Positions 1 through 64,000 of a DNA stretch of 64,000 nt are shown in pieces. The number at the start of each line of letters is the position of its first letter. Position 1 is the stretch's first letter. The stretch is from an uncultured Pseudanabaenaceae cyanobacterium (GTDB lineage Bacteria; Cyanobacteriota; Cyanobacteriia; PCC-9006; JAAUQQ01). The stretch is from the NCBI GenBank assembly GCA_938002085.1, contig CALLAT010000009.1, forward strand, positions 6,760 to 70,759. Direction: 5' to 3'. Made by a program: the position numbers and the translations under genes. Below the pieces are notes generated by a model. It saw only the letters and a program-made list of their open reading frames with translations, searched no databases and had not been told where the DNA came from.

Positions 1-3000
1 GGCCAGGTCAAAGTCTTAGGGAATGACGTCCAGGTCACGAATTCAGTTGTTAATGCATCTGGCGCGGCTGGTGGCGAGATTCATGTGGGGGGAGATTACC
101 AGGGGCGTGGAGACATGCTTCGTGCCGTCTCCACTCGCCTAGATGCTGCCTCGGTGTTGCGGGCTGACGGCATCGCTTCAACCTCAGGCATTCGCCCCGA
201 TGGCGGAGAGGTCGTTGTTTGGTCCGATGGCACCGCTGAGTTTGCCGGAACGGCCACGGCACGCTCCTTAGCTCCCGGTGGAGATGGTGGCCTGGTGGAG
301 ACCTCTGGCAAGCAGCAGTTAAATATTGCCTCTACTTCTGATGTGATCACAACTGCTGTTGGTGGCGCAACGGGGCAGTGGCTGATTGACCCGGTAGATT
401 TGACTGTTGTGAATGGCGGTGGAGCTGGGACCATCGTAGGCGGGGTGAATGATCCTGGGTCTAGCACTATTGATGCTTCCACCATAGAGGTAGGGCTAAA
501 TGGCAATAATGTTGCGCTTCAGGCTGATAATTCCATCACCGTCAATGCTTCTATTAATGCCTCTGCCAATCCTAGCGGTGGCGATCTAGACCTAGATGCT
601 CCAACGCTCAACTTGAATGAGCGAGTGACATTATTCTCGGGCAGCGACCTCTCTGGTACTGCGACAACAGTGAATGTGGGGGCAAACGGCGGTGTTCAGA
701 ATGGTATTGATGCTGCTGCAACAGGTGGCACTGTTAACTTGGCTGCGGCTACCTACCGTGAAGGCCAAGAGATCAATATTGATAAAGCAGTGGTTTTGCG
801 TGGGCAAGGTATCGCCAGCACTATCTTGAGCGGTGATGCTGCCAATGATGATATTACTCTGAGCAATCTCGGTGATAATCATCGCGTTGTGAACAACACT
901 GCCGCTGGCACGGTGATTGATGGCGTCACCATTGCCAATGGTGTTTCCACTAGAGGGGCTGGAGTAGATAATACTGCCAATGGTGCTGGCCTAACGATTC
1001 AAAACAGCCAGTTCCTCGATAATCAGATTATTGTTGGCAGTGATGATGGAGGCGCGATCGCAAATCGAGGCTCGCTCACGGTTACCAATAGTCATTTTGA
1101 ACGCAATACAACTCTGAGTGATGGCGGTGCGATTGATGCGAATAGCGGCGCAGTTGTCATTAGCAATAGCACCTTTGAAAATAACAGTGCGGGTGATCAT
1201 GGTGGCGCGATAGATCTAGATCGTGGCACTTTAGATATCTCTGACAGTACCTTTTTGCAAAATACTGCTGCTGAGGATGCGGGAGCAATCAATACTGAAG
1301 GTCAGTTAACCGTCAGTACCTCAGAATTTAGAGAAAATATAGCCCAAATTGAAGGCGGAGCGATTCAGATACAGGGGGGGAATGCTGAATTTGTTGATTC
1401 AAACTTTATTGATAATAATGCTGTTCAATTTGGAGGCGCGATCTCCTCTCGAGGAGCTGCTACTAGCAACTTGACCCTTCGTAGTACTGCACCAGGGCTG
1501 AGTCTTTTCCAAGGTAATCGTGTGACCTCGAGCTCTTCCCTTGAGGGACGAGGTGGTGCAATCTTTATCGCTGGTGCTTCCGATACGACGGTCACAGATA
1601 TCGACTTCGTCATGAATGATGCGACGAATGATGGTGGAGCGATCGCTGCAATCAATGGCAGTAATACTGAAATTACGAATAGTAATTTTCGCCAGAATGT
1701 CTCTACAGGAGATGATGCTGGTGCTGTTTATATTGCAAATAGTTCAACGCTGACTCTCAATCGTGGAAATTTTGAACAGAATGCTGCTGTTGATCGCGGT
1801 GGTGCTCTTACTATTCTGAGGAATTCTCAAGCAACTATTGATGGGACAAGCTTCTCTGAAAATAGTGTGAATAATTTTGGTGGAGCACTTTCCGTTGGTG
1901 AAAATAGTGATGCTTCGCTAAACAATGTTTCTTTTGATCGAAATCGCTCTCTTGCTGGTAGTGGTGGTGCAATTGGTGTTGAATTAAATGGGGAATTGAT
2001 TTCTTTAGATTCTGATTTTACTAGCAATACTTCCGTCTCGCAGGGAGGAGCAATTAGAATTGAAAGCGATTCTGAAGTAACTCTAAATAATAATAGCTTT
2101 CAGAGCAACCAATTACTGGTCAATACAGAAGGAAATGGGGGTGCTATTTTTGTCAATAGTAGTAGTGTTAATGCCCTTTCTGTGATGGGTGGAGATTTCA
2201 CTAATAATTCGAGCCTTGATGATGGTGGGGCTGTCACGATCAATCAAGGTACAGCACAGTTCTCGGATGTCGTATTTGCTTCAAACCGTGCCATCAATGG
2301 CGATGGCGGGGCTGTGGATGTAAATGCTGGTGCTACAGCAATCTTTCAAAATGGAAGCTTCACGAACAACCGAGCCCAATCCTTTGGTGGAGGGATTGAT
2401 AGCAGAGGAATGCTCACCGTTAATGGAACTAACTTCACAGGCAATCAAGCCACCCTAGATGGGGGGGCGATTTTTGTAGGTGCTTCTAATCTAACGAACG
2501 TTCAAAATGCAGACTTTATCAATAATCGGGCCATTGACAATGGTGGGGCGATCGCGTCCCAGAGTGACGGCAGTAGTCAGCTCACAATTTTGGACAGCAC
2601 CTTTGACAACAATGATGCTCAACAGAATGGCGGCGGTCTTTACTTAGATGCTCCCGCTGGAGCCTTGCTCTCGCTTAACCAAAACTCGTTCGTGAACAAT
2701 AGTGGATTGTCAGGAGGCGGGTTATTTAAGACAAACTCTGCTGACTTAACTATTGCGAACACTACGTTTGAACGTAATACCGCGACTGACCATGGAGGGG
2801 GGCTAGCAGCTGAGGCCAGCAATGGCATGATCACCCTTACGGATAGCAGAATCCTTCAAAATATTGCTGGGATAGATGGTGGTGGGATTCGCTTAAATGC
2901 TAGCAATCTTTCAGCCAGCAATAGTTTGATTCTGACGAATCAAACTCAATTTGGTGGGGGCTTAGAGCTGAGTCTTGGTAGTACGGCCCAGGTGAACGGT

Positions 3001-6000
3001 AGTCTGTTTCAAGGCAATACTAGCTCGTCCAGTGGTGGGGCGATTCAGATCGATAATACTTCGAGTGCCACAATTACGAATAGTCAACTCCTGAATAATC
3101 AATCTGGGTCTTTCGGCGGTGCCATCTTTGCCAGGGGGAGTTTTAGTCTTGATAACGCTCTGGTTCAAGCGAATACAGCGGTTAACGGTGGCGCTGGGAT
3201 TTCTCTGGCAGGTTCCAGCAGCGGTACTGTCGCCATCCGCTCTACAACAATTAACGGCAATAACTCTTCGGGTGGTGGCGGTGGCTTGACTCATCTCGGG
3301 GGGCAAGCAGTGACGATTGAGGATAGTACCTTTAGCAGCAATAGTGCTGGTGGCAGCGGTGGTGCCATAGACGCTATCACTTCTAGTATTCAGCTTTCCA
3401 ACAGCACGATCTCTAGCAATGCAACCTCCGGCATGGGCGGGGGTATATCCCTGGCCCCTGCCGCTCAGGTTGACTTAAGCAATGTCACAGTTGCGAATAA
3501 TAATGCTGTTTTTAGAGGGGGTGGACTTGCGAATCGCTTCGGTGGCAGTTTGACCTTGCAAAATACGATCGTGGCGGGAAATACGGCTGCCGATGACCCC
3601 GATATTACAGGCCTGATCACGAGCTTGGGTAATAATATTGTGCAAAATCGTGCAACTAGCACGGGGTATGTGAGTGCTGATTTGCCCGATGGTACGGACC
3701 CTCTGCTGTTATCCCTGGCCAATAATGGTGGATTGACTGAGACTCATGCAGTCCGGGTCAATAGCTTGGCAGTGGATGGTGGTAATGCTGGTGCAACTGC
3801 GGCTGATCAGCGTGGCCTAGTGGCGGTCAATCAAAGAGATATCGGGGCGTATGAGCTAGATAACAATCTGACGGTCTTTACTAGCGGTTCGGGGCAAACT
3901 ACAACTGTCAATCAACCATTTGCGAACCCTATCGAGTTCACGATCATAGACTCTTTGGGTAGCCCGATTGCTGGACAAAATATTACCGTTATCAGCGGTG
4001 GGGCTGTAACTGATCCGAGTGCGAGTTTGGGAACTTTGCAGACTAATAGTAGTGGTGTTGCCTCAACAACAGCAATAGCAAACACAGTCGCTGGTGGCTA
4101 TATGCTGACTCTAGATGCTGGGGTTCCAAATAGAGTATATGGATTATCTCTCACCAATACTGCGGATGTACCCGATCAGATCGCAGTGCTCAATGGCAAT
4201 AACCAAAGCACTATCGTCAATACTGCCTTTGTCAATCCGCTTCAGGTGGTGGTGACGGACCAATTTGGTAATCAGATTCCAAATCAGCCTGTGAGTTTTA
4301 GCCTGCCAGGCAGTGGTGCGAGCGCTAATTCCACTAGTGGTCTTGACCTTAATGCTATTGCTTTAGTGACTGATAGTGCGGGGCAAGCCACTGTTGGTCT
4401 CACTGCGAATACAATCGCTGGAAGCTATGGAGTTGGCCTTACATCTGGAGGCCTAAGCAGCAATGCGACGCTAACCAATTTGCCTGATCTCCCGAATCAA
4501 CTTGTGGTGGATAGTGGCAATAATCAGAGCACCGTGGTCAATACGGCTTTTGCCAACCCGCTGCAAGTGACGGTGACGGATCAGTTCGGCAACGTGATAC
4601 CTGGGGTGACGGTTGATGTGAGCTTACCCGGAGTAGGAGCCAGTGCCAATGGAGGGGCTATCGCGTTAACCACAGATGCGGCGGGTCAAGCCGCCACTGC
4701 CTTAACGGCTAATACTACCGCTGGCAGCTATTCAGTGGGTCTAACCTCTGGCACTGCTGGCAATGCCATCAACTTAACCAACTTGCCCGATGTCCCGGAT
4801 CAACTGACGGTTGTGAATGGCAATAACCAGAGCACCGTGGTCAATACGGCTTTTGCCAACCCGCTGCAAGTGACGGTGACGGATCAGTTTGGTAACGCAG
4901 TATCTGGGGTGACAGTGGATGTGAGTCTGCCAGGCTCTGGAGCTAGTGCCAATGCCGGAGCGACCACCTTAACCACTGATGCGACTGGACAGGCGACGAC
5001 TGGACTCGTCGCAAATACCACGGCTGGAGCTTACAGCCTAGGCTTGTCGGCAGGGAGCTTGGCCAATAGCTTGCAGCTCGTAAACTTACCCGATGCCCCA
5101 GCTCGCCTGGATGTTTTAACTGGGGATAATCAGAGCCAAGTGGTGGATGCCGCTTTTACTGATCCGTTGCTGGTGCAAGTGGCGGACCAATTCGGCAATG
5201 TCATCCCTGGGGCCATTGTGAACTTGAGCCTGCCAGGCACTGGCGCCACTGCTCAGGCAGGAAGCGTTGCCCTAACAACGGATAGCTTGGGCCAGGCCAG
5301 CACCCAGTTCGTCGCGAATACTGTTGCCGGAGCCTATGCGGTGGGCTTAGCTTCAGGCAATCTGAACAACAGCATTAGCCTGAGTAATTTACCCGATAGT
5401 CCAGCACAGTTAGACTTGCTCGCAGGCAATGATCAAGTCGCTCAGATTAATACTGCTTTTGCTGATGAGTTGCGAATACAAGTTGTGGACCAGTTTGGCA
5501 ATGCCATTCCGGGAGCAACAGTCACCTTCACTGCTCCTGTGGCAGGAGTTCCTAGCGCTGCACTATCGGCAGAGGTGGTTACGGCTGATGGTGCGGGACA
5601 AAGTCAAACGCTGGCCACTGCCAATGGATTGGCTGGTTCCTATCAAGTTCAAGCCCAGGCTGGGGCTGCCACAGCTGTTTTTGAACTAGAGAACACAGTG
5701 GATACACCTTTGCCTGAGTTACCTACGGTGACTGAACGTCCGCTGGCATCGCTACCGTCGAGTCAGCCTGTGGAAAATTTCTCTAGCAGCTCGCTGACCG
5801 CCAGCACTCCTTTGAGTTTCGTGAATACGGCAGCTATTGAGGCGATCGATAGTAGCTTCTCCTCTGCTTATACAAACCACTGGGGAACGCCTGCTTCGAC
5901 TGGTGTAACAGTCGCGGAAACCCGTGAACTGCTTCAAAATGCCGCAGAGGTCCATGGTGTGAAATCGGCCGTAGTCTATGGCTTGTTCGTGCCCCAGGAG

Positions 6001-7134
6001 TCATCCCGTGATGAGGGCTTTGGGGCAACCCAAGTGGCGAGCATGGCCCTAAATCGCCGCGCCCAGACCTCGGAGCAGCACGATGATGACCAGTTCATGT
6101 TGGTGTTGGTGCCCAACGAAGGTCCACCCCTGCAGCGATTGGTCAGCGTTACCCGCCAGGAAGTCTTGCAACAGGCTCGGCTGTTCCGCATGGCGGTGTC
6201 AGACCCCTATGACGAGTGGAGCTACAAGCCTCTGGCCCAGCAAATGTATAGCTGGATGTTGGAACCTGTGGAGTCAGAGCTAGAGCGCTTAAAGCTCGAT
6301 AACGTGATGTATGTGATGGATGCAGGGCTGCGGACCTTGCCCCTCGCGGCGATGATGAAGGGGGATGAGTTTGCCATTGAGCGCTACGGCATTTCTTTGA
6401 TCCCCAGCGTTGATTTGATGGAAACCAATTTTGGAGCTTCGGCTCCGTCCTCTCAAATTGTGGCAGCGGGGGCGACGGAGTTTGAGCGGTTAAACGATCT
6501 CCCGGCGGTGGAGCTAGAGTTGGATGCTATTGCTTCACAAGCTGCCCTAGGAAAGGCTCAGAACAGTTCGGTAAACGTACTTTTCAACGAGTCGTTTACC
6601 CAGGAAAACTTGCTCCAGGCCCAGCAGCAAAGCAAGAGTAATATGCTCCACTTGGCGACCCATGGGGAATTTAATGCAGGTGATCTGGGCAGTTCCTATC
6701 TGCAGTTTTGGGATGACCAACTCACGCTAGATGATATTAGTAAGTTGGGCTGGGATGAACTCGAATTACTCATTCTCAGTGCTTGCCAAACTGCCATCAG
6801 TAGCCCTGAGGCGGAACTGGGTTTTGCAGGGCTGGCAGCAGCGACGGGAGTCGAGAGCACCATTGGGAGTCTGTGGAGCGTATCTGACATTGGCACCCTT
6901 GGCCTGATGAGTGAGTTCTATGGACAACTGAGTCAGACTCCCCTACGCTTTGAAGCCTTGCGCCAAGCCCAAATGGCGATGTTGCGAGGGGAAACCCGGT
7001 TGGAGCAGCAGCAGCTCCAAACTGACCGAGGCGAAATTGCTCTGCCGGAGGAGTGGGACTTGCCTGAGTCTGCTGACTTCTCCCATCCCTTCTATTGGTC
7101 TGGATTCACCCTAGTGGGAAATCCTTGGTGGTAA
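1..7134 (+). CDS. Giant TpsA-like beta-helix exoprotein with C-terminal CHAT (caspase-like) peptidase domain; 5' end lies upstream of the window
   Basis: Frame 1 is open from nt 1. GQVKVLGNDVQVTNSVVNASG.. aligns with about residue 362 onward of the downstream paralogue, so the start and TPS domain are off-window and the ORF-track Met at 85 is internal. It carries the GGDGGLVETSGK..WLIDPVDL motif, long GGAI/FxxN PMP-type repeats, a DQRG..DIGAYE cap, six Ig-like repeats, and a CHAT domain with LHLATHG and LILSACQTA. Stop TAA is at 7132..7134. Confidence 0.92.
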   Translation, partial: GQVKVLGNDVQVTNSVVNASGAAGGEIHVGGDYQGRGDMLRAVSTRLDAASVLRADGIASTSGIRPDGGEVVVWSDGTAEFAGTATARSLAPGGDGGLVETSGKQQLNIASTSDVITTAVGGATGQWLIDPVDLTVVNGGGAGTIVGGVNDPGSSTIDASTIEVGLNGNNVALQADNSITVNASINASANPSGGDLDLDAPTLNLNERVTLFSGSDLSGTATTVNVGANGGVQNGIDAAATGGTVNLAAATYREGQEINIDKAVVLRGQGIASTILSGDAANDDITLSNLGDNHRVVNNTAAGTVIDGVTIANGVSTRGAGVDNTANGAGLTIQNSQFLDNQIIVGSDDGGAIANRGSLTVTNSHFERNTTLSDGGAIDANSGAVVISNSTFENNSAGDHGGAIDLDRGTLDISDSTFLQNTAAEDAGAINTEGQLTVSTSEFRENIAQIEGGAIQIQGGNAEFVDSNFIDNNAVQFGGAISSRGAATSNLTLRSTAPGLSLFQGNRVTSSSSLEGRGGAIFIAGASDTTVTDIDFVMNDATNDGGAIAAINGSNTEITNSNFRQNVSTGDDAGAVYIANSSTLTLNRGNFEQNAAVDRGGALTILRNSQATIDGTSFSENSVNNFGGALSVGENSDASLNNVSFDRNRSLAGSGGAIGVELNGELISLDSDFTSNTSVSQGGAIRIESDSEVTLNNNSFQSNQLLVNTEGNGGAIFVNSSSVNALSVMGGDFTNNSSLDDGGAVTINQGTAQFSDVVFASNRAINGDGGAVDVNAGATAIFQNGSFTNNRAQSFGGGIDSRGMLTVNGTNFTGNQATLDGGAIFVGASNLTNVQNADFINNRAIDNGGAIASQSDGSSQLTILDSTFDNNDAQQNGGGLYLDAPAGALLSLNQNSFVNNSGLSGGGLFKTNSADLTIANTTFERNTATDHGGGLAAEASNGMITLTDSRILQNIAGIDGGGIRLNASNLSASNSLILTNQTQFGGGLELSLGSTAQVNGSLFQGNTSSSSGGAIQIDNTSSATITNSQLLNNQSGSFGGAIFARGSFSLDNALVQANTAVNGGAGISLAGSSSGTVAIRSTTINGNNSSGGGGGLTHLGGQAVTIEDSTFSSNSAGGSGGAIDAITSSIQLSNSTISSNATSGMGGGISLAPAAQVDLSNVTVANNNAVFRGGGLANRFGGSLTLQNTIVAGNTAADDPDITGLITSLGNNIVQNRATSTGYVSADLPDGTDPLLLSLANNGGLTETHAVRVNSLAVDGGNAGATAADQRGLVAVNQRDIGAYELDNNLTVFTSGSGQTTTVNQPFANPIEFTIIDSLGSPIAGQNITVISGGAVTDPSASLGTLQTNSSGVASTTAIANTVAGGYMLTLDAGVPNRVYGLSLTNTADVPDQIAVLNGNNQSTIVNTAFVNPLQVVVTDQFGNQIPNQPVSFSLPGSGASANSTSGLDLNAIALVTDSAGQATVGLTANTIAGSYGVGLTSGGLSSNATLTNLPDLPNQLVVDSGNNQSTVVNTAFANPLQVTVTDQFGNVIPGVTVDVSLPGVGASANGGAIALTTDAAGQAATALTANTTAGSYSVGLTSGTAGNAINLTNLPDVPDQLTVVNGNNQSTVVNTAFANPLQVTVTDQFGNAVSGVTVDVSLPGSGASANAGATTLTTDATGQATTGLVANTTAGAYSLGLSAGSLANSLQLVNLPDAPARLDVLTGDNQSQVVDAAFTDPLLVQVADQFGNVIPGAIVNLSLPGTGATAQAGSVALTTDSLGQASTQFVANTVAGAYAVGLASGNLNNSISLSNLPDSPAQLDLLAGNDQVAQINTAFADELRIQVVDQFGNAIPGATVTFTAPVAGVPSAALSAEVVTADGAGQSQTLATANGLAGSYQVQAQAGAATAVFELENTVDTPLPELPTVTERPLASLPSSQPVENFSSSSLTASTPLSFVNTAAIEAIDSSFSSAYTNHWGTPASTGVTVAETRELLQNAAEVHGVKSAVVYGLFVPQESSRDEGFGATQVASMALNRRAQTSEQHDDDQFMLVLVPNEGPPLQRLVSVTRQEVLQQARLFRMAVSDPYDEWSYKPLAQQMYSWMLEPVESELERLKLDNVMYVMDAGLRTLPLAAMMKGDEFAIERYGISLIPSVDLMETNFGASAPSSQIVAAGATEFERLNDLPAVELELDAIASQAALGKAQNSSVNVLFNESFTQENLLQAQQQSKSNMLHLATHGEFNAGDLGSSYLQFWDDQLTLDDISKLGWDELELLILSACQTAISSPEAELGFAGLAAATGVESTIGSLWSVSDIGTLGLMSEFYGQLSQTPLRFEALRQAQMAMLRGETRLEQQQLQTDRGEIALPEEWDLPESADFSHPFYWSGFTLVGNPWW
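990..3855 (+). other. PMP-type (GGAI) right-handed beta-helix repeat region of giant 1, ending in a DQRG..DIGAYE cap
   Basis: Dozens of ~25-30 aa repeats follow the pattern N/D-x-F-x-x-N-x-A-x-x-GGAI, as in polymorphic outer-membrane-protein repeats. Boundaries are approximate. Confidence 0.75.
3866..5690 (+). repeat. Six tandem ~100-aa (~300-bp) Big/invasin-like Ig-domain repeats inside giant 1
   Basis: The unit ..LPDxPxQLxVxxGNNQSTVVNTAFANPLQVTVTDQFGNxIPGVTVxxSLPGxGASA..TTDAxGQAT..ANTxAGSY.. recurs six times. A 62-nt stretch is identical at 4525..4586 and 4828..4889. Confidence 0.85.
5950..7131 (+). other. CHAT peptidase module of giant 1 (core about 6232..7131 plus a conserved N-terminal extension)
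   Basis: The candidate catalytic His codon is 6661..6663 (LHLATHGEF) and the Cys codon is 6784..6786 (LILSACQTA). The tail is ADFSHPFYWSGFTLVGNPWW. Confidence 0.85.
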
Positions 7135-7327
7135 TAGGCTTCATAGAAAGCCTGGCCTGACAAGGGTGGTTGTGAGGATCGTAAAATCGCGCTATGGGAC
7201 TGTATGTGAATAGGGAAATTTGGCCATATTCACGGATTATTTCGTGGGAGGGAAGGGAAATACTGAGACTAGATAGAGTTAGCAAGGGATGATCTCTACT
7301 TAGCTCAGTTATTGGAACCCTCGCGCC

Positions 7328-10300
7328 ATGGTCTGTCCCCGCGGCGTTAATTGTCGCAGTCTGCTTTTGTTGCCGCTGCTGGGAGTTGTTGCCCTGGATG
7401 CTAGCGCTGTCGCAGCTCCCGGACCGGTGCCGGTCAGTTTGCCTTCCCTGGCAGTGGTTGAACCACGGCTGGATGGTCCTGCGTTTCTACTCGCTTCTGC
7501 TTCGCGTTCTTCTGCAGTGCCAGGGACCTCCTCCACTGAGTCGTTGGAAGCGCAGCTGTCTTCGCACACCGCGGCCCTAGGTCTCCAGCTCAATTCTTTC
7601 GACTCCCCCCATTACCTCGCCCAAGTTATTCCCAGCGTTTTAGGGACTCAGACTCATGTGTCTACCGATGTCGGTGGAAACCGCTTTGAGATTGATGGGG
7701 GAACTCAGGTTGGAGGTAATCTCTTCCATCGTTTTGAGCAGTTCGATCTGACGACTGGACAGGTTGCTCGCTTTTTATCTAATTCCACGATTGCATCCAT
7801 TTTTAGCCAGGTGACTGGGCCTGCTTCATCCATTGATGGATTGCTCCAGGTGAGTGGGAGTGGTGCAGATTTATTTCTGATTAACCCAGCAGGGATTTTG
7901 CTAGGGCCGAATGCAAAGCTGGACCTGAGCGGTTCGTTTACGGCGACAACGGCGAGTCGGCTGGGGTTTGGGGAGCAGTGGATTGATCTGTTGGGAGAGG
8001 GGATTGGTGCAGAGACTGAGATCGCCGCTCCCTTAACTGTTCTGGAATTTTCTGGGGATGGGGGAGCGATCGCCAATCAAGGCCGACTAGCAGTCGCTCC
8101 GGGAGAAAGCATTGGGCTGCTGGGTCATGCCGTTGTCAATACTGGCTCCTTAGAAGCACCGGGGGGACAGGTCACGCTGGCCGCCGCGAAGGCTGGGCAG
8201 CGCCTGAGCTTGGATGGAGGCCTGCTGAATCTTGATTTGAATGCTCCTACAGGGGAGTTATTACCCCTGCCATTTGCTTCTACTGCTCTCGGAGCTTCCC
8301 TTGCTGAGGCAACAAGCTTGCAGGTCAGTGCCGATGGCATGATTTCTTTGGAAGCTGGTACAGCGATCCTCTCAGGTGATATTGACGTTTCTGCCCTGGA
8401 CAAGGCTGGAGGTCAAGTCAAGCTACTGGGAGAGTCTGTTCGCTTAGTTAATTCTGTTGTTGATGCATCTGGTCACCAAGGCGGTGAAATCCTTGTTGGG
8501 GGAAACCAGCAAGGTCAGGGAACGTTGCTGCGCGCTCGCCAGACTCAAGTGGATTCTACTTCTGCCTTGCATGTGGATGCTTTGGGAGCTGGAGATGCTG
8601 GCCAAATTATTGTTTGGGCTGACGATGCTACGCAGTTTTCTGGGACGATAACGGCGACAGCCCAGACTGGCGAGGGGGGCTTCGTTGAGACTTCTGGTAA
8701 GCGATTTCTGGACGTTGCAGGGGCCAGGGTCGATGCCAGTTCCCTGGCAGGTGGTTCTGGTGATTGGCTTTTAGATCCCACGGATATTTTGATTCAGGTG
8801 GGCGGTGGAGGAAGCATTGCTGCGGAAAGCTTTGACCCGGCTACGACGGGCCCAGCCAGCGTTATCGCGCCCAGCACGATTGAAAACGCCTTGGATGGGG
8901 GCACCAATGTCACGATCACCACGGCTGGGGGCACAGGCGGGAATGGTGATATCACGCTGAATGATCCGATTAATCAAACGGCTGGGGGCAGTGCTTCATT
9001 CACGTTGACCGGGCGGCGCTTCGATCGCAATGGCGGTGCTCAAATTAATCTCACCAGTACAGGGGGATTGACCTTCAATCTCAACCAGGTCAATGGGGAA
9101 TCGAATCCATCAACCCAGTCGATTCAAACTGCGATCGACAGTATTGGGACTGTTAATGGACCTCGTCTGATTACCCTGGGGCCAGGTTCTTATGTGGGAC
9201 TGCCAGGTGCTGACCTCATCACGATTGATACTGACTTAACTCTGGATGGACTAGATCGCCTGCAAACCTTCATCAGCGGCAGTAACAATGCTCGTGTTGT
9301 TGCCATTGCCCCTGGAACAACAGCAACGCTACAACGGTTGAATATCCAAGATGGGCAAACGGCTGCTTCTGGAGCTGGCATTCTCAATCAGGGAAATCTC
9401 AGCCTGATTGATGTTCTCTTACAAAACAACATTGCAGGTTTGGATGGAGGAGCAATTGATAGCAGTGCAACGAACTCTAGTCTGACGACTGGGGCTGATA
9501 CAGTCATTGCGAACAATCAAGCGGGTCGTAATGGGGGTGGGTTGGTATTAGGCGGTAATAGCCAGATTGAGGATGGTGGCATTATTGGCAATGTGGCTGG
9601 TAATGATGGCGGTGGTGTACACAATACAGGTGTTTTGAGGCTGAGCCGTTTAGGTGTCTCGCAGAATGCTGCGGCCCAAGGGGGGGGAGTTGCCAACGTT
9701 GGTAGCACAGCCAGTACGACGATCCAGTCTTTTGCTGTGCGGGATAATGATGCGACTGGAAATGGCGGTGGTATCTTCAATGACTCTGGCACCCTAGCCA
9801 CGCTTAATGGTTCTTTTGACAACAACACCAGTGGTCGCAGCGGAGGGGGACTGTTCTCTTCTGGCCCCACCTCTATGCTGAATACTGGCTTTGATACGAA
9901 TCAAGCTGCCCAGGCGGGCGGAGGAGCCTTTCTTTTCGGTGCGACTGCTGATTTGCAGGCGCTCTCATTCCAAAACAATCAAGCTGCTGGTGATGGGGGA
10001 GGGCTACGTCTTTCTGACATCACGGCAACGTTGTCCAGTAGTGACTTTTTGAATAACCAGGCTGATTTTGGTGGTGGACTAGAAGCGAGTGGCTCTGGCT
10101 CGGTGACGCTCAATAACGTGACCTTCCTGGAAAATGTAGCCCTTCGCTTGGGCGGTGCATTACAAAATGATGATTCGGTTGTCTTGGTCGCGAATGAACC
10201 TATTTTTGATCGCAACCGAGCTGATCTTCATGGAGGGGCAGTCCATAACAATTCAAGCTTGACTATCAACGATGGATTGTTCATTGATAACAGTGCTGTC

Positions 10301-13300
10301 CTAGATGGTGGGGGCATTCGTAATTTCAGTGGGCAGTTAACCCTCAATCAAGGAACGTTTCGCAATAACACTGCATCTCGTTACGGTGGAGCGATTCATA
10401 ATGCTGATCGGTTAGCTGCGGATGGTGTGACCTTTGAAACGGGGCAGGCGGTGGCGGGGGGAGCTATCTTTAGCCAGGCAGGGCAGAATGTTGTGACCAA
10501 TAGCCTGTTCGATCGCAATGTGGTGAGCCAAGGTGTCACAACAGGAGATGGTGGAGGTATTTATAGCTTCCAAAGTGACTTGTTTGTGGGTGACTCGACC
10601 TTTCGCAATAATCAGGCTGAAGACTTTGGTGGAGCAATTGTTAGTTCTGAAGGTGATCTGTCAGTTGTTGGAGCAATATTTCAGAATAATAGTGCAAGGA
10701 TTGGAGGAGGGCTGCATCAGAATGTTGGTGAGTTAGCGATCACCGATTCCCAGTTCCTCAATAACCAATCTCAGCAGCAGGGCGGGGGGCTAAATTTATT
10801 TGGGGTCACGAATAGCCAAATCCAACAAACGCTTATCCAAGCCAATCAAGTCGCAGCTGGGGGGGGCGGCGGCATAACCCTGGGGGGCGAAACAGATCTC
10901 ACCTTGGAGAGGGTTTCACTATTTCGAAACTTGTCAGCAAGGGGCGCGGGCTTGGACGCTTCTAGCTCGTATAGCTATAGTGGCACGCTGAACATTCTCA
11001 ATAGCGCGATCGCCAATAATCAATCCACCGGTAATGGAGGGGGGATTGATGTTAATCCCCTGGCTTTGGGAGGCGACGTCGAAATTGCTAACTCAACGAT
11101 TAGTGGAAATACCAGTGAGAATGACGGGGGGGGGATCGCTATTGGCGCTAATGCAACTTTTGATATCACCAACTCGACACTCGCTCTTAATCAGGTGAAC
11201 AATCGCGGTGGTGGAATTGCGGCTTTTGGTACTGCTGATTTGACCCATGTGACTGCTACGGATAATCAAGCGACTGGCCAAGGTGGGGGACTCTTTGCTG
11301 GTGGAGCAAGCGGCCAGATTCGTTTGACACATACTATCGCTGCAACAAATCAGGCACCTGTGGGCACTGATGTTTCTGGCAACTTTGATGACCAAGGCAA
11401 TAACTTAATTGGAAATCTGGATGGAACCTCTGGATTTACCAACAGCACTCTCCTAGGCAGTAGCGCCAGCCCGATTGACCCATTGCTGGCACCTTTGGAT
11501 AACTATGGGGGGCTGAATGCTACGGCTGCATTGCTGCCTGGTAGTGTTGCGATTGACGCAGGTAGCTCTGCCATTGCTGCAGATCAGCGTGGGGTGGCGC
11601 GGGTTAATGCTGTGGATATTGGTGCCTTTGAGTCCCAGGGATTTGTCACCGCTAGTCCGGTTGGGACACCTCAAAGTACAGAGGTGAATACGGCTTTTCC
11701 CCAGCCATTGGCGATGGGAATCTCCAGCTCCTTTGGTGAACCCGTTGATGGTGGACAAGTTGAGTTTGCAGCACCAGCCTCCAGTGCGAGCATCGCCTCA
11801 AATCAGAACCCAATACCCGTCACAATCACGGGCGGTGTGGCTCAGCTCTCCGTGAATGCGAATGGAATTGTCGGAGAATATAATGTAGAAGCAACTGCTG
11901 TGGGCGTAAGCCCAGTTGTTTTTGAGTTGACGAATTTACCTGCTCCCGACCCTGAACCACCATTGCCGACGCCGGACCCTCCTGCAGCACCACCGACACC
12001 GACTGTTGAACCGCCGCCAGTGATCTCCCCGCCAGAGCCGCCACCTGTTGTTGTACCAACATTTCCCTCGCTCACTCCGGAGGAACCATCACCCGTAGTC
12101 GAACCACTGCCTGTCGTCGAACCACCGCCCGTGATCGAATCGCCCGTGGAAAGGCCTTCGGCCGAACCAGTTGTCTTTGAACCGCCTGCCTTGGCGGAAC
12201 CCACTTTGTTGCCGTCTCGTCTCCTAGAATCTCCCAGTCAGCCCTTGTCGGGAGAGTCACCCCTCAGTTTGTCCAGTAGTGAGTCTGTGGCCAAGATTGA
12301 TGCTGACTTCTCTGCTCAATACACCAGCTATTGGCATGCGGCTTCTACAGAAGACTCACCTGTGGGCCAATCTGGCAGTGTTCTAGGAGGAGAGCGCTCT
12401 GGGAATGCCTTGGCCAATACTCGCGAATTGCTAGATCGAGCAGAGGCTGCCCACGGGGTGAAGTCTGCGGTGGTTTATGCCCTGTTTGTGCCCCAGGACA
12501 AAGCCAATGACGAGCGCTTTGGTCAGACCCAAGTGGCTAGTATGGCCCTCCGCCGCCGTCAACAAACCGATGCGGTTCGGGATGATGATTTACTGATGCT
12601 GGTATTAGTGCCCAGCGCAGGGGAGCCGGTGCAGCGCTTGATGGATGTGACGCGTCAAGAAGTGATGCAGCAGGTCCGGCTATTTCGTATGGCGGTGGCA
12701 GATCCGGAAGATCCATGGAGCTTCCGTCCCCTGGCTCAACAGATTCAAAGTTGGCTTTTTGCGCCTATTGAACCTGACCTAGAGCGTTTGGAACTTGATA
12801 ACACCATGTATGCTCTGGCACCGGGGCTGCGGGCGATTCCTCTGGCGGCAATGATGGATGGGGATGAGTTTGTGATTGAACGCTATGGCATTTCTCTGAT
12901 TCCCAGCGTGGATTTGTTGGAGACGGACTTTGGCTCTTCGCCGCCGCCGCCCCAAACTCTGGTTGCTGGTGCGAATGAATTTGAACAGTTAGCAGATCTG
13001 CCCGCAGTAGAGTTGGAATTGAATGCGATCGCTAATCAGCGCGAATCGGTAGATGTGCTGTTCAACCAGGAGTTTACCAAAGCAAACTTGATAGAAACCC
13101 AAAAACAAGGGCAGGCCAAAATGCTCCACTTAGCCACCCATGGTTCTTTCAATGCAGGTGACCTGGGGCGTTCTTATTTACAGTTTTGGGATGGTCAGCT
13201 AACCCTGGATGAAATTAGTCAAATGGGTTGGAACGATCTAGAGCTGTTGATCCTCAGCGCTTGCCAAACTGCCATTAACAGCCCTGAAGCAGAGCTGGGC

Positions 13301-13612
13301 TTTGCAGGCCTAGCGGCGGCGGCGGGTGTAGAAAGTACCATTGGTAGCTTGTGGACGGTCTCTGATATTGGAACGTTGGGGATGATGGCAGAGTTCTATG
13401 GACAACTGAACCAGGAACCACTGCGATTTGAGGCTTTACGCCAGACACAGCTTTCGATGATTCGTGGGGAGACGGCGATCGCCCATCAGCAGTTGCGCAC
13501 TGAGCAGGGGGAGATTGATTTGCCGCCAGAGTGGCAATTGCCTGAGACGGCAGATTTCTCCCATCCCTTCTATTGGTCTGGATTTACGCTGGTGGGTAAC
13601 CCCTGGTGGTAA
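7328..13612 (+). CDS. Giant TPS-domain (filamentous-haemagglutinin N-terminal) beta-helix exoprotein with C-terminal CHAT peptidase domain, 2094 aa
   Basis: Single uninterrupted ORF with a hydrophobic leader (SLLLLPLLGVVALDASAVAA). It contains a TPS domain, GEGGFVETSGK..WLLDPTDILI, GGAI/PMP repeats, a DQRG..DIGAFE cap, one Ig-like domain, a Pro-rich spacer and a CHAT domain. It is paralogous to 1..7134. Confidence 0.93.
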   Translation: MVCPRGVNCRSLLLLPLLGVVALDASAVAAPGPVPVSLPSLAVVEPRLDGPAFLLASASRSSAVPGTSSTESLEAQLSSHTAALGLQLNSFDSPHYLAQVIPSVLGTQTHVSTDVGGNRFEIDGGTQVGGNLFHRFEQFDLTTGQVARFLSNSTIASIFSQVTGPASSIDGLLQVSGSGADLFLINPAGILLGPNAKLDLSGSFTATTASRLGFGEQWIDLLGEGIGAETEIAAPLTVLEFSGDGGAIANQGRLAVAPGESIGLLGHAVVNTGSLEAPGGQVTLAAAKAGQRLSLDGGLLNLDLNAPTGELLPLPFASTALGASLAEATSLQVSADGMISLEAGTAILSGDIDVSALDKAGGQVKLLGESVRLVNSVVDASGHQGGEILVGGNQQGQGTLLRARQTQVDSTSALHVDALGAGDAGQIIVWADDATQFSGTITATAQTGEGGFVETSGKRFLDVAGARVDASSLAGGSGDWLLDPTDILIQVGGGGSIAAESFDPATTGPASVIAPSTIENALDGGTNVTITTAGGTGGNGDITLNDPINQTAGGSASFTLTGRRFDRNGGAQINLTSTGGLTFNLNQVNGESNPSTQSIQTAIDSIGTVNGPRLITLGPGSYVGLPGADLITIDTDLTLDGLDRLQTFISGSNNARVVAIAPGTTATLQRLNIQDGQTAASGAGILNQGNLSLIDVLLQNNIAGLDGGAIDSSATNSSLTTGADTVIANNQAGRNGGGLVLGGNSQIEDGGIIGNVAGNDGGGVHNTGVLRLSRLGVSQNAAAQGGGVANVGSTASTTIQSFAVRDNDATGNGGGIFNDSGTLATLNGSFDNNTSGRSGGGLFSSGPTSMLNTGFDTNQAAQAGGGAFLFGATADLQALSFQNNQAAGDGGGLRLSDITATLSSSDFLNNQADFGGGLEASGSGSVTLNNVTFLENVALRLGGALQNDDSVVLVANEPIFDRNRADLHGGAVHNNSSLTINDGLFIDNSAVLDGGGIRNFSGQLTLNQGTFRNNTASRYGGAIHNADRLAADGVTFETGQAVAGGAIFSQAGQNVVTNSLFDRNVVSQGVTTGDGGGIYSFQSDLFVGDSTFRNNQAEDFGGAIVSSEGDLSVVGAIFQNNSARIGGGLHQNVGELAITDSQFLNNQSQQQGGGLNLFGVTNSQIQQTLIQANQVAAGGGGGITLGGETDLTLERVSLFRNLSARGAGLDASSSYSYSGTLNILNSAIANNQSTGNGGGIDVNPLALGGDVEIANSTISGNTSENDGGGIAIGANATFDITNSTLALNQVNNRGGGIAAFGTADLTHVTATDNQATGQGGGLFAGGASGQIRLTHTIAATNQAPVGTDVSGNFDDQGNNLIGNLDGTSGFTNSTLLGSSASPIDPLLAPLDNYGGLNATAALLPGSVAIDAGSSAIAADQRGVARVNAVDIGAFESQGFVTASPVGTPQSTEVNTAFPQPLAMGISSSFGEPVDGGQVEFAAPASSASIASNQNPIPVTITGGVAQLSVNANGIVGEYNVEATAVGVSPVVFELTNLPAPDPEPPLPTPDPPAAPPTPTVEPPPVISPPEPPPVVVPTFPSLTPEEPSPVVEPLPVVEPPPVIESPVERPSAEPVVFEPPALAEPTLLPSRLLESPSQPLSGESPLSLSSSESVAKIDADFSAQYTSYWHAASTEDSPVGQSGSVLGGERSGNALANTRELLDRAEAAHGVKSAVVYALFVPQDKANDERFGQTQVASMALRRRQQTDAVRDDDLLMLVLVPSAGEPVQRLMDVTRQEVMQQVRLFRMAVADPEDPWSFRPLAQQIQSWLFAPIEPDLERLELDNTMYALAPGLRAIPLAAMMDGDEFVIERYGISLIPSVDLLETDFGSSPPPPQTLVAGANEFEQLADLPAVELELNAIANQRESVDVLFNQEFTKANLIETQKQGQAKMLHLATHGSFNAGDLGRSYLQFWDGQLTLDEISQMGWNDLELLILSACQTAINSPEAELGFAGLAAAAGVESTIGSLWTVSDIGTLGMMAEFYGQLNQEPLRFEALRQTQLSMIRGETAIAHQQLRTEQGEIDLPPEWQLPETADFSHPFYWSGFTLVGNPWW
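7619..7972 (+). other. TPS / haemagglutination-activity secretion domain of giant 2
   Basis: [74 protein letters not shown] matches the hallmark N-x-F-H-x-F and (L/I)INPxGI motifs of TpsA N-termini. Confidence 0.85.
9370..11632 (+). other. PMP-type (GGAI/GGGL) beta-helix repeat region of giant 2 with DQRG..DIGAFE cap
   Basis: The repeat logic is the same as in giant 1 but the sequence is divergent. Boundaries are approximate. Confidence 0.75.
12450..13609 (+). other. CHAT peptidase module of giant 2 (core about 12730..13609)
   Basis: The His codon is 13139..13141 (LHLATHGSF) and the Cys codon is 13262..13264 (LILSACQTA). By eye it is about 70% identical to the giant-1 module (not computed), and the last 20 aa are identical. 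Confidence 0.85.
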
Positions 13613-14086
13613 GGGCTGGCCTGTTTGGCTCTGGAAGTTGATCTCTCAGGAGAGTGGTTCTTCGCATTTGTACGCAGGGAGACTCGGGTTGGACACTTTG
13701 GCTTAGGGAGATTTAAGGGACTGGAATCGTCGCGATCGCAGTTTTACTGAAGCCCTTATCCATGGAATAAATAGAGAGGATAGTAGCTTTATCAAAGCCC
13801 TAAAAATACGTTTAAAAGCCTTGGGTTTGCTTTGCCTAAGACCTGAAGCGGTTGGTTATTCTGGGTCTATATTTAAGTCAGGCCTCACCGTCTAAAGCCT
13901 CTGTGAGGGCTGACTGTATCGCGTTTGAGCTGCTCCTACCCAGCGGTTTTACAGTTGGGATTGGAGCTAAGAAGCGTGATCAACGCAAACTTGCCAAGTT
14001 CATCCTCAGCATCCATTGCTGCCTGCCAGTTCAGCTGACGTTACGCCGTCCAGGGACTCTCCGGTTCTCATTAGGTTTTGTAGATT

Positions 14087-14935
14087 ATGGCTCTTCCAAT
14101 GCCAACCCAATCCAGTTCCGCTTCCATGACATTCCCTAATGAGGGGGAGTCCGCAACAAGCTTGCGACGCAACCGGCGAGGAGGAGCCTGGGCTCAGTTT
14201 GCGCTCGCCACCCTGGCGATGTTGGGTGGCCTCGTTCTTCCAGGAGCGACCCAAGTCGCCCAGGCTCAGTCCAACTCCGCTAACGCTTCTAGCGCTAGTA
14301 CATCTAACGCTAAGCCCAGCCGAGTGCGCTGGACTCCTAAGCCTGAACGGGGCAATGCTCGGGGTACCTTGTCCGGCGGCCGTCGTGGAGGCGATACAGT
14401 GGCCTGCGGTCCGACTGCCGATGATACTGCTCTCAATTTGCTGGTGACCGATGCGCGGGAAAGTTTGATTACCACCCAGGCCCAGCCCACCCTGGCTTGG
14501 CAGGTGAAGACTCAACAGCCCGTGGAAATGGAGCTTATTGTCAGCGATGTGAGCCAGGCAGCCCCTCTGTTTACTCAACGCTTGGTGGCCAACGAGAGTG
14601 AAGTGATCCGCGTGGAGTTGCCGCCTGCTGCTGCTCTCAGCCCCGGTGCTCAGTACCGCTGGACCGTGGTTGCCCAATGTCCCACAGGCCAAAAATCGGA
14701 GATTTATGCTCGAAGCTTTATCCGACAGGTCTCTGGGGAATCCTTAGGTCAGCAGCCTTCTGTTACCTCCTCCCTGGGGCAGCTTCCTCTGGATCAAGCT
14801 GTTGCCTATGCCAATAGCGGTGTTTGGTATGACGCCGTGGCACAGTTATTGACCTTGCCCGAGCAGGTGGTGCAAGGTCAACCCGCCGATCTTTTGGCTG
14901 AACTCTTGGAGCAAGCCCAGACTTCGACCCTTTAG
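14087..14935 (+). CDS. DUF928 domain-containing secreted protein
   Basis: Signal-peptide-like segment FALATLAMLGGLVLPGATQVAQAQ, followed by the Gly/Arg motif RGNARGTLSGGRRGGDTVAC and a beta-rich body (PTLAWQV..VELPPAA..LSPGAQYRWTV). This pattern is typical of the cyanobacterial DUF928 family. Confidence 0.8.
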   Translation: MALPMPTQSSSASMTFPNEGESATSLRRNRRGGAWAQFALATLAMLGGLVLPGATQVAQAQSNSANASSASTSNAKPSRVRWTPKPERGNARGTLSGGRRGGDTVACGPTADDTALNLLVTDARESLITTQAQPTLAWQVKTQQPVEMELIVSDVSQAAPLFTQRLVANESEVIRVELPPAAALSPGAQYRWTVVAQCPTGQKSEIYARSFIRQVSGESLGQQPSVTSSLGQLPLDQAVAYANSGVWYDAVAQLLTLPEQVVQGQPADLLAELLEQAQTSTL

Positions 14936-14980
14936 TGATTGGAGGAGGGAAGCCAGGGCTATTGCACTTCGTAAGCACTT

Positions 14981-16804
14981 ATGAACCTGCTGCACCTATT
15001 CTCACGATTTCGAAATTTGGGTGGAGCGGGCACAAGCCGCTTTCAGCGGAAGCGCCCTGTGGATTGGTCCCAATGGCGATCGCTCCTGGTTGCGGGCAGC
15101 AGTGCTACCACTTGCTTGTTGCTGTTGCGATTTCTGGGCTTGCTTCAGCCTGTGGAGCTAAAAAGCCTGGACTGGATGCAGCAGTTACGCCTCACTGAAC
15201 CTGTGGACTCCCGTATCGTTTTGGTGGGGGTGACTGATGCTGATTTAAATTGGCTCGGTACGCCAGTGCTTACCGATGCCACTCTGGCTGCGGTGATTGA
15301 GGCAATTCAAGAGCAATCGCCCCGAGTCATTGGCTTAGACTTTTATCGGAATTTGCCCGTGGAGCCGGGCCGAGCTCAGTTGGATGCGGTGTTAGAGACC
15401 TCCGCCAATTTGGTGGGGATTGAAAAGGTGGTGTTGGAAGAAGGTCAGTCGCGTCAGGATGGAGCCCTGCCAGGCCACCCGCTGCTGGTGGCTGGAGATC
15501 AAGTTGGGGCCAGTGATGTGATTGTGGATCGCGATGGTCGCATTCGTCGGGGAGCGATTTTTCCCGCAACGACTGGCCCTCGCGTGCTAGAAGGTCTGGG
15601 GGCTCGGGTGGCTCTAGATTATTTGGCAGATGAAGAAATATACCCCGAACTGGAATCGGAGTTTCTAAGGATCGCGGGGACCACTATCGCCCCGCTGGAG
15701 CGCTATAGTGGCGGCTATATGCGGTTGGACAGCGGCGGTTATCAAGTGCTGTTCAACCCTCGGCGCACTGCCAAGCCGGTGGAGCTGATCTCGATTCGAG
15801 ATTTGTTGACGGGAAATGTTGCCAGCGATCGCATGACAGATCGCATTGTCATGGTGGGTAGCACTGCGCTGAGTGCTGCCGATTTGTTTTACACCCCCCA
15901 TAGCAATGGCTACTTTCGTGATTCTGGCATTACCTATGGGGTTGAGTTGCATGGGGAACTTGCGAGCCAGCTGATTAGCCAGGTGCTAGATGGTCGTCCT
16001 GCACTACGGAGTTTATCCGAAGGCTGGGAGATGCTCATCATCGCGATGTCTGCCTTTGGCGGGGCAGCATTTCAGCTGTGGCTCGGTGACAAGCAGCGTA
16101 ATTTTGGGGTAGCCGCTGCCTTTGTTGGCATGCCCCTGGTCAGCTATGGGGCCTTTGTGGGGATGGGCCTGTGGCTACCGATTGTGCCTTGTTTAGGGAC
16201 CTTGGGCTTGGCTTCGTTGCTGATGACTTTAAATCGTTCCAATCAGTTCAAGACCCTAGCAGAGCGAGATGCGCTCACACGCCTAGCCAACCGTCGCCGG
16301 TTTGATGAAGCCTTGCAGCGATCGTGGATGGAGGGGTTGCGATCGTCCCATGCACTCTCGCTGATTCTCTGCGATGTGGATTATTTCAAGCTGTATAACG
16401 ATACCTACGGCCATTCTTTGGGAGATGATTGTCTGATGCGAGTGGCCCAGGTCATTCAACAGTCCACTGTGCTGGGCTCTGGGTTGGCGGCCCGCTATGG
16501 TGGCGAAGAATTTGTGGTGCTGATGCCGAAGGCAACGCCAGAGGAAGCGCTGGCCCAGGCCAATCAAATCCGTGAGCGCTTGATGGCTTTACAACTTCCC
16601 CATGAGGCTTCTGAAATTAGTGACTCGGTGACGCTGAGTTTGGGGGTGGCGACTTTGATGCCAACGATGAATTTACCCATGGGGGCCTTGGTTGAGCAGG
16701 CGGATGTGGCGCTGTATGCCGCGAAACAAGGCGGACGGAATCAAGCCCAGCTCTATCGCCCTGAGATGGAGCAGGATGATGAGATCTTGACCCAGGCTGC
16801 CTAG
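14981..16804 (+). CDS. CHASE2 sensor-domain diguanylate cyclase (CHASE2-TM-GGDEF)
   Basis: An N-terminal TM segment is followed by LQPVELKSLDWMQQLR and a ~300-aa extracytoplasmic region. Three TM helices follow, then a GGDEF domain (DALTRLANRRRF.., RYGGEEFVVLM). No RxxD I-site lies upstream of GGEEF. Confidence 0.9.
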   Translation: MNLLHLFSRFRNLGGAGTSRFQRKRPVDWSQWRSLLVAGSSATTCLLLLRFLGLLQPVELKSLDWMQQLRLTEPVDSRIVLVGVTDADLNWLGTPVLTDATLAAVIEAIQEQSPRVIGLDFYRNLPVEPGRAQLDAVLETSANLVGIEKVVLEEGQSRQDGALPGHPLLVAGDQVGASDVIVDRDGRIRRGAIFPATTGPRVLEGLGARVALDYLADEEIYPELESEFLRIAGTTIAPLERYSGGYMRLDSGGYQVLFNPRRTAKPVELISIRDLLTGNVASDRMTDRIVMVGSTALSAADLFYTPHSNGYFRDSGITYGVELHGELASQLISQVLDGRPALRSLSEGWEMLIIAMSAFGGAAFQLWLGDKQRNFGVAAAFVGMPLVSYGAFVGMGLWLPIVPCLGTLGLASLLMTLNRSNQFKTLAERDALTRLANRRRFDEALQRSWMEGLRSSHALSLILCDVDYFKLYNDTYGHSLGDDCLMRVAQVIQQSTVLGSGLAARYGGEEFVVLMPKATPEEALAQANQIRERLMALQLPHEASEISDSVTLSLGVATLMPTMNLPMGALVEQADVALYAAKQGGRNQAQLYRPEMEQDDEILTQAA

Positions 16805-16910
16805 CCAAAGCCCAGTATTTCTTGGACTCGGCGGTGCGCGCTGGGGGGAGTTAAAGGGGTGGGGGCATCTAACCCTTACCCTAGAGCTAGAATCTCTTCA
16901 TTCTCCTGCT

Positions 16911-17819
16911 ATGGAACTTCGCCATTTGCGCTACTTTACGGCTGTGGCTGAGGAGCTGCATTTTGGTAGGGCTGCGGCGAGGCTGCACATGGCCCAGCCT
17001 CCCTTGAGTCAGCAGATTAAACAGTTGGAGGAAGAGCTTGGTTTCTTGCTGTTTCATCGCACGAAGCGATCGGTGCGGCTGACGGCGGCGGGGGAGCGTT
17101 TTCTCGGGGAGACGCAGCTGATTTTTCAACGGCTGGAGCAGGCGATCGCCACGGGGCAGCGCACTAGTCGCGGTGAATTAGGGGAGCTATCCATTGGCTT
17201 TGTGGGGTCTGCTTCGTACAGCGTGTTGCCGCCGATTTTGCAGCAGTTTCGTCAACGTTGCCCCCAGGTGGAGCTAACCTTGCGGGAGCTAACGACTAAT
17301 GTTCAGCTTGAGGCGCTACGGGAAAATCGTATCGATATTGGCTTTGTGCGTCCGCCGATTCAAGCAGAAGGGGTTGTCCAGCAACCGATTTTGCAAGAGT
17401 CCCTGGTGGTGGCGCTGAGTGAGGGACATCGGTTATTGGGGAGCTGGGTTGAGGGCGATCGCAAGATCGCAGATTCAGCTTCCATCAGGATTGCAGATTT
17501 AGCGGCTGAAGATTTTATTCTGTTTCCTCGGCCTTTAGCTCCTGGGTTGTATGACCAAGTTATTGCGCTGTGTCAGCAAGGGGGCTTTAGTCCTCGGGTG
17601 GTGCAGCAGGCAGTGCAGATGCAGACGATTGTGGGGTTGGTGGCGGCGGAGATTGGCATTGCGTTGGTGCCGGAGTCGCTGCGAAATTTGCAGCGGGCGG
17701 GGGTGGTGTATTTGCCGTTGCAGGAGGTGACGCCTCAGGCGGAGATCGCGTTGGTGTGGCGGGAGGGAGATTTGTCGCCGACGGTGCAGCAGTTTTTAGA
17801 GATGATTAATCAACGGTAG
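16911..17819 (+). CDS. LysR family transcriptional regulator
   Basis: MELRHLRYFTAVAEELHFGRAAARLHMAQPPLSQQIKQLEEELG is a canonical LysR wHTH. The C-terminal substrate-binding domain has typical length. Confidence 0.93.
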   Translation: MELRHLRYFTAVAEELHFGRAAARLHMAQPPLSQQIKQLEEELGFLLFHRTKRSVRLTAAGERFLGETQLIFQRLEQAIATGQRTSRGELGELSIGFVGSASYSVLPPILQQFRQRCPQVELTLRELTTNVQLEALRENRIDIGFVRPPIQAEGVVQQPILQESLVVALSEGHRLLGSWVEGDRKIADSASIRIADLAAEDFILFPRPLAPGLYDQVIALCQQGGFSPRVVQQAVQMQTIVGLVAAEIGIALVPESLRNLQRAGVVYLPLQEVTPQAEIALVWREGDLSPTVQQFLEMINQR

Positions 17820-17844
17820 TGCGTTGTCCCAACGGGCAACGCAC
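17819..17844 (+). terminator. Hairpin overlapping the LysR stop codon (possible terminator, no U-tract)
   Basis: gtgcgttg-t-ccc aac ggg-c-caacgcac forms an 8+3 bp stem. Confidence 0.35.
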
Positions 17845-17904
17845 CATCGCAGAGGCATTGCCCCACACAATGGTGCGTGATTCGGTACGGATTTGAACCG
17901 AGTT

Positions 17905-17932
17905 GGTGCGTTTTGCTGCGCAGAAACGCACC
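17905..17932 (-). terminator. Hairpin just downstream of the chelatase-like gene (possible terminator, no U-tract)
   Basis: ggtgcgttt / aaacgcacc forms a 9-bp stem around the palindromic loop tgctgcgcag. Confidence 0.35.
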
Positions 17933-17950
17933 CTACGTATTAATTACGTA

Positions 17951-19195
17951 TTAATGGCTGTGGCCATGGTGGGCATGTTCCTTGTGGTCATGGCCATGGT
18001 GATTGTGGCTACCGTGATCGTGAGAGCCATGATCATGGCCATGGTGACCGTCGTGCTGATGGAATTCCTCGGCAATTTGTGCGCGAACTTGCGCAGCCAG
18101 ATTGGGCTTGACCATCATGTCGGCTTCTTCCAACAGCTCCTCAATCAGTGGATTGGCCCACTGGGCTGCCATGGCGACAAAGTCAGGATGCTCGTTGACG
18201 CAGTCCAGGCGGAGGTAGGTCACATCGGGGCGCTTCTTGCGTAGGCTGCCGATGATGTGGTCGACATCGAGTAAAGTCTCGTGGTTTTCAGTGGCGAAGC
18301 CGATAGGCATGTAGACCAATGCCGTTGCACCTAGATCCATGAGATTTTTGGAGGCGGTGGTGACGTCGGGCTGAGTCCACTCAATCATGGGGGTGTCATG
18401 GTTGAGCCAGCCAATGCTGATCAGGGGGTAGCGGTACATCAGCTCTTTGCGCACTAGCTCATACAACTCTTGGCTTTCGTCGATGCCGGAGGTGAAGCCT
18501 TTGGCCTTGTGGGGGCAGCCGTGGTTCATTAGCAGGATGCCGGTCTGGGAGGGCAGGTGGGCTACTGCCAGCTTTTTCTCGACGTTGTCGATGACCTGTT
18601 GGGCCAGCAACTTGATGTAGTCGGGGCGATCGAAGAAGGAAGGGATATAGCGAATGCCCTTGACCCAATGCTCAGCTTCGGTGCTGAGCTTGTTGAGGCC
18701 TTGGTTGACCTGCTCTACGGCGATGCCGCTGGTGAAGATAGAATCCACGACCAAGAGAGGATAGATCAGGATTTTGCTGTAGCCTTCAGCTTTGATCTGA
18801 GCCAAAACTTGCTCTGGCAGGTGAGGGGCACAGAAGTTAAAGGCTTTGAAAACTTTGACTTGCTCACCCCAGCGGTCTTTGAGGTTGCTTTCAATACCCG
18901 CGCGCTGGGCTTCGAAAATTTCGTTGTGAGGGGAGACGAAGTTGCCATGCTGGTGGCTCCACTCATGGAGGTCAAAAATGGCTAGCAGCTTGGCTAGAGG
19001 AGGATAGAGCCAGAGGGGCACAGGGGCAAACTTGGCGGTGAGGAGGTTGAGCGCCTGCTCATTGTAGTTAGCAAAGTCTTCGTAGCTTTCGACTTCGCCG
19101 TAGCCCATGAGGAGGACTGCTACTTTGTCACTGTATTCCGGGTGAGTATGGTGCTCGTCAGTGTGGGTTTGGGTGGGGCGGCTAGTAGTGACCAT
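17951..19195 (-). CDS. Ferrochelatase-family (class II chelatase) protein with His-rich C-terminal tail
   Basis: Ferrochelatase-like landmarks are VAVLLMGYGEVES, LLMNHGCPHKA (candidate catalytic-His region) and IGWLNHDTPMIEWTQPDV. The tail is HQHDGHHGHDHGSHDHGSHNHHGHDHKEHAHHGHSH. There is no CAB/TM domain as found in canonical cyanobacterial HemH. Confidence 0.75.
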   Translation of the reverse strand: MVTTSRPTQTHTDEHHTHPEYSDKVAVLLMGYGEVESYEDFANYNEQALNLLTAKFAPVPLWLYPPLAKLLAIFDLHEWSHQHGNFVSPHNEIFEAQRAGIESNLKDRWGEQVKVFKAFNFCAPHLPEQVLAQIKAEGYSKILIYPLLVVDSIFTSGIAVEQVNQGLNKLSTEAEHWVKGIRYIPSFFDRPDYIKLLAQQVIDNVEKKLAVAHLPSQTGILLMNHGCPHKAKGFTSGIDESQELYELVRKELMYRYPLISIGWLNHDTPMIEWTQPDVTTASKNLMDLGATALVYMPIGFATENHETLLDVDHIIGSLRKKRPDVTYLRLDCVNEHPDFVAMAAQWANPLIEELLEEADMMVKPNLAAQVRAQIAEEFHQHDGHHGHDHGSHDHGSHNHHGHDHKEHAHHGHSH

Positions 19196-19322
19196 AGATA
19201 TCGATAGCGCAGGCTGATAGAAACTTAGCTATCAGTGTTCCGTAGGTATTTTGAAAGTGGGGACGGGGCGTAAGGAAACTGCACCAAAGTTATGTTCCTG
19301 ATGTAATGTTGCGGCGATCTTC

Positions 19323-19712
19323 TTAACCTAGCTTCGGATTCCGTTTCTTTTGGCGACCTGGCTTGGGTTTGTGCTGGTGGGGTAGGCGCTTGGGGGAGGA
19401 TTTGGAGGAGTTGTCTGATTTCTCGGTCGTTTTGGGAGATTTTGCTTTGCCTTGCTGGGTGCCGGGGGCGGTGCGCTGTTCGCCGAAGTATTTCTCGCTG
19501 CGGTAGCGAAGCCAGATGCGGAGCTGCTGGGGGATTTTATCTTTTTGCTCCTGGGTTAGCTGGTTGTAGAGAAGGAGAGCTTTTTCTCGTTCGCCCCGGC
19601 AGGCGCGGTTGTTGTGGGCTTTCCAATAGGCCATGGCGACGCGGATGCGGCGGTTGGTCTCTTTGATGAGGGTTTCGCCGCTGAGGGGACGTTTCTTGTT
19701 TGATTTGGCCAT
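19323..19712 (-). CDS. Hypothetical small, highly basic Lys/Arg-rich protein
   Basis: Clean 129-aa ORF between flanking genes. I recognise no family. The C-terminal half is low-complexity and K/P/S-rich. Confidence 0.5.
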   Translation of the reverse strand: MAKSNKKRPLSGETLIKETNRRIRVAMAYWKAHNNRACRGEREKALLLYNQLTQEQKDKIPQQLRIWLRYRSEKYFGEQRTAPGTQQGKAKSPKTTEKSDNSSKSSPKRLPHQHKPKPGRQKKRNPKLG

Positions 19713-19754
19713 GGTTTGCGGGGGATAGAGTGGGCTTGGAATATTGCTCGGATG

Positions 19755-20342
19755 CTACTGCAACTGTTGGGTAAACCCGTCAGCCGCGATCGCCGCACTA
19801 GCTTTCAAAGCTTCTGCGCTCATGCCATCACGGGCACTGCCGGAGAGGCCGACTAGGATTGTCGTGACATAGTTGGCGAGGATGTTGGCTTGTTCAGGAG
19901 CTTGACGATGGATGCGATCACGAACGAGTTGTTGCATGGCTTGGTGGTAGGTGGCGCTAACGGCGCAGGCTTTGCTATCGGTGCAGTTGCGGGTGCCATC
20001 GAGGGCTAGGCAACCGAGTCGATTAGGGTCTGCCCCATAGAGTTTGGCCGCCTGGTGGAAGAGGTGGGTAATGGCCTCAGCTAAATCTTCCTGTTCTAAA
20101 GCTTGGGGAAGCCAACTGCCGTTCTGCGCAGCATAGCGCTCTAATACCCGTTCAAATAGTTCTCGCTTGCTGCCAAAGGCAGAGTAGAGACTGGGAGCGG
20201 TAATACCAATGGCCTTGCTGAGTTCTGCAATGCCAACCCCGTCGTAACCTCGCTGGTGGAAGAGAGCTTGGGCGGTGGTAAGGGCTTGGTCGATATCGAA
20301 TCCTCTGGGTCGACCACGCCCAGCTATTTTTTTAGTGACCAC
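19755..20342 (-). CDS. TetR/AcrR family transcriptional regulator
   Basis: The N-terminal HTH is ALFHQRGYDGVGIAELSKAIGITAPSLYSAFGSKRELF. It is divergent from an SDR gene. Confidence 0.9.
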   Translation of the reverse strand: MVTKKIAGRGRPRGFDIDQALTTAQALFHQRGYDGVGIAELSKAIGITAPSLYSAFGSKRELFERVLERYAAQNGSWLPQALEQEDLAEAITHLFHQAAKLYGADPNRLGCLALDGTRNCTDSKACAVSATYHQAMQQLVRDRIHRQAPEQANILANYVTTILVGLSGSARDGMSAEALKASAAIAADGFTQQLQ

Positions 20343-20413
20343 TAGCTTATTTGTGACTGTTCTGTTAGCTTATTTCTATAGTACTCGATACATAAATTGC
20401 AGGAGCAATTTTC

Positions 20414-21127
20414 ATGGCTGATTTGACCGGTAAGAAGGCGTTGGTTTTAGGCGGTAGCCGTGGCATTGGCGCGGCTATTGTGGAGCGCTTAGCTGCGGAT
20501 GGTGCAGCAGTTACGTTTACCTATGCTGGCTCGGTAGATGTGGCGAAAGCATTGGCAGAGAAAACAGGCAGCGCCACGCTTCAGGCTGATAGTGCCGATC
20601 GCGCTGTGGTGGCCCAGGTCATTGCGGCTCAGGGAGCGCTGGATATTTTGGTCGTCAATGCTGGGATTGCGGTTTTAGGCTCTGCCTTGGAGCTGAATCC
20701 CGATGATGTGGATCGCATGATTGATATCAATGTGCGCGGTCCTTACCATGCTGCTGTGGATGCGGCGCGGCAGATGAATGAGGGGGGACGGATCGTGATT
20801 ATGGGTTCGGTTAATGGCGACCGCATGCCCTTCGCTGGCGGTGCTGCTTACGGTATGACGAAGTCGGCGGTGCAGGGGATGGTGCGAGGCTTGGCCAGAG
20901 ATCTTGGCGATCGCAGGATCACGGTCAATAGTGTTCAGCCCGGTCCTGTTAATACAGAACTGAATCCTGAAGATGGCCCTATGAAGGATATGATGCATTC
21001 CTTTATGGCGATTAAGCGCCATGCCCAGCCAGAGGAAATTGCAGGAATGGTGGCGTATTTAGTGGGGCCAGAAGCCAGTATCGTCACGGGCGCTCAGCAC
21101 ACCATTGATGGAGGCTTTGGGGCCTAG
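20414..21127 (+). CDS. SDR family oxidoreductase
   Basis: GGSRGIGAAI (TGxxxGxG-type) NAD(P)-binding motif, NAG motif and YGMTKSAV (YxxxK) catalytic motif. Confidence 0.9.
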   Translation: MADLTGKKALVLGGSRGIGAAIVERLAADGAAVTFTYAGSVDVAKALAEKTGSATLQADSADRAVVAQVIAAQGALDILVVNAGIAVLGSALELNPDDVDRMIDINVRGPYHAAVDAARQMNEGGRIVIMGSVNGDRMPFAGGAAYGMTKSAVQGMVRGLARDLGDRRITVNSVQPGPVNTELNPEDGPMKDMMHSFMAIKRHAQPEEIAGMVAYLVGPEASIVTGAQHTIDGGFGA

Positions 21128-21235
21128 GCGATCGCAAAGTAAGTTGGAGTCGTTGCCTGACAATCTGCCTCTCAGCGACTCCCTTAGTTCTTTCCGTACT
21201 ACTTAATTGTTGGCTTCATTGGCAGCTTGCTCGCC

Positions 21236-22576
21236 CCTGGTTCCAAATGAGTTTGTGTGAGCCTATTAGGGAAGTGGTCGCCTGCCATTGAGTGATGAAG
21301 CGATGAGAAAGTTGCGTAGCCAATCATCGTGATATCGAAAGCCATTGAGCTGTTCAAAGGGGCACAGACAAGCAGTCTGCTGAGCCGTTTTGCGACAGAA
21401 GGGATGGAAATTCCATAGCACCGCCATGGCTCGCCCTGCCTGTCGTGCCGCCCCCCAGGAGCCATGGAAATACTGCATCGAGAATAGGGTGCGGTCGAGA
21501 TAATTCATCGGGCGGTCGACGGCATTACTGGTGCGGTAGGCTCCGGGGTGGTCATAGGCTCTTTGAAACAGGTGGGACTTTCCTTTCAAGCGTTGAATGC
21601 GCCCCTGAATCGAAGCTCTTAAGTCCTCAGACTTAGCCCATTCGAGAAATCGTCGCAGCCGTTGGGCAAATTCCCGTTTATCGCTTCCCTGATAGATGTG
21701 CTAGAGCTTCTCCCTGAGAACTTGCCACTTCCCAGGGGCTGAGCGACACAGGTCCCTGACTTTAATCACCTCATGGAGATAGCAAAGAATCCAGACGATG
21801 CCCGGAAAGCAGCTCTGCCAGGCTTGCCGGGTTGCATCCCACCCATCCAGGGTGACCGTCTCAGGTTGGTAATCCGGGAGATGATCGCTCACTTCCTGTT
21901 GAAATACCCCATACCCCGCCTTGAGCTCTTCCACCCCAGCTGTGGCACACAACTCACTCCCGAGCAGACATCCCTGCGCAGCTGTCACTGCCAAATAGGC
22001 TTTGTTTCCCTTGAAGCGAGTATGTTTCTCATCGGCGCTTAGATGGGGGGGCAGGCTTCGGAACGCTTCACCGTGGCTCCGACAATTGAAACGCGCCCCA
22101 TCGATTGGCACAGATTGTACCAATGCATCTCTGACCCTCCCAGCACATGGGCGATTCCCTCGTAGGACAGGCCATGTTGTCTCAAGTACAACCCTTTCTC
22201 GGCCAACTCTACCCTTTCACTCATGTAGGGCATCACAAAGTCGGGGCGGATTTGATAGGCCTCTTTCGTCTCTGGTAAGTAGATTCGCCGGGTTCTCAGC
22301 GCCTGCCTTGATGAGGCGACTAAACCGTGAAACCGATAACCCTTCTCGATTCCGGCTGGAAATAGCTCAGGATGTTTGCCAATTTGACCGTTGAGATACT
22401 CACGATAGGCTTCGCGCTCCTCAACCAGCTCCTCGTAGTTGACCCCTTCTTCGATGGGCAGGCAGATCGTCTTGTCACCTGCTTTTCCTCGTTGCTTTCG
22501 TTTGGCCATCTCCTTTGACCTCCCAGCAGACTTTCCTTGATCTTACTCCTCTCACACAAACTCACTTGGAACCAGG
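21236..22576 (-). mobile_element. 1341-bp IS element with 26-bp terminal inverted repeats and 6-bp target-site duplication; transposase decayed
   Basis: The IRs are cctggttccaaatgagtttgtgtgag (21236..21261) and its reverse complement at 22551..22576 (25/26 match). Direct repeats CTCGCC lie at 21230..21235 and 22577..22582. The interior encodes a DDE-type transposase in three ORF pieces. The IS family is not assigned with confidence. Confidence 0.85.
21266..22509 (-). pseudogene. Transposase pseudogene (one frameshift plus one in-frame TAG)
   Basis: ORF pieces are 22039..22509, 21701..22123 and 21266..21589. The first two are in different frames and overlap. The last two share one frame, separated by a TAG (complement of 21701..21703), after which translation continues sensibly (HIYQGSDKREFAQRLRRFLEWAK..). 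Confidence 0.8.
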
Positions 22577-23245
22577 CTCGCCCGTTGGGAGGAGTCCTTC
22601 TAATACTGCACCCACAACTCGATGGTCCGAATCCTGCCGTAGCTTCGCCACAGCAGCCTGGGCAGCTTCATCGTCATACTGCCGCAATTGGCGTGCTGCT
22701 CCTATCCGAATATAGGCACTGGCATCTTCTGCGGCTTGGAGTAACAGTTGGAGGGCTTCTGCTTGGTAGGGCGTTTCCTTGAGTCTGCCGAGTAAGGTGA
22801 TTGCAGAGCGCTTAACGGTTAAGTCTTCCTCATCACAAATGCCAAGACGGCAGAGTTGCAAGATGCTTTCGTGGCAATCGAAGTCTTCCATTGTTGCCAA
22901 GATACTCCGACGGATCAGCCAGTGGGACTGTTGTTCGAAGATTTCAACTAGCTGAGGCAAGGCTTGTTCTCCATATTTGGAGAGGGAGTTGGCAATCTCA
23001 GAGATGACGTTGTAGTCTTTCTCTCTGCTAAGCATTTCTAGCAGCGCCTCGTAGGCTTCTTCGTTGCGTTTGAAGCCGAGACCCATGGCAACGAAGGAGC
23101 GGCAAACAAATTGTTTGTCATCCAGCTTTTGCTTGAGTAAGGGGACGACGATGTCCGCTTCAAATTTCCTTAGCTCAGCCATGGCCTTCATTCTGGCCTG
23201 AGGATTGGGACTTTCTAGAAAGGCTTCGATCTGTTGCAAGTTCAT
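22562..23245 (-). CDS. HEAT-repeat (PBS-lyase HEAT-like) protein, C-terminus remodelled by the IS insertion
   Basis: Repeated HEAT-like helices (..ARMKAMAELRKF.., ..VCRSFVAMGLGF.., ..IRIGAARQLRQY.., ..DHRVVGAVLEGL). The likely ATG is at 23245, while the ORF-track start at 23326 is a TTG. The last four codons and the stop lie inside the IS right IR. Confidence 0.8.
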   Translation of the reverse strand: MNLQQIEAFLESPNPQARMKAMAELRKFEADIVVPLLKQKLDDKQFVCRSFVAMGLGFKRNEEAYEALLEMLSREKDYNVISEIANSLSKYGEQALPQLVEIFEQQSHWLIRRSILATMEDFDCHESILQLCRLGICDEEDLTVKRSAITLLGRLKETPYQAEALQLLLQAAEDASAYIRIGAARQLRQYDDEAAQAAVAKLRQDSDHRVVGAVLEGLLPTGEPGSK

Positions 23246-23489
23246 GGCGTTTAAGGCTGTAACACGATCCTGATTCTTGAAGAAGCTCTGCCCTATCCGA
23301 CCTATTGATCCAATCGGGAAGCCCAAGTCTATTGATCATGTTTACACTTATTCATGCGCTCTGCCATAGGCTCAAAAGTCTTTGAGCGTTTGTACTGTCT
23401 TTGGTTCTTAGAGCAGGATTGTCTGGGGAGTTGCTAATGGGGCCATGCAAATGCTGCTTCGCTCTTTTCAAGACTGTTCGATTAAGTTG

Positions 23490-25136
23490 CTAGTGCAAGT
23501 TTTTGTCCCAGATCGCGATATAGACTCGGTTCTTGTCTGTAAATTCCATTGTCCCTTCGACGCTTCCCTGTTCAAAGTTGTAGCGCTTTAAGTTTCCAGC
23601 TCGAATTTGTGCCAGCTTGTCGATGGCTTCACTGGTCGCAGGTTCACCTAACAATCCATCTAGCATCTTCTCCATCACGGGTAATGGTACTTCGGGGTTC
23701 ATCGTTGCTTCGGTTTGGCGGAGCTTGCGGCTGCTGCGATCGTAGATGTAGCCGAGGCCCACTTGGCCAGGAATGACCTTGTAGAGGTTCGCTTCGGTGT
23801 TGGGCCAAAAGCCGATGCGGGAGATGTCTGGTTGACCCAGCAACTGCTCGATCTCAGCTTCACTGCTGCCGATCGCAAATTGGGGTAACTCGCTGAGCTT
23901 CAAAGCAGGCTTGGTGGGCTCAGGCTCAGGCTCGGGAGATTCGGACTCAATTCCCCATTGGACATTGCCTTCGTATTCACCATCTTGGCGATTGACGTTG
24001 ACCTCGGAGCTGACCTGAACATTGCGATCGCCAAAAGCCGTCATTAGAGCGATCGCAGTCCCTAAACCAATCCCCAAGATTCCCAAACAGCCCAGCAACT
24101 TCCAGGGCGCCCCCCGTCGCTTCGGCGCATCACTAGCCTCCACGGTGCCATCAGAATATCGCTGCACAGGCGCTGCAGCTTCGGCGGGGAGACCCCGATT
24201 ACCGCGACTAGCACCGCCATTCTTTCCGCTCACAACCTGGGAATCAGGGTGGCGAGGGGCCACTGCAACGGTGGCCATTTGGGAGGGCGGTGCCACGGTG
24301 CCGACTTGTTGAGGCGCGACCTCGCCTGCAAGCAGACCGAGCCATTGCTCAATGGTTTGAGGGCGGTTGTAGGCGTCAATCTCCATGCCTTTTAAGATTG
24401 CGGCATTGGTTTGAGGACTGATGCTTGGGGTGAGCGATCGCGGCTCGACTAAAGGTTGAGCATGCAACAGAATCGAAGCTGTGGGTATCTGCCCCGTTAC
24501 CAGGCTGTAAAGCGTCGCTGCCAATCCATACACATCCGTCGCAGGGGTCCGCTTAGCCGCTTCCATATATTGCTCCACGGGGGCATAGCCCGGCGAAATC
24601 ATGGTGGTGTGGGTGTTGACTTCGCCCGCTTGGAATTCCCGCGCAATGCCGAAGTCAATCAGAATCACCTGTTCACTGCCCCGCCGCCGCATGATGTTTT
24701 GGGGCTTGATGTCGCGGTGGAGCAGCCCCTTGCTATGGACGACTTGGAGGGCTTCGCTGATTTGGCGGATGTAGTTGAGAGCAGTGGCTTCGGGGAGGGG
24801 GCCGTTAGGACTGGATAGGGCAATGGCATCGAGCGATCGCCCGTCAATAAAGTCCATCACCATGAAGGGTAAGTTGTTCTCTTCGAAGAAGTCACTGACC
24901 CGCACAATATTGGGATGGAGGCAGAGGGCTAGCCGCCGGGCTTCATCTTGGAACTGTTGGCGCAGCTTGCCGAAGTTTTGGGAGCGCTGCATGGTTTGGT
25001 TCAGCGTCTTGATCACTACCGTTTGGTTTAGGTAGTGGTGGGTGGCCCGAAAGGTAATGCCAAAGCCACCCTCGCCCAATACGGCATCGAGGCTGTATTT
25101 GCCATCCTGTAATGTCTTACCAACCCAATTGCGCAT
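23490..25136 (-). CDS. Hanks-type serine/threonine protein kinase with TM segment and extracytoplasmic C-terminal domain
   Basis: Kinase motifs [32 protein letters not shown] and GYAPVEQ. A TM segment [24 protein letters not shown] is followed by a ~190-aa C-terminal domain. Confidence 0.92.
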
Positions 25137-25364
25137 GGCGATGTTGCGGTATTGCAGTAATTAATTATGTCTGGGAGTCGCCGGGTCGCACTTTTGTAAA
25201 GTGAAAACCTCAAGCGGCACTGCTTCCGTCATTATTGTGGCAGCCCTGCGCTAGGTCTAGGGCTGGGTTGCCAGCAAAGCAATGTGGCCACCAGGTTACA
25301 GGCTGATTTAAGTCTCAGTGATTGCTGATCAGCCCTGGCATTGGAAGTTAACAGGGGAGCCATC

Positions 25365-26852
25365 ATGGCAAATTCTTCAGCAAGGCAGTCTGCTCATAGA
25401 TCAGATCGGAGATCCGGTCAGAGGCCTGCGCTGGCCCGATCTCGGCGTTGGCCTGCGCTGGGTCTATTGGGCCTGTTGGGTCTCGTGAGCTGCACCACTC
25501 CCCAGGGGGAACTGGTGAGCAATACTGACTGCACCGCTTCCACCGCCCTGGCGACCTATGGCTGGGAGGTGGCCTATTTCCCTGAGCGCTTCCGCAATGA
25601 GGTGAACCGCCACCGGGTTGAGGAATTTGCCAGTGCGGAGCTGCTCAATCGCAACGGCGAGCAGCCCGATGGCGAGGTGATTGGTCCCGACGACGAGGGG
25701 GTTTGGTGGCCCTTGTTGCCGCCTCGCCCCACAGCGGATGAGGTGGATGAGCGCCGGGATGATGACTTCCGCTATAACGATCCGCCAGAGCTTCAGCGCA
25801 CGGTGCGTTATGTGCTGGACTGTGAAGATGGAAAATTTGCCATTACCGATGAGATGTATCGCGACATTGGCCGAGCCCTGCGGGATGGCAAGGCGATTCA
25901 GGCCCGCTACAGCATGGGCCAGGTGCTGAGCACCACCATCGTTGAGTCGGGGCAAACCATAGAGGTTACGCCTGCCCCGACCGAAGATGGTGCAGCCCTG
26001 CCAGAGGCAGCGAGTTCGACTGTGGCGGTGTTGTATGTCGATGGAGGGGCGGCTGGCAGTGAGGAAGACGGCACTTCTGCTCAGCCTTTCTCCACGGTGA
26101 GCCAAGCCTTGGAGCAGGCTGAGCCCGGCGCAATTATCCAGCTGGCACCGGGGGACTATAACGCTGAATCTGGGGAGACATTGCCCCTGGAGCTACCGGA
26201 GGGGGTCATTCTCCAGGGAGACCCTGAGAACCAGGGCAAAGGCATTACGATTTCCGGCGGGGGGGATTTCCTCAGCCCCACTTGGGCGAAGCAGAATGTC
26301 ACGGTTGTAGCGGGGAAAGATTCCCAGGTCGTAGGCCTTACCGTGAGCAATCCCAATGTGCGGGGCTCGGCGGTGTGGGTGGAGTCCGGCTCGCCGCTGA
26401 TTTTGAAGAATACCTTCGCCGATAATCATCGCGAGGCGGTGTTTGTCTCGGGTGAGGCTAGCCCCAGGATCGAGAGTAATTTGATTGAGCTGAATGGGGG
26501 CAATGGAGTCTCTTTTACGCGGGATAGCAGTGGCCTTTTGGTGGGGAATTCCATTCGCAATAGTGGCTATGGGGTGGCCGTGAGCGATCGCGCCACACCT
26601 ACCCTAGAGGTCAACCAAATTAGCCAGAACCGCAGCGGTATTGTCATTTCTGGCAGTGCCACGCCCATCCTGCGCGGCAATACCATCAGCGAAAACGAGC
26701 AGGACGGCATTGTGGCGACCAACGATGCTCAGCCGACCCTGGAAGGCAATATCTTGACTGGCAATGGTGAGTTCGATATCAATTCAAACTCGACTGCTTC
26801 TCTTAAGGGGGTTGATGATGTCAGTCAACTCAAGGTTCAGGGCAAGCTCTAG
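25365..26852 (+). CDS. DUF1565 / right-handed parallel beta-helix repeat lipoprotein
   Basis: The ATG at 25365 is preceded by ggggag. A lipobox-like LLGLVSC is present. VLYVDGGAAGSEEDGTSAQPFSTVSQALEQAEPGAIIQLAPGDYNAESGETLPLELPEGVILQGD is the DUF1565 signature, followed by parallel beta-helix repeats. Confidence 0.85.
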   Translation: MANSSARQSAHRSDRRSGQRPALARSRRWPALGLLGLLGLVSCTTPQGELVSNTDCTASTALATYGWEVAYFPERFRNEVNRHRVEEFASAELLNRNGEQPDGEVIGPDDEGVWWPLLPPRPTADEVDERRDDDFRYNDPPELQRTVRYVLDCEDGKFAITDEMYRDIGRALRDGKAIQARYSMGQVLSTTIVESGQTIEVTPAPTEDGAALPEAASSTVAVLYVDGGAAGSEEDGTSAQPFSTVSQALEQAEPGAIIQLAPGDYNAESGETLPLELPEGVILQGDPENQGKGITISGGGDFLSPTWAKQNVTVVAGKDSQVVGLTVSNPNVRGSAVWVESGSPLILKNTFADNHREAVFVSGEASPRIESNLIELNGGNGVSFTRDSSGLLVGNSIRNSGYGVAVSDRATPTLEVNQISQNRSGIVISGSATPILRGNTISENEQDGIVATNDAQPTLEGNILTGNGEFDINSNSTASLKGVDDVSQLKVQGKL

Positions 26853-26958
26853 GGGAAGATGTAAGTTAAGTATGAGCATGGTCGAGCCGACCGCCTATGT
26901 CGTTTGAGAGTTGGGCAATCTATGGGTAGGTTTTCCCCACCCTGAGTGTGCAGACTCA

Positions 26959-29334
26959 ATGATTTCCCCTGACCCCGCCAGTCTATATCAAGCCCTCGGG
27001 CGGCTGATTGCAGCGATCGCAGCGACCCGATCTGAAGCTGATATCTATCGGGTCGTGGCTCGGTTTTTGCCTACATTAATTCCCGCCGACCGAGTCAGTG
27101 TTGCGCTGATTCCCCCTGGGAGCTGTGAGTTTGAAATTTTTGCCCTGGAGGGAAGTATTGCCGATCCTCCCCTCGGGACTCGCTTTCCCCTGGACGATAG
27201 CAATAACGTCAGCTTGACTTTAAGGGAAGGTAAGGCCCATCTGGCAGATGTGAAGCAAGTTGAAAAGCTGGGTCCATTGGCAGCTCGGCAGATTCAGCAG
27301 GTAATGAGTGCTCCCTTTTTTCTGGGTGGGCAAGTGCTGGGGTCGGTCAATGTTGCGAGCTGCCATGTGGCAAATTATGGTCCTGCGGAGTTGGAACTTC
27401 TCACCCAAGTTGCTTCTCTCATTGGGACAAACCTGGAGCGTTTGCGCCTGAGCCAGGAGACCCAGAGAGCCATGGCTCGGCAGCGTAGCTATGCCGCTCG
27501 CCTAGAAACGCTCAATGAGATGGGCCGTCAGCTGTCGTCGGCGATGACGGAGCAGGAGGCGTTTAATGTGGTGGCTGAGGCGATCGAAGGGGTACTGGCC
27601 GCAGATCGGGTCAGCTATGTTCTGCCTGAACCCGATGGTGAGTCCTGCAAAATCTGGGCGTTGAGCGGTAATGCTGCGATTCCCAAATCGGCTTGCCTTC
27701 CTTTGAAGGGGTCTTCCATTGGGGCTGTGATCGAGAGTAATCAGGCCATTTTGTTTGAGGACTTGGCGACGTCTCCCTATCCCGAACATGCCAAACTTCA
27801 CGGAGATGGCCTTTGTATGGCTTGCTCGGTTCCCATTCAAACTGGAGGTCAAGCGATCGGGGTCTTGAATGCCGCAGTGGTAAAGCCGTGGGATTCCTTG
27901 GACGAGGCTAGGACGCTTTTGCATGCCCTTGGACGATTTATGGGGACGACCCTAGAGCGCATTCAAGCTCAAAAAGATGTTAGTGCAACTGTAAGACAGC
28001 TAGAGCACCAAGCCTCCCATGATGCTTTGACCGGGCTGCCGAATCGTTTTCGTTTGGGAGAGGCTTTAACAGAAGCGATTGAAGCAGCACAGCTCCAGCA
28101 GCAGTCTTTGGCGATTCTCTTTGTCGACCTAGATCGATTTAAGGAAGTGAATGACGTATTGAGCCACAGTGTGGGCGATGAGCTGCTTTGCGCCGTGGCC
28201 GATCGCATGGTGCAACAACTCGGCCCCTCCGCCCTAGTCTCTCGTATGGGGGGGGATGAATTTGTGGTGCTATTGCCCCAGCATCAGCAAGGGGACGCTT
28301 CTCGGATTGCGACGCGGCTGTTGGAGCATTTGCGGACGCCTTTTCGCGTAGCGGGGCACCAGATTTATGTGGGAGGCAGTATTGGCATTAGCTTGTTCCC
28401 AGAGCATGGTCAAAATGGGACCGATTTGCTAAAGCATGCCGATGTGGCGATGTATGCGGCGAAGCGATCGGGCCGGGATAATTGCCAGGTCTATGATGAG
28501 CAGATGTCTCAGCAACTTGAGGCTCGCTTGTTGCTAGAGCATGATTTGAAGCTTGCCCTGGAGCGGAAGGAATTATTTCTGCTGTTTCAGCCGCAGTATG
28601 AGCTGAGGTCGAATCGGATGGTGGGAATTGAGGCGTTGGTTCGTTGGAGTCATCCCACGCGGGGCATTGTGTCTCCTGGGGTTTTTATTGTGATCGCCGA
28701 GGAGTGTGGCTTCATTGGGGATCTCACGGCTTGGGTACTACGGGAGAGCTTAGTGGCGTTGCGGTCTCTGCGAGAGCTTCATGCTGAACTCTATGTCTCC
28801 GTCAATATTTCGGCTCAGGAATTGCTGACGCCCCTGGTGCTAACTCAGCATATTGAAACTGCCTTGCTCCAAGCGGAGTTGCCGGGTGAAGCCTTGGAGC
28901 TAGAGCTTACGGAGCGGGTGTTCTTGGATTACCCGGAGACGGCTAGCCAGGTGCTAGAGACTTGGAATCAGCAGGGAATTCGCTTGGCGATTGACGATTT
29001 TGGTACGGGCTTCTCGTCGCTGAATTATTTGTTGAATTTGCCGATGGATACTTTGAAAATTGATCGCAGCTTTGTTCAGTCCATCCAGTCCCATGAGCGG
29101 AAGCAGGGGGTGGTGAAAACGATTCTGGCTTTGGGCAAGAGCCTGGGGGCTACCTGTGTGGCAGAGGGGGTGGAGGAGCTGGAGCAGTTGGAGTTTTTGC
29201 GGGAGTTGGGCTGCCAGAAGGTGCAAGGCTTTTTCTTGGCGCGGCCGATGCCGTTGGAGCAATTGGCTCAGTTGCTAGAGCAAGATGTGGCTGATGCATT
29301 GGAGAGCAATGGGCTGAAGCTTCAAGTTGCTTAG
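26959..29334 (+). CDS. GAF-GAF-GGDEF-EAL c-di-GMP signalling protein
   Basis: Two GAF-like regions are followed by a GGDEF domain (HDALTGLPNRFR.., SRMGGDEFVVLL) and an EAL domain (IGIEALVRWSHP.., DDFGTGFSSLNYL, QGFFLARP). The first in-frame ATG is at 26959; the ORF-track start at 26911 is a TTG. Confidence 0.9.
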   Translation: MISPDPASLYQALGRLIAAIAATRSEADIYRVVARFLPTLIPADRVSVALIPPGSCEFEIFALEGSIADPPLGTRFPLDDSNNVSLTLREGKAHLADVKQVEKLGPLAARQIQQVMSAPFFLGGQVLGSVNVASCHVANYGPAELELLTQVASLIGTNLERLRLSQETQRAMARQRSYAARLETLNEMGRQLSSAMTEQEAFNVVAEAIEGVLAADRVSYVLPEPDGESCKIWALSGNAAIPKSACLPLKGSSIGAVIESNQAILFEDLATSPYPEHAKLHGDGLCMACSVPIQTGGQAIGVLNAAVVKPWDSLDEARTLLHALGRFMGTTLERIQAQKDVSATVRQLEHQASHDALTGLPNRFRLGEALTEAIEAAQLQQQSLAILFVDLDRFKEVNDVLSHSVGDELLCAVADRMVQQLGPSALVSRMGGDEFVVLLPQHQQGDASRIATRLLEHLRTPFRVAGHQIYVGGSIGISLFPEHGQNGTDLLKHADVAMYAAKRSGRDNCQVYDEQMSQQLEARLLLEHDLKLALERKELFLLFQPQYELRSNRMVGIEALVRWSHPTRGIVSPGVFIVIAEECGFIGDLTAWVLRESLVALRSLRELHAELYVSVNISAQELLTPLVLTQHIETALLQAELPGEALELELTERVFLDYPETASQVLETWNQQGIRLAIDDFGTGFSSLNYLLNLPMDTLKIDRSFVQSIQSHERKQGVVKTILALGKSLGATCVAEGVEELEQLEFLRELGCQKVQGFFLARPMPLEQLAQLLEQDVADALESNGLKLQVA

Positions 29335-29367
29335 GCTCTACATGGAGCTGAGGGGCAATTAAATCGA

Positions 29368-29405
29368 GAGGGGGCGAGCTTAAAAAAACTAAAGCTCGCC
29401 CCCTC
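29368..29405. terminator. Bidirectional stem-loop terminator between convergent genes
   Basis: gagggggcgagctt (29368..29381) and aagctcgccccctc (29392..29405) form a perfect 14-bp GC-rich stem with an A-rich 10-nt loop. It sits between the stop codons at 29334 (+) and 29431 (-). Confidence 0.75.
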
Positions 29406-29430
29406 CCGGTCGATTACAGCTCAATTGAGC

Positions 29431-29904
29431 TTAAGCCGCCAATGCCTTCTCAATGTCTGCCGTCAGGCTGCCATCCATGGGCGTTACACCACTCTGATAG
29501 CGACCAATCACCTCGCCCGTTTTGCTAATCAAGAACTTCTCAAAATTCCAAGCCACATCTTCACCCTGGGTCAGCTCAGCATAGAGAGGGTGCTGCTCTC
29601 CGCCCTTGGCATGGACCTTGTCAAACAACTGGAAAGTGGTGCTGTAGTTGACATCGCAGAACTCAGCGATCTTCTCATTGCTGTCGGGCTCCTGGGCACC
29701 GTAGTCATTGCAGGGGAACGCCAGCAGCTCAAAGCCTTGACCCTGGTACTTCTTGTACAGCTCTTCCATACCCGCATACTGCTTGGTGTAGCCGCAGTAG
29801 GAGGCCACGTTGACGATCAACAGCACCTTGCCGCTGTATTCGGAGAAAGTCTTGGCATCCCCAGTAATGGTCTTGACGCTGATATCGGAAATGTTGGGAG
29901 CCAT
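29431..29904 (-). CDS. gpx: Glutathione peroxidase-family protein (Cys type)
   Basis: Gpx signatures LLIVNVASYCGYT, LAFPCNDYGAQEP and WNFEKFL. Confidence 0.92.
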   Translation of the reverse strand: MAPNISDISVKTITGDAKTFSEYSGKVLLIVNVASYCGYTKQYAGMEELYKKYQGQGFELLAFPCNDYGAQEPDSNEKIAEFCDVNYSTTFQLFDKVHAKGGEQHPLYAELTQGEDVAWNFEKFLISKTGEVIGRYQSGVTPMDGSLTADIEKALAA

Positions 29905-29969
29905 GGTCGAGTTAAATATGAAGCAATATTACATCTCGATTTTGCCATGGCAGGGCCATCTCTGCCGGA

Positions 29970-30989
29970 TTAGCTTTGTGTTGCCACAACCGGGGTGTCT
30001 CGCTCTGCGGGGAGGACGGCCCGCTTGACCCAAATGCGATCGCAAGTCACTACCAAATCCATCGCAATATAGGGCAGATGCTCCTGCAACTCTCGGTAGA
30101 GCCGCGATCGCAACTCATCCGCCTCAGGCGTGCCAAACTCCTGGGCCTGCTCCGGCGTCAACCGCAGATAAATTTGCACATAGGACAACCGCCCAATATT
30201 CAGCGGACGCAAGTGATACTCCGCATGGGGAACCGTTTCCAGCACCTCATCCACAACGCCCCTTAACTGTTCCTGATCCTCCGCAGCCGGAGCCCGCCCC
30301 GCGAGTTGGAGCCAGTTTTGCCAAATGGTTTGCAGGGGAATCGGCAGGATAAATAGCACCAGCAGGATAACGATGACGGGGTCTGCATAGGGGATAAGGT
30401 GAGACCAGGGCGATCGCTCCAAAAACAGCATCACTCCAAAGGCGACTGCCACTGCGCCACTCACCAGCCCGTCGATTAACCAATTCTTGGCATCCAGATC
30501 CAGCAACTGCGAATGGCACTGCTTGGCAAAGCGAGACTGCATCAGGGCCAGCAGCCCACAGCCCAGGGCCGCTAGGGCTGCATACCAAATGGCAATATCG
30601 GCCTCCACAGAGCGCCCCCCGTGGCGAATCGCATCCACCGAAGAGAACAGGGCACAGATCGCCACAATGGCAATGACAATGCCCTTGCCCAGGTTGAGCA
30701 TGGGCTCCAGGGCCACGTAACCAAAGGGATAGTCCTCATTGCCGGGTTGCTGGATCAGGTGGGAGACCTGGAGGGTAATCAGAGAAATAACGAGGTGAAT
30801 GCCAGAAAAGATGCTGTCGATGAAAATCGCCTCGGAGAGCGTCAGCAGTGCAAAGCCCAGGCCCATTAGGGTAATCAGGAAGTTCCCTAGCAGGGTGAGG
30901 CGTAAGGCCTTTTGCTCCAACAGATCCAGGTCTTGGGGGTCTCGGCTGTTCTGGTTTTGCTGCGGAGTCTGCGGTACAGAGGCGCTCAT
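29970..30989 (-). CDS. Cation diffusion facilitator (CDF) family transporter
   Basis: Six predicted TM helices and a C-terminal cytoplasmic domain. The overall layout and length are CDF-like, with a conserved DxxxD/HxxxD-like region FIDSIFSGIHLVIS. Confidence 0.75.
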   Translation of the reverse strand: MSASVPQTPQQNQNSRDPQDLDLLEQKALRLTLLGNFLITLMGLGFALLTLSEAIFIDSIFSGIHLVISLITLQVSHLIQQPGNEDYPFGYVALEPMLNLGKGIVIAIVAICALFSSVDAIRHGGRSVEADIAIWYAALAALGCGLLALMQSRFAKQCHSQLLDLDAKNWLIDGLVSGAVAVAFGVMLFLERSPWSHLIPYADPVIVILLVLFILPIPLQTIWQNWLQLAGRAPAAEDQEQLRGVVDEVLETVPHAEYHLRPLNIGRLSYVQIYLRLTPEQAQEFGTPEADELRSRLYRELQEHLPYIAMDLVVTCDRIWVKRAVLPAERDTPVVATQS

Positions 30990-31446
30990 GGTGGTTGCAG
31001 CTGGATGTCCCTAGCGATGACAGAGCAAGCATTTGACGGAATTGCTCCATTCCCCATTCTCTGACTTGCTGGGACCCTTGGCGGGTGGGGCCGGGGCAGT
31101 GATAGGAAACGCAGCATTGCTTTACGACTTTGTAAGCCCTTGCTCTCTCTCTGGGTTGCGATACGTGACTGCATATTTGAGCAGGAGCCACCCTAGAGAG
31201 GTGGGAGAGCCATGGATGGGCGGGAGATGAGATTGGCGAGGACTAAATCGGGTTTGGGCATGATGAGGTGTAAAGCTTTTGCTGAGCTTCACTGCTCGCT
31301 GGGCTGACTTTGAGTAAGTTGAAGCATTGGCGATATCCAACCTCTGCTGGCTCGATGACTCTGGAGTCAGCTTGCTGATGGCATCGTTAAGTTGCAGTTT
31401 GCGGCTTCCCTGTGTTCTATTCGTATCCTTGATTCGGGGCAGGTCT

Positions 31447-34400
31447 ATGGCTTCCAGGAAGTATAAAGCTGGGCAATTACAACAATCTGCTGCCCGACGG
31501 GCTTGCCCTTGGCTGGGGACCGGGTTGATGCTGTGGGTTGGCTCGGGCGTTGGTGCCGAGGCCTGGGCCCAGTCCTTGAGTTCGAATATTTTGCCCAGTA
31601 CAGATGGTACGGGGTCGGTTGTCCTGCAAGCGGGCGATCGCTTCGACATCACGGGCGGAAACCTATCTAGCAATGGTCAGAACCTCTTTCACAGCTTTGA
31701 GCGCTTTGGCCTCGACTTGGACCAAACGGCAAACTTTGTCGCCTCCCCGGAGATTCGCAATATCCTCGGACGGGTGACCGGGGGCGAGGCGTCTTATATT
31801 GATGGCCTATTGCAGGTGAGCAATGGCACGGCTAACCTGATGCTGATCAATCCGGCAGGCATTTTGACTGGGGTCAATAGCCGCATTGATGCACCGGGGT
31901 CATTCACCGCAACCACCGCAGATTGGCTGGGCTTCGATGGCCAATGGCTCAATGTTTTGCATGGCAGCGCCTTTAACGCTGGCAATGGTGAGCTGACGGG
32001 CCTGGGCTTTTCTGCCGCTGCACCGGGTGCCATTGTCAATGAAGGTCAGATTCGCGTTGGGACGGGGCAGCGGCTACGACTCGTGGGCGGAACGGTTTTG
32101 AATACGGGGGAGCTGGCTGCTCCCAATGGCGAGATTACGCTGCTGTCGGTGCTGGGCCAGCAATCGGTGGATTTTGGAGTGAATGGCGCGATCGCCTTGG
32201 GCTCATCCCCACCGGGAGAAGCGCCGCTGCTAACGCTTCAGACCGTGCCTGAGTTGTTGGCTGCGAGAGCCCCCAACCAGGCCACTCAGCTTTCGGTGAA
32301 TGCTGGGGGTGAGGTGCAGTTGCTGGGGCAAGTTGTGCCGGTAGAAGCGGGCTTGGCGATCGCCGCTGGACAGCTGGATGTGTCGGCAGAACAAGGGGGA
32401 GTGGTTCAGGTTTTGGGCGATCGCGTGGCACTGCTTTCTGCTGACATTAATGCCACGGGCATTCAAAGTGGCGGCGAGGTGCTGATCGGGGGAGATTACC
32501 AGGGCCAGGGCGCTGTCCCCAATGCTCAACAAACGGTGGTGGATCGTGACTCGACGATTGCTGTGGATGCTTTAGCAACTGGCGATGGTGGACGGGCGAT
32601 TGTTTGGGCCGATGGAACGACGCGATTTACAGGACATATCTCCGCGACAGGGGGAAGCCAACAGGGGGACGGCGGCTTTGTGGAAGTCTCTGGTAAAGGG
32701 CATTTGGCCTTTCGAGGTACGGCGGATGTGACTGCTCTCCAGGGCCTTGCCGGAACGCTGCTGCTGGACCCCGAGCGTATTCAGATTGTGAATGGCAATG
32801 GTGGGAGTAATGACTCAGCGCTTGGCGGTGGCGGCGTTTTCCGTAGCGAAGGCGGAGCGGCCACATTCACCATTTCGGAGACGGCCTTGGAAGCCCTGAG
32901 TGGCAATGTTGTGCTGGAAGCGACCCGAGAAATTGAGATTGAAGACCTGACGACGGATGGTCAACTGAGTTTGCCCAATGTCAGTTCAATCACCTTTGAT
33001 GTGAGCGGTCCGGGGCTGTCCGATTTCACCATGGCAAATCGGGACAACAGGATTATCACCCAGGGGGGGGATGTGGTAATCGATGTTGATACAGAAATTG
33101 CGACAGGCGGGATTATCACGAATGGGGGAGATATCACCTTAAGGGCTGGCTCCGTCATTGATTTAACCGAGAATTTGTCGCTTCAGTCAGGGGGCGGCAA
33201 TATCACTTTGGACGGGGCCGTCCGGGGCAATGCTTTTGATGTGGGCGCGCTCAGCCTCAACGCCGGGATGGGCGATATTTCCATTGATGGCACCATCGGG
33301 AACAGCAGTGGCCCAGAGGCCGTGGCCAATATTACGATGCTGGCCAACAACATTGACCTCGGACGCTTTTTTAATCGCTCCATCAACGGCGAGGGCAGCA
33401 TTTTGATTAATGGCCAAGGGGAGGTTTCGACCGGTCCCAGCCAATCCATTCGCGGAGCCCAGGGGGTTACGGTTCTGGGGGATTCCGTGACCTTAGATCG
33501 GGCTCAGTTGGTTTCGTCGAACCAGAGTATTGTTGTTAGTGCAACTAATGCCCTCGCCCTGCAAGGAGGGGGCTCCACTTTGGCGGGGGCTACGAGCGTT
33601 AGTGTGGAGAGCGCGAGTTTGGAGGGGGCCGGACGGTTTGCTCGTTTGGCTCTGGAAGCTTCAACCCTGTCGGTGGAGGTTAATGGCGATATCGATATGG
33701 CTGGCTTGGCCTTGGAGGGGCAAGATGGAACCGTGCGATCGCTTACGGGCAGTCTCACTGGCGGAGGCGCAACAGTTGCAGCGGCTGAGTTGACCAATGA
33801 CCTGCTGCTAGAAGCTGGGCAAGACATCACCCTGACCGAAAGCGATCTTCGAGTGGGACGAGACTTGACCTTACAAGCCAACGGCTCTGTCACGCTCACC
33901 GATGGAGAAGAGCCCATGGCCCTGGTGGCCGGGCGTGATCTCACGGTGCAGGGCAATAGCGCCACCACGGTCAATGCCTTCCGTAATCCGGCTTCGATTC
34001 TCCAGGCTGGGCGTGACTTGCGGCTGCGGAGTGATGGTCCGATCCAAGTCAATGCGGTCTTGGATAGTGGGGCTAGTGGCAGTGGCAATCTGATTGTGGA
34101 GCGGCTGTCGGATGGTAACCCAGCGGATTTTGATAGCACCACGCCGAGCTTTACGACGCTGCTGCGGGCTAATGGAGATGTGACCTTTGGCGATTACGAA
34201 GGGACCTCGCTCAAAATTGTTGCCACGGGCAATATTGATGGGGGCAATATTGAGATTGTCGGGAGTAACCCTGGCTTAACGGGGGCAGACCCAGAGCTAG
34301 CGGTGTTGCAGAGCCAAGAGGCTTTGATTTTAGAGGCTGGAGTGGATGCGATCGCGGGGACAGCCAACCTACCGCCGGATCAATCCGTCGGTAATACAAC

Positions 34401-36027
34401 TGTTTCCTCTAGCGCGACCCCAGATAGCCTTGGTCGCCTCACCATTGGCGATGTGGTAGGGGTGCAAGGTCCGGTTCGGTTGCAAGCTAAGGGGCCGATT
34501 GTCACTGGCAATATTGATACCCAAACCGATTTTTCCAATCCTGGCCTGAAGAACCCCATTGCCATCACCTCTGCCCAGGGCAGCGTAACCACAGGCGAAC
34601 TCTTTGCTGAAAAAGGCAACATCACGGTAACGGCTGCGGGAGATGTTTTCGTCACAGATCTGAGTAGTGGTGGATTAGATTCCAACTCCAATGGACTCAC
34701 GAGAACGGAGCTGACCTCAACCACCGGGGGCGTGCAGTTTAATACAATTGATGCCGGAGCCGATGGGCTCTACATTACGGCGGCAACCTTTGTGCGAGGT
34801 TTGGGCTCTAGTACTAATGTGGGTTTCAGTAATGTGCTGGTCAATGACCCTGACTTGATTAACTATTTGGTGAGCGAGGGCTTTGATGCCACAGCCTTAG
34901 AAACGGCAACGGCTGCAGATGCTTTTAGAGCGCCTGGTGTGGCGTTGAATCCTGCTACCGCGAAGCCGCGCTTTAGTATTGTGATGCGACCTGCAGGAGC
35001 TAATGCCGATGGGCTGAATGCGCCGGTTGTGATTCAGTATGGCGATCGCACTGAAACCCTGGTTGACCGCAACTACACCATCGATGGGATTCCCTCGCGA
35101 GTCTTGATCGAAGGGGATAGTCAGCAAGCCTTCCGCCTAGGCCCAGCTTTTGATGGGCAGCCTGCCTATGAGCCAGCGAATGCTGCGGATACGCTGGCAG
35201 GCTATGACCCTGTCACCAATAATTTTGACTTTGCTGTGGTGGAAGGACGGGCCTTGAGCTACGGCACGGATGAGTTTCCCACGGAGGCCAGTGGCTTGGC
35301 AGGGGGGATTGTGGTGGGTGAAGGCAGTAACGGTGCCTTTTATGCGTCTTTGCAAGACCAATCCTTTGACCCTACTTCTACAACGGTCGGGACCGGAACT
35401 GGAACCGGAACGGGTACGGGCACGGGTACAGGAACAGGAACAGGCACGGGCACAGGAACAACAACTGGAGTAGGAACGGGGACCGGAACCGGGACAACAA
35501 CGGGAACGGGAACCGGAACAGGTACTGGAGCAGGAACAGGCGCAGGAACAACAACTGGAGCAGGAACGGGGACCGGAACTGGGACAACAACGGGAGCCGG
35601 AACAGGAACAGGAACGGGCACGAATACAGGAACCGGCTCCGGCTCTGGGACCGGGACTGGAACTTCAACTAATCCTGCGATCGCCAGTCGCAGTGCCACG
35701 GCGGCGCAACGGCAAACGGGGCCTCAAGATTCGGTTTGTGAGGACTTAAGCCCAGATTCAGTGGAGGCTGTGGAAGCTCCTGTCGTTTCTGAAGAATTAG
35801 AGAGACCCGCACCTCGGGGTGAAGCCCAAGCCCAGACGAATCAGCCCTGTGGACCGACTGTTGATCGCGCGGCTGAACCGGCCACCTTGTTGCGCAGCAT
35901 CACTGTACCTGTGCTACCTGAGGATGCGGCTATGCCCGAATTCTCTGAGGCGGCTTTGCCGGACGTGAGGGACAGCGAGGCGGAAGGAGAAAGGAATGGT
36001 GAGGTTGAGTTGACCGGAGAATCGTAA
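31447..36027 (+). CDS. TPS-domain (filamentous-haemagglutinin N-terminal) beta-helix exoprotein without a CHAT domain, ~1526 aa
   Basis: The ATG at 31447 gives [26 protein letters not shown] (signal-like). It has a TPS domain, [21 protein letters not shown], a long beta-helical passenger, a Thr-Gly repeat and an acidic tail. The ORF-track start at 31327 adds an implausible 40-aa extension. Confidence 0.9.
31585..31935 (+). other. TPS / haemagglutination-activity secretion domain
   Basis: [78 protein letters not shown]. Confidence 0.85.
35389..35664 (+). repeat. Thr-Gly dipeptide repeat (92 aa) encoded by an imperfect (ACN GGN)n hexanucleotide array
   Basis: [47 protein letters not shown] with a higher-order TTTG(A/V)GTGTGTG periodicity. 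It is in frame within 31447..36027. Confidence 0.95.
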
Positions 36028-38510
36028 TGAATTGGAGTCGTATCGCAGCATTACAGCTAGGGGTGGCCTGGGCGATCGCGTTCAGCTCCCCCGTTGTTGC
36101 CCTGTCCAAGGTTATGCAGCCTAAGGTTATGCAGCCCACAGCCACCCTCGCCCAGACCAGCACCCCAGGGTCTCGTCTTTCGGTGGAGCAGCGCTATCAA
36201 ACAGCCAAGCAACAGGCTGAATCAGGGCAGTACGATGCTGCGATCGCGACCTATCAAGCCACCCTCACCGAAGCCCGCTCTGCTGCCCCTGACTTTGTCC
36301 CATTTCTGCTGGGCAACCTGGCCATTGCCTATCGCGTCACCGGGCAATATCAGTTGGCGATCGCCAAGAACCAGGAGGTCATTGCCCTCTTCAGACAACA
36401 GGGCAATACTGCTCTGGAAGGCCGAGCCCTGAGTAACCTAGGCAATGTTTACGAAGCCCTGGGCAACTACGACCAAGCCCAGCAAGCCTTTGAACAGGCC
36501 CAATCCCTCGCCCAGCAAACCGGAGACCGGGCAGGACAAACTGTGTTGTGGAATAGCTTGGGGGTTCTCGCGGCCAAGCAGGGAAAGTCTAACGAAGCTA
36601 TTGCGGCCTACCAGCGCAGTCTTGCCTTGGCAACGGAGAGTGGCAATGGCGCTGCCCAGGCCAGTAGCTGGCTTAACTTAGGGGATGCCTTCCACGCTAA
36701 GGGAAAGCTCAATCAAGCCCTCGATTACTACCAAGACAGCTTGGCTGCGGCTCAGTCACTAGACAATGCCACGCTGGAAGCCGAAGCCTTGGGAAGCTTA
36801 GGCGTTGCCTATACCAGTCGTCGCGATTTCGCTAAAGCGGTTGAGCATCTGGAGCAAAGCTTGGCTTTATTTGAGGCCAAGGGCGATCGCGCCCGCCTCT
36901 CCCTCACGCTCAATAACCTGGGCCATGCCCATTACAATGCCCGCCAATACAGCCAGGCCGAAGCTCAACTGCGACGCGCTCTGACCGTGCTGGATGACCT
37001 ACGCCAGGGCCTGAGTGACCTCGATAAGGTCTCCATCTTCGATACCCAAACCAAAACCTATAACCTGCTCCAGCAAGTTCTCAGCACCCAAAGCCGCAGT
37101 GCGGATTCCCTTGAAGTAGCGGAGTGGGGCCGGGCTCGGGCCTTTGCAGATTTGCTCAACCAGCGCCTCGAAGATAAAGGTGATGCTTTGACAACTGTCG
37201 AGCCACCTAGGATTGCGGAACTGCAGCGTATTGCCCGCGATCGCCAGGCCACCCTGGTTGAATACACCCTAGTGCCCGAAGACGACTTTCTTCACCAGGG
37301 CAAGCAGATGGGCATTCCAGAAGCCATCTACATTTGGGTCGTCCAGCCCGATGGCAAAGTCCACCAGCGCCGGGCCGACCTCAAACCCCTGATTGCTCAA
37401 CAACAACCGTTGGAATTATTGGTGCGAGCCTCGCGATGCTTTGAGTCTGCCCGTATTTGTAAGCGCCAACTGCAGCGGCAAATGCGAGAGCGAGCAGCGG
37501 AGGGCTCGCGAGGATTTAGTTTTAATCCTCCTGAACCTGCAGAGGTTGTCGAAGCCTCTAGCCCCAATCGACAAAGCTATGCAGGATTGCAGCAGCTCCA
37601 TCAGTTGCTGATCGAACCCATCGCTGAGCTATTGCCCGATGACCCGGAGCAACAGGTGATTGTGATTCCCCAGGGGGAGTTATTTCTCGTGCCGTTTCCA
37701 GCCTTGCAGGATGAGTCAGGAGAATTCCTGATTGCTCGCCACACCTTATTAACCGCCCCATCCATTCAAACCCTGGCCTTAACAGAACGGGCTAAAGCTC
37801 GATTACCCAAGCATCAGAAGACAGCGCAGGACTTTCTTGTGGTTGGCAATCCCACCATGCCCACTGTGGCGTTGCGTCCTGATTTGCCAGCCACGCCTCT
37901 GGCTCCCTTGCCCGGCTCTGAAGCGGAGGCGATCGCCATTGCGTCAGCCCTCAATGCCCAGCCTCTCATCGGTCCCCAGGCCAAAGAATCGGTGGTGCTC
38001 AAACGCTTGTCCCAAGCTCGCTGGGTTCACTTCGCCACCCATGGGTTGCTGAGCTACGGTGTAGGTCCAGCGGGGCAAAAAATTGGACGCCGTCCCGTAC
38101 CGGGAGCGATCGCCTTAGCCACCGATGCAGCCGGCACCGCCAGTGATGGCCTCGGGGCCGATAACATTCGCCTGGATGGTCTGCTGACCTCCAGTGAAAT
38201 CATCAACTTGCGTCTCAATGCGGAGCTGGTGGTGCTCAGCGCCTGTGATACAGGGCGCGGTGACTTGACCGGAGATGGTGTGGTTGGACTCGCTCGGGCC
38301 TGGATGGGAGCTGGAGTACCTTCGGTGGTGGTGTCGCTTTGGGCTGTTTCTGATGAATCGACTGCTGCGTTAATGCAGACGTTCTACGACAACTTAGGCC
38401 AGGGTCTGACTAAGGCTCAAGCCTTGCGCCAGGCTATGTTGACGACCTCCCAAACCTATCCCAACCCCTCGGATTGGTCGGCCTTTACGCTACTGGGCGA
38501 GGCAGAATAA
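36027..38510 (+). CDS. Exported TPR-repeat CHAT-domain (caspase-like peptidase) protein
   Basis: The ATG overlaps the upstream TAA (TAATG, 36025..36029). The N-terminus is signal-like ([27 protein letters not shown]). Multiple TPRs span about 36183..37002. The CHAT domain spans about 37585..38507, with His 38040..38042 (VHFATHG) and Cys 38244..38246 (VVLSACDTG). Confidence 0.92.
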   Translation: MNWSRIAALQLGVAWAIAFSSPVVALSKVMQPKVMQPTATLAQTSTPGSRLSVEQRYQTAKQQAESGQYDAAIATYQATLTEARSAAPDFVPFLLGNLAIAYRVTGQYQLAIAKNQEVIALFRQQGNTALEGRALSNLGNVYEALGNYDQAQQAFEQAQSLAQQTGDRAGQTVLWNSLGVLAAKQGKSNEAIAAYQRSLALATESGNGAAQASSWLNLGDAFHAKGKLNQALDYYQDSLAAAQSLDNATLEAEALGSLGVAYTSRRDFAKAVEHLEQSLALFEAKGDRARLSLTLNNLGHAHYNARQYSQAEAQLRRALTVLDDLRQGLSDLDKVSIFDTQTKTYNLLQQVLSTQSRSADSLEVAEWGRARAFADLLNQRLEDKGDALTTVEPPRIAELQRIARDRQATLVEYTLVPEDDFLHQGKQMGIPEAIYIWVVQPDGKVHQRRADLKPLIAQQQPLELLVRASRCFESARICKRQLQRQMRERAAEGSRGFSFNPPEPAEVVEASSPNRQSYAGLQQLHQLLIEPIAELLPDDPEQQVIVIPQGELFLVPFPALQDESGEFLIARHTLLTAPSIQTLALTERAKARLPKHQKTAQDFLVVGNPTMPTVALRPDLPATPLAPLPGSEAEAIAIASALNAQPLIGPQAKESVVLKRLSQARWVHFATHGLLSYGVGPAGQKIGRRPVPGAIALATDAAGTASDGLGADNIRLDGLLTSSEIINLRLNAELVVLSACDTGRGDLTGDGVVGLARAWMGAGVPSVVVSLWAVSDESTAALMQTFYDNLGQGLTKAQALRQAMLTTSQTYPNPSDWSAFTLLGEAE

Positions 38511-39535
38511 GTCTCTGGATTAGCTTGGCTGCGATGAATCGCCTGGTTTCGACCCTGTTGTTTCGCCAAGTACAGCGCTTGGTCGGCGGACTTGAGTATT
38601 TGGGCAGGGGGCATGTTATTCAGGGGCATGCAGGTACTAATGCCTTGGCTCACCGTGACATAGTTGCTCACGCTGGATGACTCATGGTGTATTTCCAGGC
38701 GAGCAATTTCGGTTTGAATGCGATCGGCGACGTAGATCGCTCCTGCTGCATCAACGTTGGGCAGAATGATGGCAAATTCTTCTCCGCCGTAGCGAGTGAG
38801 TAAATCCCCTGGACGCTTCAGCAGAAGTTTTACAGCTTGGGCAATTTGCGCCAGGCAAGTATCTCCGGCGGGGTGGCCATAGCGATCGTTATAGGCCTTG
38901 AAATAGTCGATGTCGAAGAGGATGAGTGAGAGAGGCATGCGTTCCCGACGCAGCCTGAGCCATTCTTGGTTGAGGCGCTCATCAAAACAGCGACGGTTGC
39001 CGACTTGGGTCAGCCCGTCAATATGGACGAGCTGTTGGAGTTTTCGATTATTTTCGGTGACGGTGCGGTTGCGTAGTTGGAGAGTTTTATTGGCCTGTTG
39101 AAGATTGCGGTTTGCCGTTTTCAGAGTCGTTGTCTGTTGCCGAATGCGTAGATGATTGTCCACTCGGGCCAGTAACTCCAACCGTTCAAGCGGCTTGGTC
39201 ACATAATCTACGCCGCCAGCTTTAAAGCCTTGAACCTTGTATTGGGGTTCGTCCAAGGCAGTCATGAAAATGATGGGGGTTTCGCTGAGAACAGGGTCGG
39301 TTTTGAGTTGTTTGCACAGCTCAAAGCCACTTATGTCAGGCAACATGACATCCAGCAAGATCAGTTGTGGCTTCACCAGTTGGGCGCTTTCCAGGGCACT
39401 ATTTCCGTCGGTAGCCACAGCCATCTCGAATTGCTTCTCTGCCAGAAAATTTAGCGCAACGCTGAGATTCTCGGGATTATCATCTACAACTAAAATGCTT
39501 GGCTTGGCTGGCTTGGAGAGAGAGGCTAGGGACAT
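38456..39535 (-). CDS. Response-regulator diguanylate cyclase (REC-coiled coil-GGDEF)
   Basis: REC domain (ILVVDDNPENL..DVMLPDISGFELC..). GGDEF domain with RYGGEEFAIIL and an RxxD I-site (RPGD) five residues upstream. ATG is at 39535. The 3' end overlaps the TPR-CHAT gene by 55 nt. Confidence 0.9.
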   Translation of the reverse strand: MSLASLSKPAKPSILVVDDNPENLSVALNFLAEKQFEMAVATDGNSALESAQLVKPQLILLDVMLPDISGFELCKQLKTDPVLSETPIIFMTALDEPQYKVQGFKAGGVDYVTKPLERLELLARVDNHLRIRQQTTTLKTANRNLQQANKTLQLRNRTVTENNRKLQQLVHIDGLTQVGNRRCFDERLNQEWLRLRRERMPLSLILFDIDYFKAYNDRYGHPAGDTCLAQIAQAVKLLLKRPGDLLTRYGGEEFAIILPNVDAAGAIYVADRIQTEIARLEIHHESSSVSNYVTVSQGISTCMPLNNMPPAQILKSADQALYLAKQQGRNQAIHRSQANPETYSASPSSVKADQSEGLG

Positions 39536-39791
39536 TGGGTTGGTTGATGCAAAAGCGCTCAGGCGACCTGAGGTTAACAAAAAATGCCATGGAAAATTGC
39601 AATCTCAGTGACAGCTATGGGTGTATGCACGGATTGATGCTTGCAGTTACGCAAGGATTCTCTACCCCCATGCCTGTCGATTGATGCCAATCTAGGTTGT
39701 CAACCTAACCTAGAATGCCCGTCTTGCAGCCAGATACCGTCTCAAGAGCCAAATTAAAATGAGAGGCCTGGAAATTGCTTAGTGAGTCTTA

Positions 39792-40250
39792 CTACTCCTG
39801 AAATCCTTTGAAGGGCCGCAGCCAACCTTGGTCCAGTCCTAGATCTAAGACGACTCTCGCGATCGCCATCAAGACCAAGCTCTCTCCCAACAGAACGATT
39901 AACAGCAACCAATCGCCCTGAAGTAACCAGGCGGCATCGACTTGGGCCAAACCTCGCACGAGGCCAAAGGCCAGTACTGCCCCACTACGCAGATGAGAGC
40001 TGGGGTCTTCACGGATCACATAGCGATAGGTGACGGCGAAGAGAAAGCCCGTGAGGCAGGCGATCGCCCATCCTAAGCTTTGCCAAGGCAATGGACTGAT
40101 GAGACTCCCAGGGGCTTCACCGCCGTTGAAGTTGTGTAGCTCTGGCAGCAATGTCGCTTCTAAAAGCGATAACAAGATGGCAGTTACGACACAGGAGATC
40201 GCCCCCAATAGACCGGCTTTAATGGATTCAATTCGTTCTTGCCAGAGCAT
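39792..40250 (-). CDS. Hypothetical integral membrane protein (~4 TM)
   Basis: 152-aa ORF with four hydrophobic helices. I recognise no family. Confidence 0.55.
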   Translation of the reverse strand: MLWQERIESIKAGLLGAISCVVTAILLSLLEATLLPELHNFNGGEAPGSLISPLPWQSLGWAIACLTGFLFAVTYRYVIREDPSSHLRSGAVLAFGLVRGLAQVDAAWLLQGDWLLLIVLLGESLVLMAIARVVLDLGLDQGWLRPFKGFQE

Positions 40251-40481
40251 AGATGCAGCGGAATCTAAAGGGAGCAGTGACGGCCTGGCAATTACTATAT
40301 CCGTCTCTGTCCCTTGGGTGAATCTTCAGGATGGTGCCTTACAAAGCCATCAAAAGCCCCTCGGAGTCAACCATGTGGGTCTCTGAAGGGCTGATATGGG
40401 TTCTGCTCCATCACTGATTTTCGTGGGAGCTCATCAAAGATGAGTGATATGGGGATTGTGAATGTGGAGCTATAGATGGGG

Positions 40482-41057
40482 TCAAGGCTGAGCCCAGGAG
40501 CGACGCTGGCGACGATAGGCCAGTTTGAGACCGCGCAACGTTTTCAGCCAGGCATAAGCCGGACGATGGAAGAAGGTGAAAATATCACCAAAGGCCGCTT
40601 CGGCATCTTTATGGTGCTGCCAATGGCGCTCTGGTGTCGTGATGCAGCAAACTTCGCAGATATGCTGAATCCATTGGGGGGTAACTTTGCCCGCAGCAGT
40701 AATGTGACGCCACACCACATGGAATTCGCCTAATGCCAAGCCGACCAGCGTGCCAACTGGGGAGAGCTGCCAAAGCCAAGGAATACAGAGGAAATAGGGG
40801 AGAGCACCCAGGAATCCGTCTAGTAATACAAGGGGATTGCGGGTGAGAACGGCATAGTGAATAAAGCTTCGATTGGCCCCGTGGTGGACGAGACTGTGGA
40901 ATTTCCCAAAGACATGTTCTGGCACGTGATAGCCAAAGGTCGAAATGAAGTCTCCTAGAAAGAGCAGGAGAAAAGCAGCTAAAAATCCTAGGGCAATGTC
41001 CAAGATTAAATTCCTCAAATTGCATCTGTAAGCGACCCTGTAAGGGCAGATTAGCAA
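40482..41057 (-). CDS. Fatty-acid hydroxylase/desaturase-superfamily membrane protein (three His boxes)
   Basis: His boxes HSLVHH, HVVWRH and HWQHH in a hydrophobic protein. The start is uncertain: the ORF-track start is a TTG, and a TTG at 41003 preceded by gagg is an alternative. Confidence 0.65.
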   Translation of the reverse strand: MLICPYRVAYRCNLRNLILDIALGFLAAFLLLFLGDFISTFGYHVPEHVFGKFHSLVHHGANRSFIHYAVLTRNPLVLLDGFLGALPYFLCIPWLWQLSPVGTLVGLALGEFHVVWRHITAAGKVTPQWIQHICEVCCITTPERHWQHHKDAEAAFGDIFTFFHRPAYAWLKTLRGLKLAYRRQRRSWAQP

Positions 41058-41254
41058 TAGGAATTTAAGGCTGATTTAATATTTGGTTTAGATTACTTCG
41101 TCAGGAAATTAAGTGATGCTGTAATGCAGATGACAATGTGATCTTGACGACTTATTTGGGGTGAGACACATGACATTTATCGAGAGTTGAAGCGGTTGAA
41201 TAGAGGCTAATTCTCGTCACCAAATTTGGGATTTTATTTTGCTGAATTAGAGAA

Positions 41255-42256
41255 TCACTCCATGGAGGAGCCATCTGCGCTGGATTTCAACCAGCTGCGA
41301 GTGCCAAAGGATTGACAGGCACGACTGGCGATCGCAGCCGCAGCTTCCAGAGCCTGGGGAAAATCCAACTCCAAAATGTAGTGGCAAAAGGCTCCATGGA
41401 AAATGTCACCTGCCCCCAAAGTATCGACGGCCTGAATTCTAGGCACGGTTATTTCACCGCTTTCGCCCCTAGGAATTGTTGTTGATGAGGGAGTACTAGG
41501 CTCACTCTCGTCTTGCCGTTGCCAATAAGAGATCGGCCCATCGCCATGGCTAAAGGCAATGTGGGGAACGCCCAGGCCTTGCAGATAAGCTAGGGCTTCT
41601 GCCTCGTTGTGACAGCCCGGTGGCCGAAAATCAGCAGAGCAAATGGCGTAGTCCGTTGCCGATAAAACCGCTTCAAAACCTGGCTTCCAGCTGCCGCCGT
41701 CAACCACGACCGGAATTTTTTTGTCCTGGGCTCTGGGGGCAAGATGGCCAGAGAGTTCCATTTGATGCCCATCAATTAAGAGGATGTCTAGCCCATTGAG
41801 TCTGTCTTGGAATTGAGCATCGGGCGTTGTCTCTCCAGGATTCTTCGGAGGAGCCGCGATTTGATGCCGTTTGGCATTAATCGAAATAATGGCTCGCTCC
41901 CCCGTTTGAGCATTCACCACAATGGAGGAGAGGCTGGGCGGTTCACGATGCTCTGGGGCTAAATCGTGAAGCCTGATATTCCAGCGCTGAGCATCGCTCC
42001 GAATGATCTGGGTGAGGGGATGCTGACCAATCACTGCGGCCAGCTGGGCCTCATTGCGATCGCTGAGCTGGGCAAAGGTGACTGCGGCATTGGTGGCGGG
42101 ACCGCCGGGACTCATTTGATAGTCCTGGGCCACTTGCTTTTCATTGGTGCCGAGGGGGCTGTGGGCTAAGTAAATGATGTCTAGGGTGGCTAGGCCGAGG
42201 AACAACCCTCTACATTTGGCCGAAGCCTTGAGGCTGGTTTTGGGAGAGAGTTGCAT
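41255..42256 (-). CDS. PfkB-family carbohydrate kinase
   Basis: The PfkB signature DTLGAGDIFHGAF lies near the C-terminus. The N-terminus is GLATLDIIY and the length is ribokinase-like. Confidence 0.85.
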   Translation of the reverse strand: MQLSPKTSLKASAKCRGLFLGLATLDIIYLAHSPLGTNEKQVAQDYQMSPGGPATNAAVTFAQLSDRNEAQLAAVIGQHPLTQIIRSDAQRWNIRLHDLAPEHREPPSLSSIVVNAQTGERAIISINAKRHQIAAPPKNPGETTPDAQFQDRLNGLDILLIDGHQMELSGHLAPRAQDKKIPVVVDGGSWKPGFEAVLSATDYAICSADFRPPGCHNEAEALAYLQGLGVPHIAFSHGDGPISYWQRQDESEPSTPSSTTIPRGESGEITVPRIQAVDTLGAGDIFHGAFCHYILELDFPQALEAAAAIASRACQSFGTRSWLKSSADGSSME

Positions 42257-42652
42257 AGGCGGTCACCGAAGCGAAAGAGAGAAGAAATCGTTCTGTCTCG
42301 ATTGAATTTTTGGGTAGGCACATTCTAGCTTTGGAGACTTCTCAGCATGATCGGAAACTTTGGCTCCTGTGCTCCCATGGTCCATGGACTTGACTGTTGG
42401 AGTGAGATGAAATTCCGGGACTTATTTCTATGACGGGTAATGATTGAATGATTTCTAACCTCCTATCCTCTCACCAGAATCAGGGAGATTCCGATGATTT
42501 TGACCTTAAAAATTTTTCCCTTGAAGCTGTTTTAAGGATTCGGCCTGTAGGGCCATGTATCTATGGAATGTACATAGAATTTTGAGTAGTCCAGGGTAGC
42601 AAATGCATCGTGATGATCATTTCTACAAGCCGTTTCTCCCCGTTATTGAACT

Positions 42653-43339
42653 GTGAACTCTTCTCCGGTTTTCCTTCAGGAAAAGGATGAGGCATCTCCT
42701 GCCGACTCATCATTTCCTGTCTCTCTAGAAGCCCATGTTTCGGTCCATAGCAGACTGAAGCGAGCCTTAGATATCTTGGGTGCCTGTATTGGTTTAGGCT
42801 TTTTTGCACTGGTTTTTCCTGTACTCGCGATCGCAATTGCTTTAGATAGTAAAGGCCCTATTTTTTACAGCCAGAAGCGCTGTGGTTTGAAGGGAAAGCC
42901 ATTTCGAATCTGGAAGCTGCGCAGCATGGTCGTAGATGCGGATCAGCTCAAAGGCCAGATTCAAAATGAAGCCAAGGGATTGATTTTTAAAAACAAAAAT
43001 GATCCTCGCATCACTCGCGTGGGTTGCTTTCTTCGTAAGACGAGTTTGGATGAGTTTCCACAATTCTGGAATGTCTTGAAAGGAGAGATGAGCCTCGTGG
43101 GAACCCGGCCTCCCACGCTAGATGAAACAGCCCAATATAGCCCCCACCATTGGCTACGCCTTCAAGTGAAGCCAGGCATCACGGGAGAATGGCAGGCGAA
43201 GGGTCGCTCCCAAGTGGATGATTTCGAGGCGATCGTGGCTATGGACTTGCATTACCAGTCTCGTTGGAGCGTTGCCTACGATATCCAATTGATTTTGGCC
43301 ACCGTTGGAGCTGTCCTTCAGCGACGTGGCGCCTGCTAA
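42653..43339 (+). CDS. Polyprenyl-phosphate sugar phosphotransferase (bacterial sugar transferase family, EPS priming enzyme)
   Basis: [95 protein letters not shown]. The start is a GTG and is uncertain. Confidence 0.88.
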
Positions 43340-43601
43340 ACCAGCAGATTGGATCTTTCGTGACCGACTGCACTAGCGTAATTGCTCTTTCGATCTCGTC
43401 AACTTGAGGCCGTACTCAGCAATGCGACAGATGCAATCGTTTCGATCATTCTGACTTTGCCCTCTGCTTGGGAGCCCAGCCTCCCCTCAATGTTCGTTTT
43501 GCGGATGGTGTAAAGCGCTGAGTCTCTGAGAATATCCATGGGTGATATGACCCAATAGGGCCATTCTGGGGCATATTATCTGTGGAACTTGAGGCTATTC
43601 C

Positions 43602-44060
43602 ATGACCATCGATGCCGTCCATCAGGCCTATCAACAACAGCTCCAGCAATTTTATGGCGATCAGTCCGTGGCTGATGAGTCTGAGCGGTTGTTGCTAACC
43701 GGGAGTGGAGGTCCCTTCTCGGATTATGCGATGCCCTCTCTGAGTGAGTCAGAGAACCGGGAGGGCATGCCAGAGACAATGCTGACGGCCTACGACTATT
43801 ACCGCGAACATATTGTGGCGAAAGATTTAGGGTCGGCCTACGGCGTGACGCTGCTGGTGGGAGAGCAAATTACCTTTGGCGTGGTGGTCACTACAGATGG
43901 TGACGATGGCTGGCTAGAAGTGTTTGATATTGAAGGACAGCAACTCGGAGTCGCTCGAACTTGTTTAGATAAAGTTCTGTGGGGAGATTGCCAGGAGATG
44001 CGAGCTTTGGTCTCTAGCAGTGCGTTGCCGCCGGAACTAGAAGCTCAATTGCCAGCTTAG
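43602..44060 (+). CDS. Hypothetical protein
   Basis: 152-aa ORF with ordinary composition. I recognise no family. Confidence 0.5.
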   Translation: MTIDAVHQAYQQQLQQFYGDQSVADESERLLLTGSGGPFSDYAMPSLSESENREGMPETMLTAYDYYREHIVAKDLGSAYGVTLLVGEQITFGVVVTTDGDDGWLEVFDIEGQQLGVARTCLDKVLWGDCQEMRALVSSSALPPELEAQLPA

Positions 44061-44145
44061 GCAGACAGCTTCTTTCATTGCAGACTGAGCCAACCATTAG
44101 CCGAGCCGAGCATTGGCTCAGCCGATGAGAATGCATCGAATTGGG

Positions 44146-44709
44146 CTAAAACGCAGATTGGGTTTTGAGCTCGCGATCGCGCCCGACTCGTTGGCCCTGA
44201 CTTGCATCTGCAGGATAGCCTTCGATTCCGTAACTCAACAGCACATCCTCTAGTCTGCCTTTTAGAGTGGTGCCAATGACTAAGTCTCGCCAACCATTGG
44301 TTCGACTCTCGCTGAGCAATACCGGTTGACGGACCCGCTCGATGCGAGACAAAAATAAGAAATCGTTGTCGCTCAGGCCTCGGAAAACAAGCAGAGGACA
44401 ACCGCTTAACCCGCACCAGTCCGGCCCTTGAAGCATGACAAGTGCATCCTTGAGGCTGTCGTTGTCTAAGTCCTGGTAAGCCACCTCATAGGGACTCGCC
44501 GCGAAGGCATTGATGCTGAGGAAGTAATCATTCAGGGCATCAGTGACGCCATCGCCTTCGGGGAGCAGGCGTTCCGTCACCTGAGACTCATCGTTGCTGC
44601 TGGGTTGACAGCTGCCCAGGCCCAACGAGGTTGCTCCTAGCAGCCCTGCTAAGACGAGCCCTGCCCAAAGGGAGCGAGGCTGTAACTTGGGCCAGATTTC
44701 ACGGCTCAT
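44146..44709 (-). CDS. Hypothetical lipoprotein
   Basis: The ATG at 44709 lies 4 nt after the upstream gene's stop. A signal peptide plus lipobox is present (LLGATSLGLGSC). Confidence 0.6.
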   Translation of the reverse strand: MSREIWPKLQPRSLWAGLVLAGLLGATSLGLGSCQPSSNDESQVTERLLPEGDGVTDALNDYFLSINAFAASPYEVAYQDLDNDSLKDALVMLQGPDWCGLSGCPLLVFRGLSDNDFLFLSRIERVRQPVLLSESRTNGWRDLVIGTTLKGRLEDVLLSYGIEGYPADASQGQRVGRDRELKTQSAF

Positions 44710-44713
44710 AGTC

Positions 44714-45265
44714 TTAGCTAATTCCGAAGGAGCCAAAGGCTACAGGCCAGGTATTCCAGACGAACAGAGCGATCGCCGCGATCGCCAAAATCACCTCCAG
44801 CAGGTTCCCCACAATGGAGCCCACCGCCACCGCCACACTGACCTTGAGTGATTGCTCCACCCGAGGCTTAAATTCCAGCTTGCCGCGATAGAAGAACTCG
44901 CCCACAAAAGCGCCAGCCACTGCGCCAAACAAAATCCCCAGTAATGGACCCCCCAGGGGCAGCGCAGGCAAGAGGCCAAAGAAGCCCAGCACCATGCCTA
45001 GGATGGCTCCAAACTGGGCCCAGCTACTGGCTCCCACCTGACGAGCCCCCCAGTATGCGGCGAACCACTCAATGCCTGCGCTGAGAATCAGGGCGATAAA
45101 AATGAGAATTAGGGGCCAGAGGGCGATCGCAAAGTTGGTCGCGACGCACCAAATCAAGATCGCGATGAGAATAAGACTGGGGCCGGGAATGCCGGGCAAA
45201 ACAGCTCCGGCCACACCGACCAGCATGGTGGCGATTAGAATCCAGTACAGAACGGTCAAATCCAT
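44714..45265 (-). CDS. DUF456 family membrane protein
   Basis: MDLTVLYWILIATMLVGVAGAVLPGIPGPSLILIAILIW and a repeated Gly-rich TM pattern typical of DUF456. Confidence 0.7.
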   Translation of the reverse strand: MDLTVLYWILIATMLVGVAGAVLPGIPGPSLILIAILIWCVATNFAIALWPLILIFIALILSAGIEWFAAYWGARQVGASSWAQFGAILGMVLGFFGLLPALPLGGPLLGILFGAVAGAFVGEFFYRGKLEFKPRVEQSLKVSVAVAVGSIVGNLLEVILAIAAIALFVWNTWPVAFGSFGIS

Positions 45266-45332
45266 GGCAGTCTCCCCAGGGCTGAGCTGAAGGGGCTAGA
45301 GGGTAGGTCGGTTTCTCGTTGGGCAGGCGGGC

Positions 45333-46190
45333 CTAGGGTAGGCGGGGACGGGCAATTCTATTAAAGCGATCGCTGCCGTCTTCCAGCTGGGGCGGAATCC
45401 CGTCTGGGAAGGCCTGCTCGATCATGCTAGTCAGCTCTGCAGCGCGGTTGCCAGGGTTGGGGTGGCTGCTAAAAAATTCCGGTGGAGCGCCTCCGCGTCC
45501 GTTGGCTTGGGCGAGAACATCCATCAATTCGACGATGCCTCGGGGGTCATAGCCTGCTTCCACCATGAACTGGAGGCCGAGGCGATCGCTCTCCAGTTCA
45601 TCGGCACGGCCGTATTTGAGGCTGACCAACTGGTTGACGGCCTGGGCGATCGCAGCCGCATTGCGGCCACCGCCATAGGTGCCATCACTGGCGGCTACCC
45701 CTACAGCATTGACGAGAGAGACGCCGAGCTGCTGTTTCGCGATATGCTCTGCGCCGTGGCGACCGATAACATGGCCGATTTCATGGCCCAGTACTGCGGC
45801 TAGCTGCGCTTCGTCATCGAGCTGGCGCATCAGACCGGCCGTGAGGAAGACCTGGCCGCCCGGCAGGGCAAAGGCGTTAACCGTTTGGGCATCGCGCAGC
45901 AGGTGGAACTCGAAGTTGTAGGGAGATTGTCGAGCTCCGGTCTGGGTGATGAGTTCAGCACCCACGGCATCTACATAGGCCTGGAGCTGCTCGTCGGGAT
46001 AAAGGCCACCATGTTGCTGGGCCATTTCGCCGCGAGCCTGAACGCCGAGAACCTGTTCTTGTTGAGGGCTGAGCTGAACGCGCTGCTTTTCCCCAGTCAC
46101 TGGGTTTACATCGGTATTACCGTAGTAATTGAGCACGCCAAAAAAGGCGAAGAGTCCGCCGATGAGCAATCGCAGAAGCAATTTTCTCAC
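45333..46190 (-). CDS. M48 family zinc metallopeptidase
   Basis: Signal/TM N-terminus, HEIGHVIGRH (HExxH) and a downstream ELESD glutamate motif. Confidence 0.9.
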   Translation of the reverse strand: MRKLLLRLLIGGLFAFFGVLNYYGNTDVNPVTGEKQRVQLSPQQEQVLGVQARGEMAQQHGGLYPDEQLQAYVDAVGAELITQTGARQSPYNFEFHLLRDAQTVNAFALPGGQVFLTAGLMRQLDDEAQLAAVLGHEIGHVIGRHGAEHIAKQQLGVSLVNAVGVAASDGTYGGGRNAAAIAQAVNQLVSLKYGRADELESDRLGLQFMVEAGYDPRGIVELMDVLAQANGRGGAPPEFFSSHPNPGNRAAELTSMIEQAFPDGIPPQLEDGSDRFNRIARPRLP

Positions 46191-46401
46191 GCTGCATCTC
46201 CCGGAATAATGGATGTCCTGAGTGGCTGGGCTAACCGAAATTAACTGAAACCATTGCGATTCAAGTCACCGCCCGCCATCGTTTTACGCTGACGCATAGC
46301 AGACGTGTTTGAGTGATGTGACCGTGGCTATATCTTGCCGGATGAAGTTGCGATTGGGCCCAAAATTAGCAAACCTCAACGAATCCCGGATGGTTTCGCT
46401 G

Positions 46402-46534
46402 AGAGGTTGTTTGAGAATTCGGCCAAGCGTCAAATTTGAAATCTCGACTAGCAATGAAGCGTCGGGATTTCGTTAATTTTGGCAGCATCATAGGCCATCC
46501 TGCTACAGCGAGATGCCTTTCTCAAACAACCTCT
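46402..46534. mobile_element. MITE-like element or long imperfect hairpin, 133 bp, with 16-bp perfect terminal inverted repeats
   Basis: agaggttgtttgagaa (46402..46417) and its exact reverse complement (46519..46534). There is an inner imperfect pairing (aaatctcgac / gtcgggattt). The termini resemble those of the element at 48183..48530. Confidence 0.5.
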
Positions 46535-46581
46535 GAGGCTGACTCGCAAGGCTGTATATGTCTCGTGAAGGCTAACAGAAG

Positions 46582-47148
46582 TTAATCCGGTTCAATGAGG
46601 TAGCGCTTTCCGCGACGTTTCCGGGCTTCCATGGCGCGTTCCAGGACCGTGAGCAATCCTGGCGCTTCGGTTTGCAAGGCCAGCAGTAAGCGTTCGCCCT
46701 CATCCTCTTCCTGGGGGTCAAAGCCGGTCTCCATCACGTTGGCCAAGCGGGGCAAGGCCATTTCATCAACGAGCTGCACTAGGCCATGGAGGCAGCGGTT
46801 AAATTGCCGCTCAGTCAATTCCGCATCTTCCAGAGGAAATTCAATGATGGCGCGAATTTCACCGTCCGAAGGGTCGTACTCCCATTGGAGCATCTTGGTT
46901 TCCCAGGAGATGCTCAGCATCGTCTGGAGAATGGCGGACTTATGGGGATGGTTCTGGACGTCTGACAGAATTTGGGGGGCGTAAATCGAGAAGAATTCGC
47001 CTTCTTCTTCGAGCTCTACGACCACGAGTAGATGCTCAATACTTTCGCCTTTAACGCCGGTGTAGATGCGATGATTTTCGGCATCTAAACGGTATTTCCA
47101 GCCCTTATTGTCCAAGAATTTGGAGATTTTCTGTACAGATGTGCCCAT
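46582..47148 (-). CDS. YbjN-domain (putative sensory-transduction regulator-like) protein
   Basis: KISKFLDNKGWKYRLDAENHRIYTGVKGESIEHLLVVVELEEEGEFFSIYAP is a YbjN-like fold signature. The C-terminus is acidic. Confidence 0.65.
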   Translation of the reverse strand: MGTSVQKISKFLDNKGWKYRLDAENHRIYTGVKGESIEHLLVVVELEEEGEFFSIYAPQILSDVQNHPHKSAILQTMLSISWETKMLQWEYDPSDGEIRAIIEFPLEDAELTERQFNRCLHGLVQLVDEMALPRLANVMETGFDPQEEDEGERLLLALQTEAPGLLTVLERAMEARKRRGKRYLIEPD

Positions 47149-47458
47149 GGTGAGCGGTGGGTAAAGGAATAGCGAGAGCGAAACTGCGCAAGGAACCTTG
47201 AAGACTTAATCTATACCATTGTTTCCATCGGTGAGACGCCTTTAGGTGTGGAATACCGACTGGGGAAATCCGACTGTTTCTATAGAGAACGTAAGATCTA
47301 AATCCTACTTGCTGCTGTAAAGGTCTATTGTGATCTGACCATTGACTCACAGTCTATTTCTCTATTGAGAGGATTAGCCGTTCCCTAGAACGCTGTCTGA
47401 ATATGCCTTTCAGTTTTATGGGTCGGCTTGCTGATTCGTTGACGTAAGCCTCCCCGGT

Positions 47459-48052
47459 TCAGGTGATTTGCGAGTCAACCTGTTGAATGAGGAGGGCTAA
47501 AGTCTGGCTGTTGTCCAAGACTACATCGGCGCGATCGCATTTTTCGGAAAGTGGCATTTGGGCGGCAATTCTGGCCTCGGCTTGTTCCATCGTTAAGCCA
47601 TTACGAGCCATGAGTCTTTGGCGCTGCTGGTCGTTGGTGCAGCTCACGACCCAAGTTTCAGTGATGCGGTGGGTTAGGTTTTTTTCAAACAGTAAGGGAA
47701 TGACGAGGACCACGATGGGAGCCTGGGCATGCTCTGCCATCGCTTGATCGAAGCGCTGATTGATGTATGGGTGGGTCTGGGACTCCAGCCAGCGCAGCTC
47801 GGCTTCGTCGTTAAAGACAATTTGGCCCAGCTTGGCGCGGTTGAGGGGGGCGGGGGCAGGCTCGTCTGTGAGAATCTCTGAGCCGTAGCGATCGACGATG
47901 CGCTGCCAGATCTCACCGCCGGGGGCTACGGCATCGCGAGCGTAAAGGTCGGCGTCGAAAATGGGGAGCTGATGGACCGTGGCGAGATGGTTGGCGACGG
48001 TGGTTTTGCCGGTGGCGATGCCGCCGGTTAGGCCGATTTTGCGTTGGGGCAT
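47459..48052 (-). CDS. coaE: Dephospho-CoA kinase
   Basis: IGLTGGIATGKTTV P-loop at the N-terminus, CoaE-typical length and the motifs IPLLFE and VVSC..QQRQRLMARNG. Confidence 0.93.
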   Translation of the reverse strand: MPQRKIGLTGGIATGKTTVANHLATVHQLPIFDADLYARDAVAPGGEIWQRIVDRYGSEILTDEPAPAPLNRAKLGQIVFNDEAELRWLESQTHPYINQRFDQAMAEHAQAPIVVLVIPLLFEKNLTHRITETWVVSCTNDQQRQRLMARNGLTMEQAEARIAAQMPLSEKCDRADVVLDNSQTLALLIQQVDSQIT

Positions 48053-48182
48053 AGAGCAGAAAGCGAGGGAAATGGCAGGCCATTTCCCTCGAACAGATGG
48101 GTGGCAAACAGTGGCATTGACCCCGCTCCTATTAAGTCAGCCCTGAAAATCTAGGCCAATCTGGGAGGGGGCGTTTCGTCTC

Positions 48183-48530
48183 AGAGGATGTTTGAAAAGT
48201 CAGCAAAGCCACTGAACTATCAGGTCTTTCCCCTAGATTAGGGCTGGAATTTACTGGGATCTACCTGAGTTCGACGGCTCACAAAAGCCCTGGCGAAGCA
48301 AGCTAGGAATAAATTCCCAGCCTAAGAGCGAAAGCCCACTTTATTGGGCTGCAACCCTCGCAGGTGGGCTGTTCAGTCCGTTTTAACGGACTTGAGCTTT
48401 GAGCCGTGAACTTTAGCTCACGGCGGCAGAGCCAAGCCAGCCTTAAATTTGTTGAACTTAGGTTGGGATCTTGCTACTGAGAAGCCAGCCTGATGTAGGC
48501 GTAGGCAAAGGCACTTTCCAAACATCCTCT
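48183..48530. mobile_element. MITE-like 348-bp element with ~18-bp terminal inverted repeats and internal hairpins
   Basis: agaggatgtttgaaaagt (48183..48200) pairs with the reverse complement of actttccaaacatcctct (48513..48530), 17/18 match. Internal hairpins are agtccgtt..aacggact and gccgtga..tcacggc. The termini are related to those of 46402..46534. Confidence 0.5.
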
Positions 48531-48539
48531 CAGCCCAAC

Positions 48540-52928
<4,389 letters not shown>

Positions 52929-53267
52929 GAATGCTCTTGATAAAGGTTAAGTGGGCAATTCAGATTTTGGTGATGCTGGCGGAGCCAGATAGGACGGCCC
53001 GGATGGACAGTTGTTGTCGCTCTCCAATCAATACCACCCAAAAAATGGTGATCAATAACACCCGTGCATATCTGCCTAGTCTTTACAAAAGGCTGCTGGT
53101 ATTTACGTAGGTAAATTCCGTGATCCGGTCATAAATTGTTTCAGGTTTATTACATTAAAATCTTTGCCAGTCTTGCCTTTCAGGCTTTTAACCGATTTCT
53201 TGTCGCCAAGCGGTGAGCTGTGGCTAATAATTGCTAAGCAGAGGATTCATCACGCTCGGCTTAAAAA

Positions 53268-54059
53268 ATGGCTGATTTAACAGGGACTCGTATTTTGGTG
53301 ACCCGTGCAGCAAGTCAGGCGAGTAGCTTTGGGTCGCTGTTACGCAATCTTGGCGCTGAGGTTCTTGAGATGCCGACGATCGCCATTACACCCCCCTCAA
53401 GCTGGACTCCATTGGATGGGGCGATCGCTCAATTAAACCAATTTGATTGGTTGATTTTGACCTCTGCTAATGCTGTAACTTTTTTTGCTAAGAGATTGCA
53501 GCTGCTAGGGCGTTCAATGTCAAATCTATGCGGTATAAAACTGGCAGTTGTGGGTAAAAAAACAGCTTCTGTTTTGGCAGATTACGGACTGTCTCCAGAC
53601 TTCACACCTCCTAGTTTTGTGGCGGATTCTTTGGTTGCTCATTTCCCTGAACCGTTGGCAGGGCAAAAGATTCTTTTTCCTCGGGTGGAGAGTGGAGGAA
53701 GAGAGGTTTTGGTCAAGGCTTTTCGCGCCGGGGGAGCTGAGGTTGCTGAAGTCCCTGCCTATGAGTCTCGATGTCCCGAGCATGCTGATGGCGCTGTGTT
53801 AGCTGCGCTGCGTGAGGGACGCGTTGATGTGGTGACCTTTGCCAGTTCTAAGACCGTGCGGCATTTTGCCAAGTTGGCTGGGGAGGGGTTGGGACAGGGC
53901 TGGTTGGCTTTGCTTGAGGGGGTTGCGATCGCCTCCATTGGTCCCCAAACCTCCGATAGTTGTCGAGAACTGTTGGGACGGGTAGATCTGGAGGCCCAGG
54001 AATATACCTTGGAAGGACTGACGGCTGCGATCGTGGGTTATCGCTCCACTGCGAGGTGA
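53268..54059 (+). CDS. hemD: Uroporphyrinogen-III synthase
   Basis: GTRILVTRAASQASSFGSLLRNLGAEVLEMPTIAI.. and a two-lobed HemD layout of ~260 aa. It lies beside cobA. Confidence 0.85.
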   Translation: MADLTGTRILVTRAASQASSFGSLLRNLGAEVLEMPTIAITPPSSWTPLDGAIAQLNQFDWLILTSANAVTFFAKRLQLLGRSMSNLCGIKLAVVGKKTASVLADYGLSPDFTPPSFVADSLVAHFPEPLAGQKILFPRVESGGREVLVKAFRAGGAEVAEVPAYESRCPEHADGAVLAALREGRVDVVTFASSKTVRHFAKLAGEGLGQGWLALLEGVAIASIGPQTSDSCRELLGRVDLEAQEYTLEGLTAAIVGYRSTAR

Positions 54060-54060
54060 G

Positions 54061-54813
54061 CTATTGCAGAAATTCTCGCAAGCTCACCACTTCCCCCACC
54101 ACAATGACGCAGGGTGACAATCGCTCTAAGTTTTGCTCGGCGACGCGCTGTTCAATTTCCTCGAGGGTGCTGGCAATAATTTCCTGCTCGGGCTGCCCCG
54201 CCCAGCGAATGATGGCGATGGGACAGTAGGGCGATCGCCCATGGCCCAACAGCTGCTGCACAATGGCTCCCAGCTTTCGCCCCCCCATAAGCAAAACCAG
54301 CGTGGGCAATTGGGCCAAAGCCTCCCAGTTGAGGGCGTCAATATCGTGGGCCGTAAAGACGCCGAAACCTCGGCTGAGCACGGGATCTGTTAGCGGAATA
54401 CCAGCAAGTAAAGGGGCCGCTAGGGCTGACGATAGGCCAGGAACGACCTCAAAATTGCATCCCGCTGCCTTGAGTGCCTGGATTTCAGCACTGGCTCGGC
54501 CAAACACAAAGGGGTCACCACTTTTGAGACGAACGACTTGTTTGCCTTGCTGACATTGTTCCACCAGCAATTGATTGATTTCCCTTTGGGGCGTGCTGGG
54601 TTGGCCGCCTCGCTTTCCCACTTGGATGAGTTGGCATGGGTCGCTGACTTGGGCTTGAAGGCGATCGTCAATTAGGGCGTCGTAGATCAAGACATCTGCT
54701 TGCCGGAGGCATTGTTGTCCTTGGAGCGTGAGATAGTCCACTGCGCCGGGACCAGCGCCGAGGAGATAGACCTTGCCCAGCGATGTTTGTGGGCTGAGAG
54801 ATGGATTAACCAT
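54061..54813 (-). CDS. cobA: Uroporphyrinogen-III C-methyltransferase (SUMT)
   Basis: VYLLGAGPGAVDYLTLQGQQCLRQADVLIYDAL, RLKSGDPFVFGR and VPGLSSALAAPLLAGIPLT are SUMT signatures. Confidence 0.92.
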   Translation of the reverse strand: MVNPSLSPQTSLGKVYLLGAGPGAVDYLTLQGQQCLRQADVLIYDALIDDRLQAQVSDPCQLIQVGKRGGQPSTPQREINQLLVEQCQQGKQVVRLKSGDPFVFGRASAEIQALKAAGCNFEVVPGLSSALAAPLLAGIPLTDPVLSRGFGVFTAHDIDALNWEALAQLPTLVLLMGGRKLGAIVQQLLGHGRSPYCPIAIIRWAGQPEQEIIASTLEEIEQRVAEQNLERLSPCVIVVGEVVSLREFLQ

Positions 54814-54998
54814 GGGAGTCCTTTCGCTAAGCCTGACACTGTGAGCAGAACAATCAGTTTCTCCTAGGACTCGTTTTTCCTAGGCCTTGCGATGCGATGA
54901 ATGTGAGGGACTGTTGAAGTTTTCCTGGGCTGGCAACGGCCACAGCTAAAGATAGTCTCAGCCAATTCTAGGAAGTCCCCCTATTCTCCCAGGTGATT

Positions 54999-55030
54999 CC
55001 CCTAGGATGCCTTGTCTAGGGGGATTTTTT
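54999..55030 (+). terminator. Orphan intrinsic-terminator-like hairpin plus T6 tract in a divergent intergenic region
   Basis: cccctag (54999..55005) and ctagggg (55016..55022) form a stem with a 10-nt loop, followed by gatttttt (T-run 55025..55030). No annotated + strand gene ends here. Confidence 0.45.
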
Positions 55031-55313
55031 GCATTTCAGTGGTCCTAGCCTTGAAACCCCTAGATTGTGGGCAGGGCGGAGTTTCAGATATCAAAACCCT
55101 CGTTGAAATAACGGATTTGGAGCGAACTAGCCTACGTAACTTTGGGAGTCTGTGGACTCGATAGACCTGCGGATGGACGGGCTCGCAAGTTCGTGATGGC
55201 TAGCGATTTTCTTTAACTCGCTAAAAAACATATTGATGAAGACCGTCTGGGATGAGTTTCTCTTCTTAGCCGTTGTCGCTTGCTCCCGATCTTCATGCAG
55301 CGCGTATATCACC

Positions 55314-57506
55314 ATGGCTTCCCAACCGATCTTGATCGTTGACGATACCCCAACTAATCTTCAGGTGCTCTGCGCGCTGTTAAGTGATGCTGGGTTTGAA
55401 GTGGCGATCGCCGAGACGGGAGAAATGGCTCTGGAGATCCTCGATCATATCGAGCCTCAGATGGTGCTGTTGGATGTGATGATGCCAGGCATGGATGGCT
55501 ATGAGACTTGTCGTCGCTTCAAGGAAAATCCTCGTACCGCCGACATCCCCGTTATTTTTATGTCGGCTTTATCCGATGGTCTCAATAAGGTGAAGGCGTT
55601 TGAGGTCGGCGGGGTGGACTACATCACCAAGCCCATTGATACCAGTGAGACCCTGGCGCGAGTGCGTCATCACTTGGAGCTCCAGGCGGCACAATCTGCC
55701 CTAGCAAATTTAAATCGAGAGCTGGAGGAGCGAGTTGAGCAACGGACCAATGCGCTAATTAAGGAAGCCGAGGAACGACATCGAGCGTCGGCTCAGTTTC
55801 AGTCTATTTTTAGCCAGGCTCCCATTGGTATGGCTGTCACCAATGCCGATGGGATGTTTGTCGATGTCAATCAGTCTCTCTGCGATGCCCTGGGCCACTC
55901 CAAGGCTGAGCTGTTGCTACTGGGCTGGCGGTATTTTATTCATCCTGATGAGAGTCGCTTGGCTATGCTGCCTTTGCAACAGCTGGCCCAAGGGAAGATT
56001 GATAACTTCAAGACGGAGATGACCTGTCGAGCGAAGGATGGTGAGGAGATCCATGGCTTGTTGCAGGCGACGGCTGTGCGGGGTGAAGGGGATAGTCCCA
56101 CTTACCTCATCAGTCAGTTTCTGGATCTGACCCATCGCAAGCAAGTGGAAGCGGAGTTACGTCACAATGCCAACCATGATGACTTAACCGGCTTGCCGAA
56201 CCGAGCATTTGTTTGTCAGCGCTTGGACGATGTTTTTCAAATCGTTCGGCAGGATCCTGGCCATTGCTTTGCGCTGCTGTTTTTGGACCTCAATCGTTTC
56301 AAGGTCGTGAATGATAGCCTGGGTCACCATGTGGGCGATCGCCTGCTGGTGGCGATCGCCCGGCGTTTAGAGAACACGGTGCGAGATTCTGATATCGTCG
56401 CCCGTCTGGGGGGCGATGAATTTGTTGTGCTGCTTCAGAAAATCTGCTCTCTAGACGATGCTGTTCATGTGGCTGAGCGCATTAATGCCTTACTGAAACA
56501 GCCCTTTGATCTCGGTCTTGAGCAACCGCTGTTTACCAGCGCCAGCATTGGCATAGCCCAGGGCACAGCCCAATATGAAACAGCGGATGAACTCCTGCGC
56601 AATGCTGACATTGCCATGTACACCGCCAAGGCCCAGGGCCGCAAGGGCGACTATATTATTTTTGACCGATGCATGTATGAGCAGGTTTCGGGCAAGCTTC
56701 AGCTAGAACTGGATTTGCGCCACGCCTTAGAACAAAAAGAATTTCAGCTTCATTACCAGCCCATTGTCTCGACGGATACTGGGGCGTTGTTGGGCTTTGA
56801 AGCCTTGGTGCGTTGGTTTAGTCCGGAGAAGGGAATGGTTTCCCCCGCCGACTTTATTCCCATCGCCGAGGAGACGGGGCTGATTGTTCCTTTGGGAGAG
56901 TGGATTTTGAAAGAAGCCATGGACCAACTGCTGTCTTGGCGTCGGCTTTCTCCTGGGGCCAAGTCCCTCAAAATGAGCGTGAACCTGTCGATTCAACAGC
57001 TCAAAAGTCCTGACTTTTTAGAGCGTTTGGATATTTTGCTAGATTACCCAGACTGGGATGGCAAGGGGCTTCAACTCGAAATCACCGAAAGTATCTTTAT
57101 GGAGGATTTAGAGGAGCTGTTGGCCTTACTCCAAGCCTTGAAACAGCGGGGCATTGAATTAGCGCTAGATGATTTTGGCACGGGGTATTCCTGTCTCAGC
57201 TATCTCCATCGTTTCCCCCTGGACCACCTCAAGGTAGATCGCGCCTTCGTTAGCGATATCGGTCTCCATGGTGAGAATAGCGAAATTGCGGCCATGGTGA
57301 TTAACCTAGCCCACCACTTAGGCATGGGGGTTATTGCCGAGGGAATTGAAGAGCCTCACCAGCGAGAGCACCTGCAACGGATGGGCTGTCCTGCCTCTCA
57401 GGGCTATTGGTTCTCTAAACCTCTCAATGCGGAAGCTGCGGAAAAAATAGTCCTAGAGCCCTTGCCCTGGCGGGAACAGATTAAGCTCCCCGAGCTGGCG
57501 GCGTAG
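55314..57506 (+). CDS. Response regulator with PAS-GGDEF-EAL output (REC-PAS-GGDEF-EAL)
   Basis: ATG at 55314 (MASQPILIVDDTPTNLQV..). REC domain, PAS domain (FQSIFSQAPIGMAVTNADG..), GGDEF domain (ARLGGDEFVVLL with the RDSD I-site) and EAL domain (FEALVRW, DDFGTGYSCLSYL, QGYWFSKP). Confidence 0.92.
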   Translation: MASQPILIVDDTPTNLQVLCALLSDAGFEVAIAETGEMALEILDHIEPQMVLLDVMMPGMDGYETCRRFKENPRTADIPVIFMSALSDGLNKVKAFEVGGVDYITKPIDTSETLARVRHHLELQAAQSALANLNRELEERVEQRTNALIKEAEERHRASAQFQSIFSQAPIGMAVTNADGMFVDVNQSLCDALGHSKAELLLLGWRYFIHPDESRLAMLPLQQLAQGKIDNFKTEMTCRAKDGEEIHGLLQATAVRGEGDSPTYLISQFLDLTHRKQVEAELRHNANHDDLTGLPNRAFVCQRLDDVFQIVRQDPGHCFALLFLDLNRFKVVNDSLGHHVGDRLLVAIARRLENTVRDSDIVARLGGDEFVVLLQKICSLDDAVHVAERINALLKQPFDLGLEQPLFTSASIGIAQGTAQYETADELLRNADIAMYTAKAQGRKGDYIIFDRCMYEQVSGKLQLELDLRHALEQKEFQLHYQPIVSTDTGALLGFEALVRWFSPEKGMVSPADFIPIAEETGLIVPLGEWILKEAMDQLLSWRRLSPGAKSLKMSVNLSIQQLKSPDFLERLDILLDYPDWDGKGLQLEITESIFMEDLEELLALLQALKQRGIELALDDFGTGYSCLSYLHRFPLDHLKVDRAFVSDIGLHGENSEIAAMVINLAHHLGMGVIAEGIEEPHQREHLQRMGCPASQGYWFSKPLNAEAAEKIVLEPLPWREQIKLPELAA

Positions 57507-58703
57507 GGCTTCGGCCTGGCTGGGCTGTTGGACTTCGTAGAGGGCGATCGCCCGTTCAAAGGCACTTCTGCTCTGGTCCAATGCCCCAGTCTTGAGTAGG
57601 GCTACCCCCAGGTTTTGATGAATCTCGGGGGCATTTGGAGTGAGGGATAGGGCCGTTTCGTATGCGGCGATCGCCCCGGCTAGATCCCCCTGCTCCCGTT
57701 TGAGCTTGCCCAGGTTGTAATGGGCTGTGGCAAAGTTCGGGTCAATGGTGATCGCCTGTTCATACAGCGACCTAGCCATTTCTGGCAGGCCCTCAGCCTG
57801 GAGCAGGCTAGCAAAATTATTGAAGGTTCCTAGCTTAATGATGTCTGGCACCGCTACTTCCAAGGCCGCTTGGTAGGCCTGGGCGGCAGCTTCCACATTG
57901 CCAAGCTGGCGATGCCCAATAGCAAGGTGGTAATGCAACTCATAGCGGCTCGGGGCGTCTAATTCGGTCGATTTAAGTCCCCGATTGAGTAGGCTAATGC
58001 CCCGACTCCAGTTGCCTTCTTCACCATATAGCGCTCCAAGTTTGGCACAGCAATAGCCGTCCTTCGGGTGGTCTTTGAGAAAGCCTTCCATGGCCTGGCG
58101 AGCTCGGGTGAACTTGTTTTGAGCGGCGATCGCCCCAGCTTGATAGCCTTCATGGCGAATGGCAATATGAGATGCATCAACAACCTTCCAGCCCGACTCC
58201 TTCTGTAATAGCTCTGCCATACTGTCGTCAACCATGGCATGGTAAGGGCGACGAAACTCCAGCTCTGAATGACGGCGAAATAGCCGCGAGACCATAGAAT
58301 AGGGGGATTGAGCGGCTCCCACTTCTTGGCGCAGAAGATTGATTGCAATGATGTTGGGTTGCTGAAGCAACGGCCTCAGCGAACTAAAGGCTTGGTCAAT
58401 GAGCTGCTCATCGGCATCGAGTACCAATAGCCAATCCCCAGTGGCGTGGCTGATGCAACTATTGCGTGCGGCTGCAAAATCGTCGTTCCACTCGTAATGG
58501 AAGACCTGACAATTTAAGTCTTGGGCAATGGCAACGGTCTCATCGCTGGAGCCCGTGTCGAGAATGATGCGTTCCGTAATCCAGCCCTCTGGATCCGCCG
58601 CTGCTAGGCTGCCCAGGCAAATGGGTAATGCTTCTGCCTCGTCCTTGACGATCATGCAGAGGCTAATGCGAGGCGAGGTCATGGCAAAGCCGAGGCGCGA
58701 CAT
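57453..58703 (-). CDS. Family 2 glycosyltransferase fused to C-terminal TPR repeats
   Basis: ISLCMIVKDEAEALPICLGS..DTGSSDET..LVLDADE is a GT2 signature. The C-terminal half consists of TPRs. The 3' end overlaps the upstream convergent gene by 54 nt. Confidence 0.88.
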   Translation of the reverse strand: MSRLGFAMTSPRISLCMIVKDEAEALPICLGSLAAADPEGWITERIILDTGSSDETVAIAQDLNCQVFHYEWNDDFAAARNSCISHATGDWLLVLDADEQLIDQAFSSLRPLLQQPNIIAINLLRQEVGAAQSPYSMVSRLFRRHSELEFRRPYHAMVDDSMAELLQKESGWKVVDASHIAIRHEGYQAGAIAAQNKFTRARQAMEGFLKDHPKDGYCCAKLGALYGEEGNWSRGISLLNRGLKSTELDAPSRYELHYHLAIGHRQLGNVEAAAQAYQAALEVAVPDIIKLGTFNNFASLLQAEGLPEMARSLYEQAITIDPNFATAHYNLGKLKREQGDLAGAIAAYETALSLTPNAPEIHQNLGVALLKTGALDQSRSAFERAIALYEVQQPSQAEALRRQLGELNLFPPGQGL

Positions 58704-58841
58704 TCTCTATTGTAGAAGCCTGGAGAGGCATAACAAAAACACCGGGTGTTTTCCGAGTGCCTAGAGGTTGAGTCCTCCAATCTCATGAAAACACCCGGTG
58801 TTTGAAGCCGAGATAGGTTGTGCTATGACAGCCGGTGACGG

Positions 58842-59501
58842 CTAGCGATCGCGAACAACCCGAGCCCGCACTGGCTTACAAGGACTGCCCATGCAAATGT
58901 AGCCCGGCGGTACGTCTTTGAAAGCGCTACTGCGAGCGCCCACAACAGCGTTGGCTCCAATGGTTACGCCGGGTGCCACAAAACAATCCGTCGCCACCCA
59001 AGCGCCATTGCCGATCGTGATGGGAGCAGTGGTGAGCTTAAAGGTCGGGTCTTCCACATCATGGCTCCCCGTGCAGAGGTAACTCTTTTGGGAGACGACG
59101 CAGTGATTGCCCAGGGTAATTTGTTCAAAGCTGTAGAAGACAACATCGTCACCCACCCAGCTATTGTCACCGATCGCCACTTTCCAGGGATAGGTGAACC
59201 GAGCCGTAGGCCGAATAATCACATTCTCGCCAATCTCCGCACCAAAACGCCGTAGCAGCGCGACGCGAAAGCCATTGGCAAAGTGAGGGCTGAGCGTAAA
59301 AGCCACGCTTTGGACCAGCCACCACACCAGCACGAACCAGCCAGGGCGACCGCGATCAAAATGAGACTGGTCGTAGCGACTTAGATCCATCAATGACGGC
59401 ATGGCCAATGGATCAGGCCAAAAGCGTTCGTCGCCTGGATTGACGGGCTCTGTTTCTACCAAAGCCGCTTTGGACGCGATCGGGCGGGTAGCTTGTACCA
59501 T
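58842..59501 (-). CDS. Hexapeptide-repeat (LbH) acetyltransferase, WcaF-like
   Basis: N-terminal membrane-associated segment (WFVLVWWLVQSVAF) followed by left-handed beta-helix hexapeptide repeats (IGDNSWVGDDVV.., IGNGAWVATDCFVAPGVTIGANAVVGA). Confidence 0.85.
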   Translation of the reverse strand: MVQATRPIASKAALVETEPVNPGDERFWPDPLAMPSLMDLSRYDQSHFDRGRPGWFVLVWWLVQSVAFTLSPHFANGFRVALLRRFGAEIGENVIIRPTARFTYPWKVAIGDNSWVGDDVVFYSFEQITLGNHCVVSQKSYLCTGSHDVEDPTFKLTTAPITIGNGAWVATDCFVAPGVTIGANAVVGARSSAFKDVPPGYICMGSPCKPVRARVVRDR

Positions 59502-59620
59502 TTCAACCCTCGAAATAACTCAACATTGAATAGATACACACACGGACCGTAGGGACATGGCATGCCATGTCCCTACTACCTTCAGAGGCTAATCACATGG
59601 CCTGGTTCAGGTTGATGCTC

Positions 59621-60580
59621 TTAGGAAACCGTTGCAGTTTGGGCACTGCTCGTACTGACGTTGGCTTCTTGATTGGCCTTCACAGTCGTGGCGTTGTTCA
59701 GTGAACCGCCCATTTGCTTGAGTTCAAACAGCTTGACGCCGATTTGAAACTCGTACTGGCTCAGCAGGCGAGCATAGGTGTAACCAGCCTTGCCATCGAG
59801 GAAGCCCAGACGGAGGAAGTAGGTCAAAATAAAGCGCAGCAAAGGCTTAAAGGGCAAGCGCACCCAAATCTTCTTGAGGAAACGCTTGCGCTGCACCGAG
59901 TCACCAAAGAGGTTTGCACCAATGGTTCCATCACTGCCCTTACCCTGGAGAGTGTTGAGGTAAACCTTGGCTTCCCAGTTGGAGTAACGGTTGTGGCGTG
60001 CCAGCCAGTGGAACATGTCACGATAGTCCTCGTGCATCATGTCCTCTTTGAGGTGGCCCACCTTGGACTGCATGACCACATGCTCGTGGACTTCGTTGTC
60101 GCCCGTGTTCTGGATTTCGCCGGTTTGCAAATCCTCGTAGCGACCCTTGGCATGTTTGAACAGGCGCAGGTTCCAGTCAGGATACTTGCCGCCATGCTTA
60201 ACCCATTTGCCTAGGAAAAAGACGCGGCGGTTGATGTAGTAACCGTCAAATTCGTCTTTCTCAATTTTCTCAGCAATCTCGTCCCAGGAGGCATCGGTGA
60301 TGCGCTCATCGCAATCGACGATGAGAACCCACTCGTTCTTGAAGGGGAGATTTTCCAGACCCCAGTTCTTCTTTTTGGGCCAGCTGCCGTTGAAGTGGAA
60401 TTGCTCCACTTTGGCGCCGTAGCGCTCGGCGATTTCAATGGAGTTGTCGGTACTCTGGGAGTCGACGACAAAGATCTCATCGGCTCGCTGGAGACTCTCC
60501 AAGCAAGCCGGGAGGTTCTGTTCCTCATTTTTGGCGGGAATCAGAACGGATACGGGAACCTTTCGGGATGGCGCTGTCAT
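59621..60580 (-). CDS. Family 2 glycosyltransferase
   Basis: VSVLIPAKNEEQNLPACLESL..FVVDSQSTDNS..LIVDCDE are GT2 DxD-type signatures. Confidence 0.9.
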   Translation of the reverse strand: MTAPSRKVPVSVLIPAKNEEQNLPACLESLQRADEIFVVDSQSTDNSIEIAERYGAKVEQFHFNGSWPKKKNWGLENLPFKNEWVLIVDCDERITDASWDEIAEKIEKDEFDGYYINRRVFFLGKWVKHGGKYPDWNLRLFKHAKGRYEDLQTGEIQNTGDNEVHEHVVMQSKVGHLKEDMMHEDYRDMFHWLARHNRYSNWEAKVYLNTLQGKGSDGTIGANLFGDSVQRKRFLKKIWVRLPFKPLLRFILTYFLRLGFLDGKAGYTYARLLSQYEFQIGVKLFELKQMGGSLNNATTVKANQEANVSTSSAQTATVS

Positions 60581-60727
60581 GGTTTATCTTCAGCAGCGAG
60601 TGCAAGCAAGTGAACGACGGGCAACGTCGAAATAGAAGATGCAGCACCTTAGAAAGCCGTCACGACAATCGCCAGTGACTCAACTCTCTATCCTCAATTA
60701 TCGCGATCGCGATTCATTGCCCTAGTT

Positions 60728-61948
60728 CTAGTAAGCCCGCAAACGCAGTCGAAGCATCGTTAAGGTCTCAGACAATCGCTTGATTCGTTGATCAAGGCGT
60801 TGCTTTTCCCCTAATAGTAAGCGCAGTTTTTTGTAGCGACCAATGGCGAGACCCGCAGGTTGGAGCTGGTCTGGGTGGCAGGGGCGACGCCAGGATTGGC
60901 CAGTGGGATCAAGACCGCACAGTTGGTAGACGCCAGCATCAGAGTGTTTCTCCAACCAGCCATTGAGAATGGGCCCTTCCTGATACAGGGTCTGGATTTT
61001 TTGGTGGACTTCCTTCAGTGCTTCTTGCCAAACAATCACTTCTTGCCCAATATTTTGCAGCAGTTCCAGGGGCAGCATGGGATTTGTACTGTTGTTGTGA
61101 GAGCTAATCTCCGGTGACTTAGAACGAGGTAATGCTGGTGGGGTAACGGTTTCAATGGGCTTAATATTGCTCGCCTGTTGCGCTTGGCTGGCATCCAAGG
61201 ATTGGGGCAATGATTTTTCTAGGGATTGGCTGAGAGATTGAGCTAACGCTTGGGCTGCCGCTTGTTCGGCTTGACTGACGGGTGCCAGAAGCGATTTGTG
61301 AGGTTGCTTTGGCTCAGACTCATCGGTGCAGAGTTTTGGACATTCGGTGGTTGGGCTAGGTTCTGCTGCTGATTTTTGGGCCAATGGGTCGGCCTGTTCA
61401 AAAAGGTCGGCTAGGACCTCGGCCGTTACAGGTGAAGTTTCCGTTGCGACCGAGACGTCTTTGGAATCCTGCTGAGGAGGCTGAGACAGGTTTAGCTCGA
61501 TGGGCAATTCCTCTTGGACAAATTCATTGTCGCGACCGGCCACAGCTTGAAAGACATCAACGGAAACCGATGACTGGATGAGAGGAGGGCCATCGGGAGA
61601 TGCCGTGACAGAGCTTTGTTGGGGGAAGTTGTTGGCTGTGTCAGCCTCCGTTACTTCTGACTTGGGCTGGCTGGTCTGGGGCTGAGCAGACTTCAGCGTA
61701 ATTATGGGAGAAACAGGCTTTTCGCTGCTGCCCTTCACCTGGAAGGCATCCTTCGGAAACCAAGGCGGAGTAACTTCGGCAATAGAATTGACGCCCAGAT
61801 AACCGACTTGGCTGCGGCCTTCAATCTCAAAGGAGCAAACTCGGGATTGACCGGCAGCGTTAGGGGAGCCCGGCTCCTGGCCAGAAATATTGGCTTGGCT
61901 AATGGCTGCTTGAATTCGCTGAATTCTGGGCTGAATACTTGAGGTCAT
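60728..61948 (-). CDS. Hypothetical protein, long S/P/Q-rich low-complexity centre with a structured C-terminal ~120 aa
   Basis: 406-aa ORF. I recognise no family. The C-terminal part (..EVIVWQEALKEVHQKIQTLYQEGPILNGWLEK..) looks globular or coiled-coil. Confidence 0.5.
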   Translation of the reverse strand: MTSSIQPRIQRIQAAISQANISGQEPGSPNAAGQSRVCSFEIEGRSQVGYLGVNSIAEVTPPWFPKDAFQVKGSSEKPVSPIITLKSAQPQTSQPKSEVTEADTANNFPQQSSVTASPDGPPLIQSSVSVDVFQAVAGRDNEFVQEELPIELNLSQPPQQDSKDVSVATETSPVTAEVLADLFEQADPLAQKSAAEPSPTTECPKLCTDESEPKQPHKSLLAPVSQAEQAAAQALAQSLSQSLEKSLPQSLDASQAQQASNIKPIETVTPPALPRSKSPEISSHNNSTNPMLPLELLQNIGQEVIVWQEALKEVHQKIQTLYQEGPILNGWLEKHSDAGVYQLCGLDPTGQSWRRPCHPDQLQPAGLAIGRYKKLRLLLGEKQRLDQRIKRLSETLTMLRLRLRAY

Positions 61949-62149
61949 CCGAGTTTCCTTTGTGTCACCTGAGCTTCTCTTTACCGGTCAACCCTGAACC
62001 GAAATCCTTCCCCTATCTCTATGGGGACTTTTCTGGCGGGGCGAGAGCTGCGAACAAGGCTAACACTCTTTGGTATGGTGTCAAGGCAATTGCTCCAGAT
62101 TGCTCCGATCCTCTGGGTCAGGGCTTTTGAGCTATCAGGTCTGCATCCC

Positions 62150-62710
62150 ATGGCTCCGCTAATTCTCGTGACTGGTCCAGCCCGCTCTGGTAAAAGCCTG
62201 TGGGCTGAAACCCTCGCCCAGCAGTCCTCCCAAGTCACCTATATTGCGACTGCTCGGGTGGATGTAAGCGACCCCGATTGGCGCGATCGCATCACTGCCC
62301 ACATTGACCGCCGCCCATGCCATTGGCAGACCCAAGAAGTACCTTTAGACTTGCCCGGCGCGATCGCTAATACGCCGGGAGAACGCTGTCTTTTAGTCGA
62401 TTCCCTCGGGACTTGGTTGGCCAATTGCCTGGAGGATTCCGAGGAAGACTGGCAAGAGCGCTGTTGTGTTTTGGTCCAAGCCCTGAGAAAAACGACTGCT
62501 AGGGTTGTTTTGGTTGCAGAAGAGACGGGCTGGGGTGTGGTGCCTGCCTATCCCTTAGGCCGACAGTTTCGCGATCGCCTCGGGCGATTGATTCAGGATG
62601 TGGCGGCGATCGCTCAAGAGACCTACCTGGTTGCGGGAGGCCATGCTTTGCCCCTGCATCGCCTGGCGATTCCCTTGTCTTCCGGGCAATGGTCACTCGA
62701 AGAATCGTGA
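62150..62710 (+). CDS. cobU: Bifunctional adenosylcobinamide kinase / adenosylcobinamide-phosphate guanylyltransferase
   Basis: The ATG at 62150 gives MAPLILVTGPARSGKSLWAE (P-loop). It also carries YIATA, LVDSLGTWLAN and VLVAEETGWGVVP. The ORF-track start at 62021 is an upstream extension. Confidence 0.9.
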   Translation: MAPLILVTGPARSGKSLWAETLAQQSSQVTYIATARVDVSDPDWRDRITAHIDRRPCHWQTQEVPLDLPGAIANTPGERCLLVDSLGTWLANCLEDSEEDWQERCCVLVQALRKTTARVVLVAEETGWGVVPAYPLGRQFRDRLGRLIQDVAAIAQETYLVAGGHALPLHRLAIPLSSGQWSLEES

Positions 62711-63065
62711 AAAATCATCCCGCCGAACGCTATGAACCACAGCATTTTTCCAGTCTGTAAAACCCGCTTCAAAAAAATGACTATATATAAGGTATAAATC
62801 TCGAGATTTTGCCCCTATTTGGCAAGGACTTCCCAGTGCATTCTGGCTCGAAGTGTTAGCTCCGGTAGGGGACTTTTGATTCTAGGTGGCACCTCTGGTT
62901 CCAAAGCGGAGTCATCCCGATGCAAGCAAGCCTCTCCACAGAAAGGCTTGGCAAAACAGAATGCCCCACTACAGGAAAAGTATAGGTTTACAGCCCTTCA
63001 CAAGCCCGGAGAAGTCAAACCTGCGAGCTACGATCAGGGTATCCCTCGCAGTAGGCTTCCAAACC

Positions 63066-63479
63066 ATGGCGACTCAAGCGCAACTCCGCCAATACCTCTC
63101 TCACTGGTTCCAACTGGGGAAAGGAGTCAAGATTGCCCAGGACGAGGCAAGCTACTGCCCCAGCAATATTGCCTATGGCAGTGGCTATAGCCCTGAATTT
63201 GAAGCCCATTGGCAGAAGTTCCAGCTGGCTGGCTTGGAGCGCTGCTATTTAGAGGACACTGGCGAGACCTTGGCAGAACTCAGCCAATCGGATTGGGATA
63301 TCCAGTCCTGCGCTCGGTGTGACATGCCGGTGGCGCTGAAGGTCGGCGGTATTACCCCCCTGGATTGCCCCTGTAGTGACCAGAGCAATTGGCCTAACCT
63401 GGAGCTGCCGACTCCTAAGCCCCCGCAAAACTGGAATGAGCGAATTCGTAGCATTGGGCAGCGTCTCAAGGAAAAATAG
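63066..63479 (+). CDS. Hypothetical protein with Cys cluster (CxxC..CxC)
   Basis: The ATG at 63066 gives MATQAQLRQYLSHWFQLGKG... CARCDMP and CPCSD suggest a small zinc-binding motif. I recognise no family. Confidence 0.55.
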   Translation: MATQAQLRQYLSHWFQLGKGVKIAQDEASYCPSNIAYGSGYSPEFEAHWQKFQLAGLERCYLEDTGETLAELSQSDWDIQSCARCDMPVALKVGGITPLDCPCSDQSNWPNLELPTPKPPQNWNERIRSIGQRLKEK

Positions 63480-63519
63480 ATGGGTTGATAAAGTCCCCAT
63501 TTCCCATTCGTCTTCTCCT

Positions 63520-63975
63520 ATGCTGCGCATTGCTCTGATTCAGCCCGAAATTCCGCCCAATACCGGTAATATTGCCCGCACCTGCGCGGCTACCGGTACA
63601 CCGCTTCATTTGGTGGGTCCCTTGGGGTTTGAAATTAGCGATCGCCAGCTCAAGCGAGCCGGACTAGACTATTGGCCCTATGTGGACGTCAACCAGCATG
63701 AATCCATCGAAGCTTTCCGTGAGGCGGCTCGTCCTGGCAGGTGGATTGCTTTTACCAAGAACGGCAGTGAAAACTACTGCAAGTTTCAGTTTCAGCCGGG
63801 CGACTGGTTGCTCTTCGGTCGTGAGACCAGCGGCCTTCCCCCTGAATTAATGGCTGATTGCGATGCCAAGGTTTATATCCCGATGAGCCAAAAGTATGTC
63901 CGCAGCCTGAACCTTTCGGTGAGTGCTGCCCTGGGGCTGTTTGAGGCGCGTCGTCAATTGGGCTATTTGGAATAA
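63520..63975 (+). CDS. trmL: tRNA (cytidine/uridine-2'-O-)-methyltransferase, SpoU/TrmL type
   Basis: The ATG at 63520 gives MLRIALIQPEIPPNTGNIARTCAATGTPLHLVGPLGFEISDRQLKRAGLDYW. The C-terminal motif is RSLNLSVSAALGLFEARRQ. Confidence 0.9.
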   Translation: MLRIALIQPEIPPNTGNIARTCAATGTPLHLVGPLGFEISDRQLKRAGLDYWPYVDVNQHESIEAFREAARPGRWIAFTKNGSENYCKFQFQPGDWLLFGRETSGLPPELMADCDAKVYIPMSQKYVRSLNLSVSAALGLFEARRQLGYLE

Positions 63976-64000
63976 CGATTTCCGCCTAACTGCTTCTTTC

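Follow-up and report, generated by a model that had tools for sequence, protein, structure and literature searches.

The window analysed here, a stretch of 64,000 nucleotides, carries two tandem giant exoproteins ending in caspase-like CHAT modules, followed on the same strand by genes for a DUF928 protein and a CHASE2-GGDEF diguanylate cyclase. Fusion of TPS and CHAT proved to be the rule, not a one-off. The parts cluster in many bacteria, indicating an unstudied system that probably relays cell-surface events into the cell. We tentatively regard the locus as the cyanobacterial fused-gene version of a widespread, uncharacterised outside-in envelope-signalling system, which would comprise five parts: the TpsA exoprotein, the CHAT protease, DUF928, the CHASE2 receptor and the TpsB pore. 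This is a possible and preferred assignment rather than a confident one. A literature search found no paper describing the TPS-CHAT/DUF928/CHASE2 system, in agreement with the first-pass annotation, which knew of no experimentally characterised TpsA-CHAT fusion. What that annotation had seen in the sequence was confirmed, and its interpretation was supported in part.

Organisation of the locus

The four open reading frames of the locus all lie on the + strand. Their coordinates agreed with the proposed arrangement of two tandem same-strand giants, and the order and spacing of the downstream genes, a signal-peptide DUF928 protein and a CHASE2-GGEEF cyclase 45 nt beyond it, were reproduced. Profile searches upheld all domains proposed in the first-pass annotation (TPS, PMP beta-helix, Ig, CHAT, DUF928, CHASE2 and GGDEF), with significant matches for TPS, CHAT, DUF928, CHASE2 and GGDEF, and the motifs quoted for giant 2 and the cyclase all fell at or inside the ranges assigned to them. 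Giant 2 and DUF928 are separated by a gap of 474 nt, which suggests separate transcription. The features are as follows.

1..7134, + strand: giant 1 (ORF1), TpsA-type exoprotein, partial (5'-truncated), with PMP beta-helix, choice-of-anchor-Q-like cap, six Big_1 repeats and CHAT (Pfam)
3805-3855: giant 1 choice-of-anchor-Q-like cap, DQRG..DIGAYE
5722..7131, + strand: giant 1 CHAT module, pseudo-caspase half and catalytic half (Pfam CHAT E 2e-61, alignment)
7328..13612, + strand: giant 2 (ORF2), complete, 2094 aa, with signal peptide, TPS, beta-helix, Ig-like domain, Pro-rich spacer and CHAT
7643..8218, + strand: giant 2 TPS secretion domain, aa 106-297, NPxG-type motifs (Pfam TPS E 2e-35; TIGR01901 adhes_NPXG E 4e-20)
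8675..8788, + strand: giant 2 conserved post-TPS extension, GGFVETSGK ... WLLDPTDI
9245..11476 (boundaries approximate), + strand: giant 2 PMP-type parallel beta-helix passenger (Pfam Chlam_PMP E 2.5e-13)
11477..11638, + strand: giant 2 choice-of-anchor Q domain, beta-helix cap (NCBIfam NF041518 E 6e-19, aa 1384-1437)
11663..11934, + strand: giant 2 Ig-like domain, homologous to the giant 1 Big_1 repeats (BLASTP)
11935..12215, + strand: giant 2 Pro-rich spacer, 35% Pro
12200..13609, + strand: giant 2 CHAT module (Pfam CHAT aa 1801-2091, E 1e-60; AF2 model, Foldseek, alignment)
14087..14935, + strand: DUF928 protein (Pfam DUF928 E 3e-20)
14321..14389, + strand: DUF928 signature motif RVRWTPKPERGNARGTLSGGRRG (near-invariant in alignment; pLDDT <50)
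14981..16804, + strand: CHASE2-GGDEF diguanylate cyclase (Pfam CHASE2 E 3e-49 and GGDEF E 3e-47 in the same protein)
31327..36027, + strand: third TPS exoprotein, 1566 aa, TPS domain only (Pfam TPS E 3e-34)
36027..38510, + strand: signal-peptide TPR-CHAT protein, starting at the stop codon of the third TPS gene (Pfam CHAT E 2e-70 and TPR families)

As the database protein P0219, identical to giant 1 over all 2377 window residues, is 2721 aa long, the window lacks 344 aa of giant 1; the TPS domain of P0219 is located at aa 79-321. Giant 1 had been described as sharing the domain order of giant 2 with six Ig repeats, and Pfam detected six Big_1 stretches (E 2e-28) along with Chlam_PMP and CHAT.

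Within the TPS region of giant 2, the motif GNLFHRFEQFDL was located at 7715-7750 and a second quoted motif of 10 residues at 7877-7906. The post-TPS region, with GGFVETSGK at 8675-8701 and WLLDPTDI at 8765-8788, showed 45% identity to the third TPS protein (aa 98-496). The two motifs had been claimed for all three TPS proteins; a pattern search found GG[FL]VE[TV]SGK in three, whereas W[LI][LI]DP matched only ORF1 and ORF2. In support of the beta-helix passenger, giant 2 has 24 GG[AG][ILVFM] motifs from aa 245 to aa 1319, and the presumed cap DQRG..DIGAFE, found at 11582-11632 as quoted, was identified as the NCBIfam choice-of-anchor Q domain. The Ig-like domain had no Pfam match of its own, and it was supported by a BLASTP alignment of ORF2 aa 1446-1596 with ORF1 aa 1809-1946, in the Big_1 region (32% identity). 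The Pro-rich spacer was also real, as judged from its composition.

The signal peptide of the DUF928 protein ends with ...VAQA at approximately aa 60. Beyond it, the protein was predicted to contain a conserved motif in a disordered stretch, a beta-sandwich of the Ig/MG-like type and a helical tail carrying GVWYDA; the matches to the predicted fold were generic beta-sandwiches. The signature pattern occurred in 39 DUF928 ORFs and in 3 other ORFs across 1.43 M residues. With its predicted disorder, this motif is a candidate docking or cleavage peptide, and that DUF928 might be a CHAT substrate is a guess. The cyclase consists of TM1 (approximately aa 35-53), a periplasmic CHASE2 domain, a hydrophobic block at aa 351-417 (approximately three TM segments) and, in the cytoplasm, a GGDEF domain whose GGEEF lies at 16499-16513; inspection of the cyclase revealed no RxxD I-site. 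The third TPS gene and the adjacent TPR-CHAT gene, whose product has an N-terminal hydrophobic leader, represent the unfused form of the TPS-CHAT pairing.

The CHAT module and its genomic neighbourhood

The His and Cys codons proposed for CHAT were intact in both giants (His 6661-6663 and Cys 6784-6786 in giant 1; His 13139-13141 and Cys 13262-13264 in giant 2), and in an alignment of 30 sequences they fell in the HLATHG and LSAC columns, which are invariant. The AF2 model of the giant 2 module (pLDDT 85.9, pTM 0.87) predicted a caspase-like fold with this conserved dyad. The structure comparison bore out the CHAT assignment: the best Foldseek match was Csx29 (8eex_B, E 7e-13, TM-score 0.51 normalised to the query), and further PDB matches were separase, SAVED-CHAT and DdvA (8rw5, E 9e-7). 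As the profile search found no PDB sequence relative of CHAT, the details of the active site rest on the predicted model, and the module is presumed to be an active protease. The predicted nucleophile is the sole Cys in mature giant 2 and among the 2377 window residues of giant 1, as one would expect of an enzyme active outside the cytoplasm. The module shows 62-65% identity between the two giants, against approximately 30% for the passenger, and 35-50% across orders. The CHAT of giant 2 matched the TPR-CHATs of unfused operons (L144/L165 type) over approximately 400 aa (E 3e-42), better than it matched the TPR-CHAT of the window itself.

A census seeded by CHAT covered 80 cyanobacterial loci with 98 CHAT domains and their neighbours within 10 kb. 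A same-strand upstream TPS was present for 75 of the 98 domains, and TPS and CHAT formed one uninterrupted ORF in 66; the upstream sequence was missing for most of the others. An exhaustive search returned 2,545 clusters, which consist mostly of proteins 1,000-3,083 aa long whose very C-terminal end is the module. Of its best representatives, 128 reached at least 900 aa, and 107 of these combined an N-terminal TPS with the module at the very end of the chain.

The reverse census, seeded by DUF928 alone, comprised 28 loci flanked by at least 3 kb on either side. CHASE2 was found in 27 (96%), CHAT in 22 (79%), and TPS or TpsB in 18. The neighbourhood was retained by very distant DUF928 relatives (25-30% identity, metagenome contigs), and the synteny by relatives of 47-77% identity (L004-L007, L085/L086, L087-L101). 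The proposed functional link to DUF928 and CHASE2 was thus sustained in both census directions, and more strongly than the first-pass annotation could have foreseen. Approximately 83% of the TPS-CHAT loci had neither DUF928 nor CHASE2 within 10 kb, so most members of the family work without an adjacent sensor. On metagenome contigs of non-cyanobacterial appearance, the parts of the system are separate genes. In L144 and L165, both metagenome contigs, TpsA, TPR-CHAT, the CHASE2-cyclase and DUF928 are encoded on a single strand by genes that overlap or follow one another closely, and the TpsB gene is convergent to them. Stand-alone CHAT proteins in DUF928 loci had a signal-peptide-like N-terminus in 24 of 25 cases, compared with 18 of 56 control ORFs.

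The outputs of the CHASE2 partners varied (GGDEF, adenylate/guanylate cyclase, histidine kinase, TIR or CHAT) while CHASE2 and DUF928 stayed constant, an interchangeability typical of a sensor module; accordingly, c-di-GMP is not a constant feature of the system. Nostoc PCC 7120 carries a CHAT-like domain fused N-terminal to CHASE2, probably on the cytoplasmic side, and the relations between CHAT and CHASE2 are therefore not uniform.

Possible envelope signalling and competing readings

In the signalling reading, each giant would be exported by Sec, its TPS domain would engage a TpsB pore encoded elsewhere in the genome, and the variable beta-helix/Ig passenger would be threaded out to the cell surface. 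The conserved C-terminal CHAT, the last part to arrive, would remain periplasmic, as the prodomain of FhaB and CdiA's C-terminal half do, and could there meet DUF928 and the periplasmic CHASE2 domain. A change in the surface fibre (contact, pulling or damage) would activate the otherwise resting His-Cys protease, which would cut a periplasmic target, most likely the disordered PxxRG...GGxRG peptide of DUF928 or the linker of the giant itself. The cut would alter what CHASE2 senses, turning on the cytoplasmic GGEEF domain and raising c-di-GMP. We placed CHAT in the periplasm with DUF928 and CHASE2, not at the distal tip, because stand-alone CHATs carry their own export signal; the signal peptide of DUF928 and the position of CHASE2 between TM segments were also counted for this compartment. 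Periplasmic retention of the fused CHAT, its protease activity, its substrate, and the direction and sign of signalling are what we infer.

No TpsB gene is present anywhere within the 64-kb window, and of the 80 CHAT-seeded loci only 8 had TpsB within 10 kb, as did L003 in addition. This scarcity was counted against signalling, as were the TPS-CHAT loci that have no sensor nearby, the 474-nt gap, the generic fold matches of DUF928, the non-uniform CHAT-CHASE2 relations, the dependence of the active-site details on a model, and the minimal TPS-CHAT fusions of approximately 800 aa (P0008, P0026), which have no fibre and could be secreted whole.

The same passenger-less fusions resemble TPS-targeted cargo, as would fit a secreted or surface protease fibre, the reading of the first-pass annotation. 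Here the whole giant including CHAT would pass through TpsB, the DUF928-CHASE2 cyclase would only regulate or accompany it, and an extracellular CHAT might attack proteins of the matrix, of neighbouring cells or of prey, or else its own fibre. The giants have a TPS domain and a signal peptide, and TpsA proteins are by definition exported via TpsB; adhesin-like variable passengers (PMP, Big_1, Invasin_D3) suit surface fibres, and the single-Cys composition suits an extracellular enzyme as well as a periplasmic one. However, the CHAT of the unfused clusters has a Sec-type leader and TPR but no TPS, leaving no evident route past the periplasm, where its genomic partners DUF928 and CHASE2 also lie. 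Moreover, the solved CHATs (Csx29, separase, SAVED-CHAT and DdvA) are tightly regulated signalling proteases, not bulk degradative ones (PMC11506125). We consider such a fibre unlikely, though worth keeping in view.

Self-processing is a rather improbable explanation, in which CHAT would cut its own polypeptide in cis, or in trans between paralogues, to release or mature the passenger, as SphB1, DegP and CtpA do on FhaB or the clan-CD CPD on MARTX, with DUF928-CHASE2 a loosely coupled sensor. Since most TPS-CHAT loci lack DUF928 and CHASE2, CHAT must, on this argument, have a role needing TpsA alone. A flexible Pro-rich or Ser-rich linker precedes the module, tandem paralogues recur across ten loci (L014, L022, L023, L025, L026, L030, L066, L068, L076, L086), and for DdvA, autoprocessing in trans by the periplasmic CHAT has been proposed (PMC11506125). 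These linkers, however, showed no conserved cleavage motif, and self-processing leaves unexplained both the frequency of CHAT (79%) and CHASE2 (96%) in DUF928 loci and the tight single operon of unfused genes. The GxGGLP motif of short TpsAs was absent from both giants.

The first-pass annotation had likened its protease at the last-secreted end of the fibre to CdiA effector delivery, and this was not supported. A CDI-like polymorphic toxin, with CHAT as an effector delivered into neighbouring cells and DUF928 as the immunity protein, would account for the TpsA-like architecture, the distinct C-terminal enzymatic domain and the small ORF after it. Toxin delivery was largely refuted, as the C-terminus is the most conserved part of the giants rather than the most variable. 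The giants contain no VENN or related pre-toxin motif, no immunity-like gene was seen, and PADLOC gave no system-level match; DUF928 is exported and accompanies CHASE2 in 27 of the 28 loci, and most TPS-CHAT loci lack it. This reading is very improbable. Chance adjacency of unrelated neighbours in a signalling-rich window, to which four GGDEF proteins and the 474-nt gap might point, is scarcely credible and was refuted by the censuses, since synteny persists in relatives and the five families co-localise in very distant loci.

Comparison with known systems

The signalling reading has a close parallel in NsrA of Sinorhizobium meliloti, an outer-membrane beta-barrel protein, with the CHASE2 adenylate cyclases CyaK, CyaD1 and CyaD2 (PMC7529298, PMC13001267). 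There, an inner-membrane cyclase with periplasmic CHASE2 needs an outer-membrane component to perceive an external proteinaceous signal; the system is not reported to include a TpsA fibre, a CHAT protease or DUF928, and the output is cAMP, in contrast to c-di-GMP at this locus. Related clusters of Campylobacterota also include a TPR protein (bioRxiv 10.1101/2022.03.11.484041).

FhaB/FhaC of Bordetella and CdiA/CdiB share the type Vb design of an N-terminal TPS, a beta-helical passenger and dependence on an Omp85-type TpsB, and a large C-terminal part of FhaB and CdiA is periplasmic during the secretion intermediate (PMC4542190, PMC8263021). The C-terminal part here is instead a conserved protease fold of clan CD where those proteins have a prodomain or a polymorphic toxin, with no adjacent TpsB, VENN motif or immunity gene.

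DdvA of Myxococcus xanthus, an anti-sigma factor, has a periplasmic TPR-CHAT in a transmembrane signalling protein, with its dyad in a resting state, and was proposed to act via signal-induced proteolysis (PMC11506125). It thus places CHAT outside the cytoplasm in a signal-transducing envelope protein, and it is among the structural matches (8rw5); unlike the giants, DdvA is an inner-membrane-anchored regulator of an ECF sigma factor and is neither TPS-borne nor partnered with CHASE2 or DUF928.

Csx29 (TPR-CHAT, Craspase) and separase likewise combine a pseudo-caspase half with an active caspase-like half bearing a His-Cys dyad, but both are cytoplasmic, with 9-15% sequence identity. RNA-guided Cas7-11 switches Csx29 on, and separase is under securin control.

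The analogy to LapA/LapG/LapD drawn in the first-pass annotation survived as a loose likeness, namely a giant surface adhesin, a periplasmic cysteine protease and a link to c-di-GMP. LapA is secreted by a type I system, LapG belongs to the BTLCP (C93) proteases, and LapD is a c-di-GMP receptor with a degenerate GGDEF and EAL that signals inside-out. In contrast, adhesin and protease here form a single fused protein, CHASE2 serves as the sensor, and the GGEEF is that of an intact cyclase, from which we take the flow to run outside-in.

Gene organization and domain composition of the locus

The first 16.8 kb of the window comprised four genes on one strand, listed here with their Pfam matches.

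Genes of the locus (window coordinates)
1..7134, plus strand: giant 1, 5'-truncated; PMP repeats, six Big_1 stretches and CHAT (E 2e-61)
7328..13612, plus strand: giant 2, complete, 2094 aa; TPS at aa 106-297 (E 2e-35), Chlam_PMP, and CHAT at aa 1801-2091 (E 1e-60)
14087..14935, plus strand: DUF928 gene, 282 aa; DUF928 (PF06051, E 3e-20)
14981..16804, plus strand: CHASE2-GGDEF gene, 607 aa; CHASE2 (E 3e-49) and GGDEF (E 3e-47)

Every domain call of the first-pass annotation was upheld by these profile searches, and the motifs and the His and Cys codons it had quoted were all located where it had placed them. Giant 2 starts with the leader MVCPRGVNCRSLLLLPLLGVVALDASA, and its N-terminus matched the TIGR01901 NPxG hemagglutinin domain of NCBIfam (E 4e-20). 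Both giants display the N-terminal arrangement of a TpsA exoprotein, in which a signal peptide precedes a TPS domain containing NPxG-type motifs. For giant 1 the TPS domain was seen in the full-length database protein P0219 (2721 aa), which was 100% identical to giant 1 across all 2377 window residues and carried the TPS domain at aa 79-321 (E 1e-34), indicating that the window merely removes 344 residues of giant 1. The Chlam_PMP repeats, capped by the DQRG..DIGAFE stretch corresponding to the choice-of-anchor Q domain of NCBIfam, predict a beta-helical passenger.

The CHASE2-GGDEF gene begins 45 nt past the DUF928 stop codon. In its product, an N-terminal transmembrane segment (hydrophobic aa 35-53) and a hydrophobic block at aa 351-417 flank the CHASE2 domain, the GGEEF motif at aa 507 is intact, and no RxxD site was seen by inspection; judged from its sequence, it is a predicted CHASE2-GGDEF diguanylate cyclase. 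A LysR regulator gene and a ferrochelatase-like gene are located 3' of the cyclase gene, and the order of giants, DUF928, CHASE2-GGDEF, LysR and ferrochelatase was preserved in a close relative (L085/L086).

Four GGDEF-domain proteins were found in the 64 kb, making an unusually dense c-di-GMP neighbourhood. The window also encodes two other large putative surface proteins, one with a DUF1565/NosD-type beta-helix (25341..26852) and a 1462-aa Calx-beta protein with an Endotoxin_C-like N-terminus (48540..52928, minus strand).

GGDEF-domain proteins of the window
14981..16804, plus strand: CHASE2-GGDEF, the first of the four
26911..29334: GAF-GGDEF-EAL, the second
38456..39580, minus strand: REC-GGDEF response regulator, the third
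55233..57506: REC-PAS-GGDEF-EAL, the fourth

The TPS-CHAT fusion family and its CHAT module

The distribution of the fusion was investigated by a genome scan using one genome per species, queried with an alignment of the CHAT module. The scan gave at least 564 relatives. All of the best 80 loci were cyanobacterial; the closest named relatives were a Pseudanabaenaceae MAG (64%), Leptothoe sp. PORK10 (47%) and Leptolyngbya sp. Heron Island J (46%). Six-frame ORFs were then scanned with HMMs for TPS, CHAT, DUF928, CHASE2, GGDEF and TpsB built from the window and locus sequences. A same-strand upstream TPS domain was detected for 75 of the 98 CHAT domains in the best 80 loci, 66 of these 75 lying with CHAT within one uninterrupted ORF, where TPS start and CHAT start were separated by 1.3 to 9.2 kb. 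The other 23 CHAT domains were mostly without upstream sequence. In L001 (7227..10001) and in L003 of Chamaesiphon minutus (8520..10001), the interval from the TPS gene to the CHAT gene contained no long ORF, which may reflect decay or frameshifting of a former fusion, or a fault in the assembly.

When 1.84 billion representative sequences were searched exhaustively with phmmer, 2,545 clusters at 50% identity fell within the CHAT module family (E <= 1e-30). Most of the best 150 matches were 1,000-3,083 aa long and carried the module at their extreme C-terminus, and giant cyanobacterial surface proteins made up the majority of the best matches. Among the best 150, an N-terminal TPS domain was present in 107 of the 128 proteins of at least 900 aa, the rest appearing N-truncated. 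The passengers differed among fusions (PMP helix, Big_1, Invasin_D3, DUF11 and others), down to minimal fusions of ~800 aa consisting only of signal peptide, TPS, linker and module, and tandem TPS-CHAT duplicates were found repeatedly. We had considered short CHAT-only proteins as the dominant form, as the indexed homologue search gave none longer than ~1,050 aa, but this was rejected when the genome scan and the exhaustive search showed the giants. Indexed homologue searches with giant proteins give only fragments or short relatives, and the architecture they imply can mislead. The TPS and CHAT architecture is present in public annotation as 'CHAT domain-containing protein'.

The CHAT module is a conserved unit of the last ~470 residues, longer than the Pfam match. 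Its AlphaFold2 model, built with 30 homologues, reached a pLDDT of 85.9 and a pTM of 0.87. The Foldseek ranking of this model against the PDB comprised Csx29/TPR-CHAT of type III-E CRISPR (E 7e-13), separase, SAVED-CHAT, DdvA (the periplasmic TPR-CHAT of an anti-sigma factor), gingipain and caspases. The predicted structure fits the clan CD caspase-hemoglobinase fold, in agreement with the caspase-like fold proposed earlier. Queried with a profile of the CHAT alignment, the PDB yielded no match at E <= 0.01, indicating that the CHAT domains of the giants represent a distant CHAT lineage.

His314 and Cys355 (module numbering) were invariant in the 30-sequence alignment, and with the profile matches this dyad marks the giants as putative CHAT peptidases. 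Each mature giant has a single cysteine, the predicted CHAT nucleophile. In giant 1 it is Cys2262, counted along the 2377 residues encoded in the window; in giant 2 it is Cys1979, the two remaining cysteines of that protein being located in the leader. The two giants were 62-65% identical in the CHAT module and only about 30% in the passenger.

Conserved association with DUF928, CHASE2 and TpsB

The DUF928-CHASE2 pair was found within 10 kb in 13 of the 80 CHAT-seeded loci, the two always occurring together in variable orientation. A metagenome scan seeded by DUF928 alone was carried out with the same HMMs, counting loci flanked by 3 kb or more on each side. CHASE2 was present in 27 of the 28 loci, CHAT in 22 and TPS or TpsB in 18, so the clustering pointed out by the first-pass annotation was borne out by the census. 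The DUF928-seeded set included relatives of only 25-30% identity on evidently non-cyanobacterial contigs. Pfam analysis of two distant loci identified a five-gene cluster of TpsA (about 800 aa, TPS only), TPR-CHAT (about 820 aa), CHASE2-adenylate/guanylate cyclase, DUF928 and a convergent TpsB (POTRA_2/ShlB), the first four genes being separated by few-base gaps or overlapping. The window also harbors an unfused form.

Unfused TPS and CHAT genes of the window
31327..36027: third TPS gene, a 1566-aa TPS-only exoprotein
36027..38510: TPR-CHAT gene, encoding a signal-peptide protein and starting at the stop codon of the third TPS gene

The convergent REC-GGDEF gene (38456..39580, minus strand) overlaps the 3' end of this TPR-CHAT gene. 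The module of giant 2 matched the cluster-type TPR-CHATs with E 3e-42 over about 400 residues, better than it matched the window's own TPR-CHAT. The occurrence of TpsA and CHAT as separate proteins in some lineages and as one polypeptide in cyanobacteria is the pattern classically shown by cooperating proteins. These results demonstrate that the TPS-CHAT giants are genuinely linked to DUF928 and CHASE2, and that this link holds widely. Within the window, giant 2 and DUF928 are separated by a 474-nt gap, which suggests separate transcription.

The short TpsAs of the unfused clusters shared a conserved Cys...SF[VI][VI]xGxGG[LA]PxxP motif near the end, followed by a variable tail (L144:12204-14567 on the minus strand, L165:2589-5081, L121, L127, L131, L104, L139 and L116). 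An Arg-Gly cleavage site shared by DUF928 and the TpsA C-termini was considered and rejected, as the x position of C...SF[VI][VI]xGxGG[LA]P was not conserved as Arg and the motif was absent from the giants.

The CHASE2 proteins of the clusters carried various outputs, namely GGDEF, a nucleotide cyclase, a histidine kinase, TIR or an N-terminal CHAT-like domain. Such interchangeable outputs fit a sensor module with a constant input. In L044:4092-5924, L013:2578-4977 (minus strand) and L167:10840-13182, the CHASE2 protein beside DUF928 had an N-terminal TIR or CHAT-like domain and no cyclase. These N-terminal domains are presumably cytoplasmic, and the CHASE2 sensor module can drive death-type effectors as well. 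On plasmid alpha of Nostoc sp. PCC 7120 (L167), a TPS protein, DUF1822, sigma-70, CHAT-CHASE2 and DUF928 were located together. Two unrelated cyanobacteria had DUF1822 in the vicinity of TPS and CHAT/CHASE2 genes (L003, 14617..15501; L167, 7895..10155, with the sigma-70-type gene in PCC 7120), and DUF1822 may be a further associated component.

The DUF928 gene product showed the family profile, a signal peptide, which was present throughout the family, and the PxxRG...GGxRG signature. The protein consists of three parts: a disordered stretch with the near-invariant motif, an Ig/macroglobulin-like sandwich and a helical tail with GxWYDA. The motif P-x-x-R-G-x(7-9)-G-G-x-R-G was found in 39 DUF928 ORFs versus 3 others in 1.43 M residues. 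All matches of the fold search were generic sandwiches of the Ig/MG/FN3 type, headed by GbpA, C5 MG4 and the MtxA C-terminal domain (E about 6e-4); a role of DUF928 as an alpha-2-macroglobulin-like inhibitor was dropped on this ground. DUF928 genes were often in tandem and directly convergent with TpsB (L103, L104, L105, L110, L112, L114, L123 and L130), with three copies in L123, while the database protein P0144 had the PxxxG...GGRRG motif duplicated inside one protein.

No TpsB ORF was found anywhere in the 64-kb window, and the adjacent cognate TpsB expected for a TpsA is thus missing there. TpsB adjoined in nine related loci, including L003, L016, L019, L028, L046, L072, L081 and L083, and in the unfused clusters; apart from L003, where it is divergent, no more than 8 of the 80 CHAT-seeded loci had a TpsB nearby. 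The CHASE2 gene adjoined TpsB in many DUF928 loci, but not in the window.

A possible envelope-signalling role and its relation to known systems

Among the stand-alone CHAT proteins of DUF928 loci with complete N-termini, 24 of 25 had a basic stretch followed by a signal-peptide-type hydrophobic segment, compared with 18 of 56 ORFs in a crude control. As these leaders are accompanied by the signal peptide of DUF928 and by the position of CHASE2 between membrane segments, CHAT is probably extracytoplasmic. In type Vb secretion the N-terminus exits first, and FhaB and CdiA pass through a secretion intermediate in which a large C-terminal part is still in the periplasm; the simplest site at which fused CHAT would lie beside its conserved partners is therefore the periplasmic face of the TpsB pore, and by this analogy we infer such a placement.

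We tentatively favor outside-in signalling, a reading that is possible rather than probable. The variable fibre would be displayed via TpsB while the CHAT end stays periplasmic in a resting state, the state in which the CHAT proteases solved so far were found (PMC11506125). An event at the surface would activate CHAT, which may then cut the exposed peptide of DUF928 or the giant's own linker, and the CHASE2 domain would sense the change and activate the GGEEF domain. The use of a periplasmic TPR-CHAT in transmembrane signalling has a precedent in DdvA (PMC11506125). Counting against the outside-in reading, the window has no TpsB, few CHAT-seeded loci have one close by, about five in six TPS-CHAT loci had neither DUF928 nor CHASE2 adjacent, and the gap of 474 nt in front of DUF928 suggests that it is transcribed separately.

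A protease fibre that is secreted in full is unlikely. The CHAT end could instead be a self-processing module coupled only loosely to the sensor, which we also consider unlikely. The comparison with CdiA effector delivery drawn by the first-pass annotation was not supported. CDI systems (CdiA/CdiB/CdiI) have a hypervariable toxin after a VENN-type motif and an immunity gene, and the locus fails on both: the giants lack a VENN motif, their C-terminus is the most conserved part, and the downstream gene encodes an exported CHASE2 partner, making a CDI-like toxin highly improbable. PADLOC detected no known defence system, only domain-level likenesses (BovA, TPR and TIR). Chance adjacency of the giants, DUF928 and the CHASE2 cyclase deserves next to no credence beside the census counts.

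Returning to outside-in signalling, there is a fair chance that the locus represents a new envelope-signalling pathway. In its broadest form, which is rather doubtful, TpsA, CHAT, DUF928, the CHASE2 receptor and TpsB would constitute an unrecognised pathway from the outer to the inner membrane: the Omp85-threaded fibre would act as a mechanical or contact sensor, the protease at its periplasmic end would produce a proteolytic signal, and DUF928 and CHASE2 would pass it to interchangeable outputs, namely c-di-GMP, cAMP/cGMP, a phosphorelay, or TIR and CHAT death-type effectors.

CHASE2 is among the commonest bacterial extracytoplasmic sensor domains. To our knowledge its signals are unknown, as the Pfam description states, DUF928 is without an assigned function, and CHAT proteases have been understood only recently and solely in cytoplasmic defence systems (Craspase and SAVED-CHAT). 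The locus and the censuses join all three to two-partner secretion through gene fusion and conserved gene order, yielding a concrete, testable pathway and a large family. If true, the pathway would be the first defined ligand logic for CHASE2 and would give bacterial CHAT proteases an envelope-sensing role. Should the outside-in model hold, it would account for the coupling of surface contact, in filamentous cyanobacteria, to aggregation, motility or biofilm formation under c-di-GMP control. Genetically manipulable hosts have versions of the system: Nostoc sp. PCC 7120 carries the TPS protein, CHAT-CHASE2 and DUF928 on plasmid alpha, and in Chamaesiphon minutus a TpsB adjoins TPS...CHAT.

Our literature searches found no description of the TPS-CHAT fusion or the five-gene cluster, consistent with the earlier statement that no such fusion had been characterised. 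DUF928 was mentioned in the literature searched only in PMC5587647, which notes a CHASE2-DUF928 neighbourhood in Nostoc punctiforme. The likeness to LapA/LapG/LapD drawn by the first-pass annotation does not extend to the defining features: Lap consists of a T1SS adhesin, the BTLCP LapG and the degenerate GGDEF-EAL protein LapD, whereas the locus has TPS-type secretion and CHAT, and the NCBIfam LapD model gave 52 bits where its cut-off is 1020. In function, the closest analogue is NsrA/CyaK signalling, which is marked by a CHASE2 cyclase in genetic coupling with a beta-barrel partner of the outer membrane, although TpsA, CHAT and DUF928 are not reported there. Compared with type Vb TpsA proteins, the giants show all the sequence features examined except an adjacent TpsB. 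The locus encodes type Vb exoproteins whose conserved putative protease end is without precedent, in association with a CHASE2 sensor.

Follow-up and report, generated by a model that had tools for sequence, protein, structure and literature searches.

A Two-Partner Secretion Exoprotein Gene Overlapped by the Gene of a Predicted Exported TPR-CHAT Protease in Filamentous Cyanobacteria

Introduction

The C-terminal tail of Pseudomonas aeruginosa CdrA stays in the periplasm, where the periplasmic cysteine protease LapG cuts it; this system controls the retention of CdrA and is linked to c-di-GMP (PMC5422565). HMW1 and HxuA of Haemophilus influenzae are each locked in TpsB by a C-terminal disulfide anchor (PMC5422565). 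FhaB of Bordetella, another TpsA protein, depends for its maturation and release on SphB1, an exported protease dedicated to it. According to a review of two-partner secretion (TPS), the genes of maturation proteases lie outside TPS operons.

Proteins that combine TPR repeats with a CHAT domain are known from other settings. In DdvA, a periplasmic TPR superhelix is joined to a CHAT domain that bears a His-Cys dyad, and signal-induced proteolysis is its proposed mode of action (PMC11506125). Csx29 of the type III-E Craspase and eukaryotic separase are inactive until a partner alters their conformation. The ligands of CHASE2 sensors, which recur in the gene neighborhoods discussed below, are still described as unknown (PMC10581220). 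A literature search found no paper linking the term "CHAT domain" with filamentous hemagglutinin, CHASE2, or DUF928, no such paper among those listed for the term together with two-partner secretion and cyanobacteria, and no prior description of a TPS/TPR-CHAT gene pair.

Here, the gene of a caspase-like protease overlaps tpsA itself, in contrast to the placement of proteases given in the TPS review, and dozens of database proteins combine protease and exoprotein in a single chain. The locus (locus B) is a probable two-gene operon of a kind that is widespread in filamentous cyanobacteria. The window referred to throughout is the whole 64-kb stretch of DNA that was analyzed, which also carries a second locus of giant TPS-CHAT proteins (locus A).

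Organization of Locus B

ORF and profile analysis resolves locus B into two genes, a tpsA gene for a TPS exoprotein and a downstream gene for a TPR-CHAT protein.

31447..36027, + strand: tpsA, 1526 aa, TPS-secreted exoprotein; TPS is its sole Pfam family match, and it also matches TIGR01901
36016..36029, + strand: coupling junction, with GGAG at 36016-36019 and the stop TAA (36025-36027) overlapping the start ATG (36027-36029) as TAATG
36027..38510, + strand: TPR-CHAT protease gene, 827 aa (Pfam)

The sequence-only reading had described a TpsA without a CHAT domain whose stop codon overlaps the ATG of an 827-aa protein as TAATG, and these sequence statements all hold. The tpsA start is placed at ATG 31447, and the longest ORF begins earlier, at TTG 31327. 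At the junction, GGAG precedes the ATG of the protease gene with a spacing of 7 nt. A promoter and terminator scan of positions 30900-38800 returned two promoter-like and three terminator-like sites, fewer than in shuffled sequence, and no signal above chance between the two genes; the scan speaks neither for nor against an internal promoter. In all relatives examined, the corresponding genes overlap or lie 5-92 nt apart. tpsA and the TPR-CHAT gene are thus very likely co-transcribed.

The pair is flanked by a cation-efflux gene and by one for a REC-GGDEF protein, and a GAF-GGDEF-EAL gene is also nearby; the synteny of these flanking c-di-GMP genes is conserved. Downstream, the next gene runs convergently toward the pair. 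Orthologues of tpsA occur in two related loci (L001 and L081) with the same synteny as in locus B. An HMM built from five TpsB proteins of related loci (POTRA_2 plus ShlB) had no match in the 64-kb window, and neither a DUF928 nor a CHASE2 gene is present at locus B itself.

The TpsA Exoprotein

TpsA comprises a conserved N-terminal module, a variable shaft, a low-complexity spacer, and a short C-terminal tail.

31447..31569, + strand: predicted Sec signal peptide, aa 1-41 (...AEAWA|QS), with a basic n-region, a hydrophobic core, and an AWA motif
31582..32808, + strand: conserved N-terminal module, aa 46-454
31606..32175, + strand: TPS secretion domain, aa 54-243, PF05860, E 2.8e-34
32809..35387, + strand: fast-evolving central shaft, aa ~455-1313, without a Pfam family match
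35388..35615, + strand: Thr-Gly low-complexity spacer, hexanucleotide GGAACA repeated ~37 times at 35395-35615 (Tandem Repeats Finder)
35701..35898, + strand: C-terminal two-cysteine tail, from AAQRQ (35701-35715) through Cys1431 (35737-35739) and Cys1468 (35848-35850) to TLLRS (35884-35898)
35899..36024, + strand: acidic extreme C-terminus with the conserved motif P.LP.DA..PEFSE

The signal peptide would be cleaved after AWA. The match to TIGR01901 has an E-value of 2.1e-20. In the Pfam search, in which TPS was the only family found, TpsA had neither a CHAT domain nor a match to any pretoxin or toxin family. The N-terminal module is 45% identical by BLASTP to giant 2 of locus A (7328..13612) and includes the motif GGFVEVSG (aa 409-416, 32671-32694) and a second, ten-residue motif (aa 438-447, 32758-32787).

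Conservation of TpsA is uneven along its length. Relative to the L001 orthologue, the N-terminal module is ~70% identical, whereas the shaft is mostly 15-40% identical and reaches 53% in aa 1201-1300. The whole protein is 46% identical to its L001 counterpart, compared with 82% for the TPR-CHAT protease and 97% for the neighboring GSHPx. Residues 455-1300 have no Pfam match, and we assume a beta-helix fold for the shaft by analogy with TpsA proteins in general. At the position of the spacer, relatives carry different low-complexity sequences (TTTPV, PNPSN, PPGPQ).

Cys1431 and Cys1468 are the only cysteines of mature TpsA. At least two cysteines occur in the last 130 aa of 62 of the 73 TPS-only homologues, and they are usually the only cysteines of those proteins. 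From Cys1468 onward, over the last 58 aa, the acidic end has 14 D/E and 4 K/R; these counts and the repeat finder agree with the earlier description of a C-terminus made of a Thr-Gly repeat and an acidic tail. Its motif is common to four homologues (P0121, P0122, P0124, P0138). Tandem TpsA genes within one cluster have a matching tail type.

The TPR-CHAT Protease

The second gene encodes a predicted peptidase in which an N-terminal export signal is followed by a TPR array and a CHAT domain.

36027..36101, + strand: signal-peptide-like N-terminus, aa 1-25 (...PVVA|LS)
36174..37178, + strand: TPR superhelix, aa 50-384, 17 helices in the AF2 model
37212..38507, + strand: CHAT caspase-like domain, aa 396-827

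Pfam places TPR families at ~aa 55-330 and CHAT (PF12770) at aa 521-825 (E 1.7e-70; score 238 bits against a cut-off of 24). The databases hold one identical protein (P0001, 100%) and 758 homologues. The AF2 model of the protein (pLDDT 87, pTM 0.88) begins with an N-terminal helix (6-19) and a disordered linker (aa 20-49). The signal-peptide-like N-terminus noted from the sequence is borne out by conservation: all 15 of 15 TPS-adjacent homologues begin with a hydrophobic segment, compared with 4 hydrophobic ones among 49 internal control segments. The entire TPR-CHAT family looks exported.

The TPR profile resembles the peptide-binding TPRs of LGN/Pins and kinesin light chain. The CHAT domain has a conserved cysteine pair, Cys471 (37437-37439) and Cys478 (37458-37460), and the catalytic dyad that had been called intact is present, with His672 in ATHG (CAT, 38040-38042) and Cys740 in LSAC (TGT, 38244-38246). 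Both residues and their surrounding motifs are invariant across 100 homologues, which argues for retained catalysis. The loop beside Cys740 has low AF2 confidence, as in resting-state CHAT domains. Searched by sequence against the PDB, the CHAT half gave no meaningful match; a Foldseek search with the AF2 model retrieved DdvA, Csx29, and separase (E 1e-12 to 1e-14), and among solved structures the nearest is the TPR-CHAT part of DdvA, which is periplasmic (E 3e-14).

Recurrence and Fusion of the Gene Pair

The comparison proposed along with the sequence-only reading, of how often TPR-CHAT genes lie 3' of TPS genes, shows that the arrangement recurs. A TPS gene is adjacent to the TPR-CHAT gene in 15 of 53 assessable loci, and three more are in-frame fusions. 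These cases are concentrated in the lineage of the window protein, in which 18 of 20 assessable loci, the window included, have a TPS partner (15 immediately upstream, 3 fused); none of the 32 loci of the sister lineage has one. Chance adjacency is ruled out by this clustering in one lineage (18/20 versus 0/32). In a reverse look-up of seven TPS-only homologues, a TPR-CHAT gene follows the TPS gene or a tandem TPS pair directly in five; one lies on an incomplete contig, and one is without TPR-CHAT.

The overlap takes the form ATGA in seven loci (L002, L007, L017, L052, L065, L084, L086) and TAATG in L006. TpsB adjoins the pair in five (L006, L010, L027, L061, L075), and the clusters of relatives often also contain TpsB, DUF928, and CHASE2 genes. 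The genes downstream of the pair are heterogeneous among relatives. Five loci have two or three TpsA genes for one TPR-CHAT gene (L004, L008, L065, L084, L086), which speaks against the proposal that the two proteins act in a defined stoichiometry.

Fusions provide a second line of comparison. CHAT lies within the TpsA polypeptide in 47 of the best 120 TpsA homologues, and in-frame fusions of TPS with the window protein's own TPR-CHAT subfamily were identified in L003, L009, L018, P0066, P0158, and P0237. The natural fusions keep the two-cysteine tail just before the TPRs, together with the full TPR array, and are without the signal-peptide segment of TPR-CHAT, which is what read-through of the gene pair would give. 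The earlier Rosetta-stone argument is thereby strengthened, as one TPR-CHAT subfamily is found both overlapping downstream and fused in frame to TPS. Since the pair recurs across filamentous cyanobacteria, sometimes fused, the TPS fiber and the TPR-CHAT protease very likely function together. The suggestion that the TPR array takes over the docking role of a covalent fusion fares less well: the array is still complete in the natural fusions, so it does not substitute for the covalent link. TPS-CHAT fusions without TPRs are also common, and CHAT rather than TPR is therefore the constant partner of TPS. Docking was not seen in an AF2 single-chain chimera of the 124-aa TpsA tail and the mature TPR-CHAT protein, aligned with natural fusions, a model that decides little because few sequences cover the tail; the tail was unstructured (pLDDT 23-32, below 35) and occupied neither the TPR groove nor the active site.

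Comparison with Described Systems

Locus B resembles CdrA/LapG in the two-cysteine tail of TpsA, the predicted exported cysteine-protease partner, and the GGDEF genes nearby. It differs in that its protease is a CHAT protein (clan CD, caspase-like) with a TPR array rather than a member of the LapG family, and is encoded in the operon, overlapping tpsA and sometimes fused to it. No LapD- or LapG-like protein was found among the profiled ORFs of the window, from which many smaller ORFs were left out. By analogy, locus B may work like CdrA/LapG while not being a member of that system. The C-terminal cysteine pair of TpsA and of the 62 homologues recalls HMW1 and HxuA. However, there is no sequence similarity, the putative loop in the window protein is 37 residues long, a conserved hydrophobic-basic motif and an acidic extension come after it, and the system has a dedicated protease partner. 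The protease of FhaB is also of another kind: SphB1, a subtilisin autotransporter, has its gene outside the fha locus, whereas the locus-B protease is caspase-like, predicted periplasmic, and operonic.

The protease itself has the profile, the His-Cys dyad, and the separase/craspase-type predicted fold of a CHAT (clan CD) protein. In contrast to DdvA, with which it shares 15% identity, it has a signal peptide only, a TPS partner, and no sigma factor neighbor. It lacks the cytoplasmic zinc anti-sigma domain, transmembrane helix, cognate ECF sigma factor, and defense-island context of DdvA; all that lies ahead of its TPRs is a signal peptide of 25 aa and a disordered linker. Csx29 and separase share the TPR-plus-CHAT architecture and fold. 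These proteins are found in the cytoplasm or nucleus and have Cas7-11 or securin as partners, whereas the locus-B protein has an export signal, and the associations of Craspase with Cas7-11/gRAMP and Csx30/31 are absent. Neither flanking gene of locus B is a cas gene. A defense-system reading was rejected, as PADLOC gave only a generic TPR match. As a two-partner secretion (type Vb) locus, locus B has the TPS domain and a predicted signal peptide, and TpsB does not accompany tpsA in the window. It shows neither a toxin domain after a pretoxin motif nor an immunity gene, as CDI and polymorphic toxin systems do.

Possible Functions of the Pair

The preferred reading is that the operon encodes a TpsA fiber held by a disulfide-looped periplasmic tail and a periplasmic CHAT protease that acts on this tail; we hold it tentatively, at somewhat short of an even chance. 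TpsA would be threaded outward through a TpsB whose gene lies at another place in the genome. The disulfide-looped tail would be unable to pass the pore and would stay in the periplasm, tethering the fiber, as in HMW1, HxuA, and CdrA. The TPR-CHAT protease, produced from the shared transcript, would meet the tail in the periplasm and cleave it, and this cleavage would decide between retention of the fiber on the cell and its shedding. Candidate cut sites are the conserved QRQ motif N-terminal to the loop (aa 1421-1423) and the LLR/ILK motif after it (LLR, aa 1481-1483). In fused relatives, the folded protease would serve as the periplasmic plug and cut in cis. Locus B would then be a functional equivalent of CdrA/LapG with an unrelated, operon-encoded protease. 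If the protease does control tethering or shedding, the pair would be a new and widespread cyanobacterial surface-adhesion switch that might influence mats, biofilms, motility, and symbiosis, and a first job would be assigned to a large family of exported cyanobacterial CHAT proteins.

Counted in favor of tail cleavage are the domain content, gene overlap, recurrence, fusions, two-cysteine tail, export signal in 15 of 15 homologues, invariant dyad, DdvA match, precedents, and c-di-GMP flanks. Counted against it are the unstructured, undocked tail of the AF2 chimera, the lack of TpsB in the 64-kb window, and two observations on relatives: a two-cysteine tail is also present in a TpsA (P0125/L082) without an adjacent CHAT gene, so the tail may serve TpsB anchoring only, and no TPS gene neighbors the exported TPR-CHAT proteins of the sister lineage, so the protease family can have other substrates. 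The DUF928 and CHASE2 genes beside relatives also count against it, as they suit a signaling role at least equally. In that role, judged unlikely, the fiber would sense contact, shear, or phage outside the cell, TPR-CHAT would be gated by the state of the fiber's periplasmic tail, and the substrates would be other periplasmic proteins (such as DUF928 or the CHASE2 ectodomain of receptors of the GGDEF, kinase, or CHAT type), with c-di-GMP or a kinase as output. Within 10 kb, CHASE2 is found in 17 and DUF928 in 12 of 79 TPR-CHAT loci, in both lineages. The order CHASE2-DUF928-TPS-TPR-CHAT recurs in three loci (L006, L065, L083), L061 reads TpsB-TPS-TPR-CHAT-DUF928-CHASE2, L083 encodes a CHAT-CHASE2 fusion protein, and in the window itself DUF928 and CHASE2-GGDEF genes adjoin the TPS-CHAT giants of locus A. 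DUF928 proteins have signal peptides; DdvA, the best structural match, is a periplasmic TPR-CHAT protein proposed to signal by proteolysis; and exported TPR-CHAT proteins do occur without any TPS partner. However, DUF928 and CHASE2 are missing from locus B, whose REC-GGDEF and GAF-GGDEF-EAL neighbors have no periplasmic domain, and about two-thirds of TPS-adjacent loci have neither gene within 10 kb; the substrate is hypothetical, and proteolysis by DdvA is itself only proposed. A fuller version, which we regard as distinctly unlikely, would unite TPS fiber, exported CHAT, DUF928, and CHASE2 receptors in one trans-envelope relay: an event at the fiber (contact with a neighboring filament or a surface, pulling, or phage binding) would be passed to the periplasmic tail, CHAT would cleave DUF928 or the CHASE2 ectodomain, and a c-di-GMP or kinase switch would follow. 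Such a relay would amount to a proteolytic cascade of caspase-like type within the bacterial periplasm and would supply the input that CHASE2 has long lacked; the frequent linkage to DUF928 and CHASE2 offers a concrete candidate input for these sensors.

The remaining explanations give the protease another kind of task. TPR-CHAT could be mainly a periplasmic chaperone or scaffold whose TPR groove holds unfolded TpsA or its tail during export, with CHAT in a structural or regulatory role or used once for self-maturation. TPRs of the LGN and kinesin-light-chain class bind extended peptides and are kept in fusions, translational coupling suits a partner needed during TpsA synthesis, and the low-confidence loop beside Cys740 would fit a resting CHAT domain. 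Invariance of His672, Cys740, and their surrounding motifs argues against this idea, as do the lack of predicted docking and the common TPR-less fusions, and we consider it quite improbable. A very improbable alternative is that CHAT is delivered outward as an effector or toxin against competitors or grazers, like the C-terminal toxin of CdiA, riding with the fiber in the split form. CHAT in fusions does sit C-terminally, where toxins sit in CdiA-type TpsA, and the shaft is hypervariable among close relatives, as in polymorphic surface systems. However, there is no conserved small immunity-like gene downstream, where genes are heterogeneous in relatives and convergent here; TpsA has no pretoxin or toxin match; and the protease evolves more slowly than its partner, contrary to the pattern of polymorphic toxins. 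Moreover, in the split form the protease carries a Sec signal of its own but lacks a TPS domain, and so has no known route through TpsB. The CDI/toxin reading was rejected on the missing immunity gene, the Sec signal, and the conservation of the protease.

Relationship to Locus A

The sequence-only reading had given the TPS domain and a motif as common to TpsA and the locus-A giants. This stands for giant 2, at 45% identity. For giant 1 only the motif part can be followed, in the related form GGLVETSGK; no TPS match is visible inside the window, since its ORF is open from window position 1 and its N-terminus lies outside. A neighbor-joining distance tree of CHAT domains had too poor a resolution to separate one from two origins of the TPS link. 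The assignment of the locus-B CHAT to a different subfamily from that of locus A is upheld: the two share 26% identity and fall in separate clades.

Domain organization of the TpsA and TPR-CHAT pair

Locus B comprises a gene for a two-partner-secretion exoprotein (TpsA) and an overlapping gene for a TPR-CHAT protein:

31447-36027, +, tpsA
35395-35615, +, Thr-Gly repeat near the TpsA C-terminus (GGAACA, about 37 copies; repeat analysis)
36025-36027, +, tpsA stop codon TAA, overlapping the ATG at 36027-36029, with GGAG 7 nt ahead of the ATG
36027-38510, +, TPR-CHAT gene (827 aa)
38040-38042 and 38244-38246, +, His672 and Cys740 of the TPR-CHAT protein

Pfam finds a single family in TpsA, the TPS secretion domain at aa 54-243 (numbered from the ATG at 31447; E = 2.8e-34), and NCBIfam adds the filamentous-hemagglutinin N-terminal domain. 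Neither profile set detects a CHAT domain in TpsA, which ends in an acidic tail. The sequence-only reading had described a CHAT-less TPS protein sharing a motif block with the TPS-CHAT giants of locus A. Indeed, TpsA and giant 2 (7328-13612) are 45% identical over aa 46-454, a block that holds both GGFVEVSG and a second, ten-residue motif, and they do not align elsewhere. The TPS domain attributed to both giants is borne out for giant 2; giant 1 has no TPS match within the window because its ORF is open from position 1 and its N-terminus lies beyond, yet it carries the related GGLVETSGK.

The central shaft of TpsA (32950-35050) diverges markedly from that of L001, the closest relative. TpsA identity is about 70% over its first 500 aa and drops to mostly 15-40% across aa 500-1200, versus 82% for the TPR-CHAT protease and 97% for the neighboring peroxidase. 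This pattern points to diversifying selection or recombination acting on the exposed stretch of the fiber.

The TPR-CHAT protein combines a TPR array with a CHAT domain (E = 1.7e-70, Pfam) whose His672 and Cys740 are invariant in 100 homologues, in agreement with the intact dyad proposed earlier. The anticipated signal-peptide-like N-terminus is likewise general: a hydrophobic segment is present in 15/15 TPS-adjacent TPR-CHAT proteins and 31/34 of a sister clade, against 4/49 internal control segments, which suggests export of the entire family. A second pair, Cys471/Cys478 (37437-37460; consensus SRC.{6}C), conserved at majority level outside the invariant columns, is likely a structural disulfide and fits export to an oxidizing compartment. 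The AlphaFold2 model (100 homologues) is of high confidence both locally (pLDDT 87) and overall (pTM 0.88), and contains:

aa 6-19, helix, predicted signal peptide
aa 20-49, disordered linker
aa 50-384, 17 TPR-type helices
aa 396-827, CHAT domain, with a low-confidence loop beside Cys740

Its closest PDB fold is the periplasmic TPR-CHAT of DdvA, a Myxococcus anti-sigma factor, followed by Csx29 of Craspase and separase; the TPR portion resembles LGN/Pins-type peptide-binding TPRs. The disordered linker, just past the predicted signal peptide, carries a perfect 15-nt tandem duplication (KVMQP KVMQP, 36108-36136).

The two-cysteine tail of TpsA

Mature TpsA (1485 aa) has just two cysteines, Cys1431 and Cys1468, both in the tail that follows a low-complexity spacer. 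At least two cysteines occur in the last 130 aa of 62 of the 73 TPS-only homologues, usually without others; the remaining homologues, with no tail cysteine, mostly resemble truncated entries. The tails fall into a few types:

Type 1, ...QRQ[FL]..C..~25-45 aa..C..[IL]L[KQR][IL]...
Type 2, short C-HAT.L..G..EL.GSC loop
Type 3 (the window type), ...AAQRQ..C..C..TLLRxI..P.LP.DA..PEFSE

All TpsA genes within a given cluster have a common tail type. The defined stoichiometry once suggested for the pair is not supported: several clusters hold two or three TpsA genes per protease gene. TPR-less TPS-CHAT proteins, both locus-A giants included, lack the two-cysteine tail and mostly have a single cysteine, the catalytic one.

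Recurrence of the gene pair

A TPR-CHAT profile scan of one genome per species yielded 79 loci, all cyanobacterial except L015, a 2.8-kb contig in a gammaproteobacterial MAG that reflects mis-binning or horizontal transfer. Among the 53 loci with sufficient upstream sequence, the window included, a same-strand TPS-domain ORF lies directly upstream of TPR-CHAT in 15, and three more (L003, L009, L018) encode TPS and TPR-CHAT in a single ORF, confirmed by Pfam for L003 and L009. Nine of the 15 adjacent pairs overlap, through ATGA (L002, L007, L017, L052, L065), TAATG (the window, L006) or longer apparent overlaps (L010, L071); the other six are spaced by 8-69 nt. Loci reached from the TpsA side add further ATGA overlaps (L084, L086) and gaps of up to 92 nt.

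In a distance tree built from the C-terminal 500 aa, the TPR-CHAT family separates into two groups. Every TPS-adjacent or fused member falls in the window's group (18 of 20 assessable), whereas the sister clade has an upstream TPS gene in 0/32 cases, its upstream genes being unrelated to one another. Conversely, TPR-CHAT follows five of seven TPS-only homologues of TpsA, twice behind a tandem TPS pair; of the other two, one is on a truncated contig syntenic with the window and one lacks TPR-CHAT.

CHAT is part of the same polypeptide in 47 of the 120 best TpsA homologues, two of which have the TPRs as well. These two, the three single-ORF loci and P0066 make six natural fusions of the window's TPR-CHAT subfamily. 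Because the two-cysteine tail directly precedes the TPRs and the protease signal peptide is absent, they resemble products of read-through across the two paired genes. Given the adjacency, the reverse look-up and the fusions, the TpsA/TPR-CHAT link is as well supported as gene context permits, and both the Rosetta-stone argument and functional coupling find support. The idea that the TPR array substitutes for covalent fusion is contradicted, since the fusions keep their TPRs. The locus-A and locus-B CHAT types do differ, as had been proposed (26% identity, separate clades in a CHAT tree).

In about ten TpsA homologues (among them P0174, P0177, P0183, P0194, P0200, P0205, P0219, P0235 and P0238), TPS, a family-2 glycosyltransferase (PF00535/PF13641) and CHAT occur together in a single chain of about 1600 aa; finding a glycosyltransferase within a TPS passenger is unexpected.

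Neighboring genes

Other genes of the window include:

1-16804, locus A, two TPS-CHAT giants, the first 5'-cut by the window edge, then the next two genes
14087-14935, DUF928
14981-16804, CHASE2-GGDEF
23490-30989, upstream of tpsA, Ser/Thr kinase, DUF1565 beta-helix protein, GAF-GGDEF-EAL, glutathione peroxidase, cation efflux
38456-39580, -, REC-GGDEF
48540-52928, -, 1462-aa protein with Calx-beta domains and a weak delta-endotoxin C-terminal-like match, probably another large secreted protein

Locus A represents a further version of the TPS/CHAT/DUF928/CHASE2 module, whose CHASE2-DUF928-TPS-CHAT order recurs, with TPR-CHAT, in L006, L065 and L083; L061 reads TpsB-TPS-TPR-CHAT-DUF928-CHASE2. 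Directly upstream of DUF928-TPS-TPR-CHAT in L083 (3.9-Mb genome), a single 790-aa protein (4734-7106) matches both CHAT and CHASE2 in Pfam, so this CHASE2 sensor appears to carry CHAT as a second module.

Locus B has three c-di-GMP genes within 10 kb. The convergent REC-GGDEF gene overlaps the TPR-CHAT 3' end by 55 nt (38456-38510), leaving no space for a terminator; the same overlap is 26 nt in L001. The full 23490-30989 block is kept in L081, and L001 retains only the glutathione peroxidase and cation efflux genes, where its contig ends.

Proposed mechanism and alternatives

A C-terminal disulfide loop holds HMW1 and HxuA fast in their transporter TpsB, leaving the end in the periplasm, and periplasmic LapG releases the TpsA adhesin CdrA by cutting its periplasmic tail under c-di-GMP control (PMC5422565). 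On these precedents, the best reading of locus B is a tail-tethered TpsA whose retention or shedding would be set by the operon-encoded protease. TpsA would be exported through a TpsB encoded elsewhere (a profile search found none within the 64-kb window; TpsB adjoins the pair in five relatives' loci), a disulfide-looped tail retained in the periplasm would keep it tethered, and the co-translated periplasmic TPR-CHAT protease would cleave at a site in that tail. In the fusions, the folded protease may form a periplasmic plug that cuts in cis.

Three observations count against this reading: an AlphaFold2 single-chain chimera of TpsA tail and mature protease, with few sequences covering the tail, predicted no docking; the two-cysteine tail is also seen where no CHAT gene is adjacent; and the sister clade of apparently exported TPR-CHAT proteins lacks a TPS partner. 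Its chief competitor is a signaling relay through DUF928 and CHASE2, which are present in 12 and 17 of the 79 TPR-CHAT loci, respectively. Action of the protein as a chaperone or as a toxin is a weaker alternative.

There is precedent for TPS systems, for CHAT proteases and for the protease-controlled release of TpsA, and known TpsA maturation-protease genes lie outside TPS operons (PMC5422565). A search of 7.7 million full texts and bioRxiv found no description of the combination seen at locus B: a two-cysteine-tail TpsA with an operon-encoded caspase-like protease partner whose gene often overlaps tpsA and in some loci is fused to it, a pairing that filamentous cyanobacteria conserve and that DUF928 and CHASE2 frequently join. 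Database labels for these proteins read merely "CHAT domain-containing" or "filamentous hemagglutinin family".
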